The notes under the pieces: model-generated
What the model saw: only the letters and a program-made list of their open reading frames with translations
Told to the model about the DNA's origin: nothing
Database searches by the model: none
Program-made: the position numbers and the translations under genes
NCBI GenBank assembly: GCA_964601735.1
Contig: CAZROO010000001.1
Coordinates: 52,093-116,092, forward strand
DNA length: 64,000 bases
Direction: 5' to 3'
Source of the DNA: an uncultured Pseudomonadales bacterium
GTDB taxonomy: Bacteria; Pseudomonadota; Alphaproteobacteria; UBA2136; UBA6156
In this document: positions 1 to 64,000 of the stretch, piece by piece
How the letters are laid out: each line of letters begins with the position of its first letter
How positions within the stretch are numbered: position 1 is the stretch's first letter

Positions 1-189
1 ACTACCCGGCAGGGCGGCTGGCCACCCTGCCCGCTTACGCTGTCGATACCCTCGCGGCGGCCCGCAGCGGCCTCTTCGGCGCCAGCCAGTTACCTCTGGC
101 AAGGGCCATCCTGGCCCTTGCCAGTTAACCTCCCTCAAAGTATACACAGGTCATCTGCAACCTCACGTTTTTTCAGGGAGTTTCCCCCG

Positions 190-786
190 ATGTCACTAGA
201 GTTTGCCCGTGCGCAATTGCAGGTGCTGATGCGCAGAACCGGCGCCATCCAGTACGGCGGTACGCTCGATTTTGGCCTGGCTTCCGGTAAAAAAAGCAAC
301 GCCTACTGCGATGCCCGCCTCGCTACCGGCGACAGCGAGGCCCGGTTCCATATCGGCCAGGCGCTTCGTCTGATTTGCCCTGTCGCCGAATACCGCGTGG
401 CAGGCGGCATGGAAGTCGGTGCCGTGCCGGTGGCCGGTGCCTTGGCCGACGCCGCCCATCGTAACGATGGCCACCTGCGCACCGTCTGGGTGCGTAAAAA
501 GCCCAAAGGCCACGGTACCGGCCAGTGGGTCGCGGGCCTGAAAAAAGACGAGCGGCTCGATGGCGTTTCCACCATTGTGGTGGAAGACACCTTCACTACG
601 GGCAATTCCACCATGCAGGCGGTCACCCGCCTGCGCGAGGTCGGCGCCGACGTCAAAGCCGTCATCGGCGTTGTCGACCGCGAGGCTGGCGCCCGCAAGC
701 TGTTCGAAGATGAGGGCCTGAAATTCGCCACCATTTTCACCTTCCGCGAGCTGCTGCCCAACGGCTTCGTCGTCCGGTTCGAGTGA
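190..786 (+). CDS. pyrE: type I phosphoribosyltransferase, orotate phosphoribosyltransferase-like
   Basis: PRPP-binding loop VVEDTFTTGNST. ATG at 190 is preceded by AGGGAG; the ORF-track start at 118 is an upstream TTG. A hairpin terminator follows. Confidence 0.65.
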   Translation: MSLEFARAQLQVLMRRTGAIQYGGTLDFGLASGKKSNAYCDARLATGDSEARFHIGQALRLICPVAEYRVAGGMEVGAVPVAGALADAAHRNDGHLRTVWVRKKPKGHGTGQWVAGLKKDERLDGVSTIVVEDTFTTGNSTMQAVTRLREVGADVKAVIGVVDREAGARKLFEDEGLKFATIFTFRELLPNGFVVRFE

Positions 787-805
787 ACTTACTCACAAGC
801 GCAAT

Positions 806-837
806 AAAAACGACCCGCCAAAAGCGGGTCGTTTTTT
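806..837. terminator. rho-independent terminator (A-tract/T-tract, possibly bidirectional)
   Basis: AAAAACGACCCGC-CAAAA-GCGGGTCGTTTTT perfect stem with T-run directly after the pyrE-like stop. Confidence 0.7.
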
Positions 838-1082
838 ATTCGAGTCAGGTACGTTCGTAGCCGAACAACCGGCCCAGAAAAGAACTGAACCGGAGAAGGC
901 TATAAAGAGCCTTCGTTCCCTTGGAATTTCCCTTTGATAGGGAAGAAGCGGGCATTGCCGTACATTTCAGCGGTTGCCCGCTGCAAAAGATTTTCGCCAT
1001 ACATAGATGTCCCTTGGGTTTGGGTTAAGGAGGGCCGCACCCTAGGCCCGAAAAACCAATTTGGCTAGAGGGAATAAAGTCA

Positions 1083-2711
1083 CTACCAAAGGTTCCAGCC
1101 GCCGCCGCGCCCACCTTGCGGTGTAAGGCTTTCGGGCAGCGCCAGCGGCGCCTGCGGCAGGGCGGTTTGCAACACCGTAAAGTTGTCGCCGATCTTTACA
1201 ATATCCAGCCCGCGCTCGGCGCCGCCGTTGGGCAAAAACCGCACATAACCGCCGGGGGCATAAAAACCCTCGGGCCGCGCCAACGTGGTGGCCACCGGCA
1301 CACCGTTGATACGCAATTCCGCCGCCACCTCGCCCAGCACATAAGCCATGTCGGCGCCCAGCACCGCGGCGCTGCCGCTGGAGGTTTCCACCGCGCCGCC
1401 AAAGGTGTCGGCGTAACTCTTGGCCAGCTCGGGCGTCTGGGTCGGGGCTGCGAATACCGCGCCTCTGGCCCCGTTGGCGGTGGGTTTCAAAAGCTCGTTG
1501 CTTTGCCACAGGCCGGTGCCCATCAACTGAATGCCCGCCTTGTCAAAATCGTAGTATGCCAGTTGGCTGGTCACCAGCGGCAGCGCCCCCGGCGGCGCGG
1601 GCGCAAACACGGCCTCGAACGGCAGCGTTCCGCTCACCGGCTTGCCGCCGGCCAGGTCGCGCACGCTGGCGCCCAGGTCCACGTTCTGCGGGTTGTAGAA
1701 GGCGCTCTTGGCCACGGTCAAGCCGTCTTTCTGCGCTTGGTCGCGAAAGGCGTCGAATACCTCGCTGCCATAAGGCGAGCTCGGAATCAGCGCCCCCACC
1801 TTGGTAAATCCCTGCCCGGCGGCCCAGTCGGCCATCGCCCGCGCCTGTTGCGTCGGCAAATAGCCGATGCTCGTCGCGCCGTCGTGCAGCACGCTGCGGT
1901 CGGTGGTGAAGGCAATCACCGGCACTCCGGCGGCCTTGGCGGCGCTGGATACCGCCTCCATGTCGGTGCCCAGCAGCGGCCCGGCAATCACGCCCGCCCC
2001 GGCGGCCAGGGCGGCTTCCACCGCCGCGCCCGCGCCCGGCGTGGTGTCGAGCGGCGCCAGCACCACGCCGCCAGCCTTTTCCTGGCCTTGCTGTTGTAAA
2101 CCCAGTTGTAAACCGCGAACAATTTCCTCGCCGGTCGCCGCCAGCGGACCGCTCAGCGGCACCAGAACGCCCACCTTCAGCGGCGCCGCGGCAACCGCGT
2201 CGCTGCCGGTAGCGCGCCGCAGCAACCGCTCGTAACGGTCATGGTCGGGCTGGGCGGTCAGGTGGCCGTACTGGCCCAGCCAGTCCTGCGCCACCACGCT
2301 GTTACCGGTGGCTAGCGCCCTGCCTGCCAGCTGAAGCAGCAAACGGGCGCGCAGTTCAGCAATATGCTGGCCCAGTGCGCTGCTGTCGGCCACGGTGCCT
2401 TCCAGCACCCGTACGGCCTGCACGTCGTCACCGGCATGGTTAAACGCCAGTGCCAGGCCGTAGCGCGCCTGCGCACGCTGAATCTCATCGCTGGCGTTCA
2501 CCAGCGGCTTGTAAACCTCAATCGCCCGGGCGGTATCGCCGCGGCGCAGGGCATGGGCGGCTTCCAGCAGGTTTTGCTCTACGGGAGTCATGGCGGGCCG
2601 GACGCCGGCCTTCACCGGCGCCATAGGCGCGAGGTTGGCTGAATAGGCGGGAGAAACGGCCAAAACAGCCAGTACACTTGCCGTTACCGCAATCCGCCCC
2701 TTATTCTTCAT
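1083..2711 (-). CDS. LpoA-like periplasmic protein (penicillin-binding protein activator / LivK-type binding fold)
   Basis: Signal peptide ending SPAYSA, helical N-terminal part, C-terminal periplasmic-binding-protein-like region. Divergently adjacent to yraN, as in lpoA-yraN clusters. Confidence 0.55.
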   Translation of the reverse strand: MKNKGRIAVTASVLAVLAVSPAYSANLAPMAPVKAGVRPAMTPVEQNLLEAAHALRRGDTARAIEVYKPLVNASDEIQRAQARYGLALAFNHAGDDVQAVRVLEGTVADSSALGQHIAELRARLLLQLAGRALATGNSVVAQDWLGQYGHLTAQPDHDRYERLLRRATGSDAVAAAPLKVGVLVPLSGPLAATGEEIVRGLQLGLQQQGQEKAGGVVLAPLDTTPGAGAAVEAALAAGAGVIAGPLLGTDMEAVSSAAKAAGVPVIAFTTDRSVLHDGATSIGYLPTQQARAMADWAAGQGFTKVGALIPSSPYGSEVFDAFRDQAQKDGLTVAKSAFYNPQNVDLGASVRDLAGGKPVSGTLPFEAVFAPAPPGALPLVTSQLAYYDFDKAGIQLMGTGLWQSNELLKPTANGARGAVFAAPTQTPELAKSYADTFGGAVETSSGSAAVLGADMAYVLGEVAAELRINGVPVATTLARPEGFYAPGGYVRFLPNGGAERGLDIVKIGDNFTVLQTALPQAPLALPESLTPQGGRGGGWNLW

Positions 2712-2714
2712 GCA

Positions 2715-3077
2715 ATGAGCCTACGCCAGCCAACGCACCGGCACAATGTCCTCAAGGGTAAAATCGCCGAAGCCGCCGCGCTGGCTGCTTACATTCTGCG
2801 CGGCTACCTGCCTGCCCGACGCCCTTTCCGCGCCCTGGCCCAAACCGATCTTTTACTTACCAAGGGCCAAACGCTTGTGCTGGTGGAAGTGAAATACCGT
2901 CCACATGAAACCATCGCCCACATCGCCCTCACACCTGCCCAGGCCCGGCGCCTCGGGCGCGAGGCCGTCGCCCTGCAAAAGCTTTATCCGAACCACACCA
3001 TCCGCTTCGACCTCGCGCTAGTCTTCCTGCACAGGCCCTTCATCCGGATTCTCGCCAATCTCACGGCGGAGAACTAG
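2715..3077 (+). CDS. yraN: YraN family (UPF0102) endonuclease-like protein
   Basis: About 120 aa with the characteristic LVLVEVKYR core; conserved position next to the lpoA-like gene. Confidence 0.7.
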   Translation: MSLRQPTHRHNVLKGKIAEAAALAAYILRGYLPARRPFRALAQTDLLLTKGQTLVLVEVKYRPHETIAHIALTPAQARRLGREAVALQKLYPNHTIRFDLALVFLHRPFIRILANLTAEN

Positions 3078-3157
3078 CCAAACCGGCATGGTTGCCCTAC
3101 AATCGGCAAGGTTTCATAGTCCCATCTTCGCCCTTTGGTAAGGAGCACCCCTCCCTC

Positions 3158-3460
3158 ATGTTAGAGAAAACCCCTCCGGAATTCGACTTTACTGCCATGT
3201 CCGTCGATGAGTTGTGGAATCTCCACAGCAGGCTTCAGGATGAGTTATTCCAACGCATCACCGCCGATATTTCCAAGCTTCAAACCCGGCTCAAACGGCT
3301 TTCCGCATCTGCAAAAGCCGCGAAGACAAAACGCTTATACCCCAAGGTATTAGCTAAGTATCACCATCCCGTCACCGGCGAAACCTGGTCGGGCCGCGGC
3401 AAAACGCCGCACTGGCTCAAAGGCAAAAACCCCGAAGACTATCGCATCCCCCAGGCTTGA
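3158..3460 (+). CDS. H-NS family nucleoid-associated protein
   Basis: C-terminal TGETWSGRGKTPHWL motif (H-NS DNA-binding loop) and N-terminal coiled coil. TAAGGAG lies 12 nt before ATG 3158; the track start at 3092 is a TTG. Confidence 0.7.
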   Translation: MLEKTPPEFDFTAMSVDELWNLHSRLQDELFQRITADISKLQTRLKRLSASAKAAKTKRLYPKVLAKYHHPVTGETWSGRGKTPHWLKGKNPEDYRIPQA

Positions 3461-3551
3461 AAAGCCCTCTTTCGATACCCCGGCCAAGCATCCAGCTTGC
3501 GCCGGGGATTTTGTTCGTCTACCGTAGCGTCGAAGAATAGAAAGCCCATCA

Positions 3552-4214
3552 ATGCGCCGCACTTTGTTTGCTTGCCTCCTGATTCCCGCCACCTGTTCCC
3601 TGGCTTCCTGTGTTCCCGTAGCCTTGGGCGCGGGCGCGGGCTACGTCGGCCTGCAAGACCGCCCGGTTGGCCAAACCACCGAAGACACCGGTCTTAAAAT
3701 CGGCATCAAGAACAACCTCGCCCACGTCCAGGGCAACTGGCTGACCGACATCGGCATCGACGTCTACTACGGCGATGTCCTGCTCACCGGTATCGTCGCC
3801 ACACGGGAGGAAGGTGAAAAGGTGCTCGACATCGTCCGCCGCACCGACGGCGTCAAGCGCGTCTACAACGAGCTGTTCGTCGGTGCCGCCTACAGTGCCG
3901 CCCAGCGCGCCCGCGACGGCTGGATTGCCGCCCAGATCCAGCCCCGCCTGCTCGGCGCACAGGATGCCTTCCCGCTCAATTACCTCATCACCGTGGTCAA
4001 CAACCACGTCTACATCATGGGCTCGGCGGGCAGCCCGGCCGAGCACGAGCATGTGCTCCACGTGCTGCGCACCACCAAGGGCGTGGCCCAGGTGCACGAT
4101 TACCTGGTGGTGGCCAACAAAAACACCATCAACCAGCCGGACGTGAAAACGAACACCTTCGGCAGCACGCCCAGTCGCCCGGTCGACCCGCTGGCTGATT
4201 CCAAAATGGATTAA
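3552..4214 (+). CDS. dual BON-domain lipoprotein (DolP/YraP/OsmY-like)
   Basis: Lipobox LASC in the signal peptide and two BON-like repeats (..GVKRVYNEL.. and ..GVAQVHDYL..). Same neighbourhood as yraP/dolP in lpoA-yraN clusters. Confidence 0.7.
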   Translation: MRRTLFACLLIPATCSLASCVPVALGAGAGYVGLQDRPVGQTTEDTGLKIGIKNNLAHVQGNWLTDIGIDVYYGDVLLTGIVATREEGEKVLDIVRRTDGVKRVYNELFVGAAYSAAQRARDGWIAAQIQPRLLGAQDAFPLNYLITVVNNHVYIMGSAGSPAEHEHVLHVLRTTKGVAQVHDYLVVANKNTINQPDVKTNTFGSTPSRPVDPLADSKMD

Positions 4215-4220
4215 GCACAA

Positions 4221-4248
4221 ACAGGGGGCCGCAAGGCCCCTTGTTTTT
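4221..4248 (+). terminator. rho-independent terminator
   Basis: GGGGCC-GCAA-GGCCCC core hairpin followed by TTGTTTTT after the BON gene stop. Confidence 0.6.
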
Positions 4249-4301
4249 GGCCAGGGCAAGTCCTACATCGGTGGTATCTTTTCACGTTTACGGAGAATCC
4301 C

Positions 4302-4559
4302 ATGTTTAACTTCCTGCGCCGCCTGTTCGGCCTCTCGTCGTCCCCGCCGTCGGCTGACCCCGGCGAAGAGGCGCCGCACGAGCCGAACGGCCCCCAGCAG
4401 CTCAAGGAAATCGAGCAGCTGCTCGACAGGGAAAACGAAAACAGGCCGAGGCCGGCAAAGCCTCCCCGTGGCATCAAGTTGCCGCGTGGCGACAAACCGC
4501 CGCCTGCCCTCAACCTCGACGAAGAACGCTGGCAGCGAAGTTCCGCCCCCGGCAGCTAA
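4302..4559 (+). CDS. small hypothetical protein (Pro/Glu-rich)
   Basis: ORF with GGAGA upstream, bounded by terminators on both sides; no recognisable domain. Confidence 0.35.
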   Translation: MFNFLRRLFGLSSSPPSADPGEEAPHEPNGPQQLKEIEQLLDRENENRPRPAKPPRGIKLPRGDKPPPALNLDEERWQRSSAPGS

Positions 4560-4561
4560 GC

Positions 4562-4592
4562 AAAAACGGGCGCCCGCAAGGCGCCCGTTTTT
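4562..4592. terminator. bidirectional rho-independent terminator between convergent genes
   Basis: AAAAACGGGCGCC-CGCAA-GGCGCCCGTTTTT. Confidence 0.7.
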
Positions 4593-4613
4593 CGTGCGTC
4601 GATACTGACGACG

Positions 4614-5426
4614 CTATTTTACAAGACACATGGCATAGACGGCGGCGGTCGCATACTGACTCAAAGACGTGTCACAAGCGACGTACCAGCCATTACCGTT
4701 CGGAATGCTGTATACCATCCGCATGTCACCACTGCCCGAGGTACAGTACCCTCCCCCTCCGGTGACTATCTCGTTACTGGCGCAGCCAACCCCGGCGGCA
4801 GGCCAACGCCAGGCATAGGCGCTGGATGAACGCACATTGACGGTATGTGCCACATTCATGGTGCAACTTCCGTTCAGACACAGCCGGGCATTGCCGTTGG
4901 GATTGCTGATATACACCCCGCCGCCGCCGCTGGCGGGGCTGTAAAAATACCCGCCCCAGCCAGCCGAGGTCGCTGCATAGCCATACACACCGACACTGTC
5001 GCCGCTATTGCTGCCGCTGGCATAGCCATAGACGCCGTAAGAGCCGCCTTTACCGAGAACGCCGAGAGAGGGCCCGCTAAACGTCCCGGTCCAGTCACTC
5101 GTGCCGGTTTGCGCGCCTTTCATCAAACCGTTTGCCAGGTTGACGTTGCTGCCGCTGGCCATGTTGAGGTCGTAATCGCCGACGCCCACGCAGCCGTCAG
5201 AGTCTTTTTTTGGGTCGCTGGGGGCGTAGAACTTACGCGCGGCGTTGCACTTCATCATCGCGTTGATGAAATTGTTGGTGACGTCCACCTTGCTGTTGAT
5301 GGCCCCCACTGTCGCCTGGGTGGCCTGGCTGCCGGTGGTGGCGGCTTCAAGGGCATGGGCAGGGTTTACCAGGGCCCCGCAAGCCGCAACGGCCAAAGCA
5401 CTGAACCGGAAAGACCTCTGCTTCAT
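4614..5426 (-). CDS. secreted Gly/Tyr/Cys-rich hypothetical protein
   Basis: Signal peptide (..VNPAHA), GVYGYA-type glycine/tyrosine repeats and a Cys-rich C-terminus; no family recognised. Confidence 0.5.
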   Translation of the reverse strand: MKQRSFRFSALAVAACGALVNPAHALEAATTGSQATQATVGAINSKVDVTNNFINAMMKCNAARKFYAPSDPKKDSDGCVGVGDYDLNMASGSNVNLANGLMKGAQTGTSDWTGTFSGPSLGVLGKGGSYGVYGYASGSNSGDSVGVYGYAATSAGWGGYFYSPASGGGGVYISNPNGNARLCLNGSCTMNVAHTVNVRSSSAYAWRWPAAGVGCASNEIVTGGGGYCTSGSGDMRMVYSIPNGNGWYVACDTSLSQYATAAVYAMCLVK

Positions 5427-5707
5427 AGGGTCTTATGAAAGCCCTGTTACCGGTTCCTGACAAAAGCAGGCCCCTAAACAGCCAAAGTGATGTGACAAAA
5501 AAACAGGGGACGCCCGCCACGTGAAAACCGCTTTTAAACCCCATCGACACCAAACCGACATCTCTGCGCCACCCGCGCACCAAAACCGGCCTCAAACGTC
5601 CCCCAGGCGACAAGGGAACGACATCGCTGCGACATCGGACCGACATTCCTGCTCACCCGGCAGTAAAAACCAAAGCCGTTTAAAATCGTTTTAAAACCCA
5701 TGACGGC

Positions 5708-5966
5708 TCATTGGGTGTTTGGTTGGCCAAAGTCATCCAGTGCCTCGCCCAATGCGTTTAAGGCCTGTCCCAAAGCAGGGTGGATGGTGTCCTTACCCGG
5801 CTGTCCAGCCACCCGTCCCCGGCCCTGCCGCCGCCTCTTCTTGGTCCGCCGCCTCCCGTTGGGTCAAAAGGCGTATACGGTAAAAGAGCCGGATTTCTGC
5901 GCCGAATAATTTTCTCAAACTGCGGGTATGCAGCTCTTCCGGCGGGTTTGAGGCCTTGCTGTTCAT
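5708..5966 (-). pseudogene. possible frameshifted XRE-family HTH remnant
   Basis: The reverse strand reads MNSKAS..LRKLFGAEIRLFYRIRLLTQREAADQ..GGWTAG then stops. The +1 frame continues GKDTIHPALGQALNALGEALDDF, matching the W-x-x-G-K...L..ALG..LD.F tail of XRE HTH domains. One extra G in a GGG run would explain the break. Confidence 0.3.
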
Positions 5967-6447
5967 GTTTTAAACAAGTCCCGGAAAACCGCCAAAAAGG
6001 CCTGTTAGACATGAAACAATCGTGCAACTGTTCCATGTTTCTGTGAAACATATGCTGATTCACGAAACAAGCCATTTGCCGCCCTCCCAAGAGGTTGTAC
6101 AAACCTTGTGCAAGTTATCCGGCGCCTTTCCCGACATGCTTAAAACCGCATCAAATTCCCCTTTTTGCCCCCAGGGGGTCCCTTAGCGTGAAATGAAGAT
6201 TCACGCCGCTGCACTTGGCCGAAGCCCTCAAGGTTAACCCCCTGAAAAACAATGGATATAAAATAAAAAAGTATTTACTATCAATGCGATGTTAGCGTGT
6301 AAAAGCCAAAAAGGCTGTTTTTATGCTGCAACGCACAATTTACTCAAAAGTGTGGATTGGGGGCCAAAACCTGCCCTTTGGGGGTGCAACCCCTCTCACA
6401 AGGGCTGCAAAACCGCCACAAAGCCCAAATTTTGAATACAACAGCCT

Positions 6448-7635
6448 CTAAAAAGCCGCGGAAAACATGGCTTCCAGCATACCGTCCAGCAGAAAGACCC
6501 CTTGGGGGGTAGTCCCCCACCTGGTACCCTGGTGCCACAGCCATCCTTGGGCCTCCAAGTGGCGCATTTGCCCCAGGTCCAGACCGGCCTCCTCAAACGG
6601 GCTGTGGATAATTTTCGCCAACCGGGCCAAATCAATCCCCTCGGCCAGCCGAAGCCCCAGCATAACGGCCTCCCGCCACGCCGCGTCATCCGGGATCAGT
6701 TCCTCCTCCACCAGGGCGCTCGAATTTTGTTTCATGCGCTCCAGATAATCGGCCGGATCCTTCCGTACACGGGTTGCCAGCCGCTTATCGTCCACCACCA
6801 CCCGTCCATGCGCCCCGGCGCCCACGCCCAGGTACTCGCCGTAACGCCAGATGTGAACATTGTGCCGGCATTCGCATCCCGGCTTCGCGTAGTTCGACGT
6901 TTCGTAGTGTCCGTAAGCTGCGGTTTGCAAAACATCGCGCGTCGCTTCCATGAAATCAGCCTGCCGGTCACCATCGAGCGGCGTCCATTGCCCACGTCGC
7001 ACTTGTGAGAAAAACGCAGTGTTGGGTTCAATCGTCAACTGGTAACAACTCAGGTGCGGTAGGCCCATGCGAGTCATCTGCTTCAATTGAACCAGCCATT
7101 CATCCAGGCTCTGGCCCGGCAGGCCAAAAATGAAATCAGCATTCACGTTTTCTATCAGGTGTTGAGCTGTTTCCAATGTCTTCAGGGCGTCAGGGGCGCT
7201 ATGTTCGCGGCCTAGAAAAACCAGATTCTCCGCCGACAGCCCCTGCGTCCCCACGCTCACGCGGTTAACCCCGGCCGCCCGGAAGTCGGTAAACACTGAC
7301 CGGGAAGCCGAGGTCGGATTGCACTCAGCAGTGATTTCCACTTGGTCTGTAAGCCCATACAAGTCGTCTATTTTTCGCAGAATTCGGCCGATTTCAGAAC
7401 CTTTCATCAGGCTCGGCGTGCCCCCGCCAAAGAACACCGACACTACCTGCCTGGGCCCTGTTTTTTGGCGCCAAATCGCCAATTCCTGGCATACGGCAGT
7501 AACGTAATCAGCGCTCGGATAAACGCTCGCGGCATGCGAATTGAAATCGCAATACGGGCACTTGCTCTTGCACCAGGGCCAGTGAACGTAAAGTGCCAAA
7601 CCATCAGGGCTCGAAATAGTGGTTTTCCGGGCCAT
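6448..7635 (-). CDS. hemW: radical SAM heme chaperone HemW (HemN-like, oxygen-independent coproporphyrinogen oxidase family)
   Basis: YVHWPWCKSKCPYCDF CxxxCxxC radical-SAM motif, GGGTPS, about 395 aa. Confidence 0.85.
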   Translation of the reverse strand: MARKTTISSPDGLALYVHWPWCKSKCPYCDFNSHAASVYPSADYVTAVCQELAIWRQKTGPRQVVSVFFGGGTPSLMKGSEIGRILRKIDDLYGLTDQVEITAECNPTSASRSVFTDFRAAGVNRVSVGTQGLSAENLVFLGREHSAPDALKTLETAQHLIENVNADFIFGLPGQSLDEWLVQLKQMTRMGLPHLSCYQLTIEPNTAFFSQVRRGQWTPLDGDRQADFMEATRDVLQTAAYGHYETSNYAKPGCECRHNVHIWRYGEYLGVGAGAHGRVVVDDKRLATRVRKDPADYLERMKQNSSALVEEELIPDDAAWREAVMLGLRLAEGIDLARLAKIIHSPFEEAGLDLGQMRHLEAQGWLWHQGTRWGTTPQGVFLLDGMLEAMFSAAF

Positions 7636-9088
7636 AATCAGATTTGACTGATTGGCCGCGTTTTTAAGGGTTTTTTGTGGTTTCAGGCAGGCTCACTCCC
7701 CTAAATATCAAATCAGGCCTAAATGGCAGCCTGTGCGGGCCTCGCGGGCCGCAGGCCGAAATCATTAATATTCCCATGTTTTTCAATGGTTTTGGCGGGA
7801 TAAAAGCCGGTTTTTAGGACCCTGTGCCCCTCCAGCCAGCGCCAGCAGGCCTTTAGCTCGTTTTTGCGTATGCGTCCATGCCTGGGCATCCGCTCTCAAA
7901 AACGTTTAAAAAGGCTTGTCATGCTTAAATATTCATCATACAGTTGATTTATAAGGTTTTTCAGGGCGAGTTGACATAACGCCCGGAAATAGCTTCCAGG
8001 TCTTCTTTTTGGCGTGAAACCGCCATTTTTCCATGAAACATGCAATTGAACATCCAGGCGTCACTGCTTGCAAAGTAAGTAACTCCTCACTATTTTTGTA
8101 AGTGATTGATAAATAAAGGGTGGATTTTCGAGTCTGGAAATCCGGATTTGGCCTTTTTTCGCCCGACAAAGCGGGTTTTCAGCCGTGCCGCAAAGTGTCT
8201 TCCGGGCCTCAAAATGTGGCCAAAATGACTACGTTTTAATCACATTGAATACAACATTAGTATTTTTGTCGCGGTTTTGCACAGGTTGCAGAATACTTTC
8301 CGCCCTTTCCTGACGCCCAAATGTACGTCTTGTACCGCCTCGTGTCGATGAAAAACATCTTAAAACCTAAACGAAGCGGCCAAAAATCTAAAAACGACCC
8401 ATATGCCATGCTTTTGCACCCAGGCTGGCGTCAGGCGATTCCCTGCCAGTCCGGGCGTTTCACATTTATGGCTTTGCAACAGTTGGTAATATTTTGAATT
8501 AAAAGACCTTTTTAAAGAGCTTATGAACACCTTAAAAACGCGGCCTGCAAGTAAAGCCGCGGTCTGTAAAATTTTGATCTGGTTAAAGCTACCCAGATTT
8601 TCCCTTTTGACGATGATTGGCCTGTTTACCGCACATTGGTCTTTAGTGTGTATAAATAAGCTATTGAATAATAAGAATTTAAATGCATGTGAGTGCTTAC
8701 TGATTTGTCATTTGTTTCAGTCAGTAAAAGCCTTGTGTTTTTCAAGCTCAGCTTGGATTTCCCGTCAATGGTTGGCCGAAACCGATGACCAGCGCCGTGA
8801 CGACACGCTGCAAGGTAATCATGTTTCACGCGAAATAACTCTGAATTTGGTGTTTTTTCAATAACCTAAGCCAAGGGGTGTGGCGATAAGGTTGTGTTTA
8901 GACTGTTCCTAAGAGGTGTGCAGGGTGAATTTGACGGACTGTGCAAGATAGAGACAAATCCGCTTTATATCGTTTACAGATAGTTGTTATAAGGCAACAA
9001 ATCGGCAAAATAAGAGACAGAAAAGCCTGTTTGTCACAAGCTGTAAATGAGCCCTCAAAATGGCTGGAATCAGGGGTATAAAGACAGG

Positions 9089-9853
9089 CTAGAGAGAGGC
9101 TGTCTCGATGGCTTGACGCTGTAGCTCAAACAGCTCACGGATGCCTTTGTCGGCCAGAGCCAGCATTTCGGTCAGTTCTGCGCCCTTTATGGCGCGTTTT
9201 TCGCCGGTCAGCTGTACTTCAAGCCATTCGCCCTTGCCGGTCAGCACAAAGTTGCCGTCAATGTCGCAGGTGGAATCCTCGGTGTAGTCCATATCAATCA
9301 CCAGGCCTGAGGGGCCGATGCCGCAACTGATGGCGCCAATGTACTGGGTTAGCGGGTTGGCCTTTAAACGGCCTTGGCGCATGCCTTCGGCCACGGCCAG
9401 GCTTAAAGCCACAAAACCGCCTGTAATGGCCGCTGTGCGCGTGCCACCGTCGGCCACCAGTACATCGCAGTCAATCCACAGGGTAAAGTTGTTCAACAGC
9501 GCCAAATTGCAGCTAGCCCGCAGACTGCGGCCAATCAGCCTCTGAATCTCCACCGTCCGGCCCTCTTGCTTACCTTTGGTGGCTTCGCGGTCTTTGCGCT
9601 CGTGCGTGGCCCGCGGCAGCATGCCGTATTCGGCAGTAATCCAGCCCTTGCCCTGGCCCTTCAGCCAGCGCGGTACGCCGTCGATCAGGCTGGCAGTGCA
9701 TAAAACCTCGGTTTTGCCGCATTTAATTAGGCAACTGCCCTCGGCGTGGGGGTTTACATGACAGGTCAGCGAGATATCCCGCAAAGCATCGTTGGCGCGG
9801 CCAGAGCGTCCAAGGCTAACGACTGGCAAAGAACTGCTCCAGCTTTTCGGCAT
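9089..9853 (-). CDS. rph: ribonuclease PH
   Basis: GRSGRANDALRDISLTCHVNPHAEGSCLIKCGKTEVLCTAS aligns with the RNase PH N-terminus. Start is uncertain: ATG 9853, ATG 9868 or TTG 9829. Overlaps the end of bcp. Confidence 0.85.
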   Translation of the reverse strand: MPKSWSSSLPVVSLGRSGRANDALRDISLTCHVNPHAEGSCLIKCGKTEVLCTASLIDGVPRWLKGQGKGWITAEYGMLPRATHERKDREATKGKQEGRTVEIQRLIGRSLRASCNLALLNNFTLWIDCDVLVADGGTRTAAITGGFVALSLAVAEGMRQGRLKANPLTQYIGAISCGIGPSGLVIDMDYTEDSTCDIDGNFVLTGKGEWLEVQLTGEKRAIKGAELTEMLALADKGIRELFELQRQAIETASL

Positions 9854-10262
9854 GGGTCTTGGGGTCAACCTTTTCCCAGGTTTCGGCTAGGTTGCCCTGG
9901 GGGTCGATAATATAGGTATTGCGCATGAACCCCATGTATTTGCGGCCATACATGCTCTTTTCGCCGTACGAGCCATAAGCGTCGGCCACCTTGTGGTCGG
10001 GGTCGCTCAGCAGGTCAAAATTGAGGCCTTCTTTCTCAATGAATTCCTGCAGCATCTCCAACGGGTCGCCGCTTACTCCCAGGATCACGGCCTTTTTCTT
10101 CAAGTCCGCCATGTTGTCGCGCAAGCCGCAGGCCTGCACGGTACAGCCGCTGGTCATGGCCTTGGGGTAGAAGTAAAGAACCACCCACTTACCAGCTAAC
10201 TCATTCAAATCAATCCATTTTGCATCCTGATTCTGTAGGCGGAAATGCGGTGCTTTAGCCAT
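9816..10262 (-). CDS. bcp: thiol peroxidase Bcp (peroxiredoxin)
   Basis: YFYPKAMTSGCTVQAC peroxidatic Cys motif; AGGAG before ATG 10262. Confidence 0.85.
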   Translation of the reverse strand: MAKAPHFRLQNQDAKWIDLNELAGKWVVLYFYPKAMTSGCTVQACGLRDNMADLKKKAVILGVSGDPLEMLQEFIEKEGLNFDLLSDPDHKVADAYGSYGEKSMYGRKYMGFMRNTYIIDPQGNLAETWEKVDPKTHAEKLEQFFASR

Positions 10263-10313
10263 GATGACTCCTCTCAATTATGCGAAATGCCTAACCCGGT
10301 ACCGATAAAAAGT

Positions 10314-10610
10314 CTACAGCAGGTCGCGGGCGAACTGGCTCAGAATTGGCAGAACGCCGCTGCGGACGAAGAAAATCCCCAGCACCACCACCAGCGGGGT
10401 CAGGTCCAGGCCACCCACCAGCGGAATGTACGGGCGTACCTTATCCAACACCGGTTCGGTCAGGTTGGCCAGAATCCGTACCAGCGGATTGCCCGGGTCG
10501 GGGTTAATCCAGCTCAGCACCGCGTGGGCGATGATGACAAAGGTGTAAATCAGCAGTACAGCGTCAACAATGGTGACGGCCGAGAGCAACGGGTAACCAA
10601 GCACGTACAT
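10314..10610 (-). CDS. yggT: YggT family membrane protein
   Basis: About 98 aa, two-TM protein with the YggT-like WINPDP..NP pattern. Confidence 0.65.
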   Translation of the reverse strand: MYVLGYPLLSAVTIVDAVLLIYTFVIIAHAVLSWINPDPGNPLVRILANLTEPVLDKVRPYIPLVGGLDLTPLVVVLGIFFVRSGVLPILSQFARDLL

Positions 10611-10704
10611 GGGCGAATCTCCTCTAAAAGACGTTATAACGGGCAGTTAAGCGCTCTGCAAGGCTTTGCATGGAGGCTTTGCCGCCCCATAATAAATAAA
10701 ACAC

Positions 10705-11889
10705 ATGGCTTTCAACCTGCCCCGCTCCCTGATTTCCACTGCATTGGCTTTGACGGGCTTGGCCTTGCCCGCGGTGGCCGATGACAGCATTGGTAGCACC
10801 ATGGGCGCCATTATCCCCTTTACGGCGGCCGATGCGATGAATTTCGGCAACGTCAGTACCAACCAATGCATGCAGGGGCCCAAGCTTATCGGTGCCTGTG
10901 CGGGGCCGTGCATTCACCCTGCGGGGCTAATCTGGAGTTATCGCAAGCCCGTCGCGGTGGTCGAAGTTACCTGCAAGGCTGGCCAAAGCCAGCTGTTGGG
11001 CGGGCCTTTCCTGAGCAAATTGGCCAGCGCCGCCCTGGGGGCGACAGTCCAGCAAGACTGCGGCAGCGCGGGTTTTGGGCTGGACAAGGCGGGTAATACC
11101 AAGCCGCGATATTATGATGTCCACGTTTTTCGTGTCACTTCAGGGGCTTACCTGAGCCCGCAAGGACTTGTGGCTAAAGGTCTGATGACCGCCGCCTGCC
11201 CCAGCCTTTTTAAAAGCGAAGACTGGAGCACGCCGGTTTCGCTTGCCGGCGCGGCTGTCGGCGGCAGTATGGGTCTCATCCCGGTTTATTTGTCCGAGGC
11301 TGACCCGACCTGGAAAAGCCCTATTCCCACGCCGGATAGTGCGATGAACACTATTGTGGCGTCCACCGTCGGTGCCATTGGTACTGCTGCTCAAGAGGGG
11401 GTTTGTGCAGCCGCCGGTGCGGCTGCCACCCTTGGCCTGGCACAGCCTAGCTTTACCGATAAATGCATCGGGGCCTGGGGGCTGCGTGGCCCCAACGGCG
11501 GCTGGGTCAGCCATAAAAATGAATCGATTGCCGCCATGATTACCGCCGCCCGGGCCTACCAGCGGGTGTCGCTCCTGCATCTGGTGGAAAGCGAAATCCC
11601 CGGCAAGGCCAACATTTTCAGCTTTGTTTATCCACCGGTTCACCCCGAGCAGGCGCCGGGCAGCGGGCTGCGCGGCAGTGGCTGTTATACCGAAGGCACG
11701 ATTGACCCCCGCTGGTACACTCAAAACGAGGTACTGCTGCCCATGACCGACCCCACGGCCATCATGAACACGCTTGTCAGCAGCAAAATCCAGGGCGTTA
11801 ATAAAGGTTACTTCGTAGCCACATACTGGCGCGATACCTCCTGTTGCACCACGGTTTGCGGCAGTATCCCCTATCCACCGTTCCTGTAA
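10705..11889 (+). CDS. traU: TraU-like conjugal transfer/pilus assembly protein
   Basis: Signal peptide. YLSEADPTW matches F TraU YLSEIDPTW; YDVHVF matches YHVHWY. Cys-rich, with C-terminal YWRDTSCC matching the MWRKRNC region. Confidence 0.8.
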   Translation: MAFNLPRSLISTALALTGLALPAVADDSIGSTMGAIIPFTAADAMNFGNVSTNQCMQGPKLIGACAGPCIHPAGLIWSYRKPVAVVEVTCKAGQSQLLGGPFLSKLASAALGATVQQDCGSAGFGLDKAGNTKPRYYDVHVFRVTSGAYLSPQGLVAKGLMTAACPSLFKSEDWSTPVSLAGAAVGGSMGLIPVYLSEADPTWKSPIPTPDSAMNTIVASTVGAIGTAAQEGVCAAAGAAATLGLAQPSFTDKCIGAWGLRGPNGGWVSHKNESIAAMITAARAYQRVSLLHLVESEIPGKANIFSFVYPPVHPEQAPGSGLRGSGCYTEGTIDPRWYTQNEVLLPMTDPTAIMNTLVSSKIQGVNKGYFVATYWRDTSCCTTVCGSIPYPPFL

Positions 11890-11961
11890 GGAATGGGCCC
11901 AAAAATGCAGCGCCTCCAAAAGCCGAAGAAAAACCGCCCTTCAAAAAGCACGGAGAACCTC

Positions 11962-12630
11962 ATGTCTTCTCAGTATGTAAGCACTTACAACGATTTTTAT
12001 CCTGTTGAGTATAAAAACAAATTTTACTTTAGTCTTGTTGGCCTCACCCTGCTGGGAAGCGGTTTTTTAGCTTCCGCGCATGCCGAAGTCCGAAAGTACG
12101 ACCCAGCCTCAAGTTCCAGTCAGATTACTCTTCCACGTGAAACAAGCCAGGTAGCGCAAAACCAAGCTCAAATCCAACCCCAGACCACTGCTTCGCCAAG
12201 TCTTTTACCGGGTGTGACAAGCAACACTGCTGACCCTTCGGCATATGTGGCGCAATTACAATTACTCAAACCCAAGGAGTACAAGCTGGGTACTGCCCGC
12301 ATCTTCATTAGTGCCGACGATCTGAGCCCTGAACTTATCGACCACCTGAAAGAGGTTCACGCCCTGCAAGATCTTCATTCCGAAATCTATTTCCAGAACA
12401 CCACCCCGGCCAACCTGACCACGCTGTTTACTGAGAAAATAAAGGATTATCCCAAAGGTATGGAGTTCAATATCGACTTCAACGGCCTGCTGGCAAATGA
12501 GCTACATGTGAAGGGGCAAAATGTGATTCTTTACACCGATGCCCAAGGCCGTACCGCTCAATATGATATAAAGAGTGAATATAGCTTTCGAGCGGCGATG
12601 GAAAGAATAAAACAAGGTGTTGCCCAATAA
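11962..12630 (+). CDS. periplasmic protein in the trbC/traW position (TrbC-like?)
   Basis: Signal/TM segment. The C-terminal half has the TrbC/TraW-like pattern (ARIFISADD...NVILYTD). Sits between traU and the traF-like gene, as trbC does in F. GGAGA precedes ATG 11962. Confidence 0.35.
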   Translation: MSSQYVSTYNDFYPVEYKNKFYFSLVGLTLLGSGFLASAHAEVRKYDPASSSSQITLPRETSQVAQNQAQIQPQTTASPSLLPGVTSNTADPSAYVAQLQLLKPKEYKLGTARIFISADDLSPELIDHLKEVHALQDLHSEIYFQNTTPANLTTLFTEKIKDYPKGMEFNIDFNGLLANELHVKGQNVILYTDAQGRTAQYDIKSEYSFRAAMERIKQGVAQ

Positions 12631-13732
12631 ACTATTAACAACGGTTCTGGCGTTAACGGCGTCGGGTTTTTTGTTGACCAACAATATTTACGCCGGTGTG
12701 TCCCAAAAGACAGATAATGGTGACACGGCCAACCCAGCCACCGCCTACCAGCCTTGCCTCGACTACTGGCAGGTGGGCATGGCCGGCAAATGCAATCCGC
12801 CCGTCAAACCGGCCCAAAAAGCCACCACAGCCGTAACGCCTACCATTGCTGTAGCTGTGCCCCCTGCCCCGGTCAGTCCCACCAAGTCGAAGGAAGACGA
12901 GGCCATCGACAAGTTTCAGGAGCAATACGGCAAGCCGCCGCGTGAATTTGTGGCGTTCTACCTTAATCCGACACCTGAAAATGCCACCAAGTGGGTGCAT
13001 ACTTACCAGGAAATGCTCAACCGCAACACGCAGTTGGCCATTGCCTGGACCCAGGCCGAAACACTCTACCAGAACGCCCTCAACAAAGGCGTGCCCGCCA
13101 GCAAGTTTGCCAGCAGCACCCTCGCCCCGGTGCCCGATTACGGCGTTCCGGTGCCTGGCTTTACCGATAATCCCTCCTTCTACCCCGGCAGAACGCCGCC
13201 AAGCACGCAGGTGCTGCAGGCGGGCGTACAAAGCCTGGGCGGCGGTAACCTGCCCAGTCCGGCAGCGCTTACCAACCCCGCCGCCATCACGGCGGGCCTG
13301 GTTACCAACCCGCAAACCCCCTCCACCCAAACCGGGCCCATCGAATTGCGCTACTATTTCAGCGCCGAGTGCCCCTACTGCCAGCGCTTCCAGCCGGGCT
13401 TTGCGGGCCTGTTGAAGGAAGAAGGCGCCAAACTCTCCACCATCTGCGTCGATGTCACCCCCTACTCCGGCCCCGGCACCGGGCCCGACCAGTCCCACGT
13501 CGCCGGCAAGCTCGACTGCGCCTGGCGTACCCTTGAGCCGGGCGAGGAAGACCAGATGGGCATCAAGGAAACGCCGACGCTCATTATCCGTCGCAAACCC
13601 AACGGGCCGTTCGAGCGGGTCAACGGCTACGTCGAAATCGACACGCTCAAGAGCTACCTCTTTAATACTCAGGCCGCCGCTGGCGCGCCGCAAATCACCG
13701 ACGCTCCCATCGGCGCGCCGTCAATGCAATAA
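12617..13732 (+). CDS. TraF/TrbB-like thioredoxin-fold protein
   Basis: Signal peptide. YYFSAECPYCQRFQP CxxC thioredoxin motif, with GIKETPTLII..GYVE tail like F TraF/TrbB. A Pro-rich linker is inserted. Confidence 0.6.
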   Translation: MLPNKLLTTVLALTASGFLLTNNIYAGVSQKTDNGDTANPATAYQPCLDYWQVGMAGKCNPPVKPAQKATTAVTPTIAVAVPPAPVSPTKSKEDEAIDKFQEQYGKPPREFVAFYLNPTPENATKWVHTYQEMLNRNTQLAIAWTQAETLYQNALNKGVPASKFASSTLAPVPDYGVPVPGFTDNPSFYPGRTPPSTQVLQAGVQSLGGGNLPSPAALTNPAAITAGLVTNPQTPSTQTGPIELRYYFSAECPYCQRFQPGFAGLLKEEGAKLSTICVDVTPYSGPGTGPDQSHVAGKLDCAWRTLEPGEEDQMGIKETPTLIIRRKPNGPFERVNGYVEIDTLKSYLFNTQAAAGAPQITDAPIGAPSMQ

Positions 13733-13764
13733 TGAAAAAGCCGTCCGGCCAGTAGAATAACCCC

Positions 13765-13793
13765 CTGTCAGTTTGCCATTTGTGCCCTATACT
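13765..13793 (+). promoter_or_regulatory. candidate promoter CTGTCA-N17-TATACT
   Basis: The CCCTGTCAGTTT box recurs at 43587 and CCCTGTCA at 36669; a -10-like TATACT sits 31 nt before the 13825 start. Confidence 0.3.
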
Positions 13794-13824
13794 ATAGACG
13801 GCTCAAGAAGAGCCCGAGAGAATA

Positions 13825-14154
13825 ATGGCCGATAACGCGACCCCTGCTAACCATCTGTCGGTAGAACACCGCAGCGAGACCGCGCGCCTGGCACGCGAGC
13901 GCCTGCTGTGGGCGGTGCGGCCGTTCGGCCTGATTGGCTTGGTGCTGTGGGTGCTGACTCCCGCGGTGGCGGCAGGCGGCAACCTTTCCGGCCGCACGCT
14001 CGAAGGGTTCCTGTTCGGTGCGGCCTACGGCTTGCTGATATATGGCGAACAACTTAAAAACTACCTGCGCTTCCGGCTCGAAGACGGTACCGACCATAAA
14101 AACCGCGTGCCGGATGAATTCTACTGGGGCGTTGTGGAAAAGAGGTTGCGTTAA
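13825..14154 (+). CDS. small two-TM membrane protein, possible detached membrane anchor of the coupling ATPase
   Basis: Two hydrophobic helices. Its stop overlaps the start of the next gene (TAATG at 14152-14156). Confidence 0.5.
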   Translation: MADNATPANHLSVEHRSETARLARERLLWAVRPFGLIGLVLWVLTPAVAAGGNLSGRTLEGFLFGAAYGLLIYGEQLKNYLRFRLEDGTDHKNRVPDEFYWGVVEKRLR

Positions 14155-15599
14155 TGACTATCGGCAGCGGTAACGAAGTGTTTCTCCCTAGCGGGCTGAT
14201 GACCCGCCACTGCTTGGCCGTGGCGGCCACCGGTGCGGGTAAATCCAACTTCCTTAACCTCATTCTCAAGCAGCAGATGATGCGCGGCGGCGGCGTCATC
14301 CACATCGACGGTAAAAACTCCGAAGAGGCCATCAGTCAGTTCCTCACGCTGGCCCGCCAGCACGACCGCTGGCAAGATGTGCGCATCATCAATATCGGCA
14401 ATTCCAAACTTTCCAATACTTACAACCCGTTGCTGCGTGGCGACAGCGAAGAGTTGGTCAACCGCGTCATGCTTCTGGTGGGCGGCGGTGGCAAGGGCGA
14501 CTTTTTCCGCAGCCAGGCGGGTAATGCCCTGCGCGCCATTGTGGCCATCCTGTGCCAGATGAAAATACCATTTAACTTCAATGACCTGCAAATGATCATG
14601 ACCGAGGAGGGCGCGTTGCGCCACATTATGCAGCAAGCCCCCAAGGACACGCGGGAATACGTCGACCTGCGCATGTTCATCGAGCAAATCAGCGAAGTCG
14701 ATAAACGCTCTGGCATCAAGCAAATCGACAACCGCAAGCGCCAGTTCGCGTTTGGCGACCTGCTGGGTAAAATCTCGTCCTACGGTAGCGGCGCCGAGGT
14801 GCGCGACGTACTCAATTCCTACAACCCGGAGGTCGACCTGCTTGAAGCCATGCGCGAAAACCAGCTGGTTTACGTCGGTCTGCCCACGCTGAACAAGACC
14901 GAGGCCGCCGTCGATTTCGCCAAAATCTTCCTCAACGACCTGATTACTGCCGTCGGCCAGCTGCAAAACGTCCCGAATGCCGACAAGCCCAGCCCGCCAT
15001 TCCTGGTGTTGATGGACGAATTCTCCAGCTATGCTATGGCCAGTCTCGATAAACTGTTCGAGCAGGCGCGTTCGGCCAACATCTGCCTGTTCCCGCTGGT
15101 GCAAACCATGAGTTCGCTGTCCGATCCCCAGCGCGGCCTGTCAGAAGACTTCAAGGACAAAATCCTGGGTAATACCTGGACCAAGGTCGTCTTCAAGCTC
15201 AACGACTCCACCAGCCGCGAGGAAATGAGCAAGCTGGCCGGTGAGGCGCTCAAGGAAATCAAGAGCGTCAGTTACGGCGAGAGCCTGAGCTTTGCCAGCG
15301 GCGTGGGTGCGGGCACCGAGGCCAGCAAGCTGCAAACCGGTGGTCGGGGCCGCAATACCAGCACCTCGGTCAGCATGCAGTACGACGCAGTGGTCCGGCC
15401 CGAGGAATTCGGCGATCTGGACCAGGGTGAGGGCATTTTGATTGGCCGGGAAGGGGTGTTTAAGCTCCGGGTGCCGGAAGTGATTTTAAAGAAGGATAAC
15501 GAAGGCCTGGACTTCCCAAAATTCCGCATGCCTGTCCGCCAGGGGCTCGATCTCGCCGGCAAGTACCACACTTTTAGCGGCGGCGGCCAAAAGGAGTAA
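14154..15599 (+). CDS. T4CP-like P-loop ATPase (TraD/VirD4/TrwB-type), lacking N-terminal TM segments
   Basis: Walker A AATGAGKSN, Walker B FLVLMDEFSSY, and later LVQTMSSL and NTWTKVVFKLND blocks in coupling-protein order. Confidence 0.6.
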   Translation: MTIGSGNEVFLPSGLMTRHCLAVAATGAGKSNFLNLILKQQMMRGGGVIHIDGKNSEEAISQFLTLARQHDRWQDVRIINIGNSKLSNTYNPLLRGDSEELVNRVMLLVGGGGKGDFFRSQAGNALRAIVAILCQMKIPFNFNDLQMIMTEEGALRHIMQQAPKDTREYVDLRMFIEQISEVDKRSGIKQIDNRKRQFAFGDLLGKISSYGSGAEVRDVLNSYNPEVDLLEAMRENQLVYVGLPTLNKTEAAVDFAKIFLNDLITAVGQLQNVPNADKPSPPFLVLMDEFSSYAMASLDKLFEQARSANICLFPLVQTMSSLSDPQRGLSEDFKDKILGNTWTKVVFKLNDSTSREEMSKLAGEALKEIKSVSYGESLSFASGVGAGTEASKLQTGGRGRNTSTSVSMQYDAVVRPEEFGDLDQGEGILIGREGVFKLRVPEVILKKDNEGLDFPKFRMPVRQGLDLAGKYHTFSGGGQKE

Positions 15600-15610
15600 G
15601 CGGAGGAGTC

Positions 15611-15898
15611 ATGACAGTCGACCAGATCGCCGAGCTCTACGTCCACGTCATCGAACCCTTGCTCAAGGTCCTGGCTGTTTTTGTGGTTGTTGTTATATTG
15701 CTTCATATGTTTAATGCGTTGGGCGACTCCAAAAAGAAGGCTGATCTTATTAATAGTACGTTCAATTTCCTCCTGAAAGCCACTCTCTTTGTGTTTACTG
15801 GTCTGGGGCGTGTCGCGCTCTTCCTTGGGCGTCTGTTGCTCCGAATCATCAATCTGCTGATTGCTACTATCAGCGACTTCTTTACCTCCAAGATTTAG
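15611..15898 (+). CDS. small membrane protein
   Basis: Two or three hydrophobic helices; in-operon position. Confidence 0.45.
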   Translation: MTVDQIAELYVHVIEPLLKVLAVFVVVVILLHMFNALGDSKKKADLINSTFNFLLKATLFVFTGLGRVALFLGRLLLRIINLLIATISDFFTSKI

Positions 15899-15962
15899 CT
15901 ATTTAATAGGCAAGCCCCTTGCAGGCTTGTTTTACCGCCGTATCATACCCGCAACATAAGGG

Positions 15963-16970
15963 GTGGGGGCCATGACGGTTCAATCAACGAAAATCAGCCT
16001 GATGCTTGGATTAAGCGGTATGTTGTTATGCGGTTGCGCCAGTTGGCCGTTCGAGGGCAACGCCCAGGTGACGCCCGCAGGCGCAGCGCCGCAACTGGCC
16101 CAGGCCGACGCTACAGCCGATTCCGATGGTTATGGCTACCCCGACTACTCTTCTGTCGAGCCTGCTGCCGGTCCCGCGCCTGCCAGGGCGTCCCGCCAGA
16201 TGGCCGCTGCGCCTACCGCAGGGGTTGCCACGGCTTATCCTGCACTGGTTGACCCTGTCATGGCCCAACGTACGGCCGCGTTGCAAAACGAAGTCGCCAA
16301 ACTCGAAGACCGCCTCCAACGGGTCGAGAAAGCGGCGCTGCGTCTCGATCGCCGCATGCAACTGGTCGAGCGTAACGAGTTGAGCAAAATGAACACCGCT
16401 GCCAACGACGATGACAGCGCCCCCCGTGCCGCCGATGCCGGTGACAATAACGGGTCGGACGCCTTCAATAATGATAACGGCGCCCCCACCACCATTAAGG
16501 TCTCCGGCCCACGCGCCGGGTATGGCGACGGTTTCCAACCGGTCAGCACGCCTATTACCAGTGCCCTGCAGGCCGCGCCCCGGGTCGAAGCCGCCAGTGC
16601 GCCTCAGCCCGCGGCCCAGGTTGCCTCCAATCAGTTGCCCAGCCTGGCCGACCCCGCTACCACCAGCAGCCGGGTGCCGGACGCCGGAGACAAATTGGCC
16701 ATCTGGACGGTGCACTATAATAACGACAAGGTCTGGCCCGAACGTGACCAACTGCCCAGCAGCCGCGATGTGGTGAGCTTGCTGCGGGAAGGGGGTAAAG
16801 CCACCCTGTTCGCCCGCGGCGCCCAGCCCAACTCGCGCGAATTCCGCGAGCGGGTCAAGGCGCTTAGCCGCTACCTGGCCAAGGTCAGCAGTCTCGACAG
16901 CGTGCCCATCGCGGCACTGTCCGCCCCGCATCTTGATGGCGATACCATCGAAGTGTTCGCCCAGCCGTAA
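15963..16970 (+). CDS. Ala/Pro-rich lipoprotein with coiled coil
   Basis: Lipobox LLCGC, then a coiled-coil segment (LQNEVAKLEDRLQRVEK); terminator downstream. Confidence 0.5.
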   Translation: MGAMTVQSTKISLMLGLSGMLLCGCASWPFEGNAQVTPAGAAPQLAQADATADSDGYGYPDYSSVEPAAGPAPARASRQMAAAPTAGVATAYPALVDPVMAQRTAALQNEVAKLEDRLQRVEKAALRLDRRMQLVERNELSKMNTAANDDDSAPRAADAGDNNGSDAFNNDNGAPTTIKVSGPRAGYGDGFQPVSTPITSALQAAPRVEAASAPQPAAQVASNQLPSLADPATTSSRVPDAGDKLAIWTVHYNNDKVWPERDQLPSSRDVVSLLREGGKATLFARGAQPNSREFRERVKALSRYLAKVSSLDSVPIAALSAPHLDGDTIEVFAQP

Positions 16971-16994
16971 GTGTTGCTAAAATTGATGCCGGAT

Positions 16995-17028
16995 AACAAC
17001 TCGCCATATCAAAGGCGAGTTGTTTTTT
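16995..17028 (+). terminator. rho-independent terminator
   Basis: AACAACTCGCC-loop-GGCGAGTTGTT followed by TTTT. Confidence 0.7.
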
Positions 17029-17173
17029 AGTCCGGGGACTTGCAGGCGGGGCAGGGGCAGTTTACTTTGCAGAAACGGTAAGGGACCCCATGCCCGGCCC
17101 GCTACGTTGAAAAGCAAAAACTGTTTCATCCGCCCAAAACGGATGACCTGAAGACTGATGAGAGGATGAAGTC

Positions 17174-17767
17174 ATGAGTGACAACCCCAATCCGATGCCG
17201 CCGCGTCCCGCCGGTAGCCAGCCCGGCCAACCGTCCGGCCAATCCAGCAACAACAACCCGGCCAATGCGCAAAAGCGCAGCCAGTTCCATGCCCGGTTGG
17301 AAAACCAGAAAGCCCAGCTCGAGCGCCACGGCAACTTTGCCGAAGTGGTCATCCGCACCACGCCCGAAGGCACCGACATGATCAATTTTGCCCGCCTGTG
17401 GGAGCACGTGCTGGTGCAGGCCGACCGTCAAACCCGCGGCTATGTTGCCAAGTCCAGCCGTGGTGAGTTCGAAACCACCCGCAAGGATTTCGACGACTGC
17501 GTTGAGTTCATGGTGCAAAAAATCAAGAGTGCGGTGCAACGCCACAAACTCGACCTCGCAGGCACCAATTTTATTTCCCGCGTGGCCCAGCGCTACGGTA
17601 TCGTCGACAAGGTCCGCAAGTCGCCCGCCGAACGCCCGGTGCAAGCAGCCGCCGCACCGGTGGCAGAGGCGCCTGCCGCCGAGGCTCCGGCTGCGACCGA
17701 GGAAAAGAAACGTCCGGTCCGCGCCGCCAAACCCAAGGCCGCCAAGGATGACGTCGACGCGTTGTAA
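17174..17767 (+). CDS. hypothetical protein with basic Ala/Pro/Lys C-terminal tail
   Basis: GAGAGGA RBS; histone-H1-like tail AAKPKAAKDD; no family recognised. Confidence 0.45.
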   Translation: MSDNPNPMPPRPAGSQPGQPSGQSSNNNPANAQKRSQFHARLENQKAQLERHGNFAEVVIRTTPEGTDMINFARLWEHVLVQADRQTRGYVAKSSRGEFETTRKDFDDCVEFMVQKIKSAVQRHKLDLAGTNFISRVAQRYGIVDKVRKSPAERPVQAAAAPVAEAPAAEAPAATEEKKRPVRAAKPKAAKDDVDAL

Positions 17768-17806
17768 TCGCGCAAGCCTTTAAGGCCTTGTTTTGCAAAG
17801 GGGGTG

Positions 17807-17834
17807 TAGACACCCCCTTTGTTATGCGTATAAT
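17807..17834 (+). promoter_or_regulatory. sigma70-type promoter TAGACA-N16-TATAAT
   Basis: Consensus -10 TATAAT at 17829-17834 and a 5/6 -35 match; 40 nt upstream of ATG 17874 with AGGAGAG RBS. Confidence 0.5.
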
Positions 17835-17873
17835 TCAGGCACAAGCAGGCCACTAACAGGAGAGCACGCCCCC

Positions 17874-18182
17874 ATGTCCAAACCTTTCGAATTCGGCCAG
17901 ACCGTCTTTATCTTTTTGGCCGTGCTCGGCGCCGCCTGGTGGGTCGGCACCATCTGGAAGGCCCAGGGCGAAGACCGTCTGGTACAGGCCTGCATTCCCA
18001 TCGAGTTCTCCACCGACACCCTTCACCAGGTCACCACCGCGCTGGTCGGCTATCCGCCCACCTGGACGCTCAAGCTCCAAAGCTACCTCATGGGCGGTTG
18101 CTATTACTTCTTCTCGGTCATTCTGCCGGATAGTAATAACAACGGCAGCTATATCCGTAGCGGCGGTGTGCGAACCCATTAA
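17874..18182 (+). CDS. small membrane protein
   Basis: ATG 17874 with AGGAGAG RBS and hydrophobic helices; the track start at 17793 is unlikely. Confidence 0.45.
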   Translation: MSKPFEFGQTVFIFLAVLGAAWWVGTIWKAQGEDRLVQACIPIEFSTDTLHQVTTALVGYPPTWTLKLQSYLMGGCYYFFSVILPDSNNNGSYIRSGGVRTH

Positions 18183-18212
18183 AGAAAGGGGCCCGGTTGG
18201 GCCTCTTTCTTT
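18181..18212. terminator. bidirectional terminator between convergent genes
   Basis: AAAGAAAGGGGCCC-GGTT-GGGCCTCTTTCTTT. Confidence 0.65.
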
Positions 18213-18222
18213 ACGCCATGCA

Positions 18223-19578
18223 CTAGAATCTTTCCGCCAGCTGCGCCTGCAAGGCCGAAGCCCGTTCCTGCAATACCGGCAACGCGCCGCTTTCCGGCGC
18301 CACGTCCACCGGTCCTTCAAACACCATGCCGCGGGCAATGGTGCTGGCAATTTCGGGGTGGCCGCCGGCGGCAAAGTCCACCACCACGGCGGGGCCGAAC
18401 ACAACCTCGCCCAACTTGAAGCTGGCGGCGAGGGGGGTCAGGTCGTCCCACGGGCTGGCAAAATGCAGTTCCTTCAAGCTGGCCAGCACAATCGGCCAGG
18501 CTGGATGCTCAACGCTGCCGCTGCTTTCCCATAAATCGAATTGCTCGCGCAGTTCCACGGGGAGCTTGGCACCCATCGTTCCCAGAATTGCCGCGGCCCG
18601 CACCAGCATACGGCCGCCGGGCAGGGGCACGGCGTCGGTGGTTTCGGTGGGTACGGCATCACGCTGCCATTCTTCCACCAGCGTTGGTAACAGGGTGCGC
18701 ACGTGCTGGCGCAGCAGGGCTTCTTCAGCCGGGCCGGGTGGGGTGGTGCTGCCGCTGTTGCGGCGCTTGCTCACCAGCCGTTGCAGGGCGTTGGCCAACT
18801 CCTTGGTCAGGGCATCGGTGTTCACCGGCAGGCCGCCGGGCGTATCATAGTAACGCAGCGCGGTGGCCAGGGAGCGGCGCCCGGCGCGGGCCTCGTCGCT
18901 GCCGTGGCTCAGGGCGCGAAAACTCGGCAACGTCGAAAGCACAAACGCCGCCAGCCCGCCATGCTCGCGGCAGCGACGCTCAAAGCGGATACGGTCGCGC
19001 TTCCAAAACTGCTTGAGCGGGTGATGGGTGCGTACTTCATGGTAGGCCACCACCTTGCTCAGCACGCTGGCCAGCGCAGCGGCGCGCTGCAACGGGCCAC
19101 TGCCGGGCAGGGCGCGCATGATGTCCCAGCGGGCCAGTGCTTCTTCATACAAGGTCGGATGGGCGTGGCCCAGGTTAAAGGGCCAATGGCGGTAGCCGTT
19201 CAAAAAACCGATCAGTTCGGCTTCCAGCGGCGAAAGGCCCGGCCACGCCGGCGGCGCGATCACTTCGGGTAAGAACTTACTGAGCGAAATTGAGTAGCCC
19301 GAACCTTCACCCATGCGAAAGGCCGTGCCGTACTCGTCAACCACCTGCGATTCAAACCCGGTCGTCACGCTGCGGCTCCATGCCGCCACCTTAACTGCCA
19401 GCCATACCAGCAAGAATCCGCCCAGGGTCCCCGCACCAATCACCGCCACGCCATGACCGTAAACGTCAAAGTTCAGGCCGCGCTCACCCAGCAGGTAGGT
19501 GGTGACCATCTCGTAAATCCACCATGCTACCAAAAACAGGCCAATCACGATAGTAAAGCGGAACTTCGGCCCGCTCAT
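18223..19578 (-). CDS. membrane-anchored hypothetical protein (only minus-strand gene inside the locus core)
   Basis: Two N-terminal TM helices and a large soluble domain. The weak His-rich patch (YHEVRTHHP..REHGGL) is not assignable by eye. Confidence 0.5.
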   Translation of the reverse strand: MSGPKFRFTIVIGLFLVAWWIYEMVTTYLLGERGLNFDVYGHGVAVIGAGTLGGFLLVWLAVKVAAWSRSVTTGFESQVVDEYGTAFRMGEGSGYSISLSKFLPEVIAPPAWPGLSPLEAELIGFLNGYRHWPFNLGHAHPTLYEEALARWDIMRALPGSGPLQRAAALASVLSKVVAYHEVRTHHPLKQFWKRDRIRFERRCREHGGLAAFVLSTLPSFRALSHGSDEARAGRRSLATALRYYDTPGGLPVNTDALTKELANALQRLVSKRRNSGSTTPPGPAEEALLRQHVRTLLPTLVEEWQRDAVPTETTDAVPLPGGRMLVRAAAILGTMGAKLPVELREQFDLWESSGSVEHPAWPIVLASLKELHFASPWDDLTPLAASFKLGEVVFGPAVVVDFAAGGHPEIASTIARGMVFEGPVDVAPESGALPVLQERASALQAQLAERF

Positions 19579-19760
19579 CGCTCACCGCCTTGGGTGTTCA
19601 GCCGGAAATTGGCGGCCAGCTTAAAAAATAGGCAGCTCGTGAGTGCTGATTTAACACACAAAGTATGTACTTTCTCTTGACCGGTTCACAGGCTGTCGCC
19701 ACCCTGTGCTAAACATTGCTAGAACAACAGAGAGTTGAACAGGAAGTCAAGCCTCCCCCC

Positions 19761-21047
19761 ATGCGAGCCACCCCATTACGGTTATCTCTGGCGGTTATTG
19801 GCCACACCTCGCTTGCAGTAGTGGGCCTTGTCGCGCTTCCTTCTTACGCTGCGCCGGTGCCGGGCTACGTGCCGCCGGTCACCGAGGCCACCGCGCCAGT
19901 GTACGCTGACGATACCCGCGGCGTCTATGTTCCCGCCCATGAGCAATTGCGGATGAAGACCGAGCAGGAGCTTAACGCCTACAAGGCGGTCGATCAGGGT
20001 AACAAACCTTATTACGCGCAAAAGGCGCCGGGCGGCACTGGTTACGAGCGTGCCATGAACACGGTGGCCGACGGCGTGCCGGACGAAACCGCCGAGCTTG
20101 ACCGCATCGGCAATGACCCCGGCTTGCTCAGTGGCGGCGGCAGGCAAACCTCGCGCACGCCAACCGACGATGTCCTCGCGCAAAATAATATTTCTCCGTC
20201 GCCCGCGCCGCGCATCGCCGCTGCACCGTCGGCCGCGGGTACCGATTTAAGCCGCTACCCCTCCATCGCCACCGGCGGCGGTGCCGATATCGGCGCTGCC
20301 CGTACCACACCCCAGTTTTCATCAGGGCCGCGCAGTGACGGCGGCGAAGAAGTGGCCGTCGGCAGTCCCGGTGCCTCGGGTGCCACTACCGCCGGTACGT
20401 TGGACATGCAAAACAGCACGGTCAAACTTAAAGAAGAACGCGTGGCCGTGCGTCGCGTGCTCCAACGTATGATGGACCAGATTGGCGGCGGCAGCTGGAC
20501 AATCGTCTGGGACCTCGACGAGCAGAACGCGGGCCTGCCGGACATGGAAATCTCGATTTACGCCGAAGAGCCTTTCGTCAACGTGCTTAACGCCCTGCTG
20601 GCCCGCCTGCAAACCCGCAGCGGCACGCCGCTCCGCGTCATTAAGTACGACCGTACCCAACGCCTGGTCATCACCGACCGCATCGGTGGCGACGCCCGCC
20701 TGGGCGCGCCGTCGGGTGCCGGTGCCGGCAGCGGCGGCAAGGGCGGCAACGACCTCGCCGTGACCGAAAGCGTGCTCAAGGACAGCGTGGTAAGTCTTCA
20801 CTACGACGAAGTGCCGCTGGTCGATGCGCTTGAAAACATTATCAATCAGGCCGGCAAGGGCCAATGGCGTCTGCGCATGTACGCGGGCACCGACCAGGTA
20901 CTCAAGCCTGCACATATCGAAGAGCCTTTCGGCGTGGCGGTCGACCGCATCCTCAAGGTTTTCAACCTGCGTTACGAAATTTTCCCCGGCGGCAAGCTGA
21001 TTGTCGTCACCGGTGGCGACCGTTTCGGTTATCAAGGAGTCCAGTAG
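19761..21047 (+). CDS. PilL-like protein with two TcpQ-like domains
   Basis: Signal peptide, a Gly/Ala-rich linker, then two domains ending ..RVIKYDRTQRLVITD and ..EIFPGGKLIVVTG (TcpQ/PilL-type pattern). Lies directly upstream of the secretin, as pilL does in type IVb clusters. Confidence 0.55.
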   Translation: MRATPLRLSLAVIGHTSLAVVGLVALPSYAAPVPGYVPPVTEATAPVYADDTRGVYVPAHEQLRMKTEQELNAYKAVDQGNKPYYAQKAPGGTGYERAMNTVADGVPDETAELDRIGNDPGLLSGGGRQTSRTPTDDVLAQNNISPSPAPRIAAAPSAAGTDLSRYPSIATGGGADIGAARTTPQFSSGPRSDGGEEVAVGSPGASGATTAGTLDMQNSTVKLKEERVAVRRVLQRMMDQIGGGSWTIVWDLDEQNAGLPDMEISIYAEEPFVNVLNALLARLQTRSGTPLRVIKYDRTQRLVITDRIGGDARLGAPSGAGAGSGGKGGNDLAVTESVLKDSVVSLHYDEVPLVDALENIINQAGKGQWRLRMYAGTDQVLKPAHIEEPFGVAVDRILKVFNLRYEIFPGGKLIVVTGGDRFGYQGVQ

Positions 21048-21048
21048 A

Positions 21049-23109
21049 ATGTTCGGTGGGGGGAAAGTTACCCGGTTTTGTCTGCTTGCCCTCGGGCTTG
21101 TTTCTGCTGGTATCCTGAGTTCGTGCGGCAACGGCGTCAGCTTTGCCCAGCGCGAAAGCCCCGCCAACCAGTTCAAGGATTACCGCCCCGAAAACCGTAA
21201 CAACAGTGACGTGCTCGGCATCGGCGAGCCGATGTCGGCCAAGCAGGCCCGTGCCAACGCCACCTTCACCATGAAGGGCGAGTACGACCTCGAAGCGGTT
21301 ATGAACAAGGTCGCCGGCACCTACAACGTGGCAGTGCGTTGGGGTAACGGCGTGCGCAAAAACAGCCGTCACGACGTCCTCATCAACAGTCTGGCGTTCG
21401 ACGAAATGCGCAGCTACGTCGAAGACAACTTCAACGTCCAGATTATCCGCGAGGGCGCGCGCCGCCTGTTGGTTCTGCCTTCGGCCAGCGAGCCCCGCCT
21501 GACCAGCTTCAGCCCCGGCGACAACGTTACCCTCGGCGCTGCCCTCAAGGGCCTGGCGCAACAGTGCAGTTACAACCTTGTCATCAATGAGAACAAGGAA
21601 AAACTCTCCACCACCCACGTCAGCACGCACCTTAAAAACGTCACCTGCTTCGACGCATTCGAGGCCCTGCTCAACCCGCAAGGCCTTAGCCTGGTTTCGC
21701 AAGGTGATTACTACACCATCGGCGGCCTGCCGCAGCGTGAGTGGACGCTGAACCTGTACGAGCCCGAACGGACCGAAGAACTCACCGTCAACTATTCCTC
21801 CTCGTTCTCGGGTGGCGCGGGCGGTTCCTCCTCTTCAGGCGGCATCTCGAGCGGCAGCAGCGGTAGTAGCAGCGGCTCCACCAGCAACACTTCGGGCGGC
21901 AGCAACAACGTCTCCATCAAATACGATCGTAATCTGTGGACCGAACTCGAAGGCGACCTCAACCAGCTCCTGGCCAGTTCCTGTGAAGGCATGGGCGGCA
22001 CCGCTGGCGCCTCCTCCCCCGCCGCCACGCCCGCTGCTCCGTCTTCGGCTCCCGGCGCCACACCCAGCTTGTTGCCTCCTCCGGTGGTTAATGGCGCCAA
22101 CGGCAGCAGTACTGGCGGCGCCACCCCGGCGGCAGTACCCACTCCTCCCAGTCCCGTGGGCTTCCACCAGTCCAATCCTGCCGCCAGCGCTGCCGCGCCT
22201 TCCTGCGGGTACGTACGCATCAACCGTGCCGTGGGGCTGGTTCAAATGCGTGGCCCGCTGAATGCGCTTAACCAGGCCGACCAAATCATCCAGCGCGTGG
22301 CCGACATCGCCAGCCGCCGCCTGCTGCTGGAAGCCCGCGTCGTGGCCGTCACCCGCGACCGCAGCTACGATCAGGACGGCAAACTGCGCTTCGGCCGCCG
22401 CGGCAACGGTGCCACCACCAGCATAGGCAGCGGCAGCAGCATCACCTCCGCCATCAGCAATGAGCTTGCCAGCATCACTTCTTCCGCTGCGGGCGCCAGC
22501 ACCAATCTGTACGGCATCAGCGTGCAAAAGCTGAACCTCGACGCGGTCATGGGCATGCTTGAAAGCTATGGCACCACCTACGAGCTGATGCACCCCATCA
22601 TGGAGCTGATGGATCGCCAGCGTGCCACGCTGATTGATGGCCGCAACGAAAAATACTTCATTATCCAAAGTACCAGCACCACCGGCACGGCCACCACCAC
22701 GTCGGCCAGCGTCGATGAGCGCGACCAGTTTGTGGGCCTGCAGTTCTCGGCCAGCGCGCAAATCTCCGACGACCCCAACGAGCCGCACACCATCAGCCTG
22801 CAAATTCCGATTACTTCAATCGTGAAGACCGTCGATATTCCCAATCCCAACTACGACGGCACTAATGGTTCTCCTATCAGCGGCCAGGCGCCGGTGGCGT
22901 CCACCCGCCTGATCGACCAGAAGGTCCGCATTCGCGACGGTGAAATCAAGGTCATCGGCGGCCTCACCCGCACCCTGGCCACCGACAACGAAAGCGGCCT
23001 GCCGATCATCCGCCAAATCTCGGGCCTGGGTAAGCTGTTCAATACCGAAGGCATTACCTACGAACAGGTCGAGTTTGTAGTTTTGCTACAGGTCAAACGG
23101 TTAAGTTAG
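21049..23109 (+). CDS. type IVb pilus secretin lipoprotein (PilN/BfpB-like)
   Basis: Lipobox LSSCG. C-terminal secretin signature VIGGL..ESGLPIIRQISGLGKLF..VEFVVLLQV. AAGGAG precedes ATG 21049. A Ser/Gly/Pro-rich insert is present. Confidence 0.85.
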   Translation: MFGGGKVTRFCLLALGLVSAGILSSCGNGVSFAQRESPANQFKDYRPENRNNSDVLGIGEPMSAKQARANATFTMKGEYDLEAVMNKVAGTYNVAVRWGNGVRKNSRHDVLINSLAFDEMRSYVEDNFNVQIIREGARRLLVLPSASEPRLTSFSPGDNVTLGAALKGLAQQCSYNLVINENKEKLSTTHVSTHLKNVTCFDAFEALLNPQGLSLVSQGDYYTIGGLPQREWTLNLYEPERTEELTVNYSSSFSGGAGGSSSSGGISSGSSGSSSGSTSNTSGGSNNVSIKYDRNLWTELEGDLNQLLASSCEGMGGTAGASSPAATPAAPSSAPGATPSLLPPPVVNGANGSSTGGATPAAVPTPPSPVGFHQSNPAASAAAPSCGYVRINRAVGLVQMRGPLNALNQADQIIQRVADIASRRLLLEARVVAVTRDRSYDQDGKLRFGRRGNGATTSIGSGSSITSAISNELASITSSAAGASTNLYGISVQKLNLDAVMGMLESYGTTYELMHPIMELMDRQRATLIDGRNEKYFIIQSTSTTGTATTTSASVDERDQFVGLQFSASAQISDDPNEPHTISLQIPITSIVKTVDIPNPNYDGTNGSPISGQAPVASTRLIDQKVRIRDGEIKVIGGLTRTLATDNESGLPIIRQISGLGKLFNTEGITYEQVEFVVLLQVKRLS

Positions 23110-23188
23110 GCAGGTTACTTGTAAGGGCCTGGTTATATGGGCCTTATACGCCTGTTATTGCTAACCAGATAACATAAAGGAAAAATAA

Positions 23189-23845
23189 ATGAATCTTAAG
23201 CAAATGCTCAAGATGGTACGCTCCAGCAAGGGTTATACGCTGGATCAGACCATCCTGATTATTGCCATCATCGCCATCCTGGTCACGCTCATCATCCTGA
23301 CCGTGGGCTGGAGCCTCATCAACCGCGCCTCCGGTACCCGTCTGGCCAGCCAGCTGGGCAACGTGCAGGACGCGCTGGGCAACTACTACGGCGACGTCAA
23401 GCAATGGCCGCAAGGCACCGTCAGCAGCCCCACGCTGGATGCCGCTGCTTTGGCCGGCTTTAACGACAAAAACAGCAGCACCAAAAACTATATCGCTGGT
23501 CTGACGACCTCGGCGGCGGGTGTTACTCACAACCTCAACAGCCAAAGCAACCGTAATGTGCTGCTCAGCCAGGTGGCTGGCAGTGCAACGGCCTGGACCG
23601 GTCCCGCCGGCACCACCTACGAAGTGGTTGAGTTCCAGAATGTGGCTGGCAGCGACTTCACCAATGCCGACAACGCCATCGACAGTGGCGACGGTGGTAG
23701 CGCCGGTAGCGTGCGCGCTATCGCCGCAGCGGGTAGCGCTCCTGCCGCTGGTGCCGGTTGCTTTGCTGCGACCCCTACCTTCGTCAGCAGCACTGCCGCC
23801 AACACCTACTACGACATCTGCTATCGCGCCAACAACGTGCAGTAA
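23189..23845 (+). CDS. type IV (IVb-like) major pilin, paralog 1
   Basis: 15-aa leader ending KG, then YTLDQTILIIAIIAILVTLIIL, and a C-terminal Cys pair (GCF...DICY). A strong terminator follows. Confidence 0.75.
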   Translation: MNLKQMLKMVRSSKGYTLDQTILIIAIIAILVTLIILTVGWSLINRASGTRLASQLGNVQDALGNYYGDVKQWPQGTVSSPTLDAAALAGFNDKNSSTKNYIAGLTTSAAGVTHNLNSQSNRNVLLSQVAGSATAWTGPAGTTYEVVEFQNVAGSDFTNADNAIDSGDGGSAGSVRAIAAAGSAPAAGAGCFAATPTFVSSTAANTYYDICYRANNVQ

Positions 23846-23858
23846 CGCTGTCGTTATC

Positions 23859-23891
23859 CAGCAGGGGCCCGTAAGGGCCCTCGCTGTTTTT
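23859..23891 (+). terminator. rho-independent terminator after pilin gene
   Basis: GGGGCCC-GTAA-GGGCCC hairpin followed by TGTTTTT. Confidence 0.65.
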
Positions 23892-24001
23892 GCGGCAGTT
23901 AAGCCACTGTATTTTAAATAAAGCCGCCCTCTGGCTGGCGCCCTTGCCCTGGCTAAAGTATTTTTCCCAAAATCGATGAACCGAACGCGGGAAGCCCCAC
24001 C

Positions 24002-24658
24002 ATGTACCGTCGCATCCTGAAAAAAAATCTTCTCGCCCAGCCGGGCTATACGCTCGACCAGACCATCCTGATCATCGCCATCATCGCCATCCTGATTACG
24101 CTCATTATCCTGACCGTGGGATGGAGTTTCATTAACCGTGCCTCCGGTACCCGCCTGGCCAATCAGTTGGGTGATATGAAGGATGCGGTCTCAGGCTATT
24201 TTGGCCAGCACAAACAATGGCCTGCGGGCATCGTCAGCAATCCCACCAACGACGCTGCCGCGCTGGCTGGTTATAACGATAAAAACGGCAACACCAAAAA
24301 TTACCTCGTCGGCCTGCTCAGCAGCGCCAGCGGCGTCACGCATAACCTCAATCTCATGCCCAACCGCAATGTGCTGCTCAGCCAGGTCAACGGCAGCGCC
24401 AGTAACTGGCCGGGGCCGACTGGCAGTGTCTACGAGGTCGTGGAATTCCAGAATATTTCAGGCAGCGATTTCACCGCCGCCGATGCCGTCATCGACACGG
24501 GCGACGGCGGTGCTCAGGGCAAAATCAGGGTCATCGCGGCGGCGGGCAGTGCTCCGGCGGCGGGGGGTGGTTGTTTTGCTTCGTCCCCCAGCTTTGTCAG
24601 CAGCACCACCGACAATAGCTATTACGACGTCTGCTACGCTTCCAACAACGCGCAGTAA
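24002..24658 (+). CDS. type IV (IVb-like) major pilin, paralog 2
   Basis: Leader ending PG, then YTLDQTILIIAIIAILITLIIL. Colinear with paralog 1 and the same length, 218 aa. Confidence 0.75.
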   Translation: MYRRILKKNLLAQPGYTLDQTILIIAIIAILITLIILTVGWSFINRASGTRLANQLGDMKDAVSGYFGQHKQWPAGIVSNPTNDAAALAGYNDKNGNTKNYLVGLLSSASGVTHNLNLMPNRNVLLSQVNGSASNWPGPTGSVYEVVEFQNISGSDFTAADAVIDTGDGGAQGKIRVIAAAGSAPAAGGGCFASSPSFVSSTTDNSYYDVCYASNNAQ

Positions 24659-24771
24659 CCCGTCGCGCAAGTGAGGCAGGCGGGCCACCCTCCGCCACGT
24701 ATCTCCATCCGTCGGGGTGCGGCTCCGCCTTTTTGACGGTAGGCTGGGGCAACAGCAAAAATATAGTAAGA

Positions 24772-26601
24772 ATGGCCACCGACCCGAACACCTTCATCGC
24801 CACGCCCCAGGAGAGCCTGACGCCGGTGTGGGAAGTCGAGCCCGATATCAAGGCGGCCGACGCCACTGGTACCGCGGGCTCGGCCGAAACCCCGGTAAAC
24901 GAGGGCGATACCTACCGGCGTGCCCTCAACATTATTCTCAACGCCACCGATCTCCAGCTCGATAATCTGGCGCGGAGCGAAATCCAGGCCGCCCTCGCCA
25001 GCGGGCGCCCGGCCCAGTTGCTGTGCCGCGAGTTGCTCGATAAAAAGCTGCTTCTTCCCCAAATCCTGGGCCGTGCACTGGCTCGTGCCAACCATGCCAG
25101 CGAAATCATGACGTTTACCGAAATTCCCAGCGGTGCCGGCCAGTTGCGCGACGAACTGCCGCCCCGGGTCACCGCCATGCTGCGGGCCGAGCGCATGATT
25201 CCGCTGGTTGTCAAAAAAAACGAGAATAACGAAATCGCCGAATTGCATGTCGCGGCCGAAACCCTGGGCCGCGACCTGGTGCTGGAAAACCAGTTGCGTG
25301 ACATGCTCAACCCCGGCGCCAGAATCGTCTGGCATTTCGGCCTGCGCGAGGTCGCCGGTGCGTACTGGCTGTCGGGCGCCACCGCCGATGTCGATACCGG
25401 TATGGAGGCCGAGGCCCTGCTCGAGCGTATCCTGTCCACCGCCATCGACGCCCGCGCCTCCGATATCCACATCGACCCCTCTATCAAGGGCGAGCCGCGC
25501 GCGCTCATCAAGTACCGCATCGACGGTTTCGTGCACCCGAAAGAAATGGTCACCCTCGACCAGCTTGATCGCCTGCGGGTGCGCATCGAAAACGTCGCGC
25601 GCATGCCCAAGGTCAACCTCAATCACCCCAACAAGGGCGCCTTTAGCCGTGTCGGTTACGACTGGCGTGTGCAAATGCAGCCGCACGCGGGCCGCCAGGG
25701 GCCGGTGCCGCGCATCGTCATCCGCCGCCTCAAGCCCGAGGTGCTGCCGCTCGAGGCGCTGGGCTATCCTCCCGATTTCGTCGAAAAAATCATTCAGGCT
25801 GCAGCCGCACCCAACGGCGTCATCTTCTGGACCGGCCCCACCGGCTCGGGCAAAACCGAATCCATTCACGCCGCACTGGTGTCCGCCAACCCGATGGCTC
25901 GGGGCCTCAGCGTCCATACCATCGAAGACCCGCCGGAAAAACGCGTGCCTGGTTACGCCGTGCAAATGGAAGTGGCCGAGGAAGACCCCGCCCGCACCGC
26001 ACTGCAATTGCTCAAGTCCTCGCTGCGGGCCGACCCCGACGTGGTGATTTTCGGTGAAGTCCGTGATGCCGAAATGGCCAAGCTGGTGTTCGAGGCCGCC
26101 AATACCGGGCACTTGGTGTTCACCACGCTGCACACTAACACCGCTCTCGATAGCATTTTCCGCCTGGTCGAACTCAAGGTAAACGGCTTCCTGCTCAGTT
26201 ACGTGCGTGGCATCGCGGCGCAGCGGCTGGTGCGGCGCCTGTGCACGCACTGCCGCATCCGCCAGGAGCCGATGGACGATTTTGCCCGCTATATTTTCGA
26301 TCGCTATCAACTACCGTCCGAAGGCGCCGACGTCTACAACGCCAATCCGGATGGTTGCCTCAACTGCAATTTCACCGGCTACTATGGACGTATCGCGGTG
26401 GCCGAATGGCTGCAACCTACCAAGGAAATCATCGAGGCTACGGTGGCGGGCCAGTATGACCAGCTCGAAGACATGGCCCGCCGTGCCGGCTGGCAGCCGA
26501 TGGGCCGCATGGGCGCGCAGCACATGGCCGCGGGCATCACCGATGCCGCCGAACTTTCCAGTAAAATTCTCGAACTCGCGGCTGCCGCGCTGGTGAAATA
26601 A
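24772..26601 (+). CDS. GspE/PilB-family pilus assembly ATPase (PilQ of IncI nomenclature)
   Basis: Walker A GPTGSGKT, Asp box, Walker B VVIFGEVRD, His box FTTLHTN, and tetracysteine CTHC...CLNC. Confidence 0.9.
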   Translation: MATDPNTFIATPQESLTPVWEVEPDIKAADATGTAGSAETPVNEGDTYRRALNIILNATDLQLDNLARSEIQAALASGRPAQLLCRELLDKKLLLPQILGRALARANHASEIMTFTEIPSGAGQLRDELPPRVTAMLRAERMIPLVVKKNENNEIAELHVAAETLGRDLVLENQLRDMLNPGARIVWHFGLREVAGAYWLSGATADVDTGMEAEALLERILSTAIDARASDIHIDPSIKGEPRALIKYRIDGFVHPKEMVTLDQLDRLRVRIENVARMPKVNLNHPNKGAFSRVGYDWRVQMQPHAGRQGPVPRIVIRRLKPEVLPLEALGYPPDFVEKIIQAAAAPNGVIFWTGPTGSGKTESIHAALVSANPMARGLSVHTIEDPPEKRVPGYAVQMEVAEEDPARTALQLLKSSLRADPDVVIFGEVRDAEMAKLVFEAANTGHLVFTTLHTNTALDSIFRLVELKVNGFLLSYVRGIAAQRLVRRLCTHCRIRQEPMDDFARYIFDRYQLPSEGADVYNANPDGCLNCNFTGYYGRIAVAEWLQPTKEIIEATVAGQYDQLEDMARRAGWQPMGRMGAQHMAAGITDAAELSSKILELAAAALVK

Positions 26602-27686
26602 TGGGTCTGCAAATTGGCCGTACTAAACTGTCAACGCCCGACCGCATCGATTTTTTCAAAACTATGGCGGGCTGGCTCGAGGCTGGCGCGGGCCGCACCA
26701 GCGTGGCCGAGGCCGTGCGCAACACCTGCGAAGCCTTCAGCCACGATGAATACCTCAGCCTCAAACCGGCCATGGACAACATCATCAATCAGGTCGAAGA
26801 AGCCCAGACCATGCTGTACGTAACGCTGATGGAGTCACGCCTGGGGTTCGAGGCGCAGGAGCTCGCCATCATCGAAGCCGCCGAGCGCACTAACCAACTG
26901 CGCAAGGCCGTACCTTCGCTGGTACGCGCCATGGAGGTTCAATACAAGGGCCGCCGCTCGCTGCTGGCCAAGCTGGCCGGGCCGCTGGCCATCGGCTTCC
27001 TGCTTATCCTCATGTCGCTGGGGGTTCTCATTTTCATGCTGCCGCTGGTGGTGGGCCCGGTCATCCAGCGTAACGACAAAGCCCTGGCCCACTTTCCCAT
27101 GATTTTGCGTGGTTACTGGTACACCTCGGTCTGGCTGCGGGCGCATCCGTGGGTGCCAGTGGTCGTGGTTTTGTTTCCCATTGTTTTCTTTTTCCTCCGC
27201 AATACGCCGCTCATCCGGCCCGGCTTCCAAAAGTTCCTGATGACCTGGCATCTCAGCCGCCGTCTGATCCTTGGCTTCAATTCCATGCTGGTGGTGTACT
27301 TCATGCCTGCGCTCATCCGTTCGGGGCTGCCCAGCTACCGGGTGCTGTACAACCTGGCCGACTGTATTCGCAATCCCATCCTCGCGGGCCAGTTCCGCCT
27401 CGCGGGGCAAGACCACGAAGCCGGCATGCGCTTGTCCGATTCCCTCGGGGCCATCCCGTTCAAGGCATCTTTCATCAACGCGGTCAACGCGGGCGAGGCC
27501 ACCGGCGCGGTGGCCGATCGGGTACAGGATCTGCAGGAACCCTATACGCTTGACCTTGAACGCAATATCCAACGCATCGTGGCTATCTTAAAAGGGCTGG
27601 TGATGGCCGTGCTGCTGCCGTTCTTCATCGTCTCAACCTACACCGCGCTGGTGGGGCCTATTTTTGCCCTCATGGAGTACCACTAA
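26601..27686 (+). CDS. GspF/PilC-family inner-membrane platform protein
   Basis: About 360 aa, duplicated GspF-like halves with three TM regions; start overlaps the ATPase stop (TAATG). Confidence 0.8.
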   Translation: MGLQIGRTKLSTPDRIDFFKTMAGWLEAGAGRTSVAEAVRNTCEAFSHDEYLSLKPAMDNIINQVEEAQTMLYVTLMESRLGFEAQELAIIEAAERTNQLRKAVPSLVRAMEVQYKGRRSLLAKLAGPLAIGFLLILMSLGVLIFMLPLVVGPVIQRNDKALAHFPMILRGYWYTSVWLRAHPWVPVVVVLFPIVFFFLRNTPLIRPGFQKFLMTWHLSRRLILGFNSMLVVYFMPALIRSGLPSYRVLYNLADCIRNPILAGQFRLAGQDHEAGMRLSDSLGAIPFKASFINAVNAGEATGAVADRVQDLQEPYTLDLERNIQRIVAILKGLVMAVLLPFFIVSTYTALVGPIFALMEYH

Positions 27687-27687
27687 A

Positions 27688-28974
27688 ATGGTGCCTCTTA
27701 TTTTCAGCCGCCGCAGCATCCACCTCTGGCCCAAGGACGTCAACACTTATACCGCACTGTTCGTGCCGTCGCAGGACCAGGTCGTCACCCTGCGCGACGT
27801 CGCCAACAGTACGGAGGAAATTGCCCAGCGCCTGCGGGCCGAAGGCCGCACGCCGCTGTGGCGCCAAAAGCGCGGGCAAATCACGGTCTACGGGTTTTTG
27901 CCGCCCGAACTCAAAGACGTCCGTCAGTCCCTGCGTGTCTGGCTGGCCGAGGATTACGCTCCCAAGGAGTGTTCGGCATTCTTCTTCGTCATCGACAAAT
28001 GGGTCATCCACGCCATCAAGGAAATCGACGACGAGCGCCGCGAAACCTGGCGCAGCACGGTCATGTCGTATGGCGAAAAAACGCTCGTCAAAAACGTCGT
28101 CAACGCCGCAGCCGATCTGCTGCTGCGCTTTCCGCCCAAGGAAATCTGCGTCGCCGTGGACGGCGGGCTGGAGCGGCTGGAGCAATTCAAGCGCGACCTC
28201 GAAAACCTCGGCATCGCCTGCCAGCCCTTCGAGAGCTTGCGGCCTGCCGCCGGCGCCACGCTGCTCTATCGCCACCGCGATTACACCGTGCCGATGTTCC
28301 TCAGCCTGGTACTTTTCGGCCTGCTTTTTGCGGCCATGCTGGTGCAGCTGACTTTCCATTATGCCGAGGCCAATAAACTGCAAAGCAACATCGACTCCCT
28401 GCGTCGGCAAATCGAAAGTGTGCAAATCAGTAAAAGCCTGGGCTACATCCGCGAACCGCAACCGGTGCTCGACGATATCCGCAAGCCGTTTCAGCAGCAG
28501 CCGTCCGCCATTCTCGATGCCGCGGCGCGCTTTGGCCGGGTGCTGGGCAACCTCAATTCGGTCAGTTTTGTCACCGGGCCTGCGGCAGGGCCGGGGGCCA
28601 AACCCGACGAGACCGGCCTTATGCTGGCAACGGTCGAATTTTCCAACGTGTTCGATAAAATGCTGGTGAACCAGGAGAGCGCCACGCGCCAGCTCCTGCC
28701 GCAAACCCCGTGGATTCGTGAAGTGCGGGCCCAACCGCAGGGTGGCAGCAACCTCACCCTCAAGCTGGAGCTGCAAATCGGCGCTGCCGCCGGCGGCAAA
28801 ACCGTGCCCAGCGCCACCTCGGTGTTCCAGCCGCTGCTGAGTCCGCCCGAAGGCGCCTCACCCACGTTACCGGGTATCGCCACGCCCATGCCGTTGCCTG
28901 CGGCCCCGGTGGTTTCCGGCGCCATGCCACCGGCACTTCCGCCACCGGCCGCCATGCCCGGAGGTAACCGATGA
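27688..28974 (+). CDS. bitopic pilus biogenesis protein (PilO of IncI/BfpC-like size and topology)
   Basis: Cytoplasmic N-domain, one TM (LSLVLFGLLFAAMLV), a periplasmic coiled coil and a Pro-rich tail. Size and position resemble R64 PilO. Confidence 0.45.
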   Translation: MVPLIFSRRSIHLWPKDVNTYTALFVPSQDQVVTLRDVANSTEEIAQRLRAEGRTPLWRQKRGQITVYGFLPPELKDVRQSLRVWLAEDYAPKECSAFFFVIDKWVIHAIKEIDDERRETWRSTVMSYGEKTLVKNVVNAAADLLLRFPPKEICVAVDGGLERLEQFKRDLENLGIACQPFESLRPAAGATLLYRHRDYTVPMFLSLVLFGLLFAAMLVQLTFHYAEANKLQSNIDSLRRQIESVQISKSLGYIREPQPVLDDIRKPFQQQPSAILDAAARFGRVLGNLNSVSFVTGPAAGPGAKPDETGLMLATVEFSNVFDKMLVNQESATRQLLPQTPWIREVRAQPQGGSNLTLKLELQIGAAAGGKTVPSATSVFQPLLSPPEGASPTLPGIATPMPLPAAPVVSGAMPPALPPPAAMPGGNR

Positions 28975-29483
28975 ACCGCCGCAGCGTCCTCACCCTCTGG
29001 GCTGTGCTTCTGGTGATGTTACTCATCGGCACACTGGTGGTGTTCAAGTTTAGCAGCAGCGAAAAAACGGTCATCCAGCAGCGACAGTCCGACCTTGCGG
29101 CCAGCCGTCAGGAGCTCGAAAATGTCTCGCGCCTGTCCACCGCGCTCAAAAAGCTCGACCAGCTGACTATCGATGAAAACACTGCCACGCGGCTCGAAAT
29201 CTTGCGCCACCTGCAAATGGAAAACAACGATTACAACATCATCATCGGTTCCCGTTCACCCCACGTGGTGGGCTCGGTTTCGCTTACGCAGCGTCAAATC
29301 ACCATCATCGCCGACCTCTCCTACGCCGATGCCATGGCCCTGGCCGACCGGGTTTACAACCAGAGCAGAATGAACGTCACCGGCGTCACGCTTTCCAATG
29401 CGCCGGATGCTTCCGGGGCCGAGGTCGAAGTCAAAATCGACGGCATGCTCTACGGCCTCGACAAACACGAGCCGCAGTCATGA
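28971..29483 (+). CDS. PilO/GspM-like bitopic assembly protein
   Basis: N-terminal TM, coiled coil and small C-domain; ATGA overlaps on both sides. Confidence 0.45.
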   Translation: MNRRSVLTLWAVLLVMLLIGTLVVFKFSSSEKTVIQQRQSDLAASRQELENVSRLSTALKKLDQLTIDENTATRLEILRHLQMENNDYNIIIGSRSPHVVGSVSLTQRQITIIADLSYADAMALADRVYNQSRMNVTGVTLSNAPDASGAEVEVKIDGMLYGLDKHEPQS

Positions 29484-30118
29484 GAACCGTTCGTTGCCTG
29501 ACCCTCACCGGCCTGCTGCTTGCTTCCGCCAGCATCGCCGCGGCACAGGAAGACCTGCTCTGGAAGGCCGAAAATAACACTTCTCCCACCCTTGTGCCCA
29601 TGTATCAGGGGTGGAGTACAACCTTCAGGATACCTTCATCCAAGCCAGCCCCTGTGGCCGATAACAAGCAAAAGGAAGCAGACGCCGAGGCCGCCAAGGC
29701 CGCGTTGCTGGCCGCCCAGCGCGAGGCCCAGATACGGCAGGAGGAGGCGAATGCCAAGAAAAAGGCCGCCGCCCTCCTGGCCAACCCGGGTGCCATCGCG
29801 GCCAATATGCAAAATGTCCAGGTCGACGGCATCTTGCAGGGGCCGGGGGGCAACAGCATGCTGCTGGGGGGGAGCTGGCTGCAGGAAGGCTCACAGCTTC
29901 TGGTGTCCTCCACCGTCAGCAACCCCACGCTCAAGGCCATTTCCAGCCTCCAGGGTAACGACACGATGGCCGCCAACCTGGCCAACGAAGGCCTCCAGGC
30001 CCGCCTGACCAAACAGCCTTCCATCAGCATCACCCTGGTCCAGGTCACCTCGGCGAGCGCCATCTTCAGTGACGGCCACCAGCGCTATACGGTCAAAGCG
30101 AGTCAGTCGGCATTTTAG
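29480..30118 (+). CDS. periplasmic protein with PilP/GspC-like segment
   Basis: Signal peptide, Lys/Ala-rich coiled coil, then VDGILQGPGGNSMLLGGSWLQEGSQL, resembling PilP/GspC HR domains. Confidence 0.4.
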   Translation: MRTVRCLTLTGLLLASASIAAAQEDLLWKAENNTSPTLVPMYQGWSTTFRIPSSKPAPVADNKQKEADAEAAKAALLAAQREAQIRQEEANAKKKAAALLANPGAIAANMQNVQVDGILQGPGGNSMLLGGSWLQEGSQLLVSSTVSNPTLKAISSLQGNDTMAANLANEGLQARLTKQPSISITLVQVTSASAIFSDGHQRYTVKASQSAF

Positions 30119-30146
30119 AGCATCCGCATAAACCCAGGGGTAGCCC

Positions 30147-32054
30147 ATGCAAGCTTTTTATTTCTTTGCGATATTCGGCCTGCTTTCCTCCATTATTGGC
30201 GGCATTATTGCGGTGTCCAACCTTACCACGCAAAGGCTGCGGGTCATGCTGCTCAACGAGGCGCACGAGCAGTTCCGCAGTGCCAACGTCATGCTCAACG
30301 GCCAGTATATCCCCAATTACCTGCAAAGCCCGCCTATTCCGGGTGCGGGCACCAGCACCCCGGCAGGCCCGTACGTCTGCGGCATCGAGGATATCCGCCA
30401 GATTCTCAACTGCAGCAGCGGCGTGCCCAAAGATCCCTGGAACCACGACATCACCGGCGTGGTGGTGCGCCAGATGCAGGCCATCGCCACCAAAACCAAC
30501 CTGGTATTCAACGTGCCTGTCACCGGCTACGCGCTGCTGTCGGCGGGGCCCGATGGCATCATCCAAAGCACGCTGCCCAGCAATCCCACCACTATTGCCC
30601 AGCTGACGGCCCTCACGCCCTCGGGCGATGACATCCTCGAAGTCTTTACCGACCAGAAAGGCCAGCAGGACAACGTCGGTCGCGTCGAGGGTGCCCTGAC
30701 CCGCATCGGCCAGGCCGCCATTCAGAATTATCAAAGGCAATTTGCCCTCATCGTCAAACCGAGCCTCGCCAGCATCTACGCCGCCGCGAATTTTGCCGAT
30801 ATCACCACACCCGCCGCCCAGAACTACTGGAAAACCTATGTGACCCAAACCTCCGGCACTCAAGTCGTCAACCTCACCTCGGGGTCGAACTGGACGGTGC
30901 CCTTGAACTGGCCCAACGATAACAACAAAATCGAAACGCTCGGTGGCGGCGGTGCCGGCGGCTACGGCGCGTATTTTGCGAGCGGCGGCGGCGGCGGCGC
31001 TTATTCGTCCAGCAATAACGTGGTGCTGACACCCGGTGCCACGGTCGCCTACCAGGTCGGCGCAGGCGGGGCGGCGCTGGCCTCAAGCCCCGGTGGCGCT
31101 GGTGGTGATACCTGGTTTAACGGCACCAGCCTGTCAAACGCCTTGGTCAGTGCCCAGGGTGGCGCTGGAGGCCAAATAAATCCCAGTGTTGTACCCCCCG
31201 CTTCTTCGGGCGGCCAAGCCATGTATGGCCGGGGTACTGGCGTTCGTACGTCCGGGGGGACCGGCGGTGTGGGTGCCTATGGCGGTGGTGGCGGCGGCGG
31301 GGCGGCCGGTCCGCTTGGCAATGGCGGCAACGGCGGCAGTTACGCCGGTGGCTCGAGCAACGGCGGCGGTGGCGGCGGTGGCGGCAACGGCGGTAGTAAT
31401 GGCGCCAACGATGCCCTTAATGCCTGCGCCGGTGGTAATGGCGGCAACGGCGGGCTCACCGGCACCGGGGGCGGCCTTAGCAGCGCCACCGTATGTAATG
31501 CGGGCACCAACGGCGGCGGTGGCTCCGGTGGGTGGGGAGGAGCTTGCCCCGGCGGTAACGGTGGTATGGATAATTACTATGGTGGCACCATCGGTTTTGG
31601 CGGCGGTGGTGGTGGCGGCGGGTATAACCCCTGCACCGCCAGCCCTGTTGCTAATGGGTCTGGCCGCTATGGCGGGGCGGGTAACTTCGGTGCTGGCGGC
31701 GGCGGTGGCGCCCCTAACACAAGCGGCGGCGCTGGCGGGCAAGGGTTTATCCGCATCACCTATACGCCGCAGGGTGACCGCGTGACGTTTAAAAAACTGC
31801 TCAACCCGAGCAACACGCTCAATACCTACGCCATCGGTGACGACGGCGACGTTGCCACTATCCAGCGCACGCTCGGTGACGGTAGCAATCTCACCCTCAT
31901 GGGCAGTGTCAGCGATTCCGATCCCACCAACAACGGCGTCAACGACATCCTCTTCCTGACCATCAGCACCACCACGACGCCGTGGCAACAGGTCACGCCC
32001 AATTGTACGGTCAATACGCCAATTAACTGTATGAAGGTGAAGGGAACCATATAA
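30147..32054 (+). CDS. pilin-like N-domain fused to a long glycine-rich domain (candidate tip/adhesin protein)
   Basis: Hydrophobic N-terminus. The SAGPDG motif also occurs in the PilV-like neighbour (SGGPDG). About 270 residues of GGxGG-type repeats. Confidence 0.5.
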   Translation: MQAFYFFAIFGLLSSIIGGIIAVSNLTTQRLRVMLLNEAHEQFRSANVMLNGQYIPNYLQSPPIPGAGTSTPAGPYVCGIEDIRQILNCSSGVPKDPWNHDITGVVVRQMQAIATKTNLVFNVPVTGYALLSAGPDGIIQSTLPSNPTTIAQLTALTPSGDDILEVFTDQKGQQDNVGRVEGALTRIGQAAIQNYQRQFALIVKPSLASIYAAANFADITTPAAQNYWKTYVTQTSGTQVVNLTSGSNWTVPLNWPNDNNKIETLGGGGAGGYGAYFASGGGGGAYSSSNNVVLTPGATVAYQVGAGGAALASSPGGAGGDTWFNGTSLSNALVSAQGGAGGQINPSVVPPASSGGQAMYGRGTGVRTSGGTGGVGAYGGGGGGGAAGPLGNGGNGGSYAGGSSNGGGGGGGGNGGSNGANDALNACAGGNGGNGGLTGTGGGLSSATVCNAGTNGGGGSGGWGGACPGGNGGMDNYYGGTIGFGGGGGGGGYNPCTASPVANGSGRYGGAGNFGAGGGGGAPNTSGGAGGQGFIRITYTPQGDRVTFKKLLNPSNTLNTYAIGDDGDVATIQRTLGDGSNLTLMGSVSDSDPTNNGVNDILFLTISTTTTPWQQVTPNCTVNTPINCMKVKGTI

Positions 32055-33217
32055 TGATACCCACCATGCGCCATGTTTTATCGCCCCTCCGCAAGGCCGA
32101 CGGTTTCTCAATGGCCGAAATCATGCTCTCGGTCGCGGTGCTGGCCATCCTGGTGTCGATCACCGCGCCGCCGCTCATCACCTTCATGCGCCAAAAGGAT
32201 GTCCGCGAGGAGCAAAGCCAGCAAATCCAAATCCGTGACGGCATGGCCGCGATGCTTGCCGCCACCGACAGCCTGCCGCTCGACACGGCCACCGGCAACA
32301 GCGCCTGGTATAACGTGCTGGCGCCCTACACCAACCTGTCGCCGTACCAAATCCAGTTCGACCAGTGGAACAAACCGCGCGCCTATATCATGATGGTCAA
32401 CAACCAAAACCTGCTGGGCAGCCCGGTCTCCATCACCTACGTTACACTGAGCAGCGGCGGGCCCGACGGCAAGGCTTCGCAAATCACCGATAAGAACGGC
32501 AACGTCATCGTTCCGGTCAGCGGCAACGCATTTGCGGCGGCTTCCGACAGCCACTGGTGGAAGTTCAACTCCACCAGTGCCCTCGCGGCCTTCGGTTCAG
32601 TGGGTATCTCCAGCACCACCACCACCGACGATATCATGCTCCGCTTCACCAACTACCCGGATAAAATCGCTGCCTACAACAACACGCTTGAGCGTCTCGG
32701 CAAGGTTACCGAAGCGCTCGAATCCTACAACCGCACCGCCTACGCCAACCGCGTCGTCGCCTGCAACAGCAACCCGTCGCCGACCGACTGCGTTACCAGT
32801 CCGCCGGATACCCAAATCAATTACCCGATGGGCTACGGCGTAACCACGGGCGACAGTTCGTCTCTCTATAACGCCACGGTCATTTCCGATACCACTACCA
32901 TCACCGGCGGTACGGGGTATATCTATAACGGCACCGGCAGTGCGACCAACGATACCGCCCGTCGCACCGCCATGATCAACCTCATGCGCTTGCTCGGTCT
33001 GCCGGACAGCTATTGCTGCAGCGCCATCGACCACTTCACCGATAGCAGCGGTGCCTGGCAGGAAACCCCGTTCTTCTATGCCAGCAATCCGCGGGCCCGT
33101 GCTACTATCTCTACCTGCGGCAACCGTTATAACGGCACTTCCGCCACCATTCCGCTGCCGGCCCGGCTGACCACCTACTACACGGCCGACGGCAATAACG
33201 GCGCCAGCTGCTTCTAA
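32054..33217 (+). CDS. minor pilin, PilV-like
   Basis: Canonical class III signal ..KADG/FSMAEIMLSVAVLAILV with E5; large variable C-domain with a Cys pair. Confidence 0.7.
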   Translation: MIPTMRHVLSPLRKADGFSMAEIMLSVAVLAILVSITAPPLITFMRQKDVREEQSQQIQIRDGMAAMLAATDSLPLDTATGNSAWYNVLAPYTNLSPYQIQFDQWNKPRAYIMMVNNQNLLGSPVSITYVTLSSGGPDGKASQITDKNGNVIVPVSGNAFAAASDSHWWKFNSTSALAAFGSVGISSTTTTDDIMLRFTNYPDKIAAYNNTLERLGKVTEALESYNRTAYANRVVACNSNPSPTDCVTSPPDTQINYPMGYGVTTGDSSSLYNATVISDTTTITGGTGYIYNGTGSATNDTARRTAMINLMRLLGLPDSYCCSAIDHFTDSSGAWQETPFFYASNPRARATISTCGNRYNGTSATIPLPARLTTYYTADGNNGASCF

Positions 33218-33219
33218 AA

Positions 33220-33549
33220 ATGGCCGAAGCCCTCTGGTACGTCACGGCCTTCCATCCGTGGCTGTGGCTGGTGCTCGGCGGCGTGCTGGGCGCGGTGCTG
33301 GGGTCGTTCTTCACCTGCGCCGCCTACCGCGTGCCGCGCGGCATCAGCCTGCGCAAGCCGGTGTTCAGTTTCTGCCCGTGCTGTAACCACCGCCTGACCG
33401 TCCCCGACCTCATTCCCATCGGCAGCTGGCTGGCGTTGCGGGGCCGGTGTCGCCATTGCGGCGGGGCCATTCCGCTGCGCAGCCTGGGGCTCGAAATCGC
33501 CGCCACCGCCGCAGGCGTGGGCCTGACGTGGTTGCTCCTGCATTTATGA
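33220..33549 (+). CDS. prepilin peptidase N-terminal (Zn/di-Cys) domain only; A24 protease domain absent
   Basis: GSFFTCAAYRVPRG...CPCCNHRL...IPIGSWLALRGRCRHCGG..IPLR matches the PilD N-terminal domain. The ORF stops at 109 aa, and only 74 nt remain before the next gene. Confidence 0.75.
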   Translation: MAEALWYVTAFHPWLWLVLGGVLGAVLGSFFTCAAYRVPRGISLRKPVFSFCPCCNHRLTVPDLIPIGSWLALRGRCRHCGGAIPLRSLGLEIAATAAGVGLTWLLLHL

Positions 33550-33623
33550 CACACCGCATCCCCCGCTGACATGGCGCAGCTTGGGTTTTCTCATCAAAAA
33601 GGGCAAAATCCGGCAGGAGAAAA

Positions 33624-35141
33624 ATGCCGATGCATAGCCGTATCTTGGGGTTAGCGATTTTACTGAGCACCACCACGCTGGTGCACGTCGCTGTCGCTCA
33701 AACGGTAACCGATACCCCCTCCAGCCCCCGCCCGGCAGACGACATCATCACCCCCGGCCAGGTGCTGCTCCACCGCACCGAGGCCGCACTGTCGCCGCAA
33801 ACCCAAACCAGTTGGGAAGACAAGCTCAAGCAAAGCCTGGCCGACGCCCAAGCCCTCTTCAAACAACAGTCCTCGGCGCAACTCAACCAGATGCGCGACG
33901 AAAACGCTCGCCTGCAACAGCAGCTCACCGCTCAACAGTTGCTGATGGCCGAAAGCGCCCGCGCCCGCGACGAAGCCACCCAGGCCAAACTGGCCGCCAG
34001 CGAAACCAGGTTCGACGCCCTGGCGCAAACCACCAACACCAAGCTCGAGGGCATGGCCCAGATCGCCGAAACCCAGAACAAGCTGAACCAGGTGCAACTG
34101 GCGGCGCTGGCGGGCGAGTTCGACAACAAGCTGCATTATTACGCCACCGAGCAACTGGCCCAGGCCCGGCGTGACACCGACGCCGCGCTGCAAAAGGTCG
34201 CCAAGGGCGCACGCATCGACGTGCTTGAGCTGCAAAAGCAAACCGCTGCCAAGCTGGCCGAAATCCGCGACGCCGCCAATCAAAAGGCCGAGGCGATGGC
34301 CGATGCCCGCGCCGCCGCGGTCGAAAAGAAACTCGCCGACGCGCTTGAGCAGAAAACCTCGCCTGAACAGGCCAAGCAACTGGCGCGCGAGCAACTGGCC
34401 GACGCCGCGCCTGAAATGCGCGCGCTGGCGTTGCAAACGCTGTCCGACTCGCAGGATTATATCAAAACCGTGGCCAAGGATGCCGTTAAGGATAACGACC
34501 CCGCAGTGCAGGAAGCCTTGCAGAATGCGGCCAAAAACGTCATCGCCAAGGATAACAAGGTTGTCTTCGCCATGCGCCAGGCTATGGCCCGGCAAATCGC
34601 CGACGAGGCTGCCGGCAAGCCCATCGAGGGTGTTGATGCGACAGGTACGGCGGGCAGCACGCTGGCCGATGCCCACGGTGAAACCCCGGCCATTCCGCTC
34701 GGCAATGCGTTGGGCGACGATGTGCAAATCGACCCCGCCAGCTTGCAAATCACCGCGCCGCAGGCGGGTGCCTCAGCCACGGTGCCGCAAATCCTGGCCT
34801 CGCTGGGCGGGCACAAAACCTCGTTGCTGCCCGCGCGCAGCCGCCGCGACTGGGTCGACCTCCGCAAGTACAAGGTGGTGGTCCACGAAGACGGTAAAAC
34901 GCTCGAAGAGCTGATGAACGAGGTCATGACCCGCGCCGAGCCCTTTACCGGCCCGTGGAAAATCAAATGGAAAATCAGCGACGAGAACAAGGATATCCTC
35001 AGCACCAAGTTCAGCCTCGATACCGAAACCAGCTTCGACGAGTTCGTCAGCTACCTGGCACAGTACCTGGTTAACGACCGCGGCGTGAAAATCACTTTCA
35101 GCCTGTTCGACCGCGACCGCGTGATAGTGATTAGCGACTGA
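33624..35141 (+). CDS. secreted long coiled-coil protein with C-terminal TcpQ-like domain
   Basis: Signal peptide, about 300 aa of Ala/Gln/Lys coiled coil, and a C-terminus ..WKIKWKIS...ITFSLFDRDRVIVISD. Confidence 0.5.
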   Translation: MPMHSRILGLAILLSTTTLVHVAVAQTVTDTPSSPRPADDIITPGQVLLHRTEAALSPQTQTSWEDKLKQSLADAQALFKQQSSAQLNQMRDENARLQQQLTAQQLLMAESARARDEATQAKLAASETRFDALAQTTNTKLEGMAQIAETQNKLNQVQLAALAGEFDNKLHYYATEQLAQARRDTDAALQKVAKGARIDVLELQKQTAAKLAEIRDAANQKAEAMADARAAAVEKKLADALEQKTSPEQAKQLAREQLADAAPEMRALALQTLSDSQDYIKTVAKDAVKDNDPAVQEALQNAAKNVIAKDNKVVFAMRQAMARQIADEAAGKPIEGVDATGTAGSTLADAHGETPAIPLGNALGDDVQIDPASLQITAPQAGASATVPQILASLGGHKTSLLPARSRRDWVDLRKYKVVVHEDGKTLEELMNEVMTRAEPFTGPWKIKWKISDENKDILSTKFSLDTETSFDEFVSYLAQYLVNDRGVKITFSLFDRDRVIVISD

Positions 35142-36646
35142 TGAAAAAAACTCACACTCCTCTTCGGCTTCATGCCAGCGAAGGCTGGCATCCACGCCAA
35201 AGCGGCGTTTCGGTTATCGCTATCCTCGCCTGTTTGACACTCACCGCCTGCGCCACCACCCAAACCGCCGCACCTGCCCGCTCGCCGCTGGTGCCCACGG
35301 GCGAACCCGGCGAGGTCATTGCCAGCGCCCACATGGCGCCGGTGCCGGAAGACAAATTGCACACCTACCGCGAAACCGACTGCGCCGGGCCCGGTCTCGA
35401 CGTCACCATCGAAACCGTCCGCAATGAAAAGAAATACCTGTTCGACAACCAGGGCCACCCCTGCACCCCGTCCATCGTGGTTTACGATGGCAACATGCCC
35501 GCCGCACAGCGCGCCCAGTCACAGGGTCTCGACCCCAACGTCGGCATCACCTTCCACGACAAACTCGGCCCGCTGCACGACGACACGTTCAAACCCGCGC
35601 CCCTGCTTAAAGTCACCACCACCGGCGGCCTCGTCGACGTCAGCGGCAGCAAGCCCGCCCCCACCCCGCGTGCCGAGGCCGACACCCTGGTCAAAACCCT
35701 CAACGCCTGGCAGGCCGACAGCCAAAGCGCCCAAAAAACGCTGGTGCAAAAGCACCTGCAACGCGAGCAGATGATGGCCGACGAAACCGCCCGCCAGATC
35801 GCCCGCGCCGGCAAGGCCGAAAACGCCGCCGAGCAGCAAAAGCAGGTCGACCTGCTCATGTCCCGGCTGCGCGAAACCGAACGCCAGTTGCAATCCGAGC
35901 AAAAAAACCACCAGGCTACGCTGGAAGAACAGCAAAACCAGGCCCAGCAAACCCAGGCCGCCGTCCGCCGCTTCCAAACCGACGAAGACGACCTCAAGAG
36001 CCAGCTTGCCGCCACGCAAGCCAGGTTGGCCCAGGTCGAAAGCATCAGCCAGCAACTGGCTGCCAGTAACGCCAAGCAGCGCGACGAATACCAAAAGCAG
36101 CTGGTGGCCATGTCGTCCGACATTAAAGCCGCCGAAGCCAAGGCCGACCAATCCCGCCAGCAGCTCATCTTCGCCGCCGCCAAAAAGGTCGCCGAGGCCG
36201 ACGAACTCGCTCGCGCAGCCTCACTTTCCGCCGCCGACAGCAAGGCCCGCGAAGCCGCCCGCCTCAAGGCCGAAGCCGACGCCAACCTCGACGCCGCGCT
36301 CGACCTGACTGCCGACGGCCGCCCGCGCGGCCTGCCCAACCCGGCCAAGGCGCCGGTGGCACTGGCCGACGTGCCCGTGGTCATCCACCAAAAAGACCAG
36401 CCGCTCGATGTCATCGTCGGTGCCATCCTCGCCCAGGCCGAATCCCAGTCCGGCAAATGGACAGCCGACTGGCAGCTCTCCAAAAACGCCCAGTTCATCC
36501 TCAAGGAAAAGTGGTCGCTGACCGCCGAGGCCCCGGTGCGGACGTTGCTCCAAAACCTCACCACACAGGTTAAAACCACACACAATCTCAATCTTAAATT
36601 CACCCAGTTCGGCCAGTCCCGCCTGCTGGTCATTACCGATGAATAG
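35141..36646 (+). CDS. lipoprotein with coiled coil and C-terminal TcpQ-like domain
   Basis: Lipobox LTLTAC, Gln/Ala-rich coiled coil, and a C-terminus ..WTADWQLS...LKFTQFGQSRLLVITDE. A palindromic element is inserted in the signal n-region. Confidence 0.5.
   Translation: MKKTHTPLRLHASEGWHPRQSGVSVIAILACLTLTACATTQTAAPARSPLVPTGEPGEVIASAHMAPVPEDKLHTYRETDCAGPGLDVTIETVRNEKKYLFDNQGHPCTPSIVVYDGNMPAAQRAQSQGLDPNVGITFHDKLGPLHDDTFKPAPLLKVTTTGGLVDVSGSKPAPTPRAEADTLVKTLNAWQADSQSAQKTLVQKHLQREQMMADETARQIARAGKAENAAEQQKQVDLLMSRLRETERQLQSEQKNHQATLEEQQNQAQQTQAAVRRFQTDEDDLKSQLAATQARLAQVESISQQLAASNAKQRDEYQKQLVAMSSDIKAAEAKADQSRQQLIFAAAKKVAEADELARAASLSAADSKAREAARLKAEADANLDAALDLTADGRPRGLPNPAKAPVALADVPVVIHQKDQPLDVIVGAILAQAESQSGKWTADWQLSKNAQFILKEKWSLTAEAPVRTLLQNLTTQVKTTHNLNLKFTQFGQSRLLVITDE
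35165..35197. repeat. 33-nt GAAG-loop palindromic element, in frame in a CDS
   Basis: CGGCTTC-ATGCCAGC-GAAG-GCTGGCAT-CCACGC; encodes RLHASEGWHPR in the signal n-region of the 35141 ORF. Confidence 0.8.
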
Positions 36647-36655
36647 TTGATTTTA

Positions 36656-36685
36656 TTGACATTTTTACCCCTGTCATCCTGTAAT
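36656..36685 (+). promoter_or_regulatory. sigma70-type promoter TTGACA-N18-TGTAAT
   Basis: Perfect -35 and 5/6 -10, about 85 nt upstream of the VirB2-like pilin gene; overlaps the CCTGTAAT octamer array. Confidence 0.5.
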
Positions 36686-36709
36686 CCTCTAATCCCGTAA
36701 CCCTGCTAA
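36668..36709. repeat. degenerate 8-mer array CCTGTCAT-CCTGTAAT-CCTCTAAT-CCCGTAAC-CCTGCTAA
   Basis: Read directly; related arrays at 43198-43242 and 43551-43594. Confidence 0.6.
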
Positions 36710-36770
36710 GGGGCTTGAAACCCCCAAAAACCGCCCCATACTAAAAAACATAAAAGGAGATAAACCTGTT

Positions 36771-37121
36771 ATGAAACGTCAAATTTTGTTCAGCGTTCTG
36801 GCCATCCTGGCCATGATTCTGGTCATGACCATCCCGGCCTTGGCGCAAGTCCAAAACGCCGCAAGTGGCACCGGCCAAAATCTGGCTAACGCCTTCAGCG
36901 ACCTGATTGGTTCCAACATCGCCCTGATTATCGGCGTGGCCATGGCCCTGTTTGGTTTGTACGAATGGCTGGTTGCCCAAAACACCGCCGTCGGTCTCGG
37001 CATGATCGTCTTCGGCATCGCCATCGCCTTCGTGCCCAATATCTTCCAGGGCTTGAAGAGCGCGGTCTCCCCGATCTTCACCAAGATTGGCGCCAACAAC
37101 GCGACAATGAATCAACAGTAA
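36771..37121 (+). CDS. VirB2/TrbC-like conjugative pilin candidate (with signal peptide)
   Basis: Signal peptide ..IPALA/QV, two hydrophobic helices, 116 aa, AAGGAGA RBS; a strong terminator follows. Confidence 0.55.
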   Translation: MKRQILFSVLAILAMILVMTIPALAQVQNAASGTGQNLANAFSDLIGSNIALIIGVAMALFGLYEWLVAQNTAVGLGMIVFGIAIAFVPNIFQGLKSAVSPIFTKIGANNATMNQQ

Positions 37122-37137
37122 CAATTAGTTCAACCGT

Positions 37138-37172
37138 AAAACCCCGCCGCTGGAACCCTCGGCGGGGTTTTT
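37138..37172 (+). terminator. rho-independent terminator
   Basis: AAAACCCCGCCG-loop-CGGCGGGGTTTT T. Confidence 0.7.
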
Positions 37173-37189
37173 AAATAAGGAAAAAATAC

Positions 37190-37474
37190 ATGGGCGCAAG
37201 CGAACTCAAAGCTCTCTGGGGTCTTGTTGGCAGCAATATCAGCTTGGTCATCAGTGTTTCCATTTGCATCATGGGGCTCTATCAATGGCTGGTGAAAGGC
37301 AATACCGGCTGGGGTATCACCCTACTTGTACTTTCCATGTTCCTGCCTTTTTTCACCAATATAATCAACGGCATCCAGACGGCGTTCTGCCCTATTATTA
37401 AAGACCTCGCCGGGCCTAGCGCCTGTGTTAACTTTACTACCGGTGGCGGCAGCAACAGTAATCTGCAAATATAA
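37190..37474 (+). CDS. leaderless paralog of the VirB2-like pilin
   Basis: LVGSNISLVISV..GLYQWLV..FFTNIINGIQTAF aligns with LIGSNIALIIGV..GLYEWLV..FVPNIFQGLKSAV of the upstream gene. Confidence 0.45.
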   Translation: MGASELKALWGLVGSNISLVISVSICIMGLYQWLVKGNTGWGITLLVLSMFLPFFTNIINGIQTAFCPIIKDLAGPSACVNFTTGGGSNSNLQI

Positions 37475-37479
37475 TCTAC

Positions 37480-37749
37480 ATGGAAGCCCGCCCCGTCCCC
37501 CGCAATATCGACGCCCCCAACCGCATGCCGGAGTACGGCATCAGTTTCGTCGTCACATTCTACGGCAGCATGTTCCTTCTCCACATGCCTACCATCAGCC
37601 TGGCGCTGGCATCCTTCGCGGTTTACCTCATCTACAAGTACACCCTCGACAAACCCGAAGGCCTGATGTTCCGCGCCATCTACCGCTATGTGCAAATCGG
37701 CCGTTTCCGCCCCACACCGGCCAAGGTCAAACGGTTTGAGGTCAACTAG
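37480..37749 (+). CDS. TraL-like (VirB3-like) protein
   Basis: 89 aa with a central hydrophobic hairpin, then the YTLDKPEGLMFRAIYRYV tail pattern as in F TraL; position before the traE-like gene. Confidence 0.45.
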   Translation: MEARPVPRNIDAPNRMPEYGISFVVTFYGSMFLLHMPTISLALASFAVYLIYKYTLDKPEGLMFRAIYRYVQIGRFRPTPAKVKRFEVN

Positions 37750-37823
37750 GCCTGCCACTCCACTAGGCGCTTAAACAGGCAGCGCCCCTTCCGGAATACA
37801 CATCCAGCCCGTACAGTGGGCAC

Positions 37824-38525
37824 ATGGATTTTGTCGCCCGTGCCGGAGCCATCATCGACCGCGCCCACCGTGTCGCGGGCATTTTGTTGATTGTGGTGAT
37901 TATCGAAACCGTCATTATTTTTGCGCTGGTCATGGGTAACGGCACACTCAGCCAGCAAATCCAAAGCATGGTGCAGCGGCGTGAGGTCTACGTGGTGCCG
38001 GGCAGCACCCGCGGCATCTATAGCCCGACCGAAGACGACCTGCTCATCAACGCCTTCGTCGATACGGTCACCCAGAGCTTCAACACCTTCACGTACGAAA
38101 CGCTGCAAAAGCAGTACCAGGAGATGACGACATTCTTCAGCCCCGAAATGCTGACGTTCTCGCAGGATTATTTCACCAAGCTCATCCGCGACAGCCAGGC
38201 CGATCGCCGCTCGCAATTGTTCATCCCCGACCACCAGAGCATGAAGGTCGAGCGTGGCTCCGAAAACGGCGTCGACACCCGCACCGTCACCATGCGCGGT
38301 TCGCTGCAAACCATCCTCGCGGGCAGCGTGGTCGAAAGCGTGCCTATCGAAATCTCGCTCAAGCTGCAAAAAACCATCATCAGCAAAACCAATCCGTTCG
38401 GCTTCCAGCTGGCGGCCTACAGCGCCCACAAGGTGGTGCAGCAGCAGGTGCCCGCACAGGGTGCCGCCACTATGGGTCAGCCGGGCGCGCTGATGGGCAC
38501 CAACCCCCAACCGGGAGCGCAATAA
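37824..38525 (+). CDS. TraE-like (VirB8-fold) bitopic protein
   Basis: N-terminal TM (ILLIVVIIETVIIFALV) and periplasmic domain, with traL-E-K order conserved. Confidence 0.55.
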   Translation: MDFVARAGAIIDRAHRVAGILLIVVIIETVIIFALVMGNGTLSQQIQSMVQRREVYVVPGSTRGIYSPTEDDLLINAFVDTVTQSFNTFTYETLQKQYQEMTTFFSPEMLTFSQDYFTKLIRDSQADRRSQLFIPDHQSMKVERGSENGVDTRTVTMRGSLQTILAGSVVESVPIEISLKLQKTIISKTNPFGFQLAAYSAHKVVQQQVPAQGAATMGQPGALMGTNPQPGAQ

Positions 38526-45998: not shown

Positions 45999-47774
45999 AT
46001 GACCCTCGGTCGCTTGTTCGCCTTTACTGCCTTGATTTCATTGGGCTTTGCTGCCTCTGCGCAGGCGCAAACCGGCGGCTCTTTCAGCTCCAACAACGCC
46101 TACCAGTTCGGCGGTATGCCGGGCTCTTTCGGCTATAACAACACCGGCAGCACCACCGTGTTCGATGCAGGCTTCCGCAATACCGGCGGCCTCAACCTGT
46201 TGGGCTGCGGCGGCATCGGTGCCTTCAATTTTATGAACACCACGTTCAACATGAACAACATCATCGACCAGCTCAAGCAGAACATGCAAACCATGCTGGC
46301 CAAGCAATTACTCATCCAGGCTATGAGTATTCCTCAGGTTTCCGCCATTTTTGATACATTGAACGCTTTCGGTAACGCGCGCTTCAGCCTGTTCAATCAG
46401 TCGTGCAACCTCGGCCAAATCAAAAAAGAAGCCCGCGAGAAGGTCATCAAGGCCTGCATCGATAATCACGGCGGCGACAGCGCTTCGGCTGCCGATAGAA
46501 CCACCTGCCAGCAGGACTTCGACAAGGACTCCAACATCGGCAAATTCGTTGCCACCGCGTTCAAGAACATTTGCGGTTTCGAAAACTTCAACCAAGCCAT
46601 CCGCCCCACCGCCTGCCGCGATGCCAACGGCAACGCCACGTCCTCCTGCGCCTTTATGGCCTTTATCCCTCAGGTTCGCCTCAACCTGAGTGGCGGGGTC
46701 GGTGGTAACAGCGGCAGCGCCATGTGCCAAACCAACTCTAATTATTACGGCACTCGCTCCGCCGCGCTGCCGCTGCAGTCGGTGTCGGATATCATGCGCA
46801 GCGTTTCCGATATTTTCATCGGTAAAGCCCAAAGCCAGATTGATGCCTACCGCACCAGCGGCTTAACCTATGCGCAACTCAAGGCGGCCCTTGCAAAACT
46901 GGAAGCACTCTGCGCGGCCAAGGATCCCAAGTGTACCAATGCGGCCAAATCTACGGCCGATTTGACCAATCCCGCCAGCCCCGGCTTCGTGCGCCTAGCC
47001 AAAATCGATTACCAGCAAACCAGCTTTGCCGATAGCACTTCGGGTAACAGTGATGCCACGATTGATTATTTCAAAAAGACCCACGGCATTACCGATACGA
47101 CCACGCCCAACTGCGACTTGGATCCGCTGTGCCACGCCAAGGCGTTGGATAACATTATCCGTGAAGATAATCCGTCGCTTAATCTGCCCAGCCTCGATCT
47201 CACCGATAACGACGTCAAGAATTTCACCAACAGTGTCAAAATTTCTGCTGATGGTGACGCTGGCTCGGCGGCCCAACTGAGTGGCGACGCGCAATCTGCC
47301 GCAAACCTTATGCAGATTGCCGCCACCTATTCTCTGGCCAAGGAAGCTAAAATCGATCTGAACCTGTTCGCCGACCAGGAATATATCAAGGGCCCTAACT
47401 GTGCGATGGCTCTGCGTAATGGGTTAGGGGCTCACGCCAGTCACTTGGCTAATATGGAGGTCTTCGGCACCTCGAAAGGCATGGCCTCCAAACTCCAACA
47501 GGAGAATAATTCCAAGCAAATCAAGCCGACCGGGAGCGATGGCAAGCCCATTACCGATACCGGCAATAACGATACGCTGATGGGCGATACGACTCAAAAG
47601 ACCTATAACAGCACCATCCAGGCCACTGTCCTCCGTTCTCTGGATGATAGTATCGCTGCCGAAAACCGCGCCTACCTCGGTATGCAGGACTGGGCCCGCC
47701 AGGCCGCCTCACGGGACGATTGCCGAATCACCACCGCTAACGCCGATTCTGACATGAGCGATATCGGTTTCTAA
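45999..47774 (+). CDS. TraH-like protein
   Basis: Signal peptide from ATG 45999. LLGCGGIGAFNFMNTTFNMNNIIDQLKQ resembles the TraH GGCGGID..FSFIN..Q motif. Confidence 0.55.
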   Translation: MTLGRLFAFTALISLGFAASAQAQTGGSFSSNNAYQFGGMPGSFGYNNTGSTTVFDAGFRNTGGLNLLGCGGIGAFNFMNTTFNMNNIIDQLKQNMQTMLAKQLLIQAMSIPQVSAIFDTLNAFGNARFSLFNQSCNLGQIKKEAREKVIKACIDNHGGDSASAADRTTCQQDFDKDSNIGKFVATAFKNICGFENFNQAIRPTACRDANGNATSSCAFMAFIPQVRLNLSGGVGGNSGSAMCQTNSNYYGTRSAALPLQSVSDIMRSVSDIFIGKAQSQIDAYRTSGLTYAQLKAALAKLEALCAAKDPKCTNAAKSTADLTNPASPGFVRLAKIDYQQTSFADSTSGNSDATIDYFKKTHGITDTTTPNCDLDPLCHAKALDNIIREDNPSLNLPSLDLTDNDVKNFTNSVKISADGDAGSAAQLSGDAQSAANLMQIAATYSLAKEAKIDLNLFADQEYIKGPNCAMALRNGLGAHASHLANMEVFGTSKGMASKLQQENNSKQIKPTGSDGKPITDTGNNDTLMGDTTQKTYNSTIQATVLRSLDDSIAAENRAYLGMQDWARQAASRDDCRITTANADSDMSDIGF

Positions 47775-47783
47775 CAAACCTTC

Positions 47784-47811
47784 TTGCCGCCAAGCCTGCC
47801 ACACCTGTAAT
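47784..47811 (+). promoter_or_regulatory. candidate promoter TTGCCG-N16-TGTAAT
   Basis: Shares ACCTGTAATC with the arrays at 36678 and 43558; 68 nt upstream of the 47879 start. Confidence 0.3.
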
Positions 47812-47878
47812 CAGCCGCTAGGCCTTGTCTCTTGGCGGCTTTCGCTTAATTGGCTAAGGTGCAGGTGGGGGATTAATT

Positions 47879-49978
47879 GTGGCTTTAACATCGCACATGC
47901 AAAATGCCGGAATGGACGGATTGCCGTTGCTCGGTCTGGCGCAATGCTGGCGGTTAAGTCGAGGTGAGCATCCTGCCCTCCCATCGGCAATCCCTCTCAT
48001 GGCCGCCTTGCCTGTATTTCCCCTGCCTGAGAAATGCGCCACCCTGGCTGCCGCCGACCTGCCCTTGGCTTTCGCTCATAGTGGTCACCACACCATGGTG
48101 GACCACGGCTACCTTTCCGCTACCAGTGAAGGTGAGGCCGATGTCTGGCCCCTCGCGCCGGTTTACGTGCGCGACCTCGCTGGCCGCATTCTCCACACCG
48201 GACTGCTGCCCATTGGCGATACGCCCGGCCCGCTCACGCCAGCTACCTGCGCTTTTATTCCCGCCGGTACGCCTGGCCTCGACCTGCTGGAAAAAACCTT
48301 CCTCGTGCACCTGCGCCGTCTGGAACTGGCCCCGTTGCCCGGCACGCCGCTGGCGGGGCATGAACGCCACTTGGCCCGTGCTATTTACCTAGCGCCGCAG
48401 CGCTACCCTTACAAACTGCGCATCGATAGTTTTTACCAGGACGGCTTTCGCTTGCCGCAACTCACCCGGTTGCATGTGCAGAATACCGAGCCTGCCACAT
48501 CGTCTGGTGCGGCGGCTGATTTCGCTGCGCGCTGGCAGCAGCGGCCCATTGGCCAGACCTACGACCAGTTTTACGAAGCCCAGGGTGGCCAAGCCTGGTA
48601 CGATAAGCTTTTTGGCCAAGGTTGCACGGTCATTCCCACTATCGAGGCCTACAATGGCTGGTATCAGGTCACCAGCGACTATGGCATGGCCGACGTCTGG
48701 CCGGGCCGCGCGGTAAGCGGCCTGCACCAGGTGGTGGGCGAGGAACCGGCGGACAGTCCGCCCGGTACCATCCTCAGCGTGGTCGAGCCCGGCTATGCCA
48801 CGCGCCAGTCGTTGCAGCCGGCCAAAGTCATCGTCAGTACCGGTGCCACCTATAAAAACATGGAAGGCCCGCGCCCGCTGCTGCCGGACCTCCGCCTGCC
48901 GCACCAGCGCACCGGCGGCCAGTGGGCCAGTACCTGGCTGCCCACCCACCCGGCGCATTTCGTGCAACCGGCGCTGTGGGACTGGGATGGCAACGGTAAC
49001 TTTGTGCAGGTCTCTGGCCCACTGTGGGATCCACTGCATTATACCTACACCAGCACGCCACAAATCCTGCGCGCCCTGCGCCGCCCGCGCGAAGATGCGC
49101 CCCATCTGGCCGACGTGCCGGAGGCGATGCAGCCGCGGTTTCATCCGGCTTGCGCTTTAATGGGGTACGATACCCCCAACCAGCGCACCGGGCAGGAGCG
49201 GGCCTATCGTTATCCTGCCGCATCGCCGCTGGCTGCCAGTGCGCTTGACCACGTCGCCCTGGGCCGCGAGGTTGCCGCCATCGGTTATCACCCGCTGCCG
49301 GCGGCGTTGGAGTACGAAATGGACGCTGCCACCGCGCCGGAGCTTTCGCCCGGTCGTTTTGGCGCTTGCCCTGCCACCGTGGCCGAGCGCCTGGCGCCGG
49401 TCATCAAGGCGCAAATGACAGGTGACGAGGCTCGCCGCCTGGCCGTGGGTGGCACCGACCCCGCCTGGCAGGTGGTCACGCATCCGCGCCTCTACCCCGC
49501 CAGCAGCGGCGAAACGTTCAAGGATTATCCACATCTTGGCCGGTTTGCCGAGAATTCACCGCCGTTGTCCGAACTGGCCAAAAGCCTGCCGGTATATTTG
49601 CCCGAACTGGCGCCTACCGAGCTGTTCCAGAACCTCAAGCGTATCTTCGGCAACAAGTCCTACCTGGCGGTGCTGGGGGCCGTAGGGGCGGGTGAGGGCT
49701 TTGTCGAAAAAATGCAGAACTGGCGCGAGGCCTCGCTTAGCGGGCGCCGCCTGCGTTACCGCCTGTGGCGCAAGCATCCAGCCTATTACGCTCAGCTTTG
49801 GGCTACCCTCCAAAAATTGGCCGAACCCACCGGTACCACCCTGCCGGAGCAGGAAAGCGCGATACTTGCCGCAATCTTAGGCCAGTTCAGCGTCCAAACC
49901 TTGCCCGCCAAGGCGGCTAAGGTAAAATCAACCACGGCCGACCCCGGCCCTAACGCCGCAGGCATAAACAGAGATTAA
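47879..49978 (+). CDS. large hypothetical protein (no TM, no recognisable domain)
   Basis: 699-aa ORF with coding-like composition between the traH-like and traB-like genes; GTG start is uncertain. Confidence 0.5.
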   Translation: MALTSHMQNAGMDGLPLLGLAQCWRLSRGEHPALPSAIPLMAALPVFPLPEKCATLAAADLPLAFAHSGHHTMVDHGYLSATSEGEADVWPLAPVYVRDLAGRILHTGLLPIGDTPGPLTPATCAFIPAGTPGLDLLEKTFLVHLRRLELAPLPGTPLAGHERHLARAIYLAPQRYPYKLRIDSFYQDGFRLPQLTRLHVQNTEPATSSGAAADFAARWQQRPIGQTYDQFYEAQGGQAWYDKLFGQGCTVIPTIEAYNGWYQVTSDYGMADVWPGRAVSGLHQVVGEEPADSPPGTILSVVEPGYATRQSLQPAKVIVSTGATYKNMEGPRPLLPDLRLPHQRTGGQWASTWLPTHPAHFVQPALWDWDGNGNFVQVSGPLWDPLHYTYTSTPQILRALRRPREDAPHLADVPEAMQPRFHPACALMGYDTPNQRTGQERAYRYPAASPLAASALDHVALGREVAAIGYHPLPAALEYEMDAATAPELSPGRFGACPATVAERLAPVIKAQMTGDEARRLAVGGTDPAWQVVTHPRLYPASSGETFKDYPHLGRFAENSPPLSELAKSLPVYLPELAPTELFQNLKRIFGNKSYLAVLGAVGAGEGFVEKMQNWREASLSGRRLRYRLWRKHPAYYAQLWATLQKLAEPTGTTLPEQESAILAAILGQFSVQTLPAKAAKVKSTTADPGPNAAGINRD

Positions 49979-50001
49979 CCAACAAAAAAGCCCCCACGCG
50001 C

Positions 50002-51510
50002 ATGGCTCCAGAACAAAACGGCCCGGAAATCACCCCCCGCCGCCCGGCCAAGGGCGGTGGTGCGGGCGGCATTCTGCAAAAGTTCCAGGAGCTTCCGCGC
50101 GCCGCGCAAGTGGCCATCGGTGTTGCGGTGTTTGGGTTGCTGTGGATGGTCTTTGGCGGCGGTCACGGCAACCAGCAGGCCGGTGGTACGCCCAACCAGA
50201 CCAGCACGCAGGCCATGAACGGTGGCCCGTCCTCCACTCAGGTGTTCAACGGGCTCGACAGCGACCGTCCGGTGCTGATGCAAAGCTGGCTCGAGCAATC
50301 GCGCCGCGATATGGCCAGTCTCAAGGAAACTATGGAAAAGCGCTTTCAGGAGCGCGACCAGGCCCTGAGCCAGGCATTGGAGCAGAATGCCCAAATGCAA
50401 AAGGAATCCCGTCAGATGATGGAGGATTTCACTACCGAAATTAAAAACCTGCAGGCCGAGAATGAAAACAATCAGGCGCAAATGCAGCAGCTCCAGGGCG
50501 AGCAAAAGAAAATGCAATTGGGTGAGCCGGTCGATGGTGCCACTCCCGGCGGGCAGGGGGCGTCGGGCACGCGTCGCGATAAAATCAATCAAACCCCTTT
50601 AGGTAGTGCCGGGGGCGTTAGTGTTCCCGGCAGCAAGGCTCTCCTGGCCCCGGTGGTTCGCCCGCTGCAAGGTGGGGTGGAAGGTGTGACCAGTGCGGTC
50701 GGTCTTACTGGTACCGCCCAGCCGTTACCGTTCATGCCGCCGCTCGGCTTTATCAAGGGTACCATGCTCAATGGGGTCGATGCGTTGGTCGGTGGTCAGG
50801 CCACGCCCGCGCTTATCCGTCTGCACGGCAGCTATAAAACCGCCATGAATACCACGGTCAACCTCGACGGTTGCATGGCCTTGGTCGAATTCCAGGGTGA
50901 TGTCTCCACTGAGCGCGCTGTCGGTAAACCCTCGCGCATGACTTGCGTGTATCCCGACATGGGGGCCGTTACCTACAGCCTGTCCGGTTATGTGGTCGAT
51001 GCCGAAGACGGCATCATCGGCGTGCCCGGTGTGTTCTACGAAGGCGATGCCAGCCGTATCGCCGCCGCCATGCTGGCCGATTTTGCCGCAGGCTTGTCCG
51101 AAGCCGTGCAGCAAAACCAGCAAAGCACCAACGTCGGCGCCTTTGGCAATACCACCAGTACGCTCACCGGCGGCCAAACCAAGGCGGCCATCGCGGGCGG
51201 GGTCGACAAAGCTACTAAGAGCCTGCGCGATTATCTGATGGAACGCGTCAACCGCGTGCTGCCGTTCGTGCGGCTCGACGCCACGCGCGAAATCAACATC
51301 GTCATGCTTTCGGGTGTCGAGCTCCGTCACGAAGGTGACCCCTGGACACTGTTGTTTGACGGTGAGGCCGCCGACCAGGCCCGCAATCAGGCGTTGCAAA
51401 GTGCTGCCAGTAATCCGCAGGCCGCTGCTGCCGCCAATTCAACCCAGCCTGCCGCCGGCCCGTCGGCAAACGGCGCCGTCGTTTTACCACCCGCGCAAGG
51501 AGCCCAATAA
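50002..51510 (+). CDS. traB: TraB-like (VirB10-family) protein
   Basis: N-terminal TM, coiled coil (NLQAENENNQAQMQQLQ), and a C-terminal beta domain GFIKGTMLNGVDA...CMALVEFQGDVSTERA..RMTCVYPDG as in F TraB. Confidence 0.65.
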   Translation: MAPEQNGPEITPRRPAKGGGAGGILQKFQELPRAAQVAIGVAVFGLLWMVFGGGHGNQQAGGTPNQTSTQAMNGGPSSTQVFNGLDSDRPVLMQSWLEQSRRDMASLKETMEKRFQERDQALSQALEQNAQMQKESRQMMEDFTTEIKNLQAENENNQAQMQQLQGEQKKMQLGEPVDGATPGGQGASGTRRDKINQTPLGSAGGVSVPGSKALLAPVVRPLQGGVEGVTSAVGLTGTAQPLPFMPPLGFIKGTMLNGVDALVGGQATPALIRLHGSYKTAMNTTVNLDGCMALVEFQGDVSTERAVGKPSRMTCVYPDMGAVTYSLSGYVVDAEDGIIGVPGVFYEGDASRIAAAMLADFAAGLSEAVQQNQQSTNVGAFGNTTSTLTGGQTKAAIAGGVDKATKSLRDYLMERVNRVLPFVRLDATREINIVMLSGVELRHEGDPWTLLFDGEAADQARNQALQSAASNPQAAAAANSTQPAAGPSANGAVVLPPAQGAQ

Positions 51511-51513
51511 GCC

Positions 51514-51951
51514 ATGAACCGTAAAATCGTCCTCACGCTCGCCACTGCCGCCACGCTGCTGGCCGGGTGTAAATACTACGGCAGTGCACTGCCGCCCGAA
51601 TATCCGCTGAGCATGGACGATGCCGCCGCCGTGGCGAACGACCAGGGCGGGGCCACTGGTGGCATGCAGCGTCCGGTGGTTAAAAAGGTTACCCGTCCGC
51701 GGGTCGAGCGCCCCAGCTATCTGCCGGAAAAGGAACTTGCCATCGTTAGCCCGCCCAAAACCCTGCTGGTGTGGACGTATCCGTATGTGTCCGACGACAA
51801 CACCCGCACTTTTGGCAGCTGGAGCACCATCTTCCTCACCGACCGTTATGAGTGGGTGCGCCCCTCCAACGCGCTGGGCGAGGGTGACGACGATGCCGGC
51901 ACCACCGCAGGCCGTCCCAACCTCACCATTCCACATAAACCCACGCAATAA
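51514..51951 (+). CDS. TraV-like lipoprotein
   Basis: Lipobox LLAGC; TLLVWTYPYVSDDNTRTFGSW matches the TraV R.WiaPw.D..g motif; traB-V-C order. Confidence 0.55.
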   Translation: MNRKIVLTLATAATLLAGCKYYGSALPPEYPLSMDDAAAVANDQGGATGGMQRPVVKKVTRPRVERPSYLPEKELAIVSPPKTLLVWTYPYVSDDNTRTFGSWSTIFLTDRYEWVRPSNALGEGDDDAGTTAGRPNLTIPHKPTQ

Positions 51952-51987
51952 CCGCATGGTAGTGCCGCAGAATAAAAAAAGAGACGC

Positions 51988-54585
51988 ATGAAAATCCAGG
52001 GGGACATCAATACGCCACTGCGACCGAATATGATCGGTGATCAGTTGCCGTACCTGGAGTTCAACGACGATGCCGAATCGCAATGGTATCGCGTCCACCT
52101 GCTGCAAGACGGCGGCCTGGGCATCTGCTGGCGCGGCCCGGTGCCCGCCAGTTACAGTCAGGACAGCGGCTACGAGCAAACCATCACCGAACTGCGTACC
52201 TTTATCGAAAGCCTGCCGGTTGATTACGAGGCCCAGTTGATTATCACCTCGCACAACGACCTCACCAAGCCGCTCAAGCGCTACCTCGCCGCTACGCCCA
52301 ACCTGCCCAAGGCCGCGCAGCTCCGGCAATCGCGGGCCGATAAACTATTCGAGTCCGGTCGCCGCGGCTACGCGGTGTCCGAGCGCGGCCACACCCGCCT
52401 GCGCGAAACCTACATGATCATTACCCTGCGCACGCCCGAACAAACCAAGCGCTTCGGTATTCTCGCGGTCATCATCGACATGCTGTTCCAGGCGTCGGCA
52501 CTCATCCTCACCAGCATCGGGCTCGACGTCAGCAAATATGTCGGCCATTTCCTTGACGACACCGTCAAGGGTATCATGGGCGAGTTCCGTGAGGCCATCA
52601 TGTCGGTCGAAAACACGCTCACCGACATGTTCGAGCTCGAGCGCATGCCACTGGCCGATTTGAAAGAACATTACTGGACTACCCTGGCGCCCAGCTACAA
52701 AGATCCACAGCAGAACGTCACTGTCGACCCGCTGCGCCCGTTCCGCGAGCAGGTGGTGCCGCTGCCGTTGGAAAACGATTTCGACATCATCAAGCTGGGC
52801 AATGACTACCACGGTGTCTGCATGCTGGCGATGATGCCCGATTCGGTGATGATGGATTACCTCGGTACCATCCGCCGCACCACGGTCAGCCAAACCACGT
52901 TCTTCTGCAACATCACCAGCTGCAGCCAGACGCTGGAAAAAGTCAAGCTCACCCTTAGCGCCGAGCTGCGCAAACGCATTGCCAGTGCCTTTAACCGCGA
53001 AGACGCCGACGTCTACGCGCAGGAAGCGTCGGAGACCAAAACCCGTTTGTTCAGCGGCCGCAAAATCGTCTACGTCATGGTCGGCATCATCGTCTCCGGC
53101 CACAGCCGCGACCAGGTCGAGGACGATCTCCTGCGCATCAACGCCCAGTTCAAAAAACTCTCGGTGGTGCCGGACGTCGAAAAAACAATGGCACTGCAGG
53201 CCGTCAGCTACAGTTGGCCGCTGGCCTGGCGCAAGGAGTTCTCCAGCCCGTTCGCCCGCACCCGCCGCGTGATTTCCGACGACATTGCCGACCTGCTGCC
53301 GGTGCACGGCCACTGGGGCGGCCACGGCATCCCCGGCACGCGGTACGAGAAAAACTCGCCGCAGGCCGCCTACGTCAACCGCGACGGCGAAATCACTTTC
53401 TTCGACCACACCAGCCCCGATTTCATGAACTGGCACTATGCCATTACCGGTACGTCCGGTTCCGGTAAAAGCTTCGCGGTAACCGACCTGGTGCTCCAGC
53501 TTTTCAGCGCGGGCATCGAAAAACAGTACCTGATGACCATCAAGGACGACTACGACCGCTTCGGCGAAACGATGGGCAAGCTCATTATCATCGACCTCGA
53601 CCGGCAGGACGTCTGCATCAACCCCTTCGCGGGCGAAATCTCCAAGCATCGTCTGCAGCAATGGGCTACCTCGGTCGAACTGATGATTCAGCGCGGCAAT
53701 TTCCAAACCTCGCGTGTCGAACAGCGCCTCATCGAGCAGGTGGTACAATATGCGTACGACATCGTCCCTGCCGACGACATCCTCCGTCCCACCTGGATTC
53801 AGCAGGCCTTCCTCAAATTCCCCTATGCCGACGAACCCAGCCGCGAAGCAGGCCACCAGATGGCACGCGAAATCGGCAGCTACTGCGAATCCGGCATCTA
53901 CGGCAGGCTCTTTGACGCCCCGCCCAGCTTCACCGAAAAAGACAAGCTGGTGGTCTTCAACTTGCAAAATGTGCTGAATGAGAAAATCGCCGACGTCATC
54001 ATCAACGCCATCTTCACCATGATTGATAACGTCATGTACACCGGCGACCGCGGCGAAAAGAAACATTTGCTGGTCGACGAAATGGTCAGCATGGTCAGCA
54101 GCAAGGGCGGCCCGGCGGTGGCCAACCAGCTCAAGCGAGCCTTCCGTACCTACCGCTCGCTCAACTGCATGTGCGGTATCGCCTCGCAAAACGAAGAAGA
54201 TCTCACCTCCGAAGTCGGCCAGGCCATCATCGGCAACATCACCAAGCGCATCATCCTCAAGCCGCGGCGCGAAATGATTCCGATGTTGATGCAAACCCTC
54301 GGCCTGCGCAGCCCGCGCCACCAGAGCAACATCGCGGGGCTCGATACCAAGCCCGGCTACTTCTCCGAATTCTACCTCATCAGCCCGCACGGCGAGGTGG
54401 TTTGCCGCCTCATCCCCGACCGGCTCACTTACGCCCTGGCCACCACCACGCCCGATGACGTCGCCGAAATCCGCCGTCTGCGTGAGGAATTCGACGGCAA
54501 CTGGTGGGATGCCACGGTTACGTTTGCCGAGCGCTACCCCCACGGCGTTCGCGCTGCTCGGGCCAAGGCTCAGCAGGTTCGTTAG
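51988..54585 (+). CDS. traC: TraC-like (VirB4-family) ATPase
   Basis: 865 aa. NWHYAITGTSGSGKSF parallels F TraC NYNMAVCGTSGAGKTG. Walker B HLLVDEMVSM. Confidence 0.85.
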   Translation: MKIQGDINTPLRPNMIGDQLPYLEFNDDAESQWYRVHLLQDGGLGICWRGPVPASYSQDSGYEQTITELRTFIESLPVDYEAQLIITSHNDLTKPLKRYLAATPNLPKAAQLRQSRADKLFESGRRGYAVSERGHTRLRETYMIITLRTPEQTKRFGILAVIIDMLFQASALILTSIGLDVSKYVGHFLDDTVKGIMGEFREAIMSVENTLTDMFELERMPLADLKEHYWTTLAPSYKDPQQNVTVDPLRPFREQVVPLPLENDFDIIKLGNDYHGVCMLAMMPDSVMMDYLGTIRRTTVSQTTFFCNITSCSQTLEKVKLTLSAELRKRIASAFNREDADVYAQEASETKTRLFSGRKIVYVMVGIIVSGHSRDQVEDDLLRINAQFKKLSVVPDVEKTMALQAVSYSWPLAWRKEFSSPFARTRRVISDDIADLLPVHGHWGGHGIPGTRYEKNSPQAAYVNRDGEITFFDHTSPDFMNWHYAITGTSGSGKSFAVTDLVLQLFSAGIEKQYLMTIKDDYDRFGETMGKLIIIDLDRQDVCINPFAGEISKHRLQQWATSVELMIQRGNFQTSRVEQRLIEQVVQYAYDIVPADDILRPTWIQQAFLKFPYADEPSREAGHQMAREIGSYCESGIYGRLFDAPPSFTEKDKLVVFNLQNVLNEKIADVIINAIFTMIDNVMYTGDRGEKKHLLVDEMVSMVSSKGGPAVANQLKRAFRTYRSLNCMCGIASQNEEDLTSEVGQAIIGNITKRIILKPRREMIPMLMQTLGLRSPRHQSNIAGLDTKPGYFSEFYLISPHGEVVCRLIPDRLTYALATTTPDDVAEIRRLREEFDGNWWDATVTFAERYPHGVRAARAKAQQVR

Positions 54586-54715
54586 GCCACGTTTACAAGC
54601 GAAGCGTTGCCCGTCTGGCACAGGCAAGAGACAAGCTTATAAAACTCTGCGATTTACGCATGCGCTTTATGCAACTCGTTCGAGACTTTGGCCTAAATTT
54701 TGCTATCCTTAAAAC

Positions 54716-64000: not shown

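What the first reader, a model, noticed from the sequence alone, without database searches (positions are those of the whole stretch)
19761..36646. Expansion of TcpQ/PilL-like domains, two of them fused to very long coiled coils
Four domains share one pattern: a short beta start, a helix, a W-x-(I/L/A)-x-W or W-x-L-R core, and a terminal hydrophobic strand ending in D or G. They are RVIKYDRTQRLVITD and EIFPGGKLIVVTG in the 19761 ORF, ITFSLFDRDRVIVISD in the 33624 ORF, and LKFTQFGQSRLLVITDE in the 35141 ORF. This is the pattern of TcpQ/PilL pilotin-like domains that accompany type IVb secretins. Here one protein has two copies. The other two are a secreted protein and a lipoprotein, back to back with a 1-nt overlap; each attaches one copy to about 300 residues of Ala/Gln/Lys coiled coil. 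Such an architecture could span the periplasm or link the secretin to the T4SS core, whose pilin/TraL/E/K genes follow immediately.
Basis: partly seen in the sequence, partly recalled or inferred. Interest (0 to 1): 0.65.

Follow-up and report, generated by a model that had tools for sequence, protein, structure and literature searches.

The report
TcpQ-like secretin-partner domains, expanded and tethered
Three neighbouring proteins in a pilus and conjugation gene cluster of an uncultured alphaproteobacterium carry four copies of the small domain that normally clamps around a type IVb pilus outer-membrane pore. Two of these proteins attach it to long helical stalks, an arrangement not described before whose role is still inferred.

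Summary
The observation mostly holds. Protein A (19761-21047), B (33624-35141) and C (35141-36646) carry homologous ~95-residue domains. Profile-profile probabilities are 99.6% for D3-D4, 95-96% for D1-D3/D4 and 86-91% for the degenerate D2. AlphaFold2 gives D4 an N0-like fold (pLDDT 93.9). Its nearest solved structures are BfpG (the TcpQ homologue bound to the BfpB secretin) and DotD, but no Foldseek hit reaches E<=0.001.

The link to Pfam TcpQ stays below threshold. D1 relatives score up to 25.5 bits against a cut-off of 27. B and C never hit. A short sister subfamily ending in "DTYY" connects them: it matches D3 and D4 at 99.7-99.9%, and in 6 of 6 loci it lies directly upstream of a lipoprotein secretin.

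"Very long coiled coils" is not supported. The stalks are Ala/Gln-rich and Pro/Gly-poor, but they show no heptad signal, whereas the Lpp and GCN4 controls do. C also has an unnoticed Cys-containing N-terminal domain and a stalk of constant length (210-223 aa). B's stalk varies widely (83-508 aa).

My best reading is that A is the PilL/TcpQ equivalent and that B and C are tethered paralogues joining the pilus secretin assembly. Binding is untested. This is a new variant of a known kind.

The parts
19761..21047 (+). Protein A (428 aa). It has a Sec signal peptide, a conserved N-terminal domain (aa ~32-118), a disordered Gly/Ser/Pro linker, and two N0-like domains. It is the PilL/TcpQ-equivalent secretin partner, and its stop lies 2 nt before the secretin start.
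   Evidence: The A-secretin adjacency is conserved in L043 and L044.
20412..20690 (+). D1 (A aa 218-310). TcpQ-like N0-like domain with strand and helix order E-H-E-E-H-E-E.
   Evidence: Pfam TcpQ 12.7 bits in the window and up to 25.5 bits in homologues, covering profile positions 10-79 of 80. pLDDT 79-92. Foldseek top hits are DotD and BfpG. hhalign to D3, D4 and DTYY gives 95.6-97.8%.
20766..21020 (+). D2 (A aa 336-420). A shortened, degenerate second copy that keeps G-Q-W and E-E-P-F.
   Evidence: hhalign 86% to D4, 91% to DTYY and 67% to D1. Low pLDDT, with helices and strands in the same order. No Pfam hit.
21049..23109 (+). Lipoprotein secretin (lipobox LSSC) of the type IVb-like pilus. 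It is the presumed docking partner.
   Evidence: Pfam Secretin 1.3e-17 and STN 2.9e-6; MshL-like by NCBIfam. Sequence.
23189..33549 (+). Rest of the pilus operon: two pilin paralogues, a T2SSE ATPase, a T2SSF platform, three PilO/PilP-position genes, a Gly-rich protein, a minor pilin, and a stand-alone A24_N domain protein.
33624..35141 (+). Protein B (505 aa). It has a type-I signal peptide here, whereas 20 of 33 homologues have a lipobox. It then has the motif G45..R51-T-E, a variable Ala/Gln-rich helical region (aa 59-252), a conserved helical module (aa 253-330), a Pro/Gly linker, and D3.
34836..35138 (+). D3 (B aa 405-505). N0-like TcpQ-class domain.
   Evidence: hhalign D3-D4 99.6%, D3-DTYY 99.9% and D3-D1 96.4%. 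DTYY HMM 7.9e-26.
35141..36646 (+). Protein C (501 aa). It has a lipoprotein signal (Cys37), an orphan N-terminal domain with two invariant Cys (aa 45-176), a constant-length helical region (aa 177-392), a linker, and D4. Its start overlaps B's stop by 1 nt.
35669..36316 (+). C helical stalk: 216 aa, 21.8% Ala, 14.8% Gln and 0.5% Pro+Gly. Its length is 210-223 aa in 36 homologues of about 40% identity.
   Evidence: No heptad signal.
36353..36643 (+). D4 (C aa 405-501). N0-like TcpQ-class domain.
   Evidence: AlphaFold2 pLDDT 93.9, order E-H-E-h-E-H-E-E. Foldseek top hits are BfpG 9u5s_R and DotD.
36715..36742 (+). Sigma-70-like promoter (TTGAAA-N16-CATACT) in front of the VirB2-like pilin genes. 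It marks a transcription-unit boundary just after C.
   Evidence: Found. The same TTGAnn-N16/17-CCATAAT-type motif occurs in the equivalent gap of 12 related loci.
36771..39299 (+). First genes of the F-like T4SS block: two TrbC/VirB2-like genes, a TraL-position gene, a TraE/VirB8-like gene and a TraK-position gene.

Best explanation
A, B and C are paralogous carriers of one N0-like, TcpQ/BfpG-class 'secretin-partner' domain that has multiplied in this lineage.

A is secreted, carries two copies and is encoded directly upstream of the lipoprotein secretin. It is the PilL/TcpQ equivalent and most likely forms the ring that clamps the periplasmic part of the type IVb-like pilus secretin. BfpG does this on BfpB by beta-strand addition.

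B and C form a translationally coupled pair at the 3' end of the pilus gene block. They carry the same domain at the C-terminus of a helical stalk. Most homologues are anchored by an N-terminal lipid. I infer that they add further N0-like subunits to the same secretin assembly, as extra ring layers or struts. C's length-invariant ~214-residue stalk and its Cys-containing N-terminal domain would act as a fixed spacer between the lipid anchor and the ring. B would be a flexible tether of variable length.

Shown here: domain homology, the predicted fold, export signals, gene coupling, conservation and secretin adjacency of the sister family. Inferred: the binding partner, the membrane of anchoring, the geometry and the stoichiometry.
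For: - Homology of D1, D3 and D4, and probably D2.
- N0-like fold at high confidence for D4 and D1. BfpG (from the BfpB-BfpG secretin complex) and DotD are the top PDB neighbours of both models.
- Recurrent near-threshold Pfam TcpQ hits on D1 in 30 of 42 homologues and on 13 of 29 DTYY proteins.
- The DTYY HMM hits BfpG in register over aa 63-129, with E 1e-4 in a 3-sequence test.
- The closest relatives of D3 and D4 outside the cluster are the DTYY proteins (99.7-99.9% hhalign). In 6 of 6 independent loci they sit immediately upstream of a lipoprotein secretin, with no T4SS genes nearby.
- A abuts or overlaps the secretin gene in the window and in L043 and L044.
- A conserved promoter starts a new unit right after C.
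- The T4SS has its own small lipoprotein at the TraV position.
- Canonical F-type T4SSs have no TcpQ-like component, whereas T4b pili do (established knowledge; PMC12531336).
- B and C are conserved with the cluster in all 28 species-level genomes found.
Against: - No window protein reaches the Pfam TcpQ gathering score, and B and C get no TcpQ hit at all.
- No Foldseek hit has E<=0.001, and D4 matches DotD (TM ~0.6) at least as well as BfpG (TM 0.46-0.49).
- B and C lie 10.5 kb from the secretin gene and directly beside T4SS genes. In every locus both machines are present, so synteny cannot separate them.
- A weak promoter-like motif upstream of B could make B-C a unit of its own.
- No interaction was modelled or measured.
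- B's stalk length varies five-fold or more (83-508 aa among 33 homologues), and the distant loci appear to carry short B genes. This argues against a precise structural role for that part.
Confidence: 0.55

Rival explanations
1. B and C are outer-membrane core-complex subunits of the F-like T4SS. They would be lipoproteins whose N0-like domains build a periplasmic ring around the TraK/TraB core, as DotD does in Dot/Icm and the C-terminal N0 domain of Xanthomonas VirB7 does in its T4SS.
For: B and C are immediately upstream of the VirB2-like, TraL, TraE and TraK genes. DotD chains are among the best structural matches of D4 and D1, with prob 0.89-1.0 and TM ~0.6. C and most B homologues are lipoproteins. 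N0-like lipoproteins in T4SS cores are established (PMC12531336 cites VirB7 6GYB).
Against: A conserved promoter separates C from the T4SS pilin genes. A 145-aa lipoprotein already occupies the TraV position between TraB and TraC. The nearest sequence relatives outside the cluster are secretin-adjacent, not T4SS-adjacent. No DotD, DotC or DotH family was among the Pfam hits of A, B or C at E<=1. Known F-type T4SSs lack such a component.
Confidence: 0.2
2. B and C are couplers. Their stalks would bridge the pilus secretin and the T4SS envelope complex, or reach from the outer membrane to the inner-membrane platform. The two machines would then work as one conjugation or contact apparatus.
For: B and C sit exactly at the junction of the two gene blocks in all 28 genomes. 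The C stalk length is conserved at 210-223 aa, about 32 nm if it is one straight helix (inference). The whole pilus-plus-T4SS order is conserved over deep divergence.
Against: There is no evidence of a second interaction surface other than the unexplained N-terminal domain of C. B's stalk is highly variable or absent. There is no coiled-coil signal. IncI plasmids pair a T4b pilus with a T4SS without any such coupler.
Confidence: 0.12
3. The resemblance among the four segments is a compositional or chance pattern, and B and C are merely generic Ala/Gln-rich periplasmic proteins.
For: B and C get no Pfam or NCBIfam domain hits. Direct comparison with IncI PilL is not significant.
Against: hhalign E-values run from 1e-8 to 1e-35. 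An independent HMM picks only these ORFs out of the whole six-frame window. The domain is the most conserved part of both families. The fold is predicted with confidence.
Confidence: 0.02

Closest known systems
TcpQ (V. cholerae TCP), BfpG (EPEC BFP), CofC and LngC: N0-like partners of lipoprotein type IVb secretins (Pfam PF10671; PDB 9u5s)
   Same: A small periplasmic N0-like domain with the same order of strands and helices. W-x3-W and a terminal hydrophobic strand ending in T/S-D are also visible in BfpG and PilL. The gene sits directly upstream of a lipoprotein secretin for A and for the DTYY paralogues. BfpG is a top structural neighbour.
   Different: Sequence similarity is below Pfam's threshold. 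The profile of D1, D3 and D4 finds only 212 proteins in 1.84 billion, and all 30 looked up or scanned belong to this family's own subtypes. A has two copies plus an extra N-terminal domain. B and C add 300-400 residues of stalk, and C adds an orphan domain. BfpG and TcpQ are 130-150-aa single-domain proteins.
PilL of IncI plasmids (R64, ColIb-P9 type; here pSal8934a, L041:3502-4569)
   Same: A 355-aa lipoprotein encoded upstream of the PilN lipoprotein secretin in a T4b pilus operon that accompanies a conjugative T4SS. Its C-terminus ends ..CIITVSDT, like the DTYY proteins. By eye it contains two W-x3-W units, like A.
   Different: Profile comparison is not significant: DTYY-PilL hhalign gives 3.4%, although the alignment is in register. 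PilL has no long helical region. The window's A is not a lipoprotein.
DotD (Legionella Dot/Icm) and the C-terminal N0 domain of Xanthomonas VirB7
   Same: Lipoproteins that carry an N0-like domain and build periplasmic rings of an envelope-spanning secretion machine. DotD is a top Foldseek neighbour.
   Different: No sequence relationship was detected. These proteins belong to T4SS cores without secretins. They have no long helical stalk.
Alignment or tether proteins of other pilus machines (PilP lipoprotein and PilN/PilO in T4a, RcpC in Tad) and long helical periplasmic spacers (Lpp, TolA domain II)
   Same: The concept is shared: a membrane-anchored protein places a small ring-binding domain at a defined distance. 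C has a weak NCBIfam TolA-like match (E 0.16).
   Different: No homology. PilP uses an HR domain and an inner-membrane anchor. Lpp is a canonical heptad coiled coil, and B and C are not.

Membership tests
Pfam TcpQ (PF10671) | HMM score at or above the gathering cut-off (27 bits) | tested here: not met
   A scores 12.7 bits (E 0.14) on D1, and B and C get no hit. The best A-homologue scores 25.5 bits. 30 of 42 A-homologues and 13 of 29 DTYY proteins hit at E<=0.1. None of 33 B and none of 36 C homologues hit.
TcpQ/BfpG-class secretin partner | N0-like alpha/beta fold | tested here: met
   D4 model has pLDDT 93.9 and D1 has pLDDT 79-92. BfpG and DotD are the top PDB neighbours, with prob 0.9-1.0, TM 0.46-0.61 and E 0.0045-0.04. 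D2 is inconclusive because of low pLDDT.
TcpQ/BfpG-class secretin partner | Encoded next to a lipoprotein type IVb secretin | tested here: met
   A lies 2 nt upstream of a secretin with lipobox LSSC, and the genes overlap in L043 and L044. DTYY paralogues do the same in 6 of 6 loci. B and C are in the same cluster but 10.5 kb downstream, so the feature is only loosely met for them.
TcpQ/BfpG-class secretin partner | Exported to the periplasm | tested here: met
   By sequence inspection only. A and B have type-I signal peptides and C has a lipobox. 28 of 36 C and 20 of 33 B homologues have lipoboxes.
TcpQ/BfpG-class secretin partner | Binds the secretin N-terminal (LG) region and stabilises the multimer | not testable with these tools
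   No multimer prediction or experiment was available.
Secretin N0 / STN domain (PF07660, PF03958) | HMM match | tested here: not met
   A, B and C get no STN or Secretin_N hit at E<=1. One of 42 A-homologues hits Secretin_N at 0.04. The D-domain HMMs do not hit the window secretin.
DotD / VirB7-N0 T4SS lipoproteins | Sequence homology, and partner subunits (DotC/DotH or VirB9) in the cluster | tested here: not met
   No DotD, DotC or DotH family was among the Pfam or NCBIfam hits of A, B or C or of the T4SS-block proteins scanned. The T4SS is a distant F-type (TraB 4.5e-25, TraC 3e-57). Only the fold is shared.
Canonical heptad coiled coil | 3.5-residue hydrophobic periodicity and a/d core occupancy | tested here: not met
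   z<=2.7 in all 56-residue windows of B and C, against 6.7 for Lpp and 4.4 for GCN4. a/d occupancy is 0.41 against 0.78 for Lpp. Helical character itself is inferred from composition only.

The most novel reading that the evidence does not exclude
B and C are length-defined periplasmic struts that physically join the type IVb pilus secretin ring to the F-like T4SS, or to the inner-membrane platform. A vertically inherited chromosomal pilus-plus-T4SS cluster in this uncultured alphaproteobacterial lineage would then work as one composite contact and transfer machine built around multiplied N0-like ring modules.
Probability: 0.1. Interest if true: 0.8.

Novelty: new variant of a known kind. Interest (0 to 1): 0.45.

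Why it matters
Type IVb pilus machines lack the PilMNOP alignment complex of type IVa systems. How their secretin ring is positioned and connected is only now being resolved, with the BfpB-BfpG structure published in 2025.

A lineage that has multiplied the BfpG/TcpQ-type module into five domain copies in four proteins offers natural variants for asking what this module binds. One of these proteins has a stalk of constant length and one has a stalk of variable length. Stalk length may therefore set periplasmic geometry, and this family allows that to be tested.

The analysis also assigns a domain and a probable role to two protein families (B-type and C-type) that are annotated only as hypothetical, or mislabelled as V-ATPase subunit E or SbcC. 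Together with A-type and DTYY proteins they make up the roughly 200 cluster representatives that match the domain profile.

Tried and rejected
- PDB sequence searches found nothing significant with the domain profile, the two helical regions or the C N-terminal domain.
- tblastn of C and of A's D1-D2 region against 72,556 plasmids gave no match.
- R64 and ColIb-P9 could not be fetched by accession. I used an IncI plasmid found through the pilus ATPase instead.
- Direct HMM and hhalign comparison with single PilL and BfpG sequences gave only DTYY-HMM against BfpG as suggestive (E 1e-4 in a 3-sequence test). PilL was not significant.
- The helical regions of B and C are not homologous to each other, and the N-terminal domains of A and C are unrelated. 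Only the C-terminal domain is shared.
- C's N-domain does not match the TraV-position lipoprotein.
- The generic promoter and terminator scan gave counts no higher than shuffles. Only the cross-locus conservation of one site was informative.
- A possible promoter upstream of B is weak and seen in only 5 loci, so I drew no conclusion from it.
- The first search for related loci attempt with the mixed domain alignment failed for lack of a conserved stretch.
- I considered that the secretin N-terminus carries a further copy of the domain. The HMMs do not support this.

Full report
**What is at the coordinates.** On the + strand, ORF A runs 19761-21047 (428 aa), ORF B 33624-35141 (505 aa) and ORF C 35141-36646 (501 aa). 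All four quoted C-terminal strands are present at A aa 292 and 406, B aa 490 and C aa 485. B's stop and C's start overlap by one base, TGATG. Between A and B lies a type IV pilus operon. It encodes a lipoprotein secretin (21049-23109; Pfam Secretin 1.3e-17, STN 2.9e-6), two pilin paralogues, a T2SSE ATPase, a T2SSF platform protein, three small envelope proteins, a Gly-rich protein, a minor pilin and a stand-alone A24_N domain protein.

**Wider context.** After C come VirB2/TrbC-like, TraE-like and positionally TraL/TraK-like genes. Further on are TraB/VirB10 (NCBIfam 4.5e-25) and TraC/VirB4 (3e-57). Upstream of A are TraU, TraF and a coupling protein. The pilus block is therefore nested in a distant F-type T4SS cluster of about 47 kb. 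Housekeeping genes flank the cluster, and I saw no tRNA or integrase.

**Are the four segments related?** Yes for three of them, and probably for the fourth.
- Pairwise BLASTP gives 50.8 bits for D3-D4 (26% identity over 95 aa) and 32-34 bits for D1 against D3 or D4.
- With family profiles (42 A, 33 B and 36 C homologues), hhalign gives D3-D4 99.6% (E 2.6e-24), D1-D3 96.4%, D1-D4 95.6%, D2-D4 86% and D1-D2 67%.
- D1, D3 and D4 align end to end with almost no gaps. They share G-x-W-x3-W, (A/T)-E-x-(P/S)-F and the terminal L/I-V-I-T/S-D strand.
- An HMM built only from an independent subfamily (DTYY, below) was searched against every six-frame ORF of the window. It finds B (7.9e-26), C (6.7e-20) and D1 (1.1e-11) and nothing else.
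- D2 is about 13 residues shorter. It keeps GQW and EEPF, reaches 91% against the DTYY profile, and is only marginal in HMM-to-sequence searches.

**Fold.** AlphaFold2 on the D4 alignment gives pLDDT 93.9, with the order strand-helix-strand-(short helix)-strand-helix-strand-strand. In the full-length A model, D1 (aa 220-305, pLDDT 79-92) has the same order. D2 has low confidence but shows the same succession of helices and strands. A further N-terminal domain (aa 40-118) is predicted at pLDDT 73-85. Foldseek against the PDB puts BfpG from the BfpB-BfpG secretin complex (9u5s_R) and Legionella DotD at the top for both models. Probabilities are 0.89-1.0 and TM-scores 0.46-0.61. No hit has E<=0.001, so this identifies a fold class and not a family. 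According to PMC12531336, BfpG and its homologue TcpQ are N0-like proteins. Seventeen copies clamp the N3 ring of the lipoprotein secretin by beta-strand pairing with the secretin's N-terminal LG domain. The paper notes the same fold in secretin N0 domains and in Xanthomonas VirB7.

**Link to TcpQ.** Pfam TcpQ is the only family that recurs, and always below its 27-bit cut-off.
- The window's A scores 12.7 bits.
- 30 of 42 A-homologues hit at E<=0.1. The best scores 25.5 bits, and the hits always fall on D1 and cover profile positions 10-79 of 80.
- One homologue carries a precomputed PF10671 hit, and one is named a TcpQ protein by UniRef.
- B and C families never hit.
- A profile of D1, D3 and D4 searched against 1.84 billion representatives finds only 212 proteins at E<=0.001, and 207 of them are below 1e-10. 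All 30 that I looked up or scanned belong to this family's own subtypes. This is a sharply bounded, divergent clade.

**The DTYY sister subfamily.** Within that clade there are A-type, B-type (171-1028 aa) and C-type (about 475-880 aa) proteins, and a fourth type of 170-260 aa that usually ends ..ISDTYY.
- The DTYY profile matches D3 at 99.9% (3.5e-35), D4 at 99.7% and D1 at 97.8%.
- 13 of 29 DTYY members hit Pfam TcpQ (best 4.1e-5).
- The DTYY HMM aligns in register with BfpG aa 63-129 (E 1e-4 in a 3-sequence test). IncI PilL is not significant.
- In six of six independent loci the DTYY gene lies directly upstream of a ~600-aa lipoprotein secretin, followed by a YkuD gene. In the three longer-contig contexts (L034, L036/L037, L039/L040) housekeeping genes surround this module.
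- One such locus is from the same assembly as a full cluster locus (L039 and L013, GCA_002422365.1).
- The nearest relatives of D3 and D4 are therefore dedicated secretin neighbours.

**Architecture of B and C.** C has a lipobox (LTAC; 28 of 36 homologues have one). The window's B has a type-I signal peptide, but 20 of 33 homologues have a lipobox.
- C contains an unannotated N-terminal domain (aa 45-176) with two invariant Cys. It has no relatives in Pfam or the PDB.
- C then has a 216-aa region with 22% Ala, 15% Gln and 0.5% Pro+Gly. Its length is 210-223 aa in all 36 homologues despite about 40% identity.
- B has a variable Ala/Gln-rich region of 83-508 aa in homologues. In the most distant loci only the C-terminal ~100-140 aa of B are matched, and in several the gap between the flanking genes leaves room only for a short B gene. 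B then has a conserved 78-aa helical module and a Pro/Gly linker.
- The helical parts of B and C are not homologous to each other.
- A hydrophobic-periodicity test that detects Lpp (z 6.7) and GCN4 (z 4.4) finds no sustained heptad signal in either protein (maximum z 2.7; a/d occupancy 0.41 against 0.78). 'Coiled coil' is therefore unproven, and 'long helical stalk' is an inference from composition.

**Which machine do B and C belong to?** The order ATPase, platform..., minor pilin, A24_N, B, C, VirB2-like, TraL, TraE, TraK, SLT, UvrD-like is conserved wherever the contigs extend, across all 28 species-level genomes recovered. These are MAGs labelled Alphaproteobacteria, Proteobacteria UBAxxxx, MarineProteo1 or Magnetococcales. 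Synteny therefore cannot separate the two machines. Three points favour the pilus secretin:
- the domain's relatives are secretin partners;
- a sigma-70-like promoter (TTGAAA-N16-CATACT, 36715-36742) lies between C and the T4SS pilin genes and recurs in 12 other loci;
- the T4SS already has a 145-aa lipoprotein at the TraV position.

Two points argue against. B and C sit next to the T4SS genes, and D4 matches DotD structurally at least as well as BfpG.

**Most likely mechanism.** A is the PilL/TcpQ equivalent that rings the secretin. B and C are lineage-specific tethered paralogues that add N0-like modules to the same periplasmic assembly. C would use a fixed-length spacer and B a variable one. 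My confidence is about 0.55. Domain homology and fold are shown. Binding, anchoring membrane and geometry are inferred. The rivals are T4SS core subunits (0.2), a physical coupler of the two machines or of the two membranes (0.12), and chance resemblance (0.02).

**Novelty.** The domain class, and its association with type IVb secretins, is known. New here are its multiplication (five domain copies in four proteins per genome), its fusion to long stalks and to an orphan Cys domain, and the constant stalk length of C. B- and C-type proteins have no domain annotation in Pfam or NCBIfam. In public records they are called hypothetical, or are mislabelled by helical similarity as V-ATPase subunit E or SbcC. 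I rate this a new variant of a known kind, of moderate interest.

Noticed in passing
L034:2709-5859; L036:4366-7482; L039:10001-12953 (not in the window): The same lineage has an orphan three-gene module: a DTYY-type TcpQ-like protein, a ~600-aa lipoprotein secretin and a YkuD L,D-transpeptidase. It always lies next to a divergent DUF1294 gene, with glmU and/or rpsD nearby where the contig extends far enough, and with no pilus, T2SS or T4SS genes nearby. L039 comes from the same assembly as cluster locus L013. What passes through this second secretin is unknown.
   Followed up: partly
window 33220-33549: A stand-alone 109-aa A24_N_bact domain (the four-Cys N-terminal part of prepilin peptidases, E 3.5e-23) without the peptidase A24 catalytic domain. 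It is conserved as a 111-140-aa gene at this position in the loci with gene calls (L001-L004), and tblastn matches it in most other related loci.
   Followed up: partly
window 36715-36742 and the equivalent gaps of L001, L003, L006, L010, L022, L024-L026, L028-L031: A conserved promoter-like motif, TTGAnn-N16/17-CCATAAT or CATACT, lies upstream of the VirB2-like pilin genes. It acts as a phylogenetic footprint of a transcription start.
   Followed up: yes
window 39392-39991: A 107-aa GIY-YIG-like ORF (39456-39779) in a lower-GC stretch sits between the TraK-position gene and the SLT gene. L001, L003 and L006 have no room for a gene there. It looks like a recent insertion.
   Followed up: partly
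window 30147-32054: A 635-aa protein with a Gly-run region several hundred residues long (roughly aa 265-535). Its counterparts in L001 and L003/L004 are only 314-347 aa. tblastn matches in related loci cover mainly the N-terminal ~200 aa, and in L006 also the last ~80 aa.
   Followed up: no
window 35273-35668 (C aa 45-176): A conserved domain with two invariant cysteines and a D-C-x-G-P-G-L motif. It has no Pfam, NCBIfam or PDB-sequence relatives and does not match the TraV-position lipoprotein.
   Followed up: partly
window 33750-33790 (B aa ~44-53): A short motif, G-x-V-L-L-H-R-T-E (FMRRT in relatives), lies just after the signal peptide or lipobox. It is conserved in both long and short B-type proteins and is a candidate docking strand.
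   Followed up: no
window 51514-51951 and 15963-16970: Two further lipoproteins. One is 145 aa (LLAGC) at the TraV position between TraB and TraC. The other is 335 aa (LLCGC) with a short heptad-looking stretch, downstream of the coupling protein. Neither has any family match.
   Followed up: no
window 10705-57815: The whole cluster of F-like T4SS plus type IVb pilus (~47 kb) is flanked by housekeeping genes: RNase PH and HemN on the left, an AI-2E transporter and MurJ on the right. I saw no integrase, relaxase or tRNA. A UvrD-like helicase and a ParB-like/HTH protein are embedded in it. Much of it is syntenic across 28 species-level MAGs on contigs up to 1.36 Mb, which suggests a vertically inherited chromosomal apparatus and not a mobile element.
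   Followed up: partly
window 18223-19578 (- strand): A 451-aa ORF with no family match is divergently transcribed from A. Genes of 480 and 462 aa occupy the same position and orientation in L043 and L044.
   Followed up: no
L041:3502-4569 (IncI PilL): By eye, PilL contains two units with W-x3-W and a terminal T-V-T-T or T-V-S-D strand (aa ~105-185 and ~265-350). The tandem arrangement in protein A may therefore be ancestral to PilL-type proteins. The profile scores are not significant.
   Followed up: partly

Follow-up and report, generated by a model that had tools for sequence, protein, structure and literature searches.

The question raised by this locus is how the prepilins of a type IV pilus cluster are matured when the prepilin peptidase gene among them ends before its protease domain. 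The initial annotation of the window, by which we mean the whole 64,000-nucleotide stretch of DNA analyzed here, drew attention to a 109-aa plus-strand ORF (33220-33549) with the motifs CAAYRVPRG, CPCCNHRL and LRGRCRHCGG, all of which are present in the sequence. At least three proteins with class III signal peptides were said to be encoded at the locus, and ORFs 23189, 24002 and 32054 do carry such signals. Either a peptidase encoded elsewhere would process them, or the stand-alone domain would have been kept for another role, such as docking or methylation. The window belongs to an assembly of 1.2 Mb in 27 contigs that is 89% complete and has a GC content of 59.7%.

The ORF was assigned by Pfam profile search to PF06750 (A24_N_bact) with 81.9 bits against a gathering cut-off of 23 (E=3.5e-23). 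Residues 22-104 align to profile positions 1-82 of 84, so the end of the ORF is the end of the domain, and the claim that it stops where the A24 domain should begin is borne out. In a six-frame search this was the single PF06750 match in the whole genome. The corresponding InterPro entry, IPR010627, is named the methylase domain in two reviews, one of them a 2023 review of type 4 filaments (PMC10191384, PMC4471445). A minus-strand ORF that mirrors the gene (33214-33543) has no family support and was dismissed as the usual shadow of high-GC coding sequence.

PF01478, the peptidase domain, did not match the ORF, which lacks the D...GxGD motif of the A24A peptidases. When all six frames of the 1.2-Mb assembly were searched, no PF01478 domain appeared on the window's contig, which confirms that the catalytic Asp part is absent from the locus; the only two matches in the genome lie on other contigs, C4 and C8. 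The initial annotation had asked whether an A24 domain might lie in another frame immediately downstream. It does not, as judged by the six-frame search and by tblastn of the flanks of nine other stand-alone loci, and a frameshift or assembly artefact hiding the domain was rejected. The distance to the next gene is 74 nt, as claimed, from the stop codon (33547-33549) to the next ATG (33624), and neither a promoter-like nor a terminator-like site was found in this gap. The context is nonetheless that of the A24A family: genes for a secretin, two pilins, T2SSE, T2SSF and a minor pilin precede the ORF on the same strand. GC content is 0.53-0.63 in 4-kb blocks of the window and ~0.62 around the ORF, close to the genome average, so the locus has no foreign signature.

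Table 1. Features of the pilus locus, of the stand-alone A24_N protein and of the related genes discussed in the text. Positions are those of the window unless a contig or locus is named.
Feature	Position	Strand	Evidence
Secretin of the pilus module	21001..23109	+	PF00263, E=1.3e-17
Major pilin paralogue A, class III signal SSKG|YTLDQT	23189..23845	+	
Major pilin paralogue B, class III signal AQPG|YTLDQT	24002..24658	+	
T2SSE-family assembly ATPase	24733..26601	+	PF00437, E=2e-70
T2SSF-family platform protein	26601..27686	+	PF00482, E=2.8e-20
PilV-like minor pilin, 387 aa, class III signal G17|F18...E22	32054..33217	+	PF07963, TIGR02532
Stand-alone A24_N protein (IPR010627, prepilin peptidase "methylase domain"), 109 aa	33220..33549	+	PF06750 match
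TM helix 1, residues 14-40, with invariant G24, G28-S29-F30 and R37 and lineage-specific invariant C33	33259..33339	+	AF2 helix H14-40
Cytoplasmic C4 zinc ribbon, residues 41-85	33340..33474	+	sequence
Cys codons of CxxC-X21-CxxC: C52, C55, C77, C80	33373, 33382, 33448, 33457	+	
TM helix 2, residues 86-108, with invariant membrane-embedded E92	33475..33543	+	AF2 helix H86-108
Spacer before the next gene, 74 nt, without A24 remnant, promoter or terminator	33550..33623	.	
orf505, secreted coiled-coil protein, conserved right neighbor of A24_N	33624..35141	+	synteny
Type a A24-only peptidase, 183 aa	window's genome (G000), contig C4 2740-3291		PF01478, D44 + GMGD108
Type b A24-only peptidase	window's genome (G000), contig C8		LDL..LPD + GGGDFK
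Duplicated PilV-like minor pilins	L042 10249-12526 (G001); L036 7743-9815 (G017)		

The structure of the protein was predicted with AlphaFold2 (AF2) from an alignment of 30 homologues, giving a mean pLDDT of 93 and a pTM of 0.76. The model consists of a short N-terminal helix, two long helices and a non-helical ribbon between them, which is the IPR010627 topology of two TM helices around one large loop. Basic residues after the first helix (R37, R40, R45, K46) are consistent with a cytoplasmic loop. In PilD of P. aeruginosa, C72, C75, C97 and C100 bind zinc in a CXXC-X21-CXXC arrangement, and the zinc is required for N-methylation and dispensable for cleavage (PMC3584216); a Gly and a basic residue beside the third Cys are also needed for methylation, according to the account of Pepe & Lory 1998 given there. 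The ORF has the four cysteines, likewise with 21 residues between the pairs, and G75-R76 directly precede the third. A PDB sequence search with the ORF gave no match, and a Foldseek search with its model gave no significant match and no solved relative. The ORF is the complete methylase module of PilD-type enzymes and nothing more.

Homologues were sought among database proteins of 60-190 aa, and 30 stand-alone forms were found at 43-99% identity. On the long contigs that carry them the gene order is that of the window: secretin, ATPase, platform protein, four unnamed genes, N_methyl pilin and A24_N (111-120 aa), then two ~500-aa proteins, a TrbC-like protein and further genes as far as SLT and a UvrD-like helicase. 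The survey of the window's order covered 29 species genomes, all of 0.9-1.9 Mb. Exactly one significant PF06750 match was present in 27/29 genomes and in 14/14 high-quality genomes, always in a short stop-to-stop frame (116-192 aa) encoding a protein of 109-165 aa. In the other two genomes the locus contig ends before the expected position, so the A24_N gene is present in every informative genome of the order (27/27). Using tblastn with 20 window proteins, we found A24_N flanked by the PilV-like pilin and orf505 in ten genomes, which cover families f1-f5 of the six in the order. From the sixth, f6 (G021), the short A24_N gene alone was retrieved, on a 3-kb locus, and two genomes from other families of the class have the same synteny.

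The residues that define the PilD N-domain are retained. All 28 order sequences keep G24, G28-S29-F30, R37, S50, the four cysteines and E92. G75 is found in 26/28 (93%) of them. Among the 30 database homologues G75 does not vary, and nearly all keep the four cysteines, one protein being without the third. Across the sequences, position 76 is almost always R or K. The 28 stand-alone proteins were compared with 29 N-domains that are fused to an intact GxGD protease, and nearly every position conserved at ≥75% in the fused set was also conserved in the stand-alone set. Two places differ: the LNV stretch after GSF, where V is replaced by C33, and the R-Y pair before TM2; this RY motif is partly lost in family f1. 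C33 (codon 33316-33318) is an extra cysteine three residues after GSF that is invariant in 28/28 locus-type proteins, and its position is mostly Val in fused PilD N-domains.

Selection was estimated as Nei-Gojobori dN/dS over a 90-codon core in within-genus pairs. Most pairs gave 0.07-0.18, and the unsaturated pair G019/G026 (dS 0.16) gave 0.16. Looser values were obtained for the window's genus pair (0.55) and for G003/G008 (0.40). The window copy is the most divergent in its family, with an unusual CPCC motif and a 1-residue insertion, a point that we count against a methylase function. The stand-alone A24_N gene is under purifying selection. The initial annotation had described a peptidase reduced to its N-terminal domain and had asked whether homologous loci carry the same short form. 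The domain-only form stands, and the gene is conserved in related loci, always short and in the same position in 27/27 informative genomes and in the two further families, as expected if the domain has been retained. The recent local truncation implied by "reduced" does not stand, as the domain-only form is an old, lineage-wide gene architecture.

The A24_N proteins are 109-130 aa long in family f1 and 133-165 aa in f2-f6, where they have one or two extra C-terminal TM helices. The longer proteins look like stages of a stepwise shortening, as would be expected of a decaying remnant (pseudogene) of the locus peptidase; an assembly or frameshift artefact could also give a short ORF. We find this explanation scarcely credible. 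It is effectively excluded by frames that are intact in 27/27 informative genomes of six families and in two more families, by a dN/dS well below 1, by the conservation of the functional residues, by a fold predicted with high confidence, and by the absence of PF01478 from this contig. The 74-nt gap is also too small to hold a domain of 100-plus residues. When full-length PilDs were compared by tblastn with the 20-kb flanks of nine other stand-alone loci, only N-domain matches were obtained, except for a weak upstream peptidase-domain fragment at L085 (E=0.003). No PF01478 signal was detected by Pfam search in the 133-165-aa homologues even at E≤10, and a relic of the first catalytic Asp in these proteins was therefore rejected. 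Because PF01478 is absent from the ORF, from its contig and from the longer homologues, ORF 33220-33549 should not be annotated as a peptidase. Annotation pipelines label such genes "leader peptidase/N-methyltransferase", yet peptidase activity is impossible.

A peptidase encoded elsewhere, as the initial annotation proposed, was found by searching the genome. Almost all genomes of the order contain two ORFs with PF01478 only; these are of two sequence types (a and b) and never lie beside the A24_N gene. In the window's genome these are the matches on contigs C4 and C8, neither of them on the window's contig. Both types have PF01478 without PF06750 and both Asp motifs, type a keeping D44 and G-x-G-D108. 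NCBIfam has no model that matches either of them or the A24_N ORF. Type a modeled alone gave a pLDDT of 93.8 and a pTM of 0.87 with AF2, and a Foldseek search with this model returned nothing significant, FlaK (3s0x) ranking 13th with E=2.7. Type a lies directly upstream of a PolyA_pol/CCA-type gene in 9/10 genomes checked; it is an orphan gene at a fixed housekeeping site. Type b is the last gene of a second type-IV-filament cluster. The genes of this second cluster (locus L108, ~34164-42806 of contig C8) encode a T2SSE ATPase that has an MshEN domain, T2SSF, a GspG-like pseudopilin and type b; others are unnamed. Type b is followed by a DnaJ-domain protein whose N-terminal region is rich in Cys.

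A maximum-likelihood tree of A24 domains divides with 100/100 support into two clades: types a and b fall together with the fused PilDs, apart from the short CpaA/TadV-like peptidases of other Alphaproteobacteria. Type a groups with alphaproteobacterial fused PilDs (86/86). Its relatives outside its own lineage mostly have PF06750+PF01478, with a few short PF01478-only proteins among the nearest, and the outgroup genomes of the class (G029, G030, G031, G040) have PF06750 and PF01478 in one frame. The order has a PilD-clade protease without an N-domain and an N-domain without a protease. PilD-clade protease-only enzymes also occur in genomes without any A24_N (e.g. G039), so the peptidase does not need an A24_N partner.

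How the two genes came about can be approached from the lengths of the A24_N proteins and from their tree. The lengths suggest that an enzyme encoded at the locus, once full-length, was progressively shortened from its C-terminus. They are unlike the outcome of a clean fission, because the halves of a fission would start out adjacent. Reciprocal domain loss in two paralogues would be the most economical scenario: the paralogue of the pilus locus would have kept only the methylase module, and the chromosomal pilD orthologue only the protease. In the N-domain tree the 28 locus-type proteins form one clade (99/91). Five other stand-alone forms are scattered among the fused enzymes, so the methylase-only architecture arose several times. 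These five come from small alphaproteobacterial genomes (1.9-2.4 Mb), in unrelated gene contexts, and protease-only genes are also present. Two further orphan examples were found on metagenome contigs. A search of genome contigs with the single protein gave, among the matches listed, mostly the N-termini of full-length PilDs from unrelated phyla.

In a survey of 297 high-quality genomes of the class, all stand-alone PF06750 matches were in genomes of ≤2.4 Mb; in larger genomes PF06750 was fused or absent. A different arrangement was seen in actinobacterial-looking high-GC proteins of 243-300 aa (P0063, P0075, P0078, P0094, P0105, P0109, P0113, P0134, P0169 and P0172), which have an intact A24_N and a polytopic C-part without GxGD. 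This is another way to keep the N-domain without an active protease.

The gene stands at the junction of the pilus genes with coiled-coil, TrbC-like, TraE-like and other T4SS genes, and it is always followed by two large coiled-coil proteins. Such a position would suit an A24_N that had been re-used by the conjugation-type T4SS, for example as a membrane zinc-ribbon anchor, and that no longer acts on type IV pilins. We consider this improbable. The signature residues of the PilD N-domain are retained, apart from the exceptions near GSF and in the R-Y pair. This T4SS locus is absent from the genomes and contexts in which the other independent stand-alone forms are found. Within the locus, the gene is coupled to the pilin upstream and separated by the 74-nt gap from the gene downstream.

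F-like conjugation genes lie on both sides of the pilus module and in among its genes (10705-15599 and 36771-56824). They encode TraU, TraF/thioredoxin-like, T4CP, TrbC-like pilin, TraE/VirB8-like, TrbI-like and TraC/TraG P-loop ATPase proteins; no relaxase was seen among the window ORFs scanned. No close relative of the A24_N protein was found on 72,556 plasmids, the best matches having 35-48% identity over part of the domain and all being full-length A24 peptidases. The locus is therefore not a known plasmid module, since its plasmid matches are distant full-length peptidases only. A 107-aa GIY-YIG nuclease ORF (39456-39779, plus strand; PF01541, E=1.5e-5) lies between the conserved orf257 and the SLT gene. 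The 36-40 kb stretch around it has a lower GC content (0.565) and relatives have a variable gap here; the ORF is probably a small mobile insertion.

The minor pilin upstream of A24_N has the leader ADG|FSMAE, in which E22 is at position +5, and passes the TIGR02532 cut-off. Its G17|F18 and E22 form the canonical cleavage/methylation motif. In the window A24_N starts 2 nt after the stop of this gene. In two other genomes (G001, G017) the minor pilin gene, single in the window, is tandem-duplicated, and the stop of the second copy overlaps the A24_N start. The leaders of these duplicated pilins are G|FTLAE, G|FSMPE, G|FTIVE and G|FSIID. A24_N is apparently translationally coupled to the minor-pilin gene. 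The two major pilins are in tandem and have an unusual mature start, Y-T-L-D-Q (Tyr+1, Asp+4, Gln+5). They are not classical NMePhe substrates because they start with Tyr and have no Glu5, which also counts against a methylase function.

The explanation that we prefer, with about an even chance of being correct, is that the ORF is a functional, autonomous PilD methylase module, acting as an N-methylase or pilin-docking subunit alongside a peptidase from another gene. The two PilD activities would then be divided between genes in this order of Alphaproteobacteria. Class III leaders would be cut by the protease-only A24 enzymes (types a and b), and the stand-alone N-domain would then act on the pilins, most likely N-methylating the new pilin N-terminus with SAM in a zinc-dependent manner. 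It may work alone or docked to type a as a two-subunit PilD. Type a is the most plausible partner, because type b belongs to its own cluster. We infer the methyltransferase activity, the substrates and the partner of the A24_N protein. Further points count against methylation: the A24_N and type a genes are never adjacent, no experiment shows that IPR010627 is catalytic by itself, a SAM-binding fold is not recognizable in the domain, and the peptidase does not need an A24_N partner.

The main alternative, which we think rather unlikely, is a non-catalytic pilin-handling subunit. The zinc-ribbon hairpin would recognize or hold prepilins, especially the G|FxxxE minor pilins encoded upstream, without methyl transfer; it would hand them on to a peptidase or the assembly platform, or act as a regulator of the peptidase. 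A structural or substrate-recognition role was suggested for the zinc site of PilD (PMC3584216, discussion), and catalysis by IPR010627 "remains to be formally demonstrated" (PMC4471445). The module is also small, with ~45 cytoplasmic residues and no recognizable SAM-binding fold. Its tight coupling to the minor-pilin gene would fit pilin handling, and the several independent stand-alone origins, together with the A24_N proteins that have degenerate C-domains, suggest a role separable from proteolysis. Against this, the most strictly conserved features are those tied to methylation, the four cysteines and the Gly-plus-basic pair, and pure docking would not obviously need all of them.

The arrangement has parallels in known systems. 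The placement of the prepilin peptidase gene PilU of R64 (IncI1), beside the minor-pilin/adhesin gene in a type IVb thin-pilus cluster that serves conjugation, may be analogous to the A24_N gene order, but R64 PilU is an active peptidase, unlike ORF 33220-33549. Protease-only prepilin peptidases (TadV, FppA, CpaA, FlaK) are also well known. The ORF shares with the bifunctional prepilin leader peptidase/N-methyltransferases PilD (XcpA) and PulO/GspO/OutO the same N-module, a TM1, a cytoplasmic CxxC-X21-CxxC zinc site and a TM2 (PMC3584216, PMC10191384), as well as the GSF, YRxP, SxCPxC, DL/N-x-P, G-(K/R)-C-x-x-C and TM2 Glu signatures. Where the PilD polypeptide continues into the polytopic A24 protease (D...GxGD), that part is here absent from gene and locus and is found on separate genes. 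Types a and b have the architecture of TadV/CpaA/FppA and of the archaeal FlaK/PibD, which are proteases without a methylase domain and so show the PilD modules uncoupled in nature (PMC10191384, PMC3244431), but they belong to the PilD clade and not to CpaA/TadV, and the ORF is the reciprocal, methylase-only form. The platform protein TadB/TadC, which fission has divided between two genes (PMC10191384), is a precedent in type IV filament machineries for a two-module ancestral protein present as two genes. TadB and TadC are adjacent paralogous halves, whereas the modules here are unrelated in sequence, unlinked in the genome and probably derived from different paralogues.

In searches of the literature on PF06750/IPR010627, on truncated or split prepilin peptidases and on pilin N-methyltransferases, we found no account of a stand-alone methylase-only form. 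We put at somewhat below even the chance that this is the first natural stand-alone pilin N-methyltransferase, with reciprocal domain loss in two paralogues, two-subunit or sequential maturation, and repeated independent origin. To our knowledge, in all studied systems the methylase domain is fused to an essential protease, and for this reason the two PilD activities are hard to separate genetically. An autonomous 109-aa module that is predicted to fold alone, together with natural protease-only partners, could be a minimal test system. It opens the questions of whether the domain is sufficient for SAM-dependent methylation, whether docking on the protease is needed, and what methylation contributes to pilus assembly. 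Conserved across an order of small-genome Alphaproteobacteria, it could serve as a natural test of the methylase half alone. If the functions are indeed divided in this way, the repeated origin of the stand-alone form in small-genome Alphaproteobacteria would mean that N-methylation, or whatever role the N-domain has, is selected in its own right.
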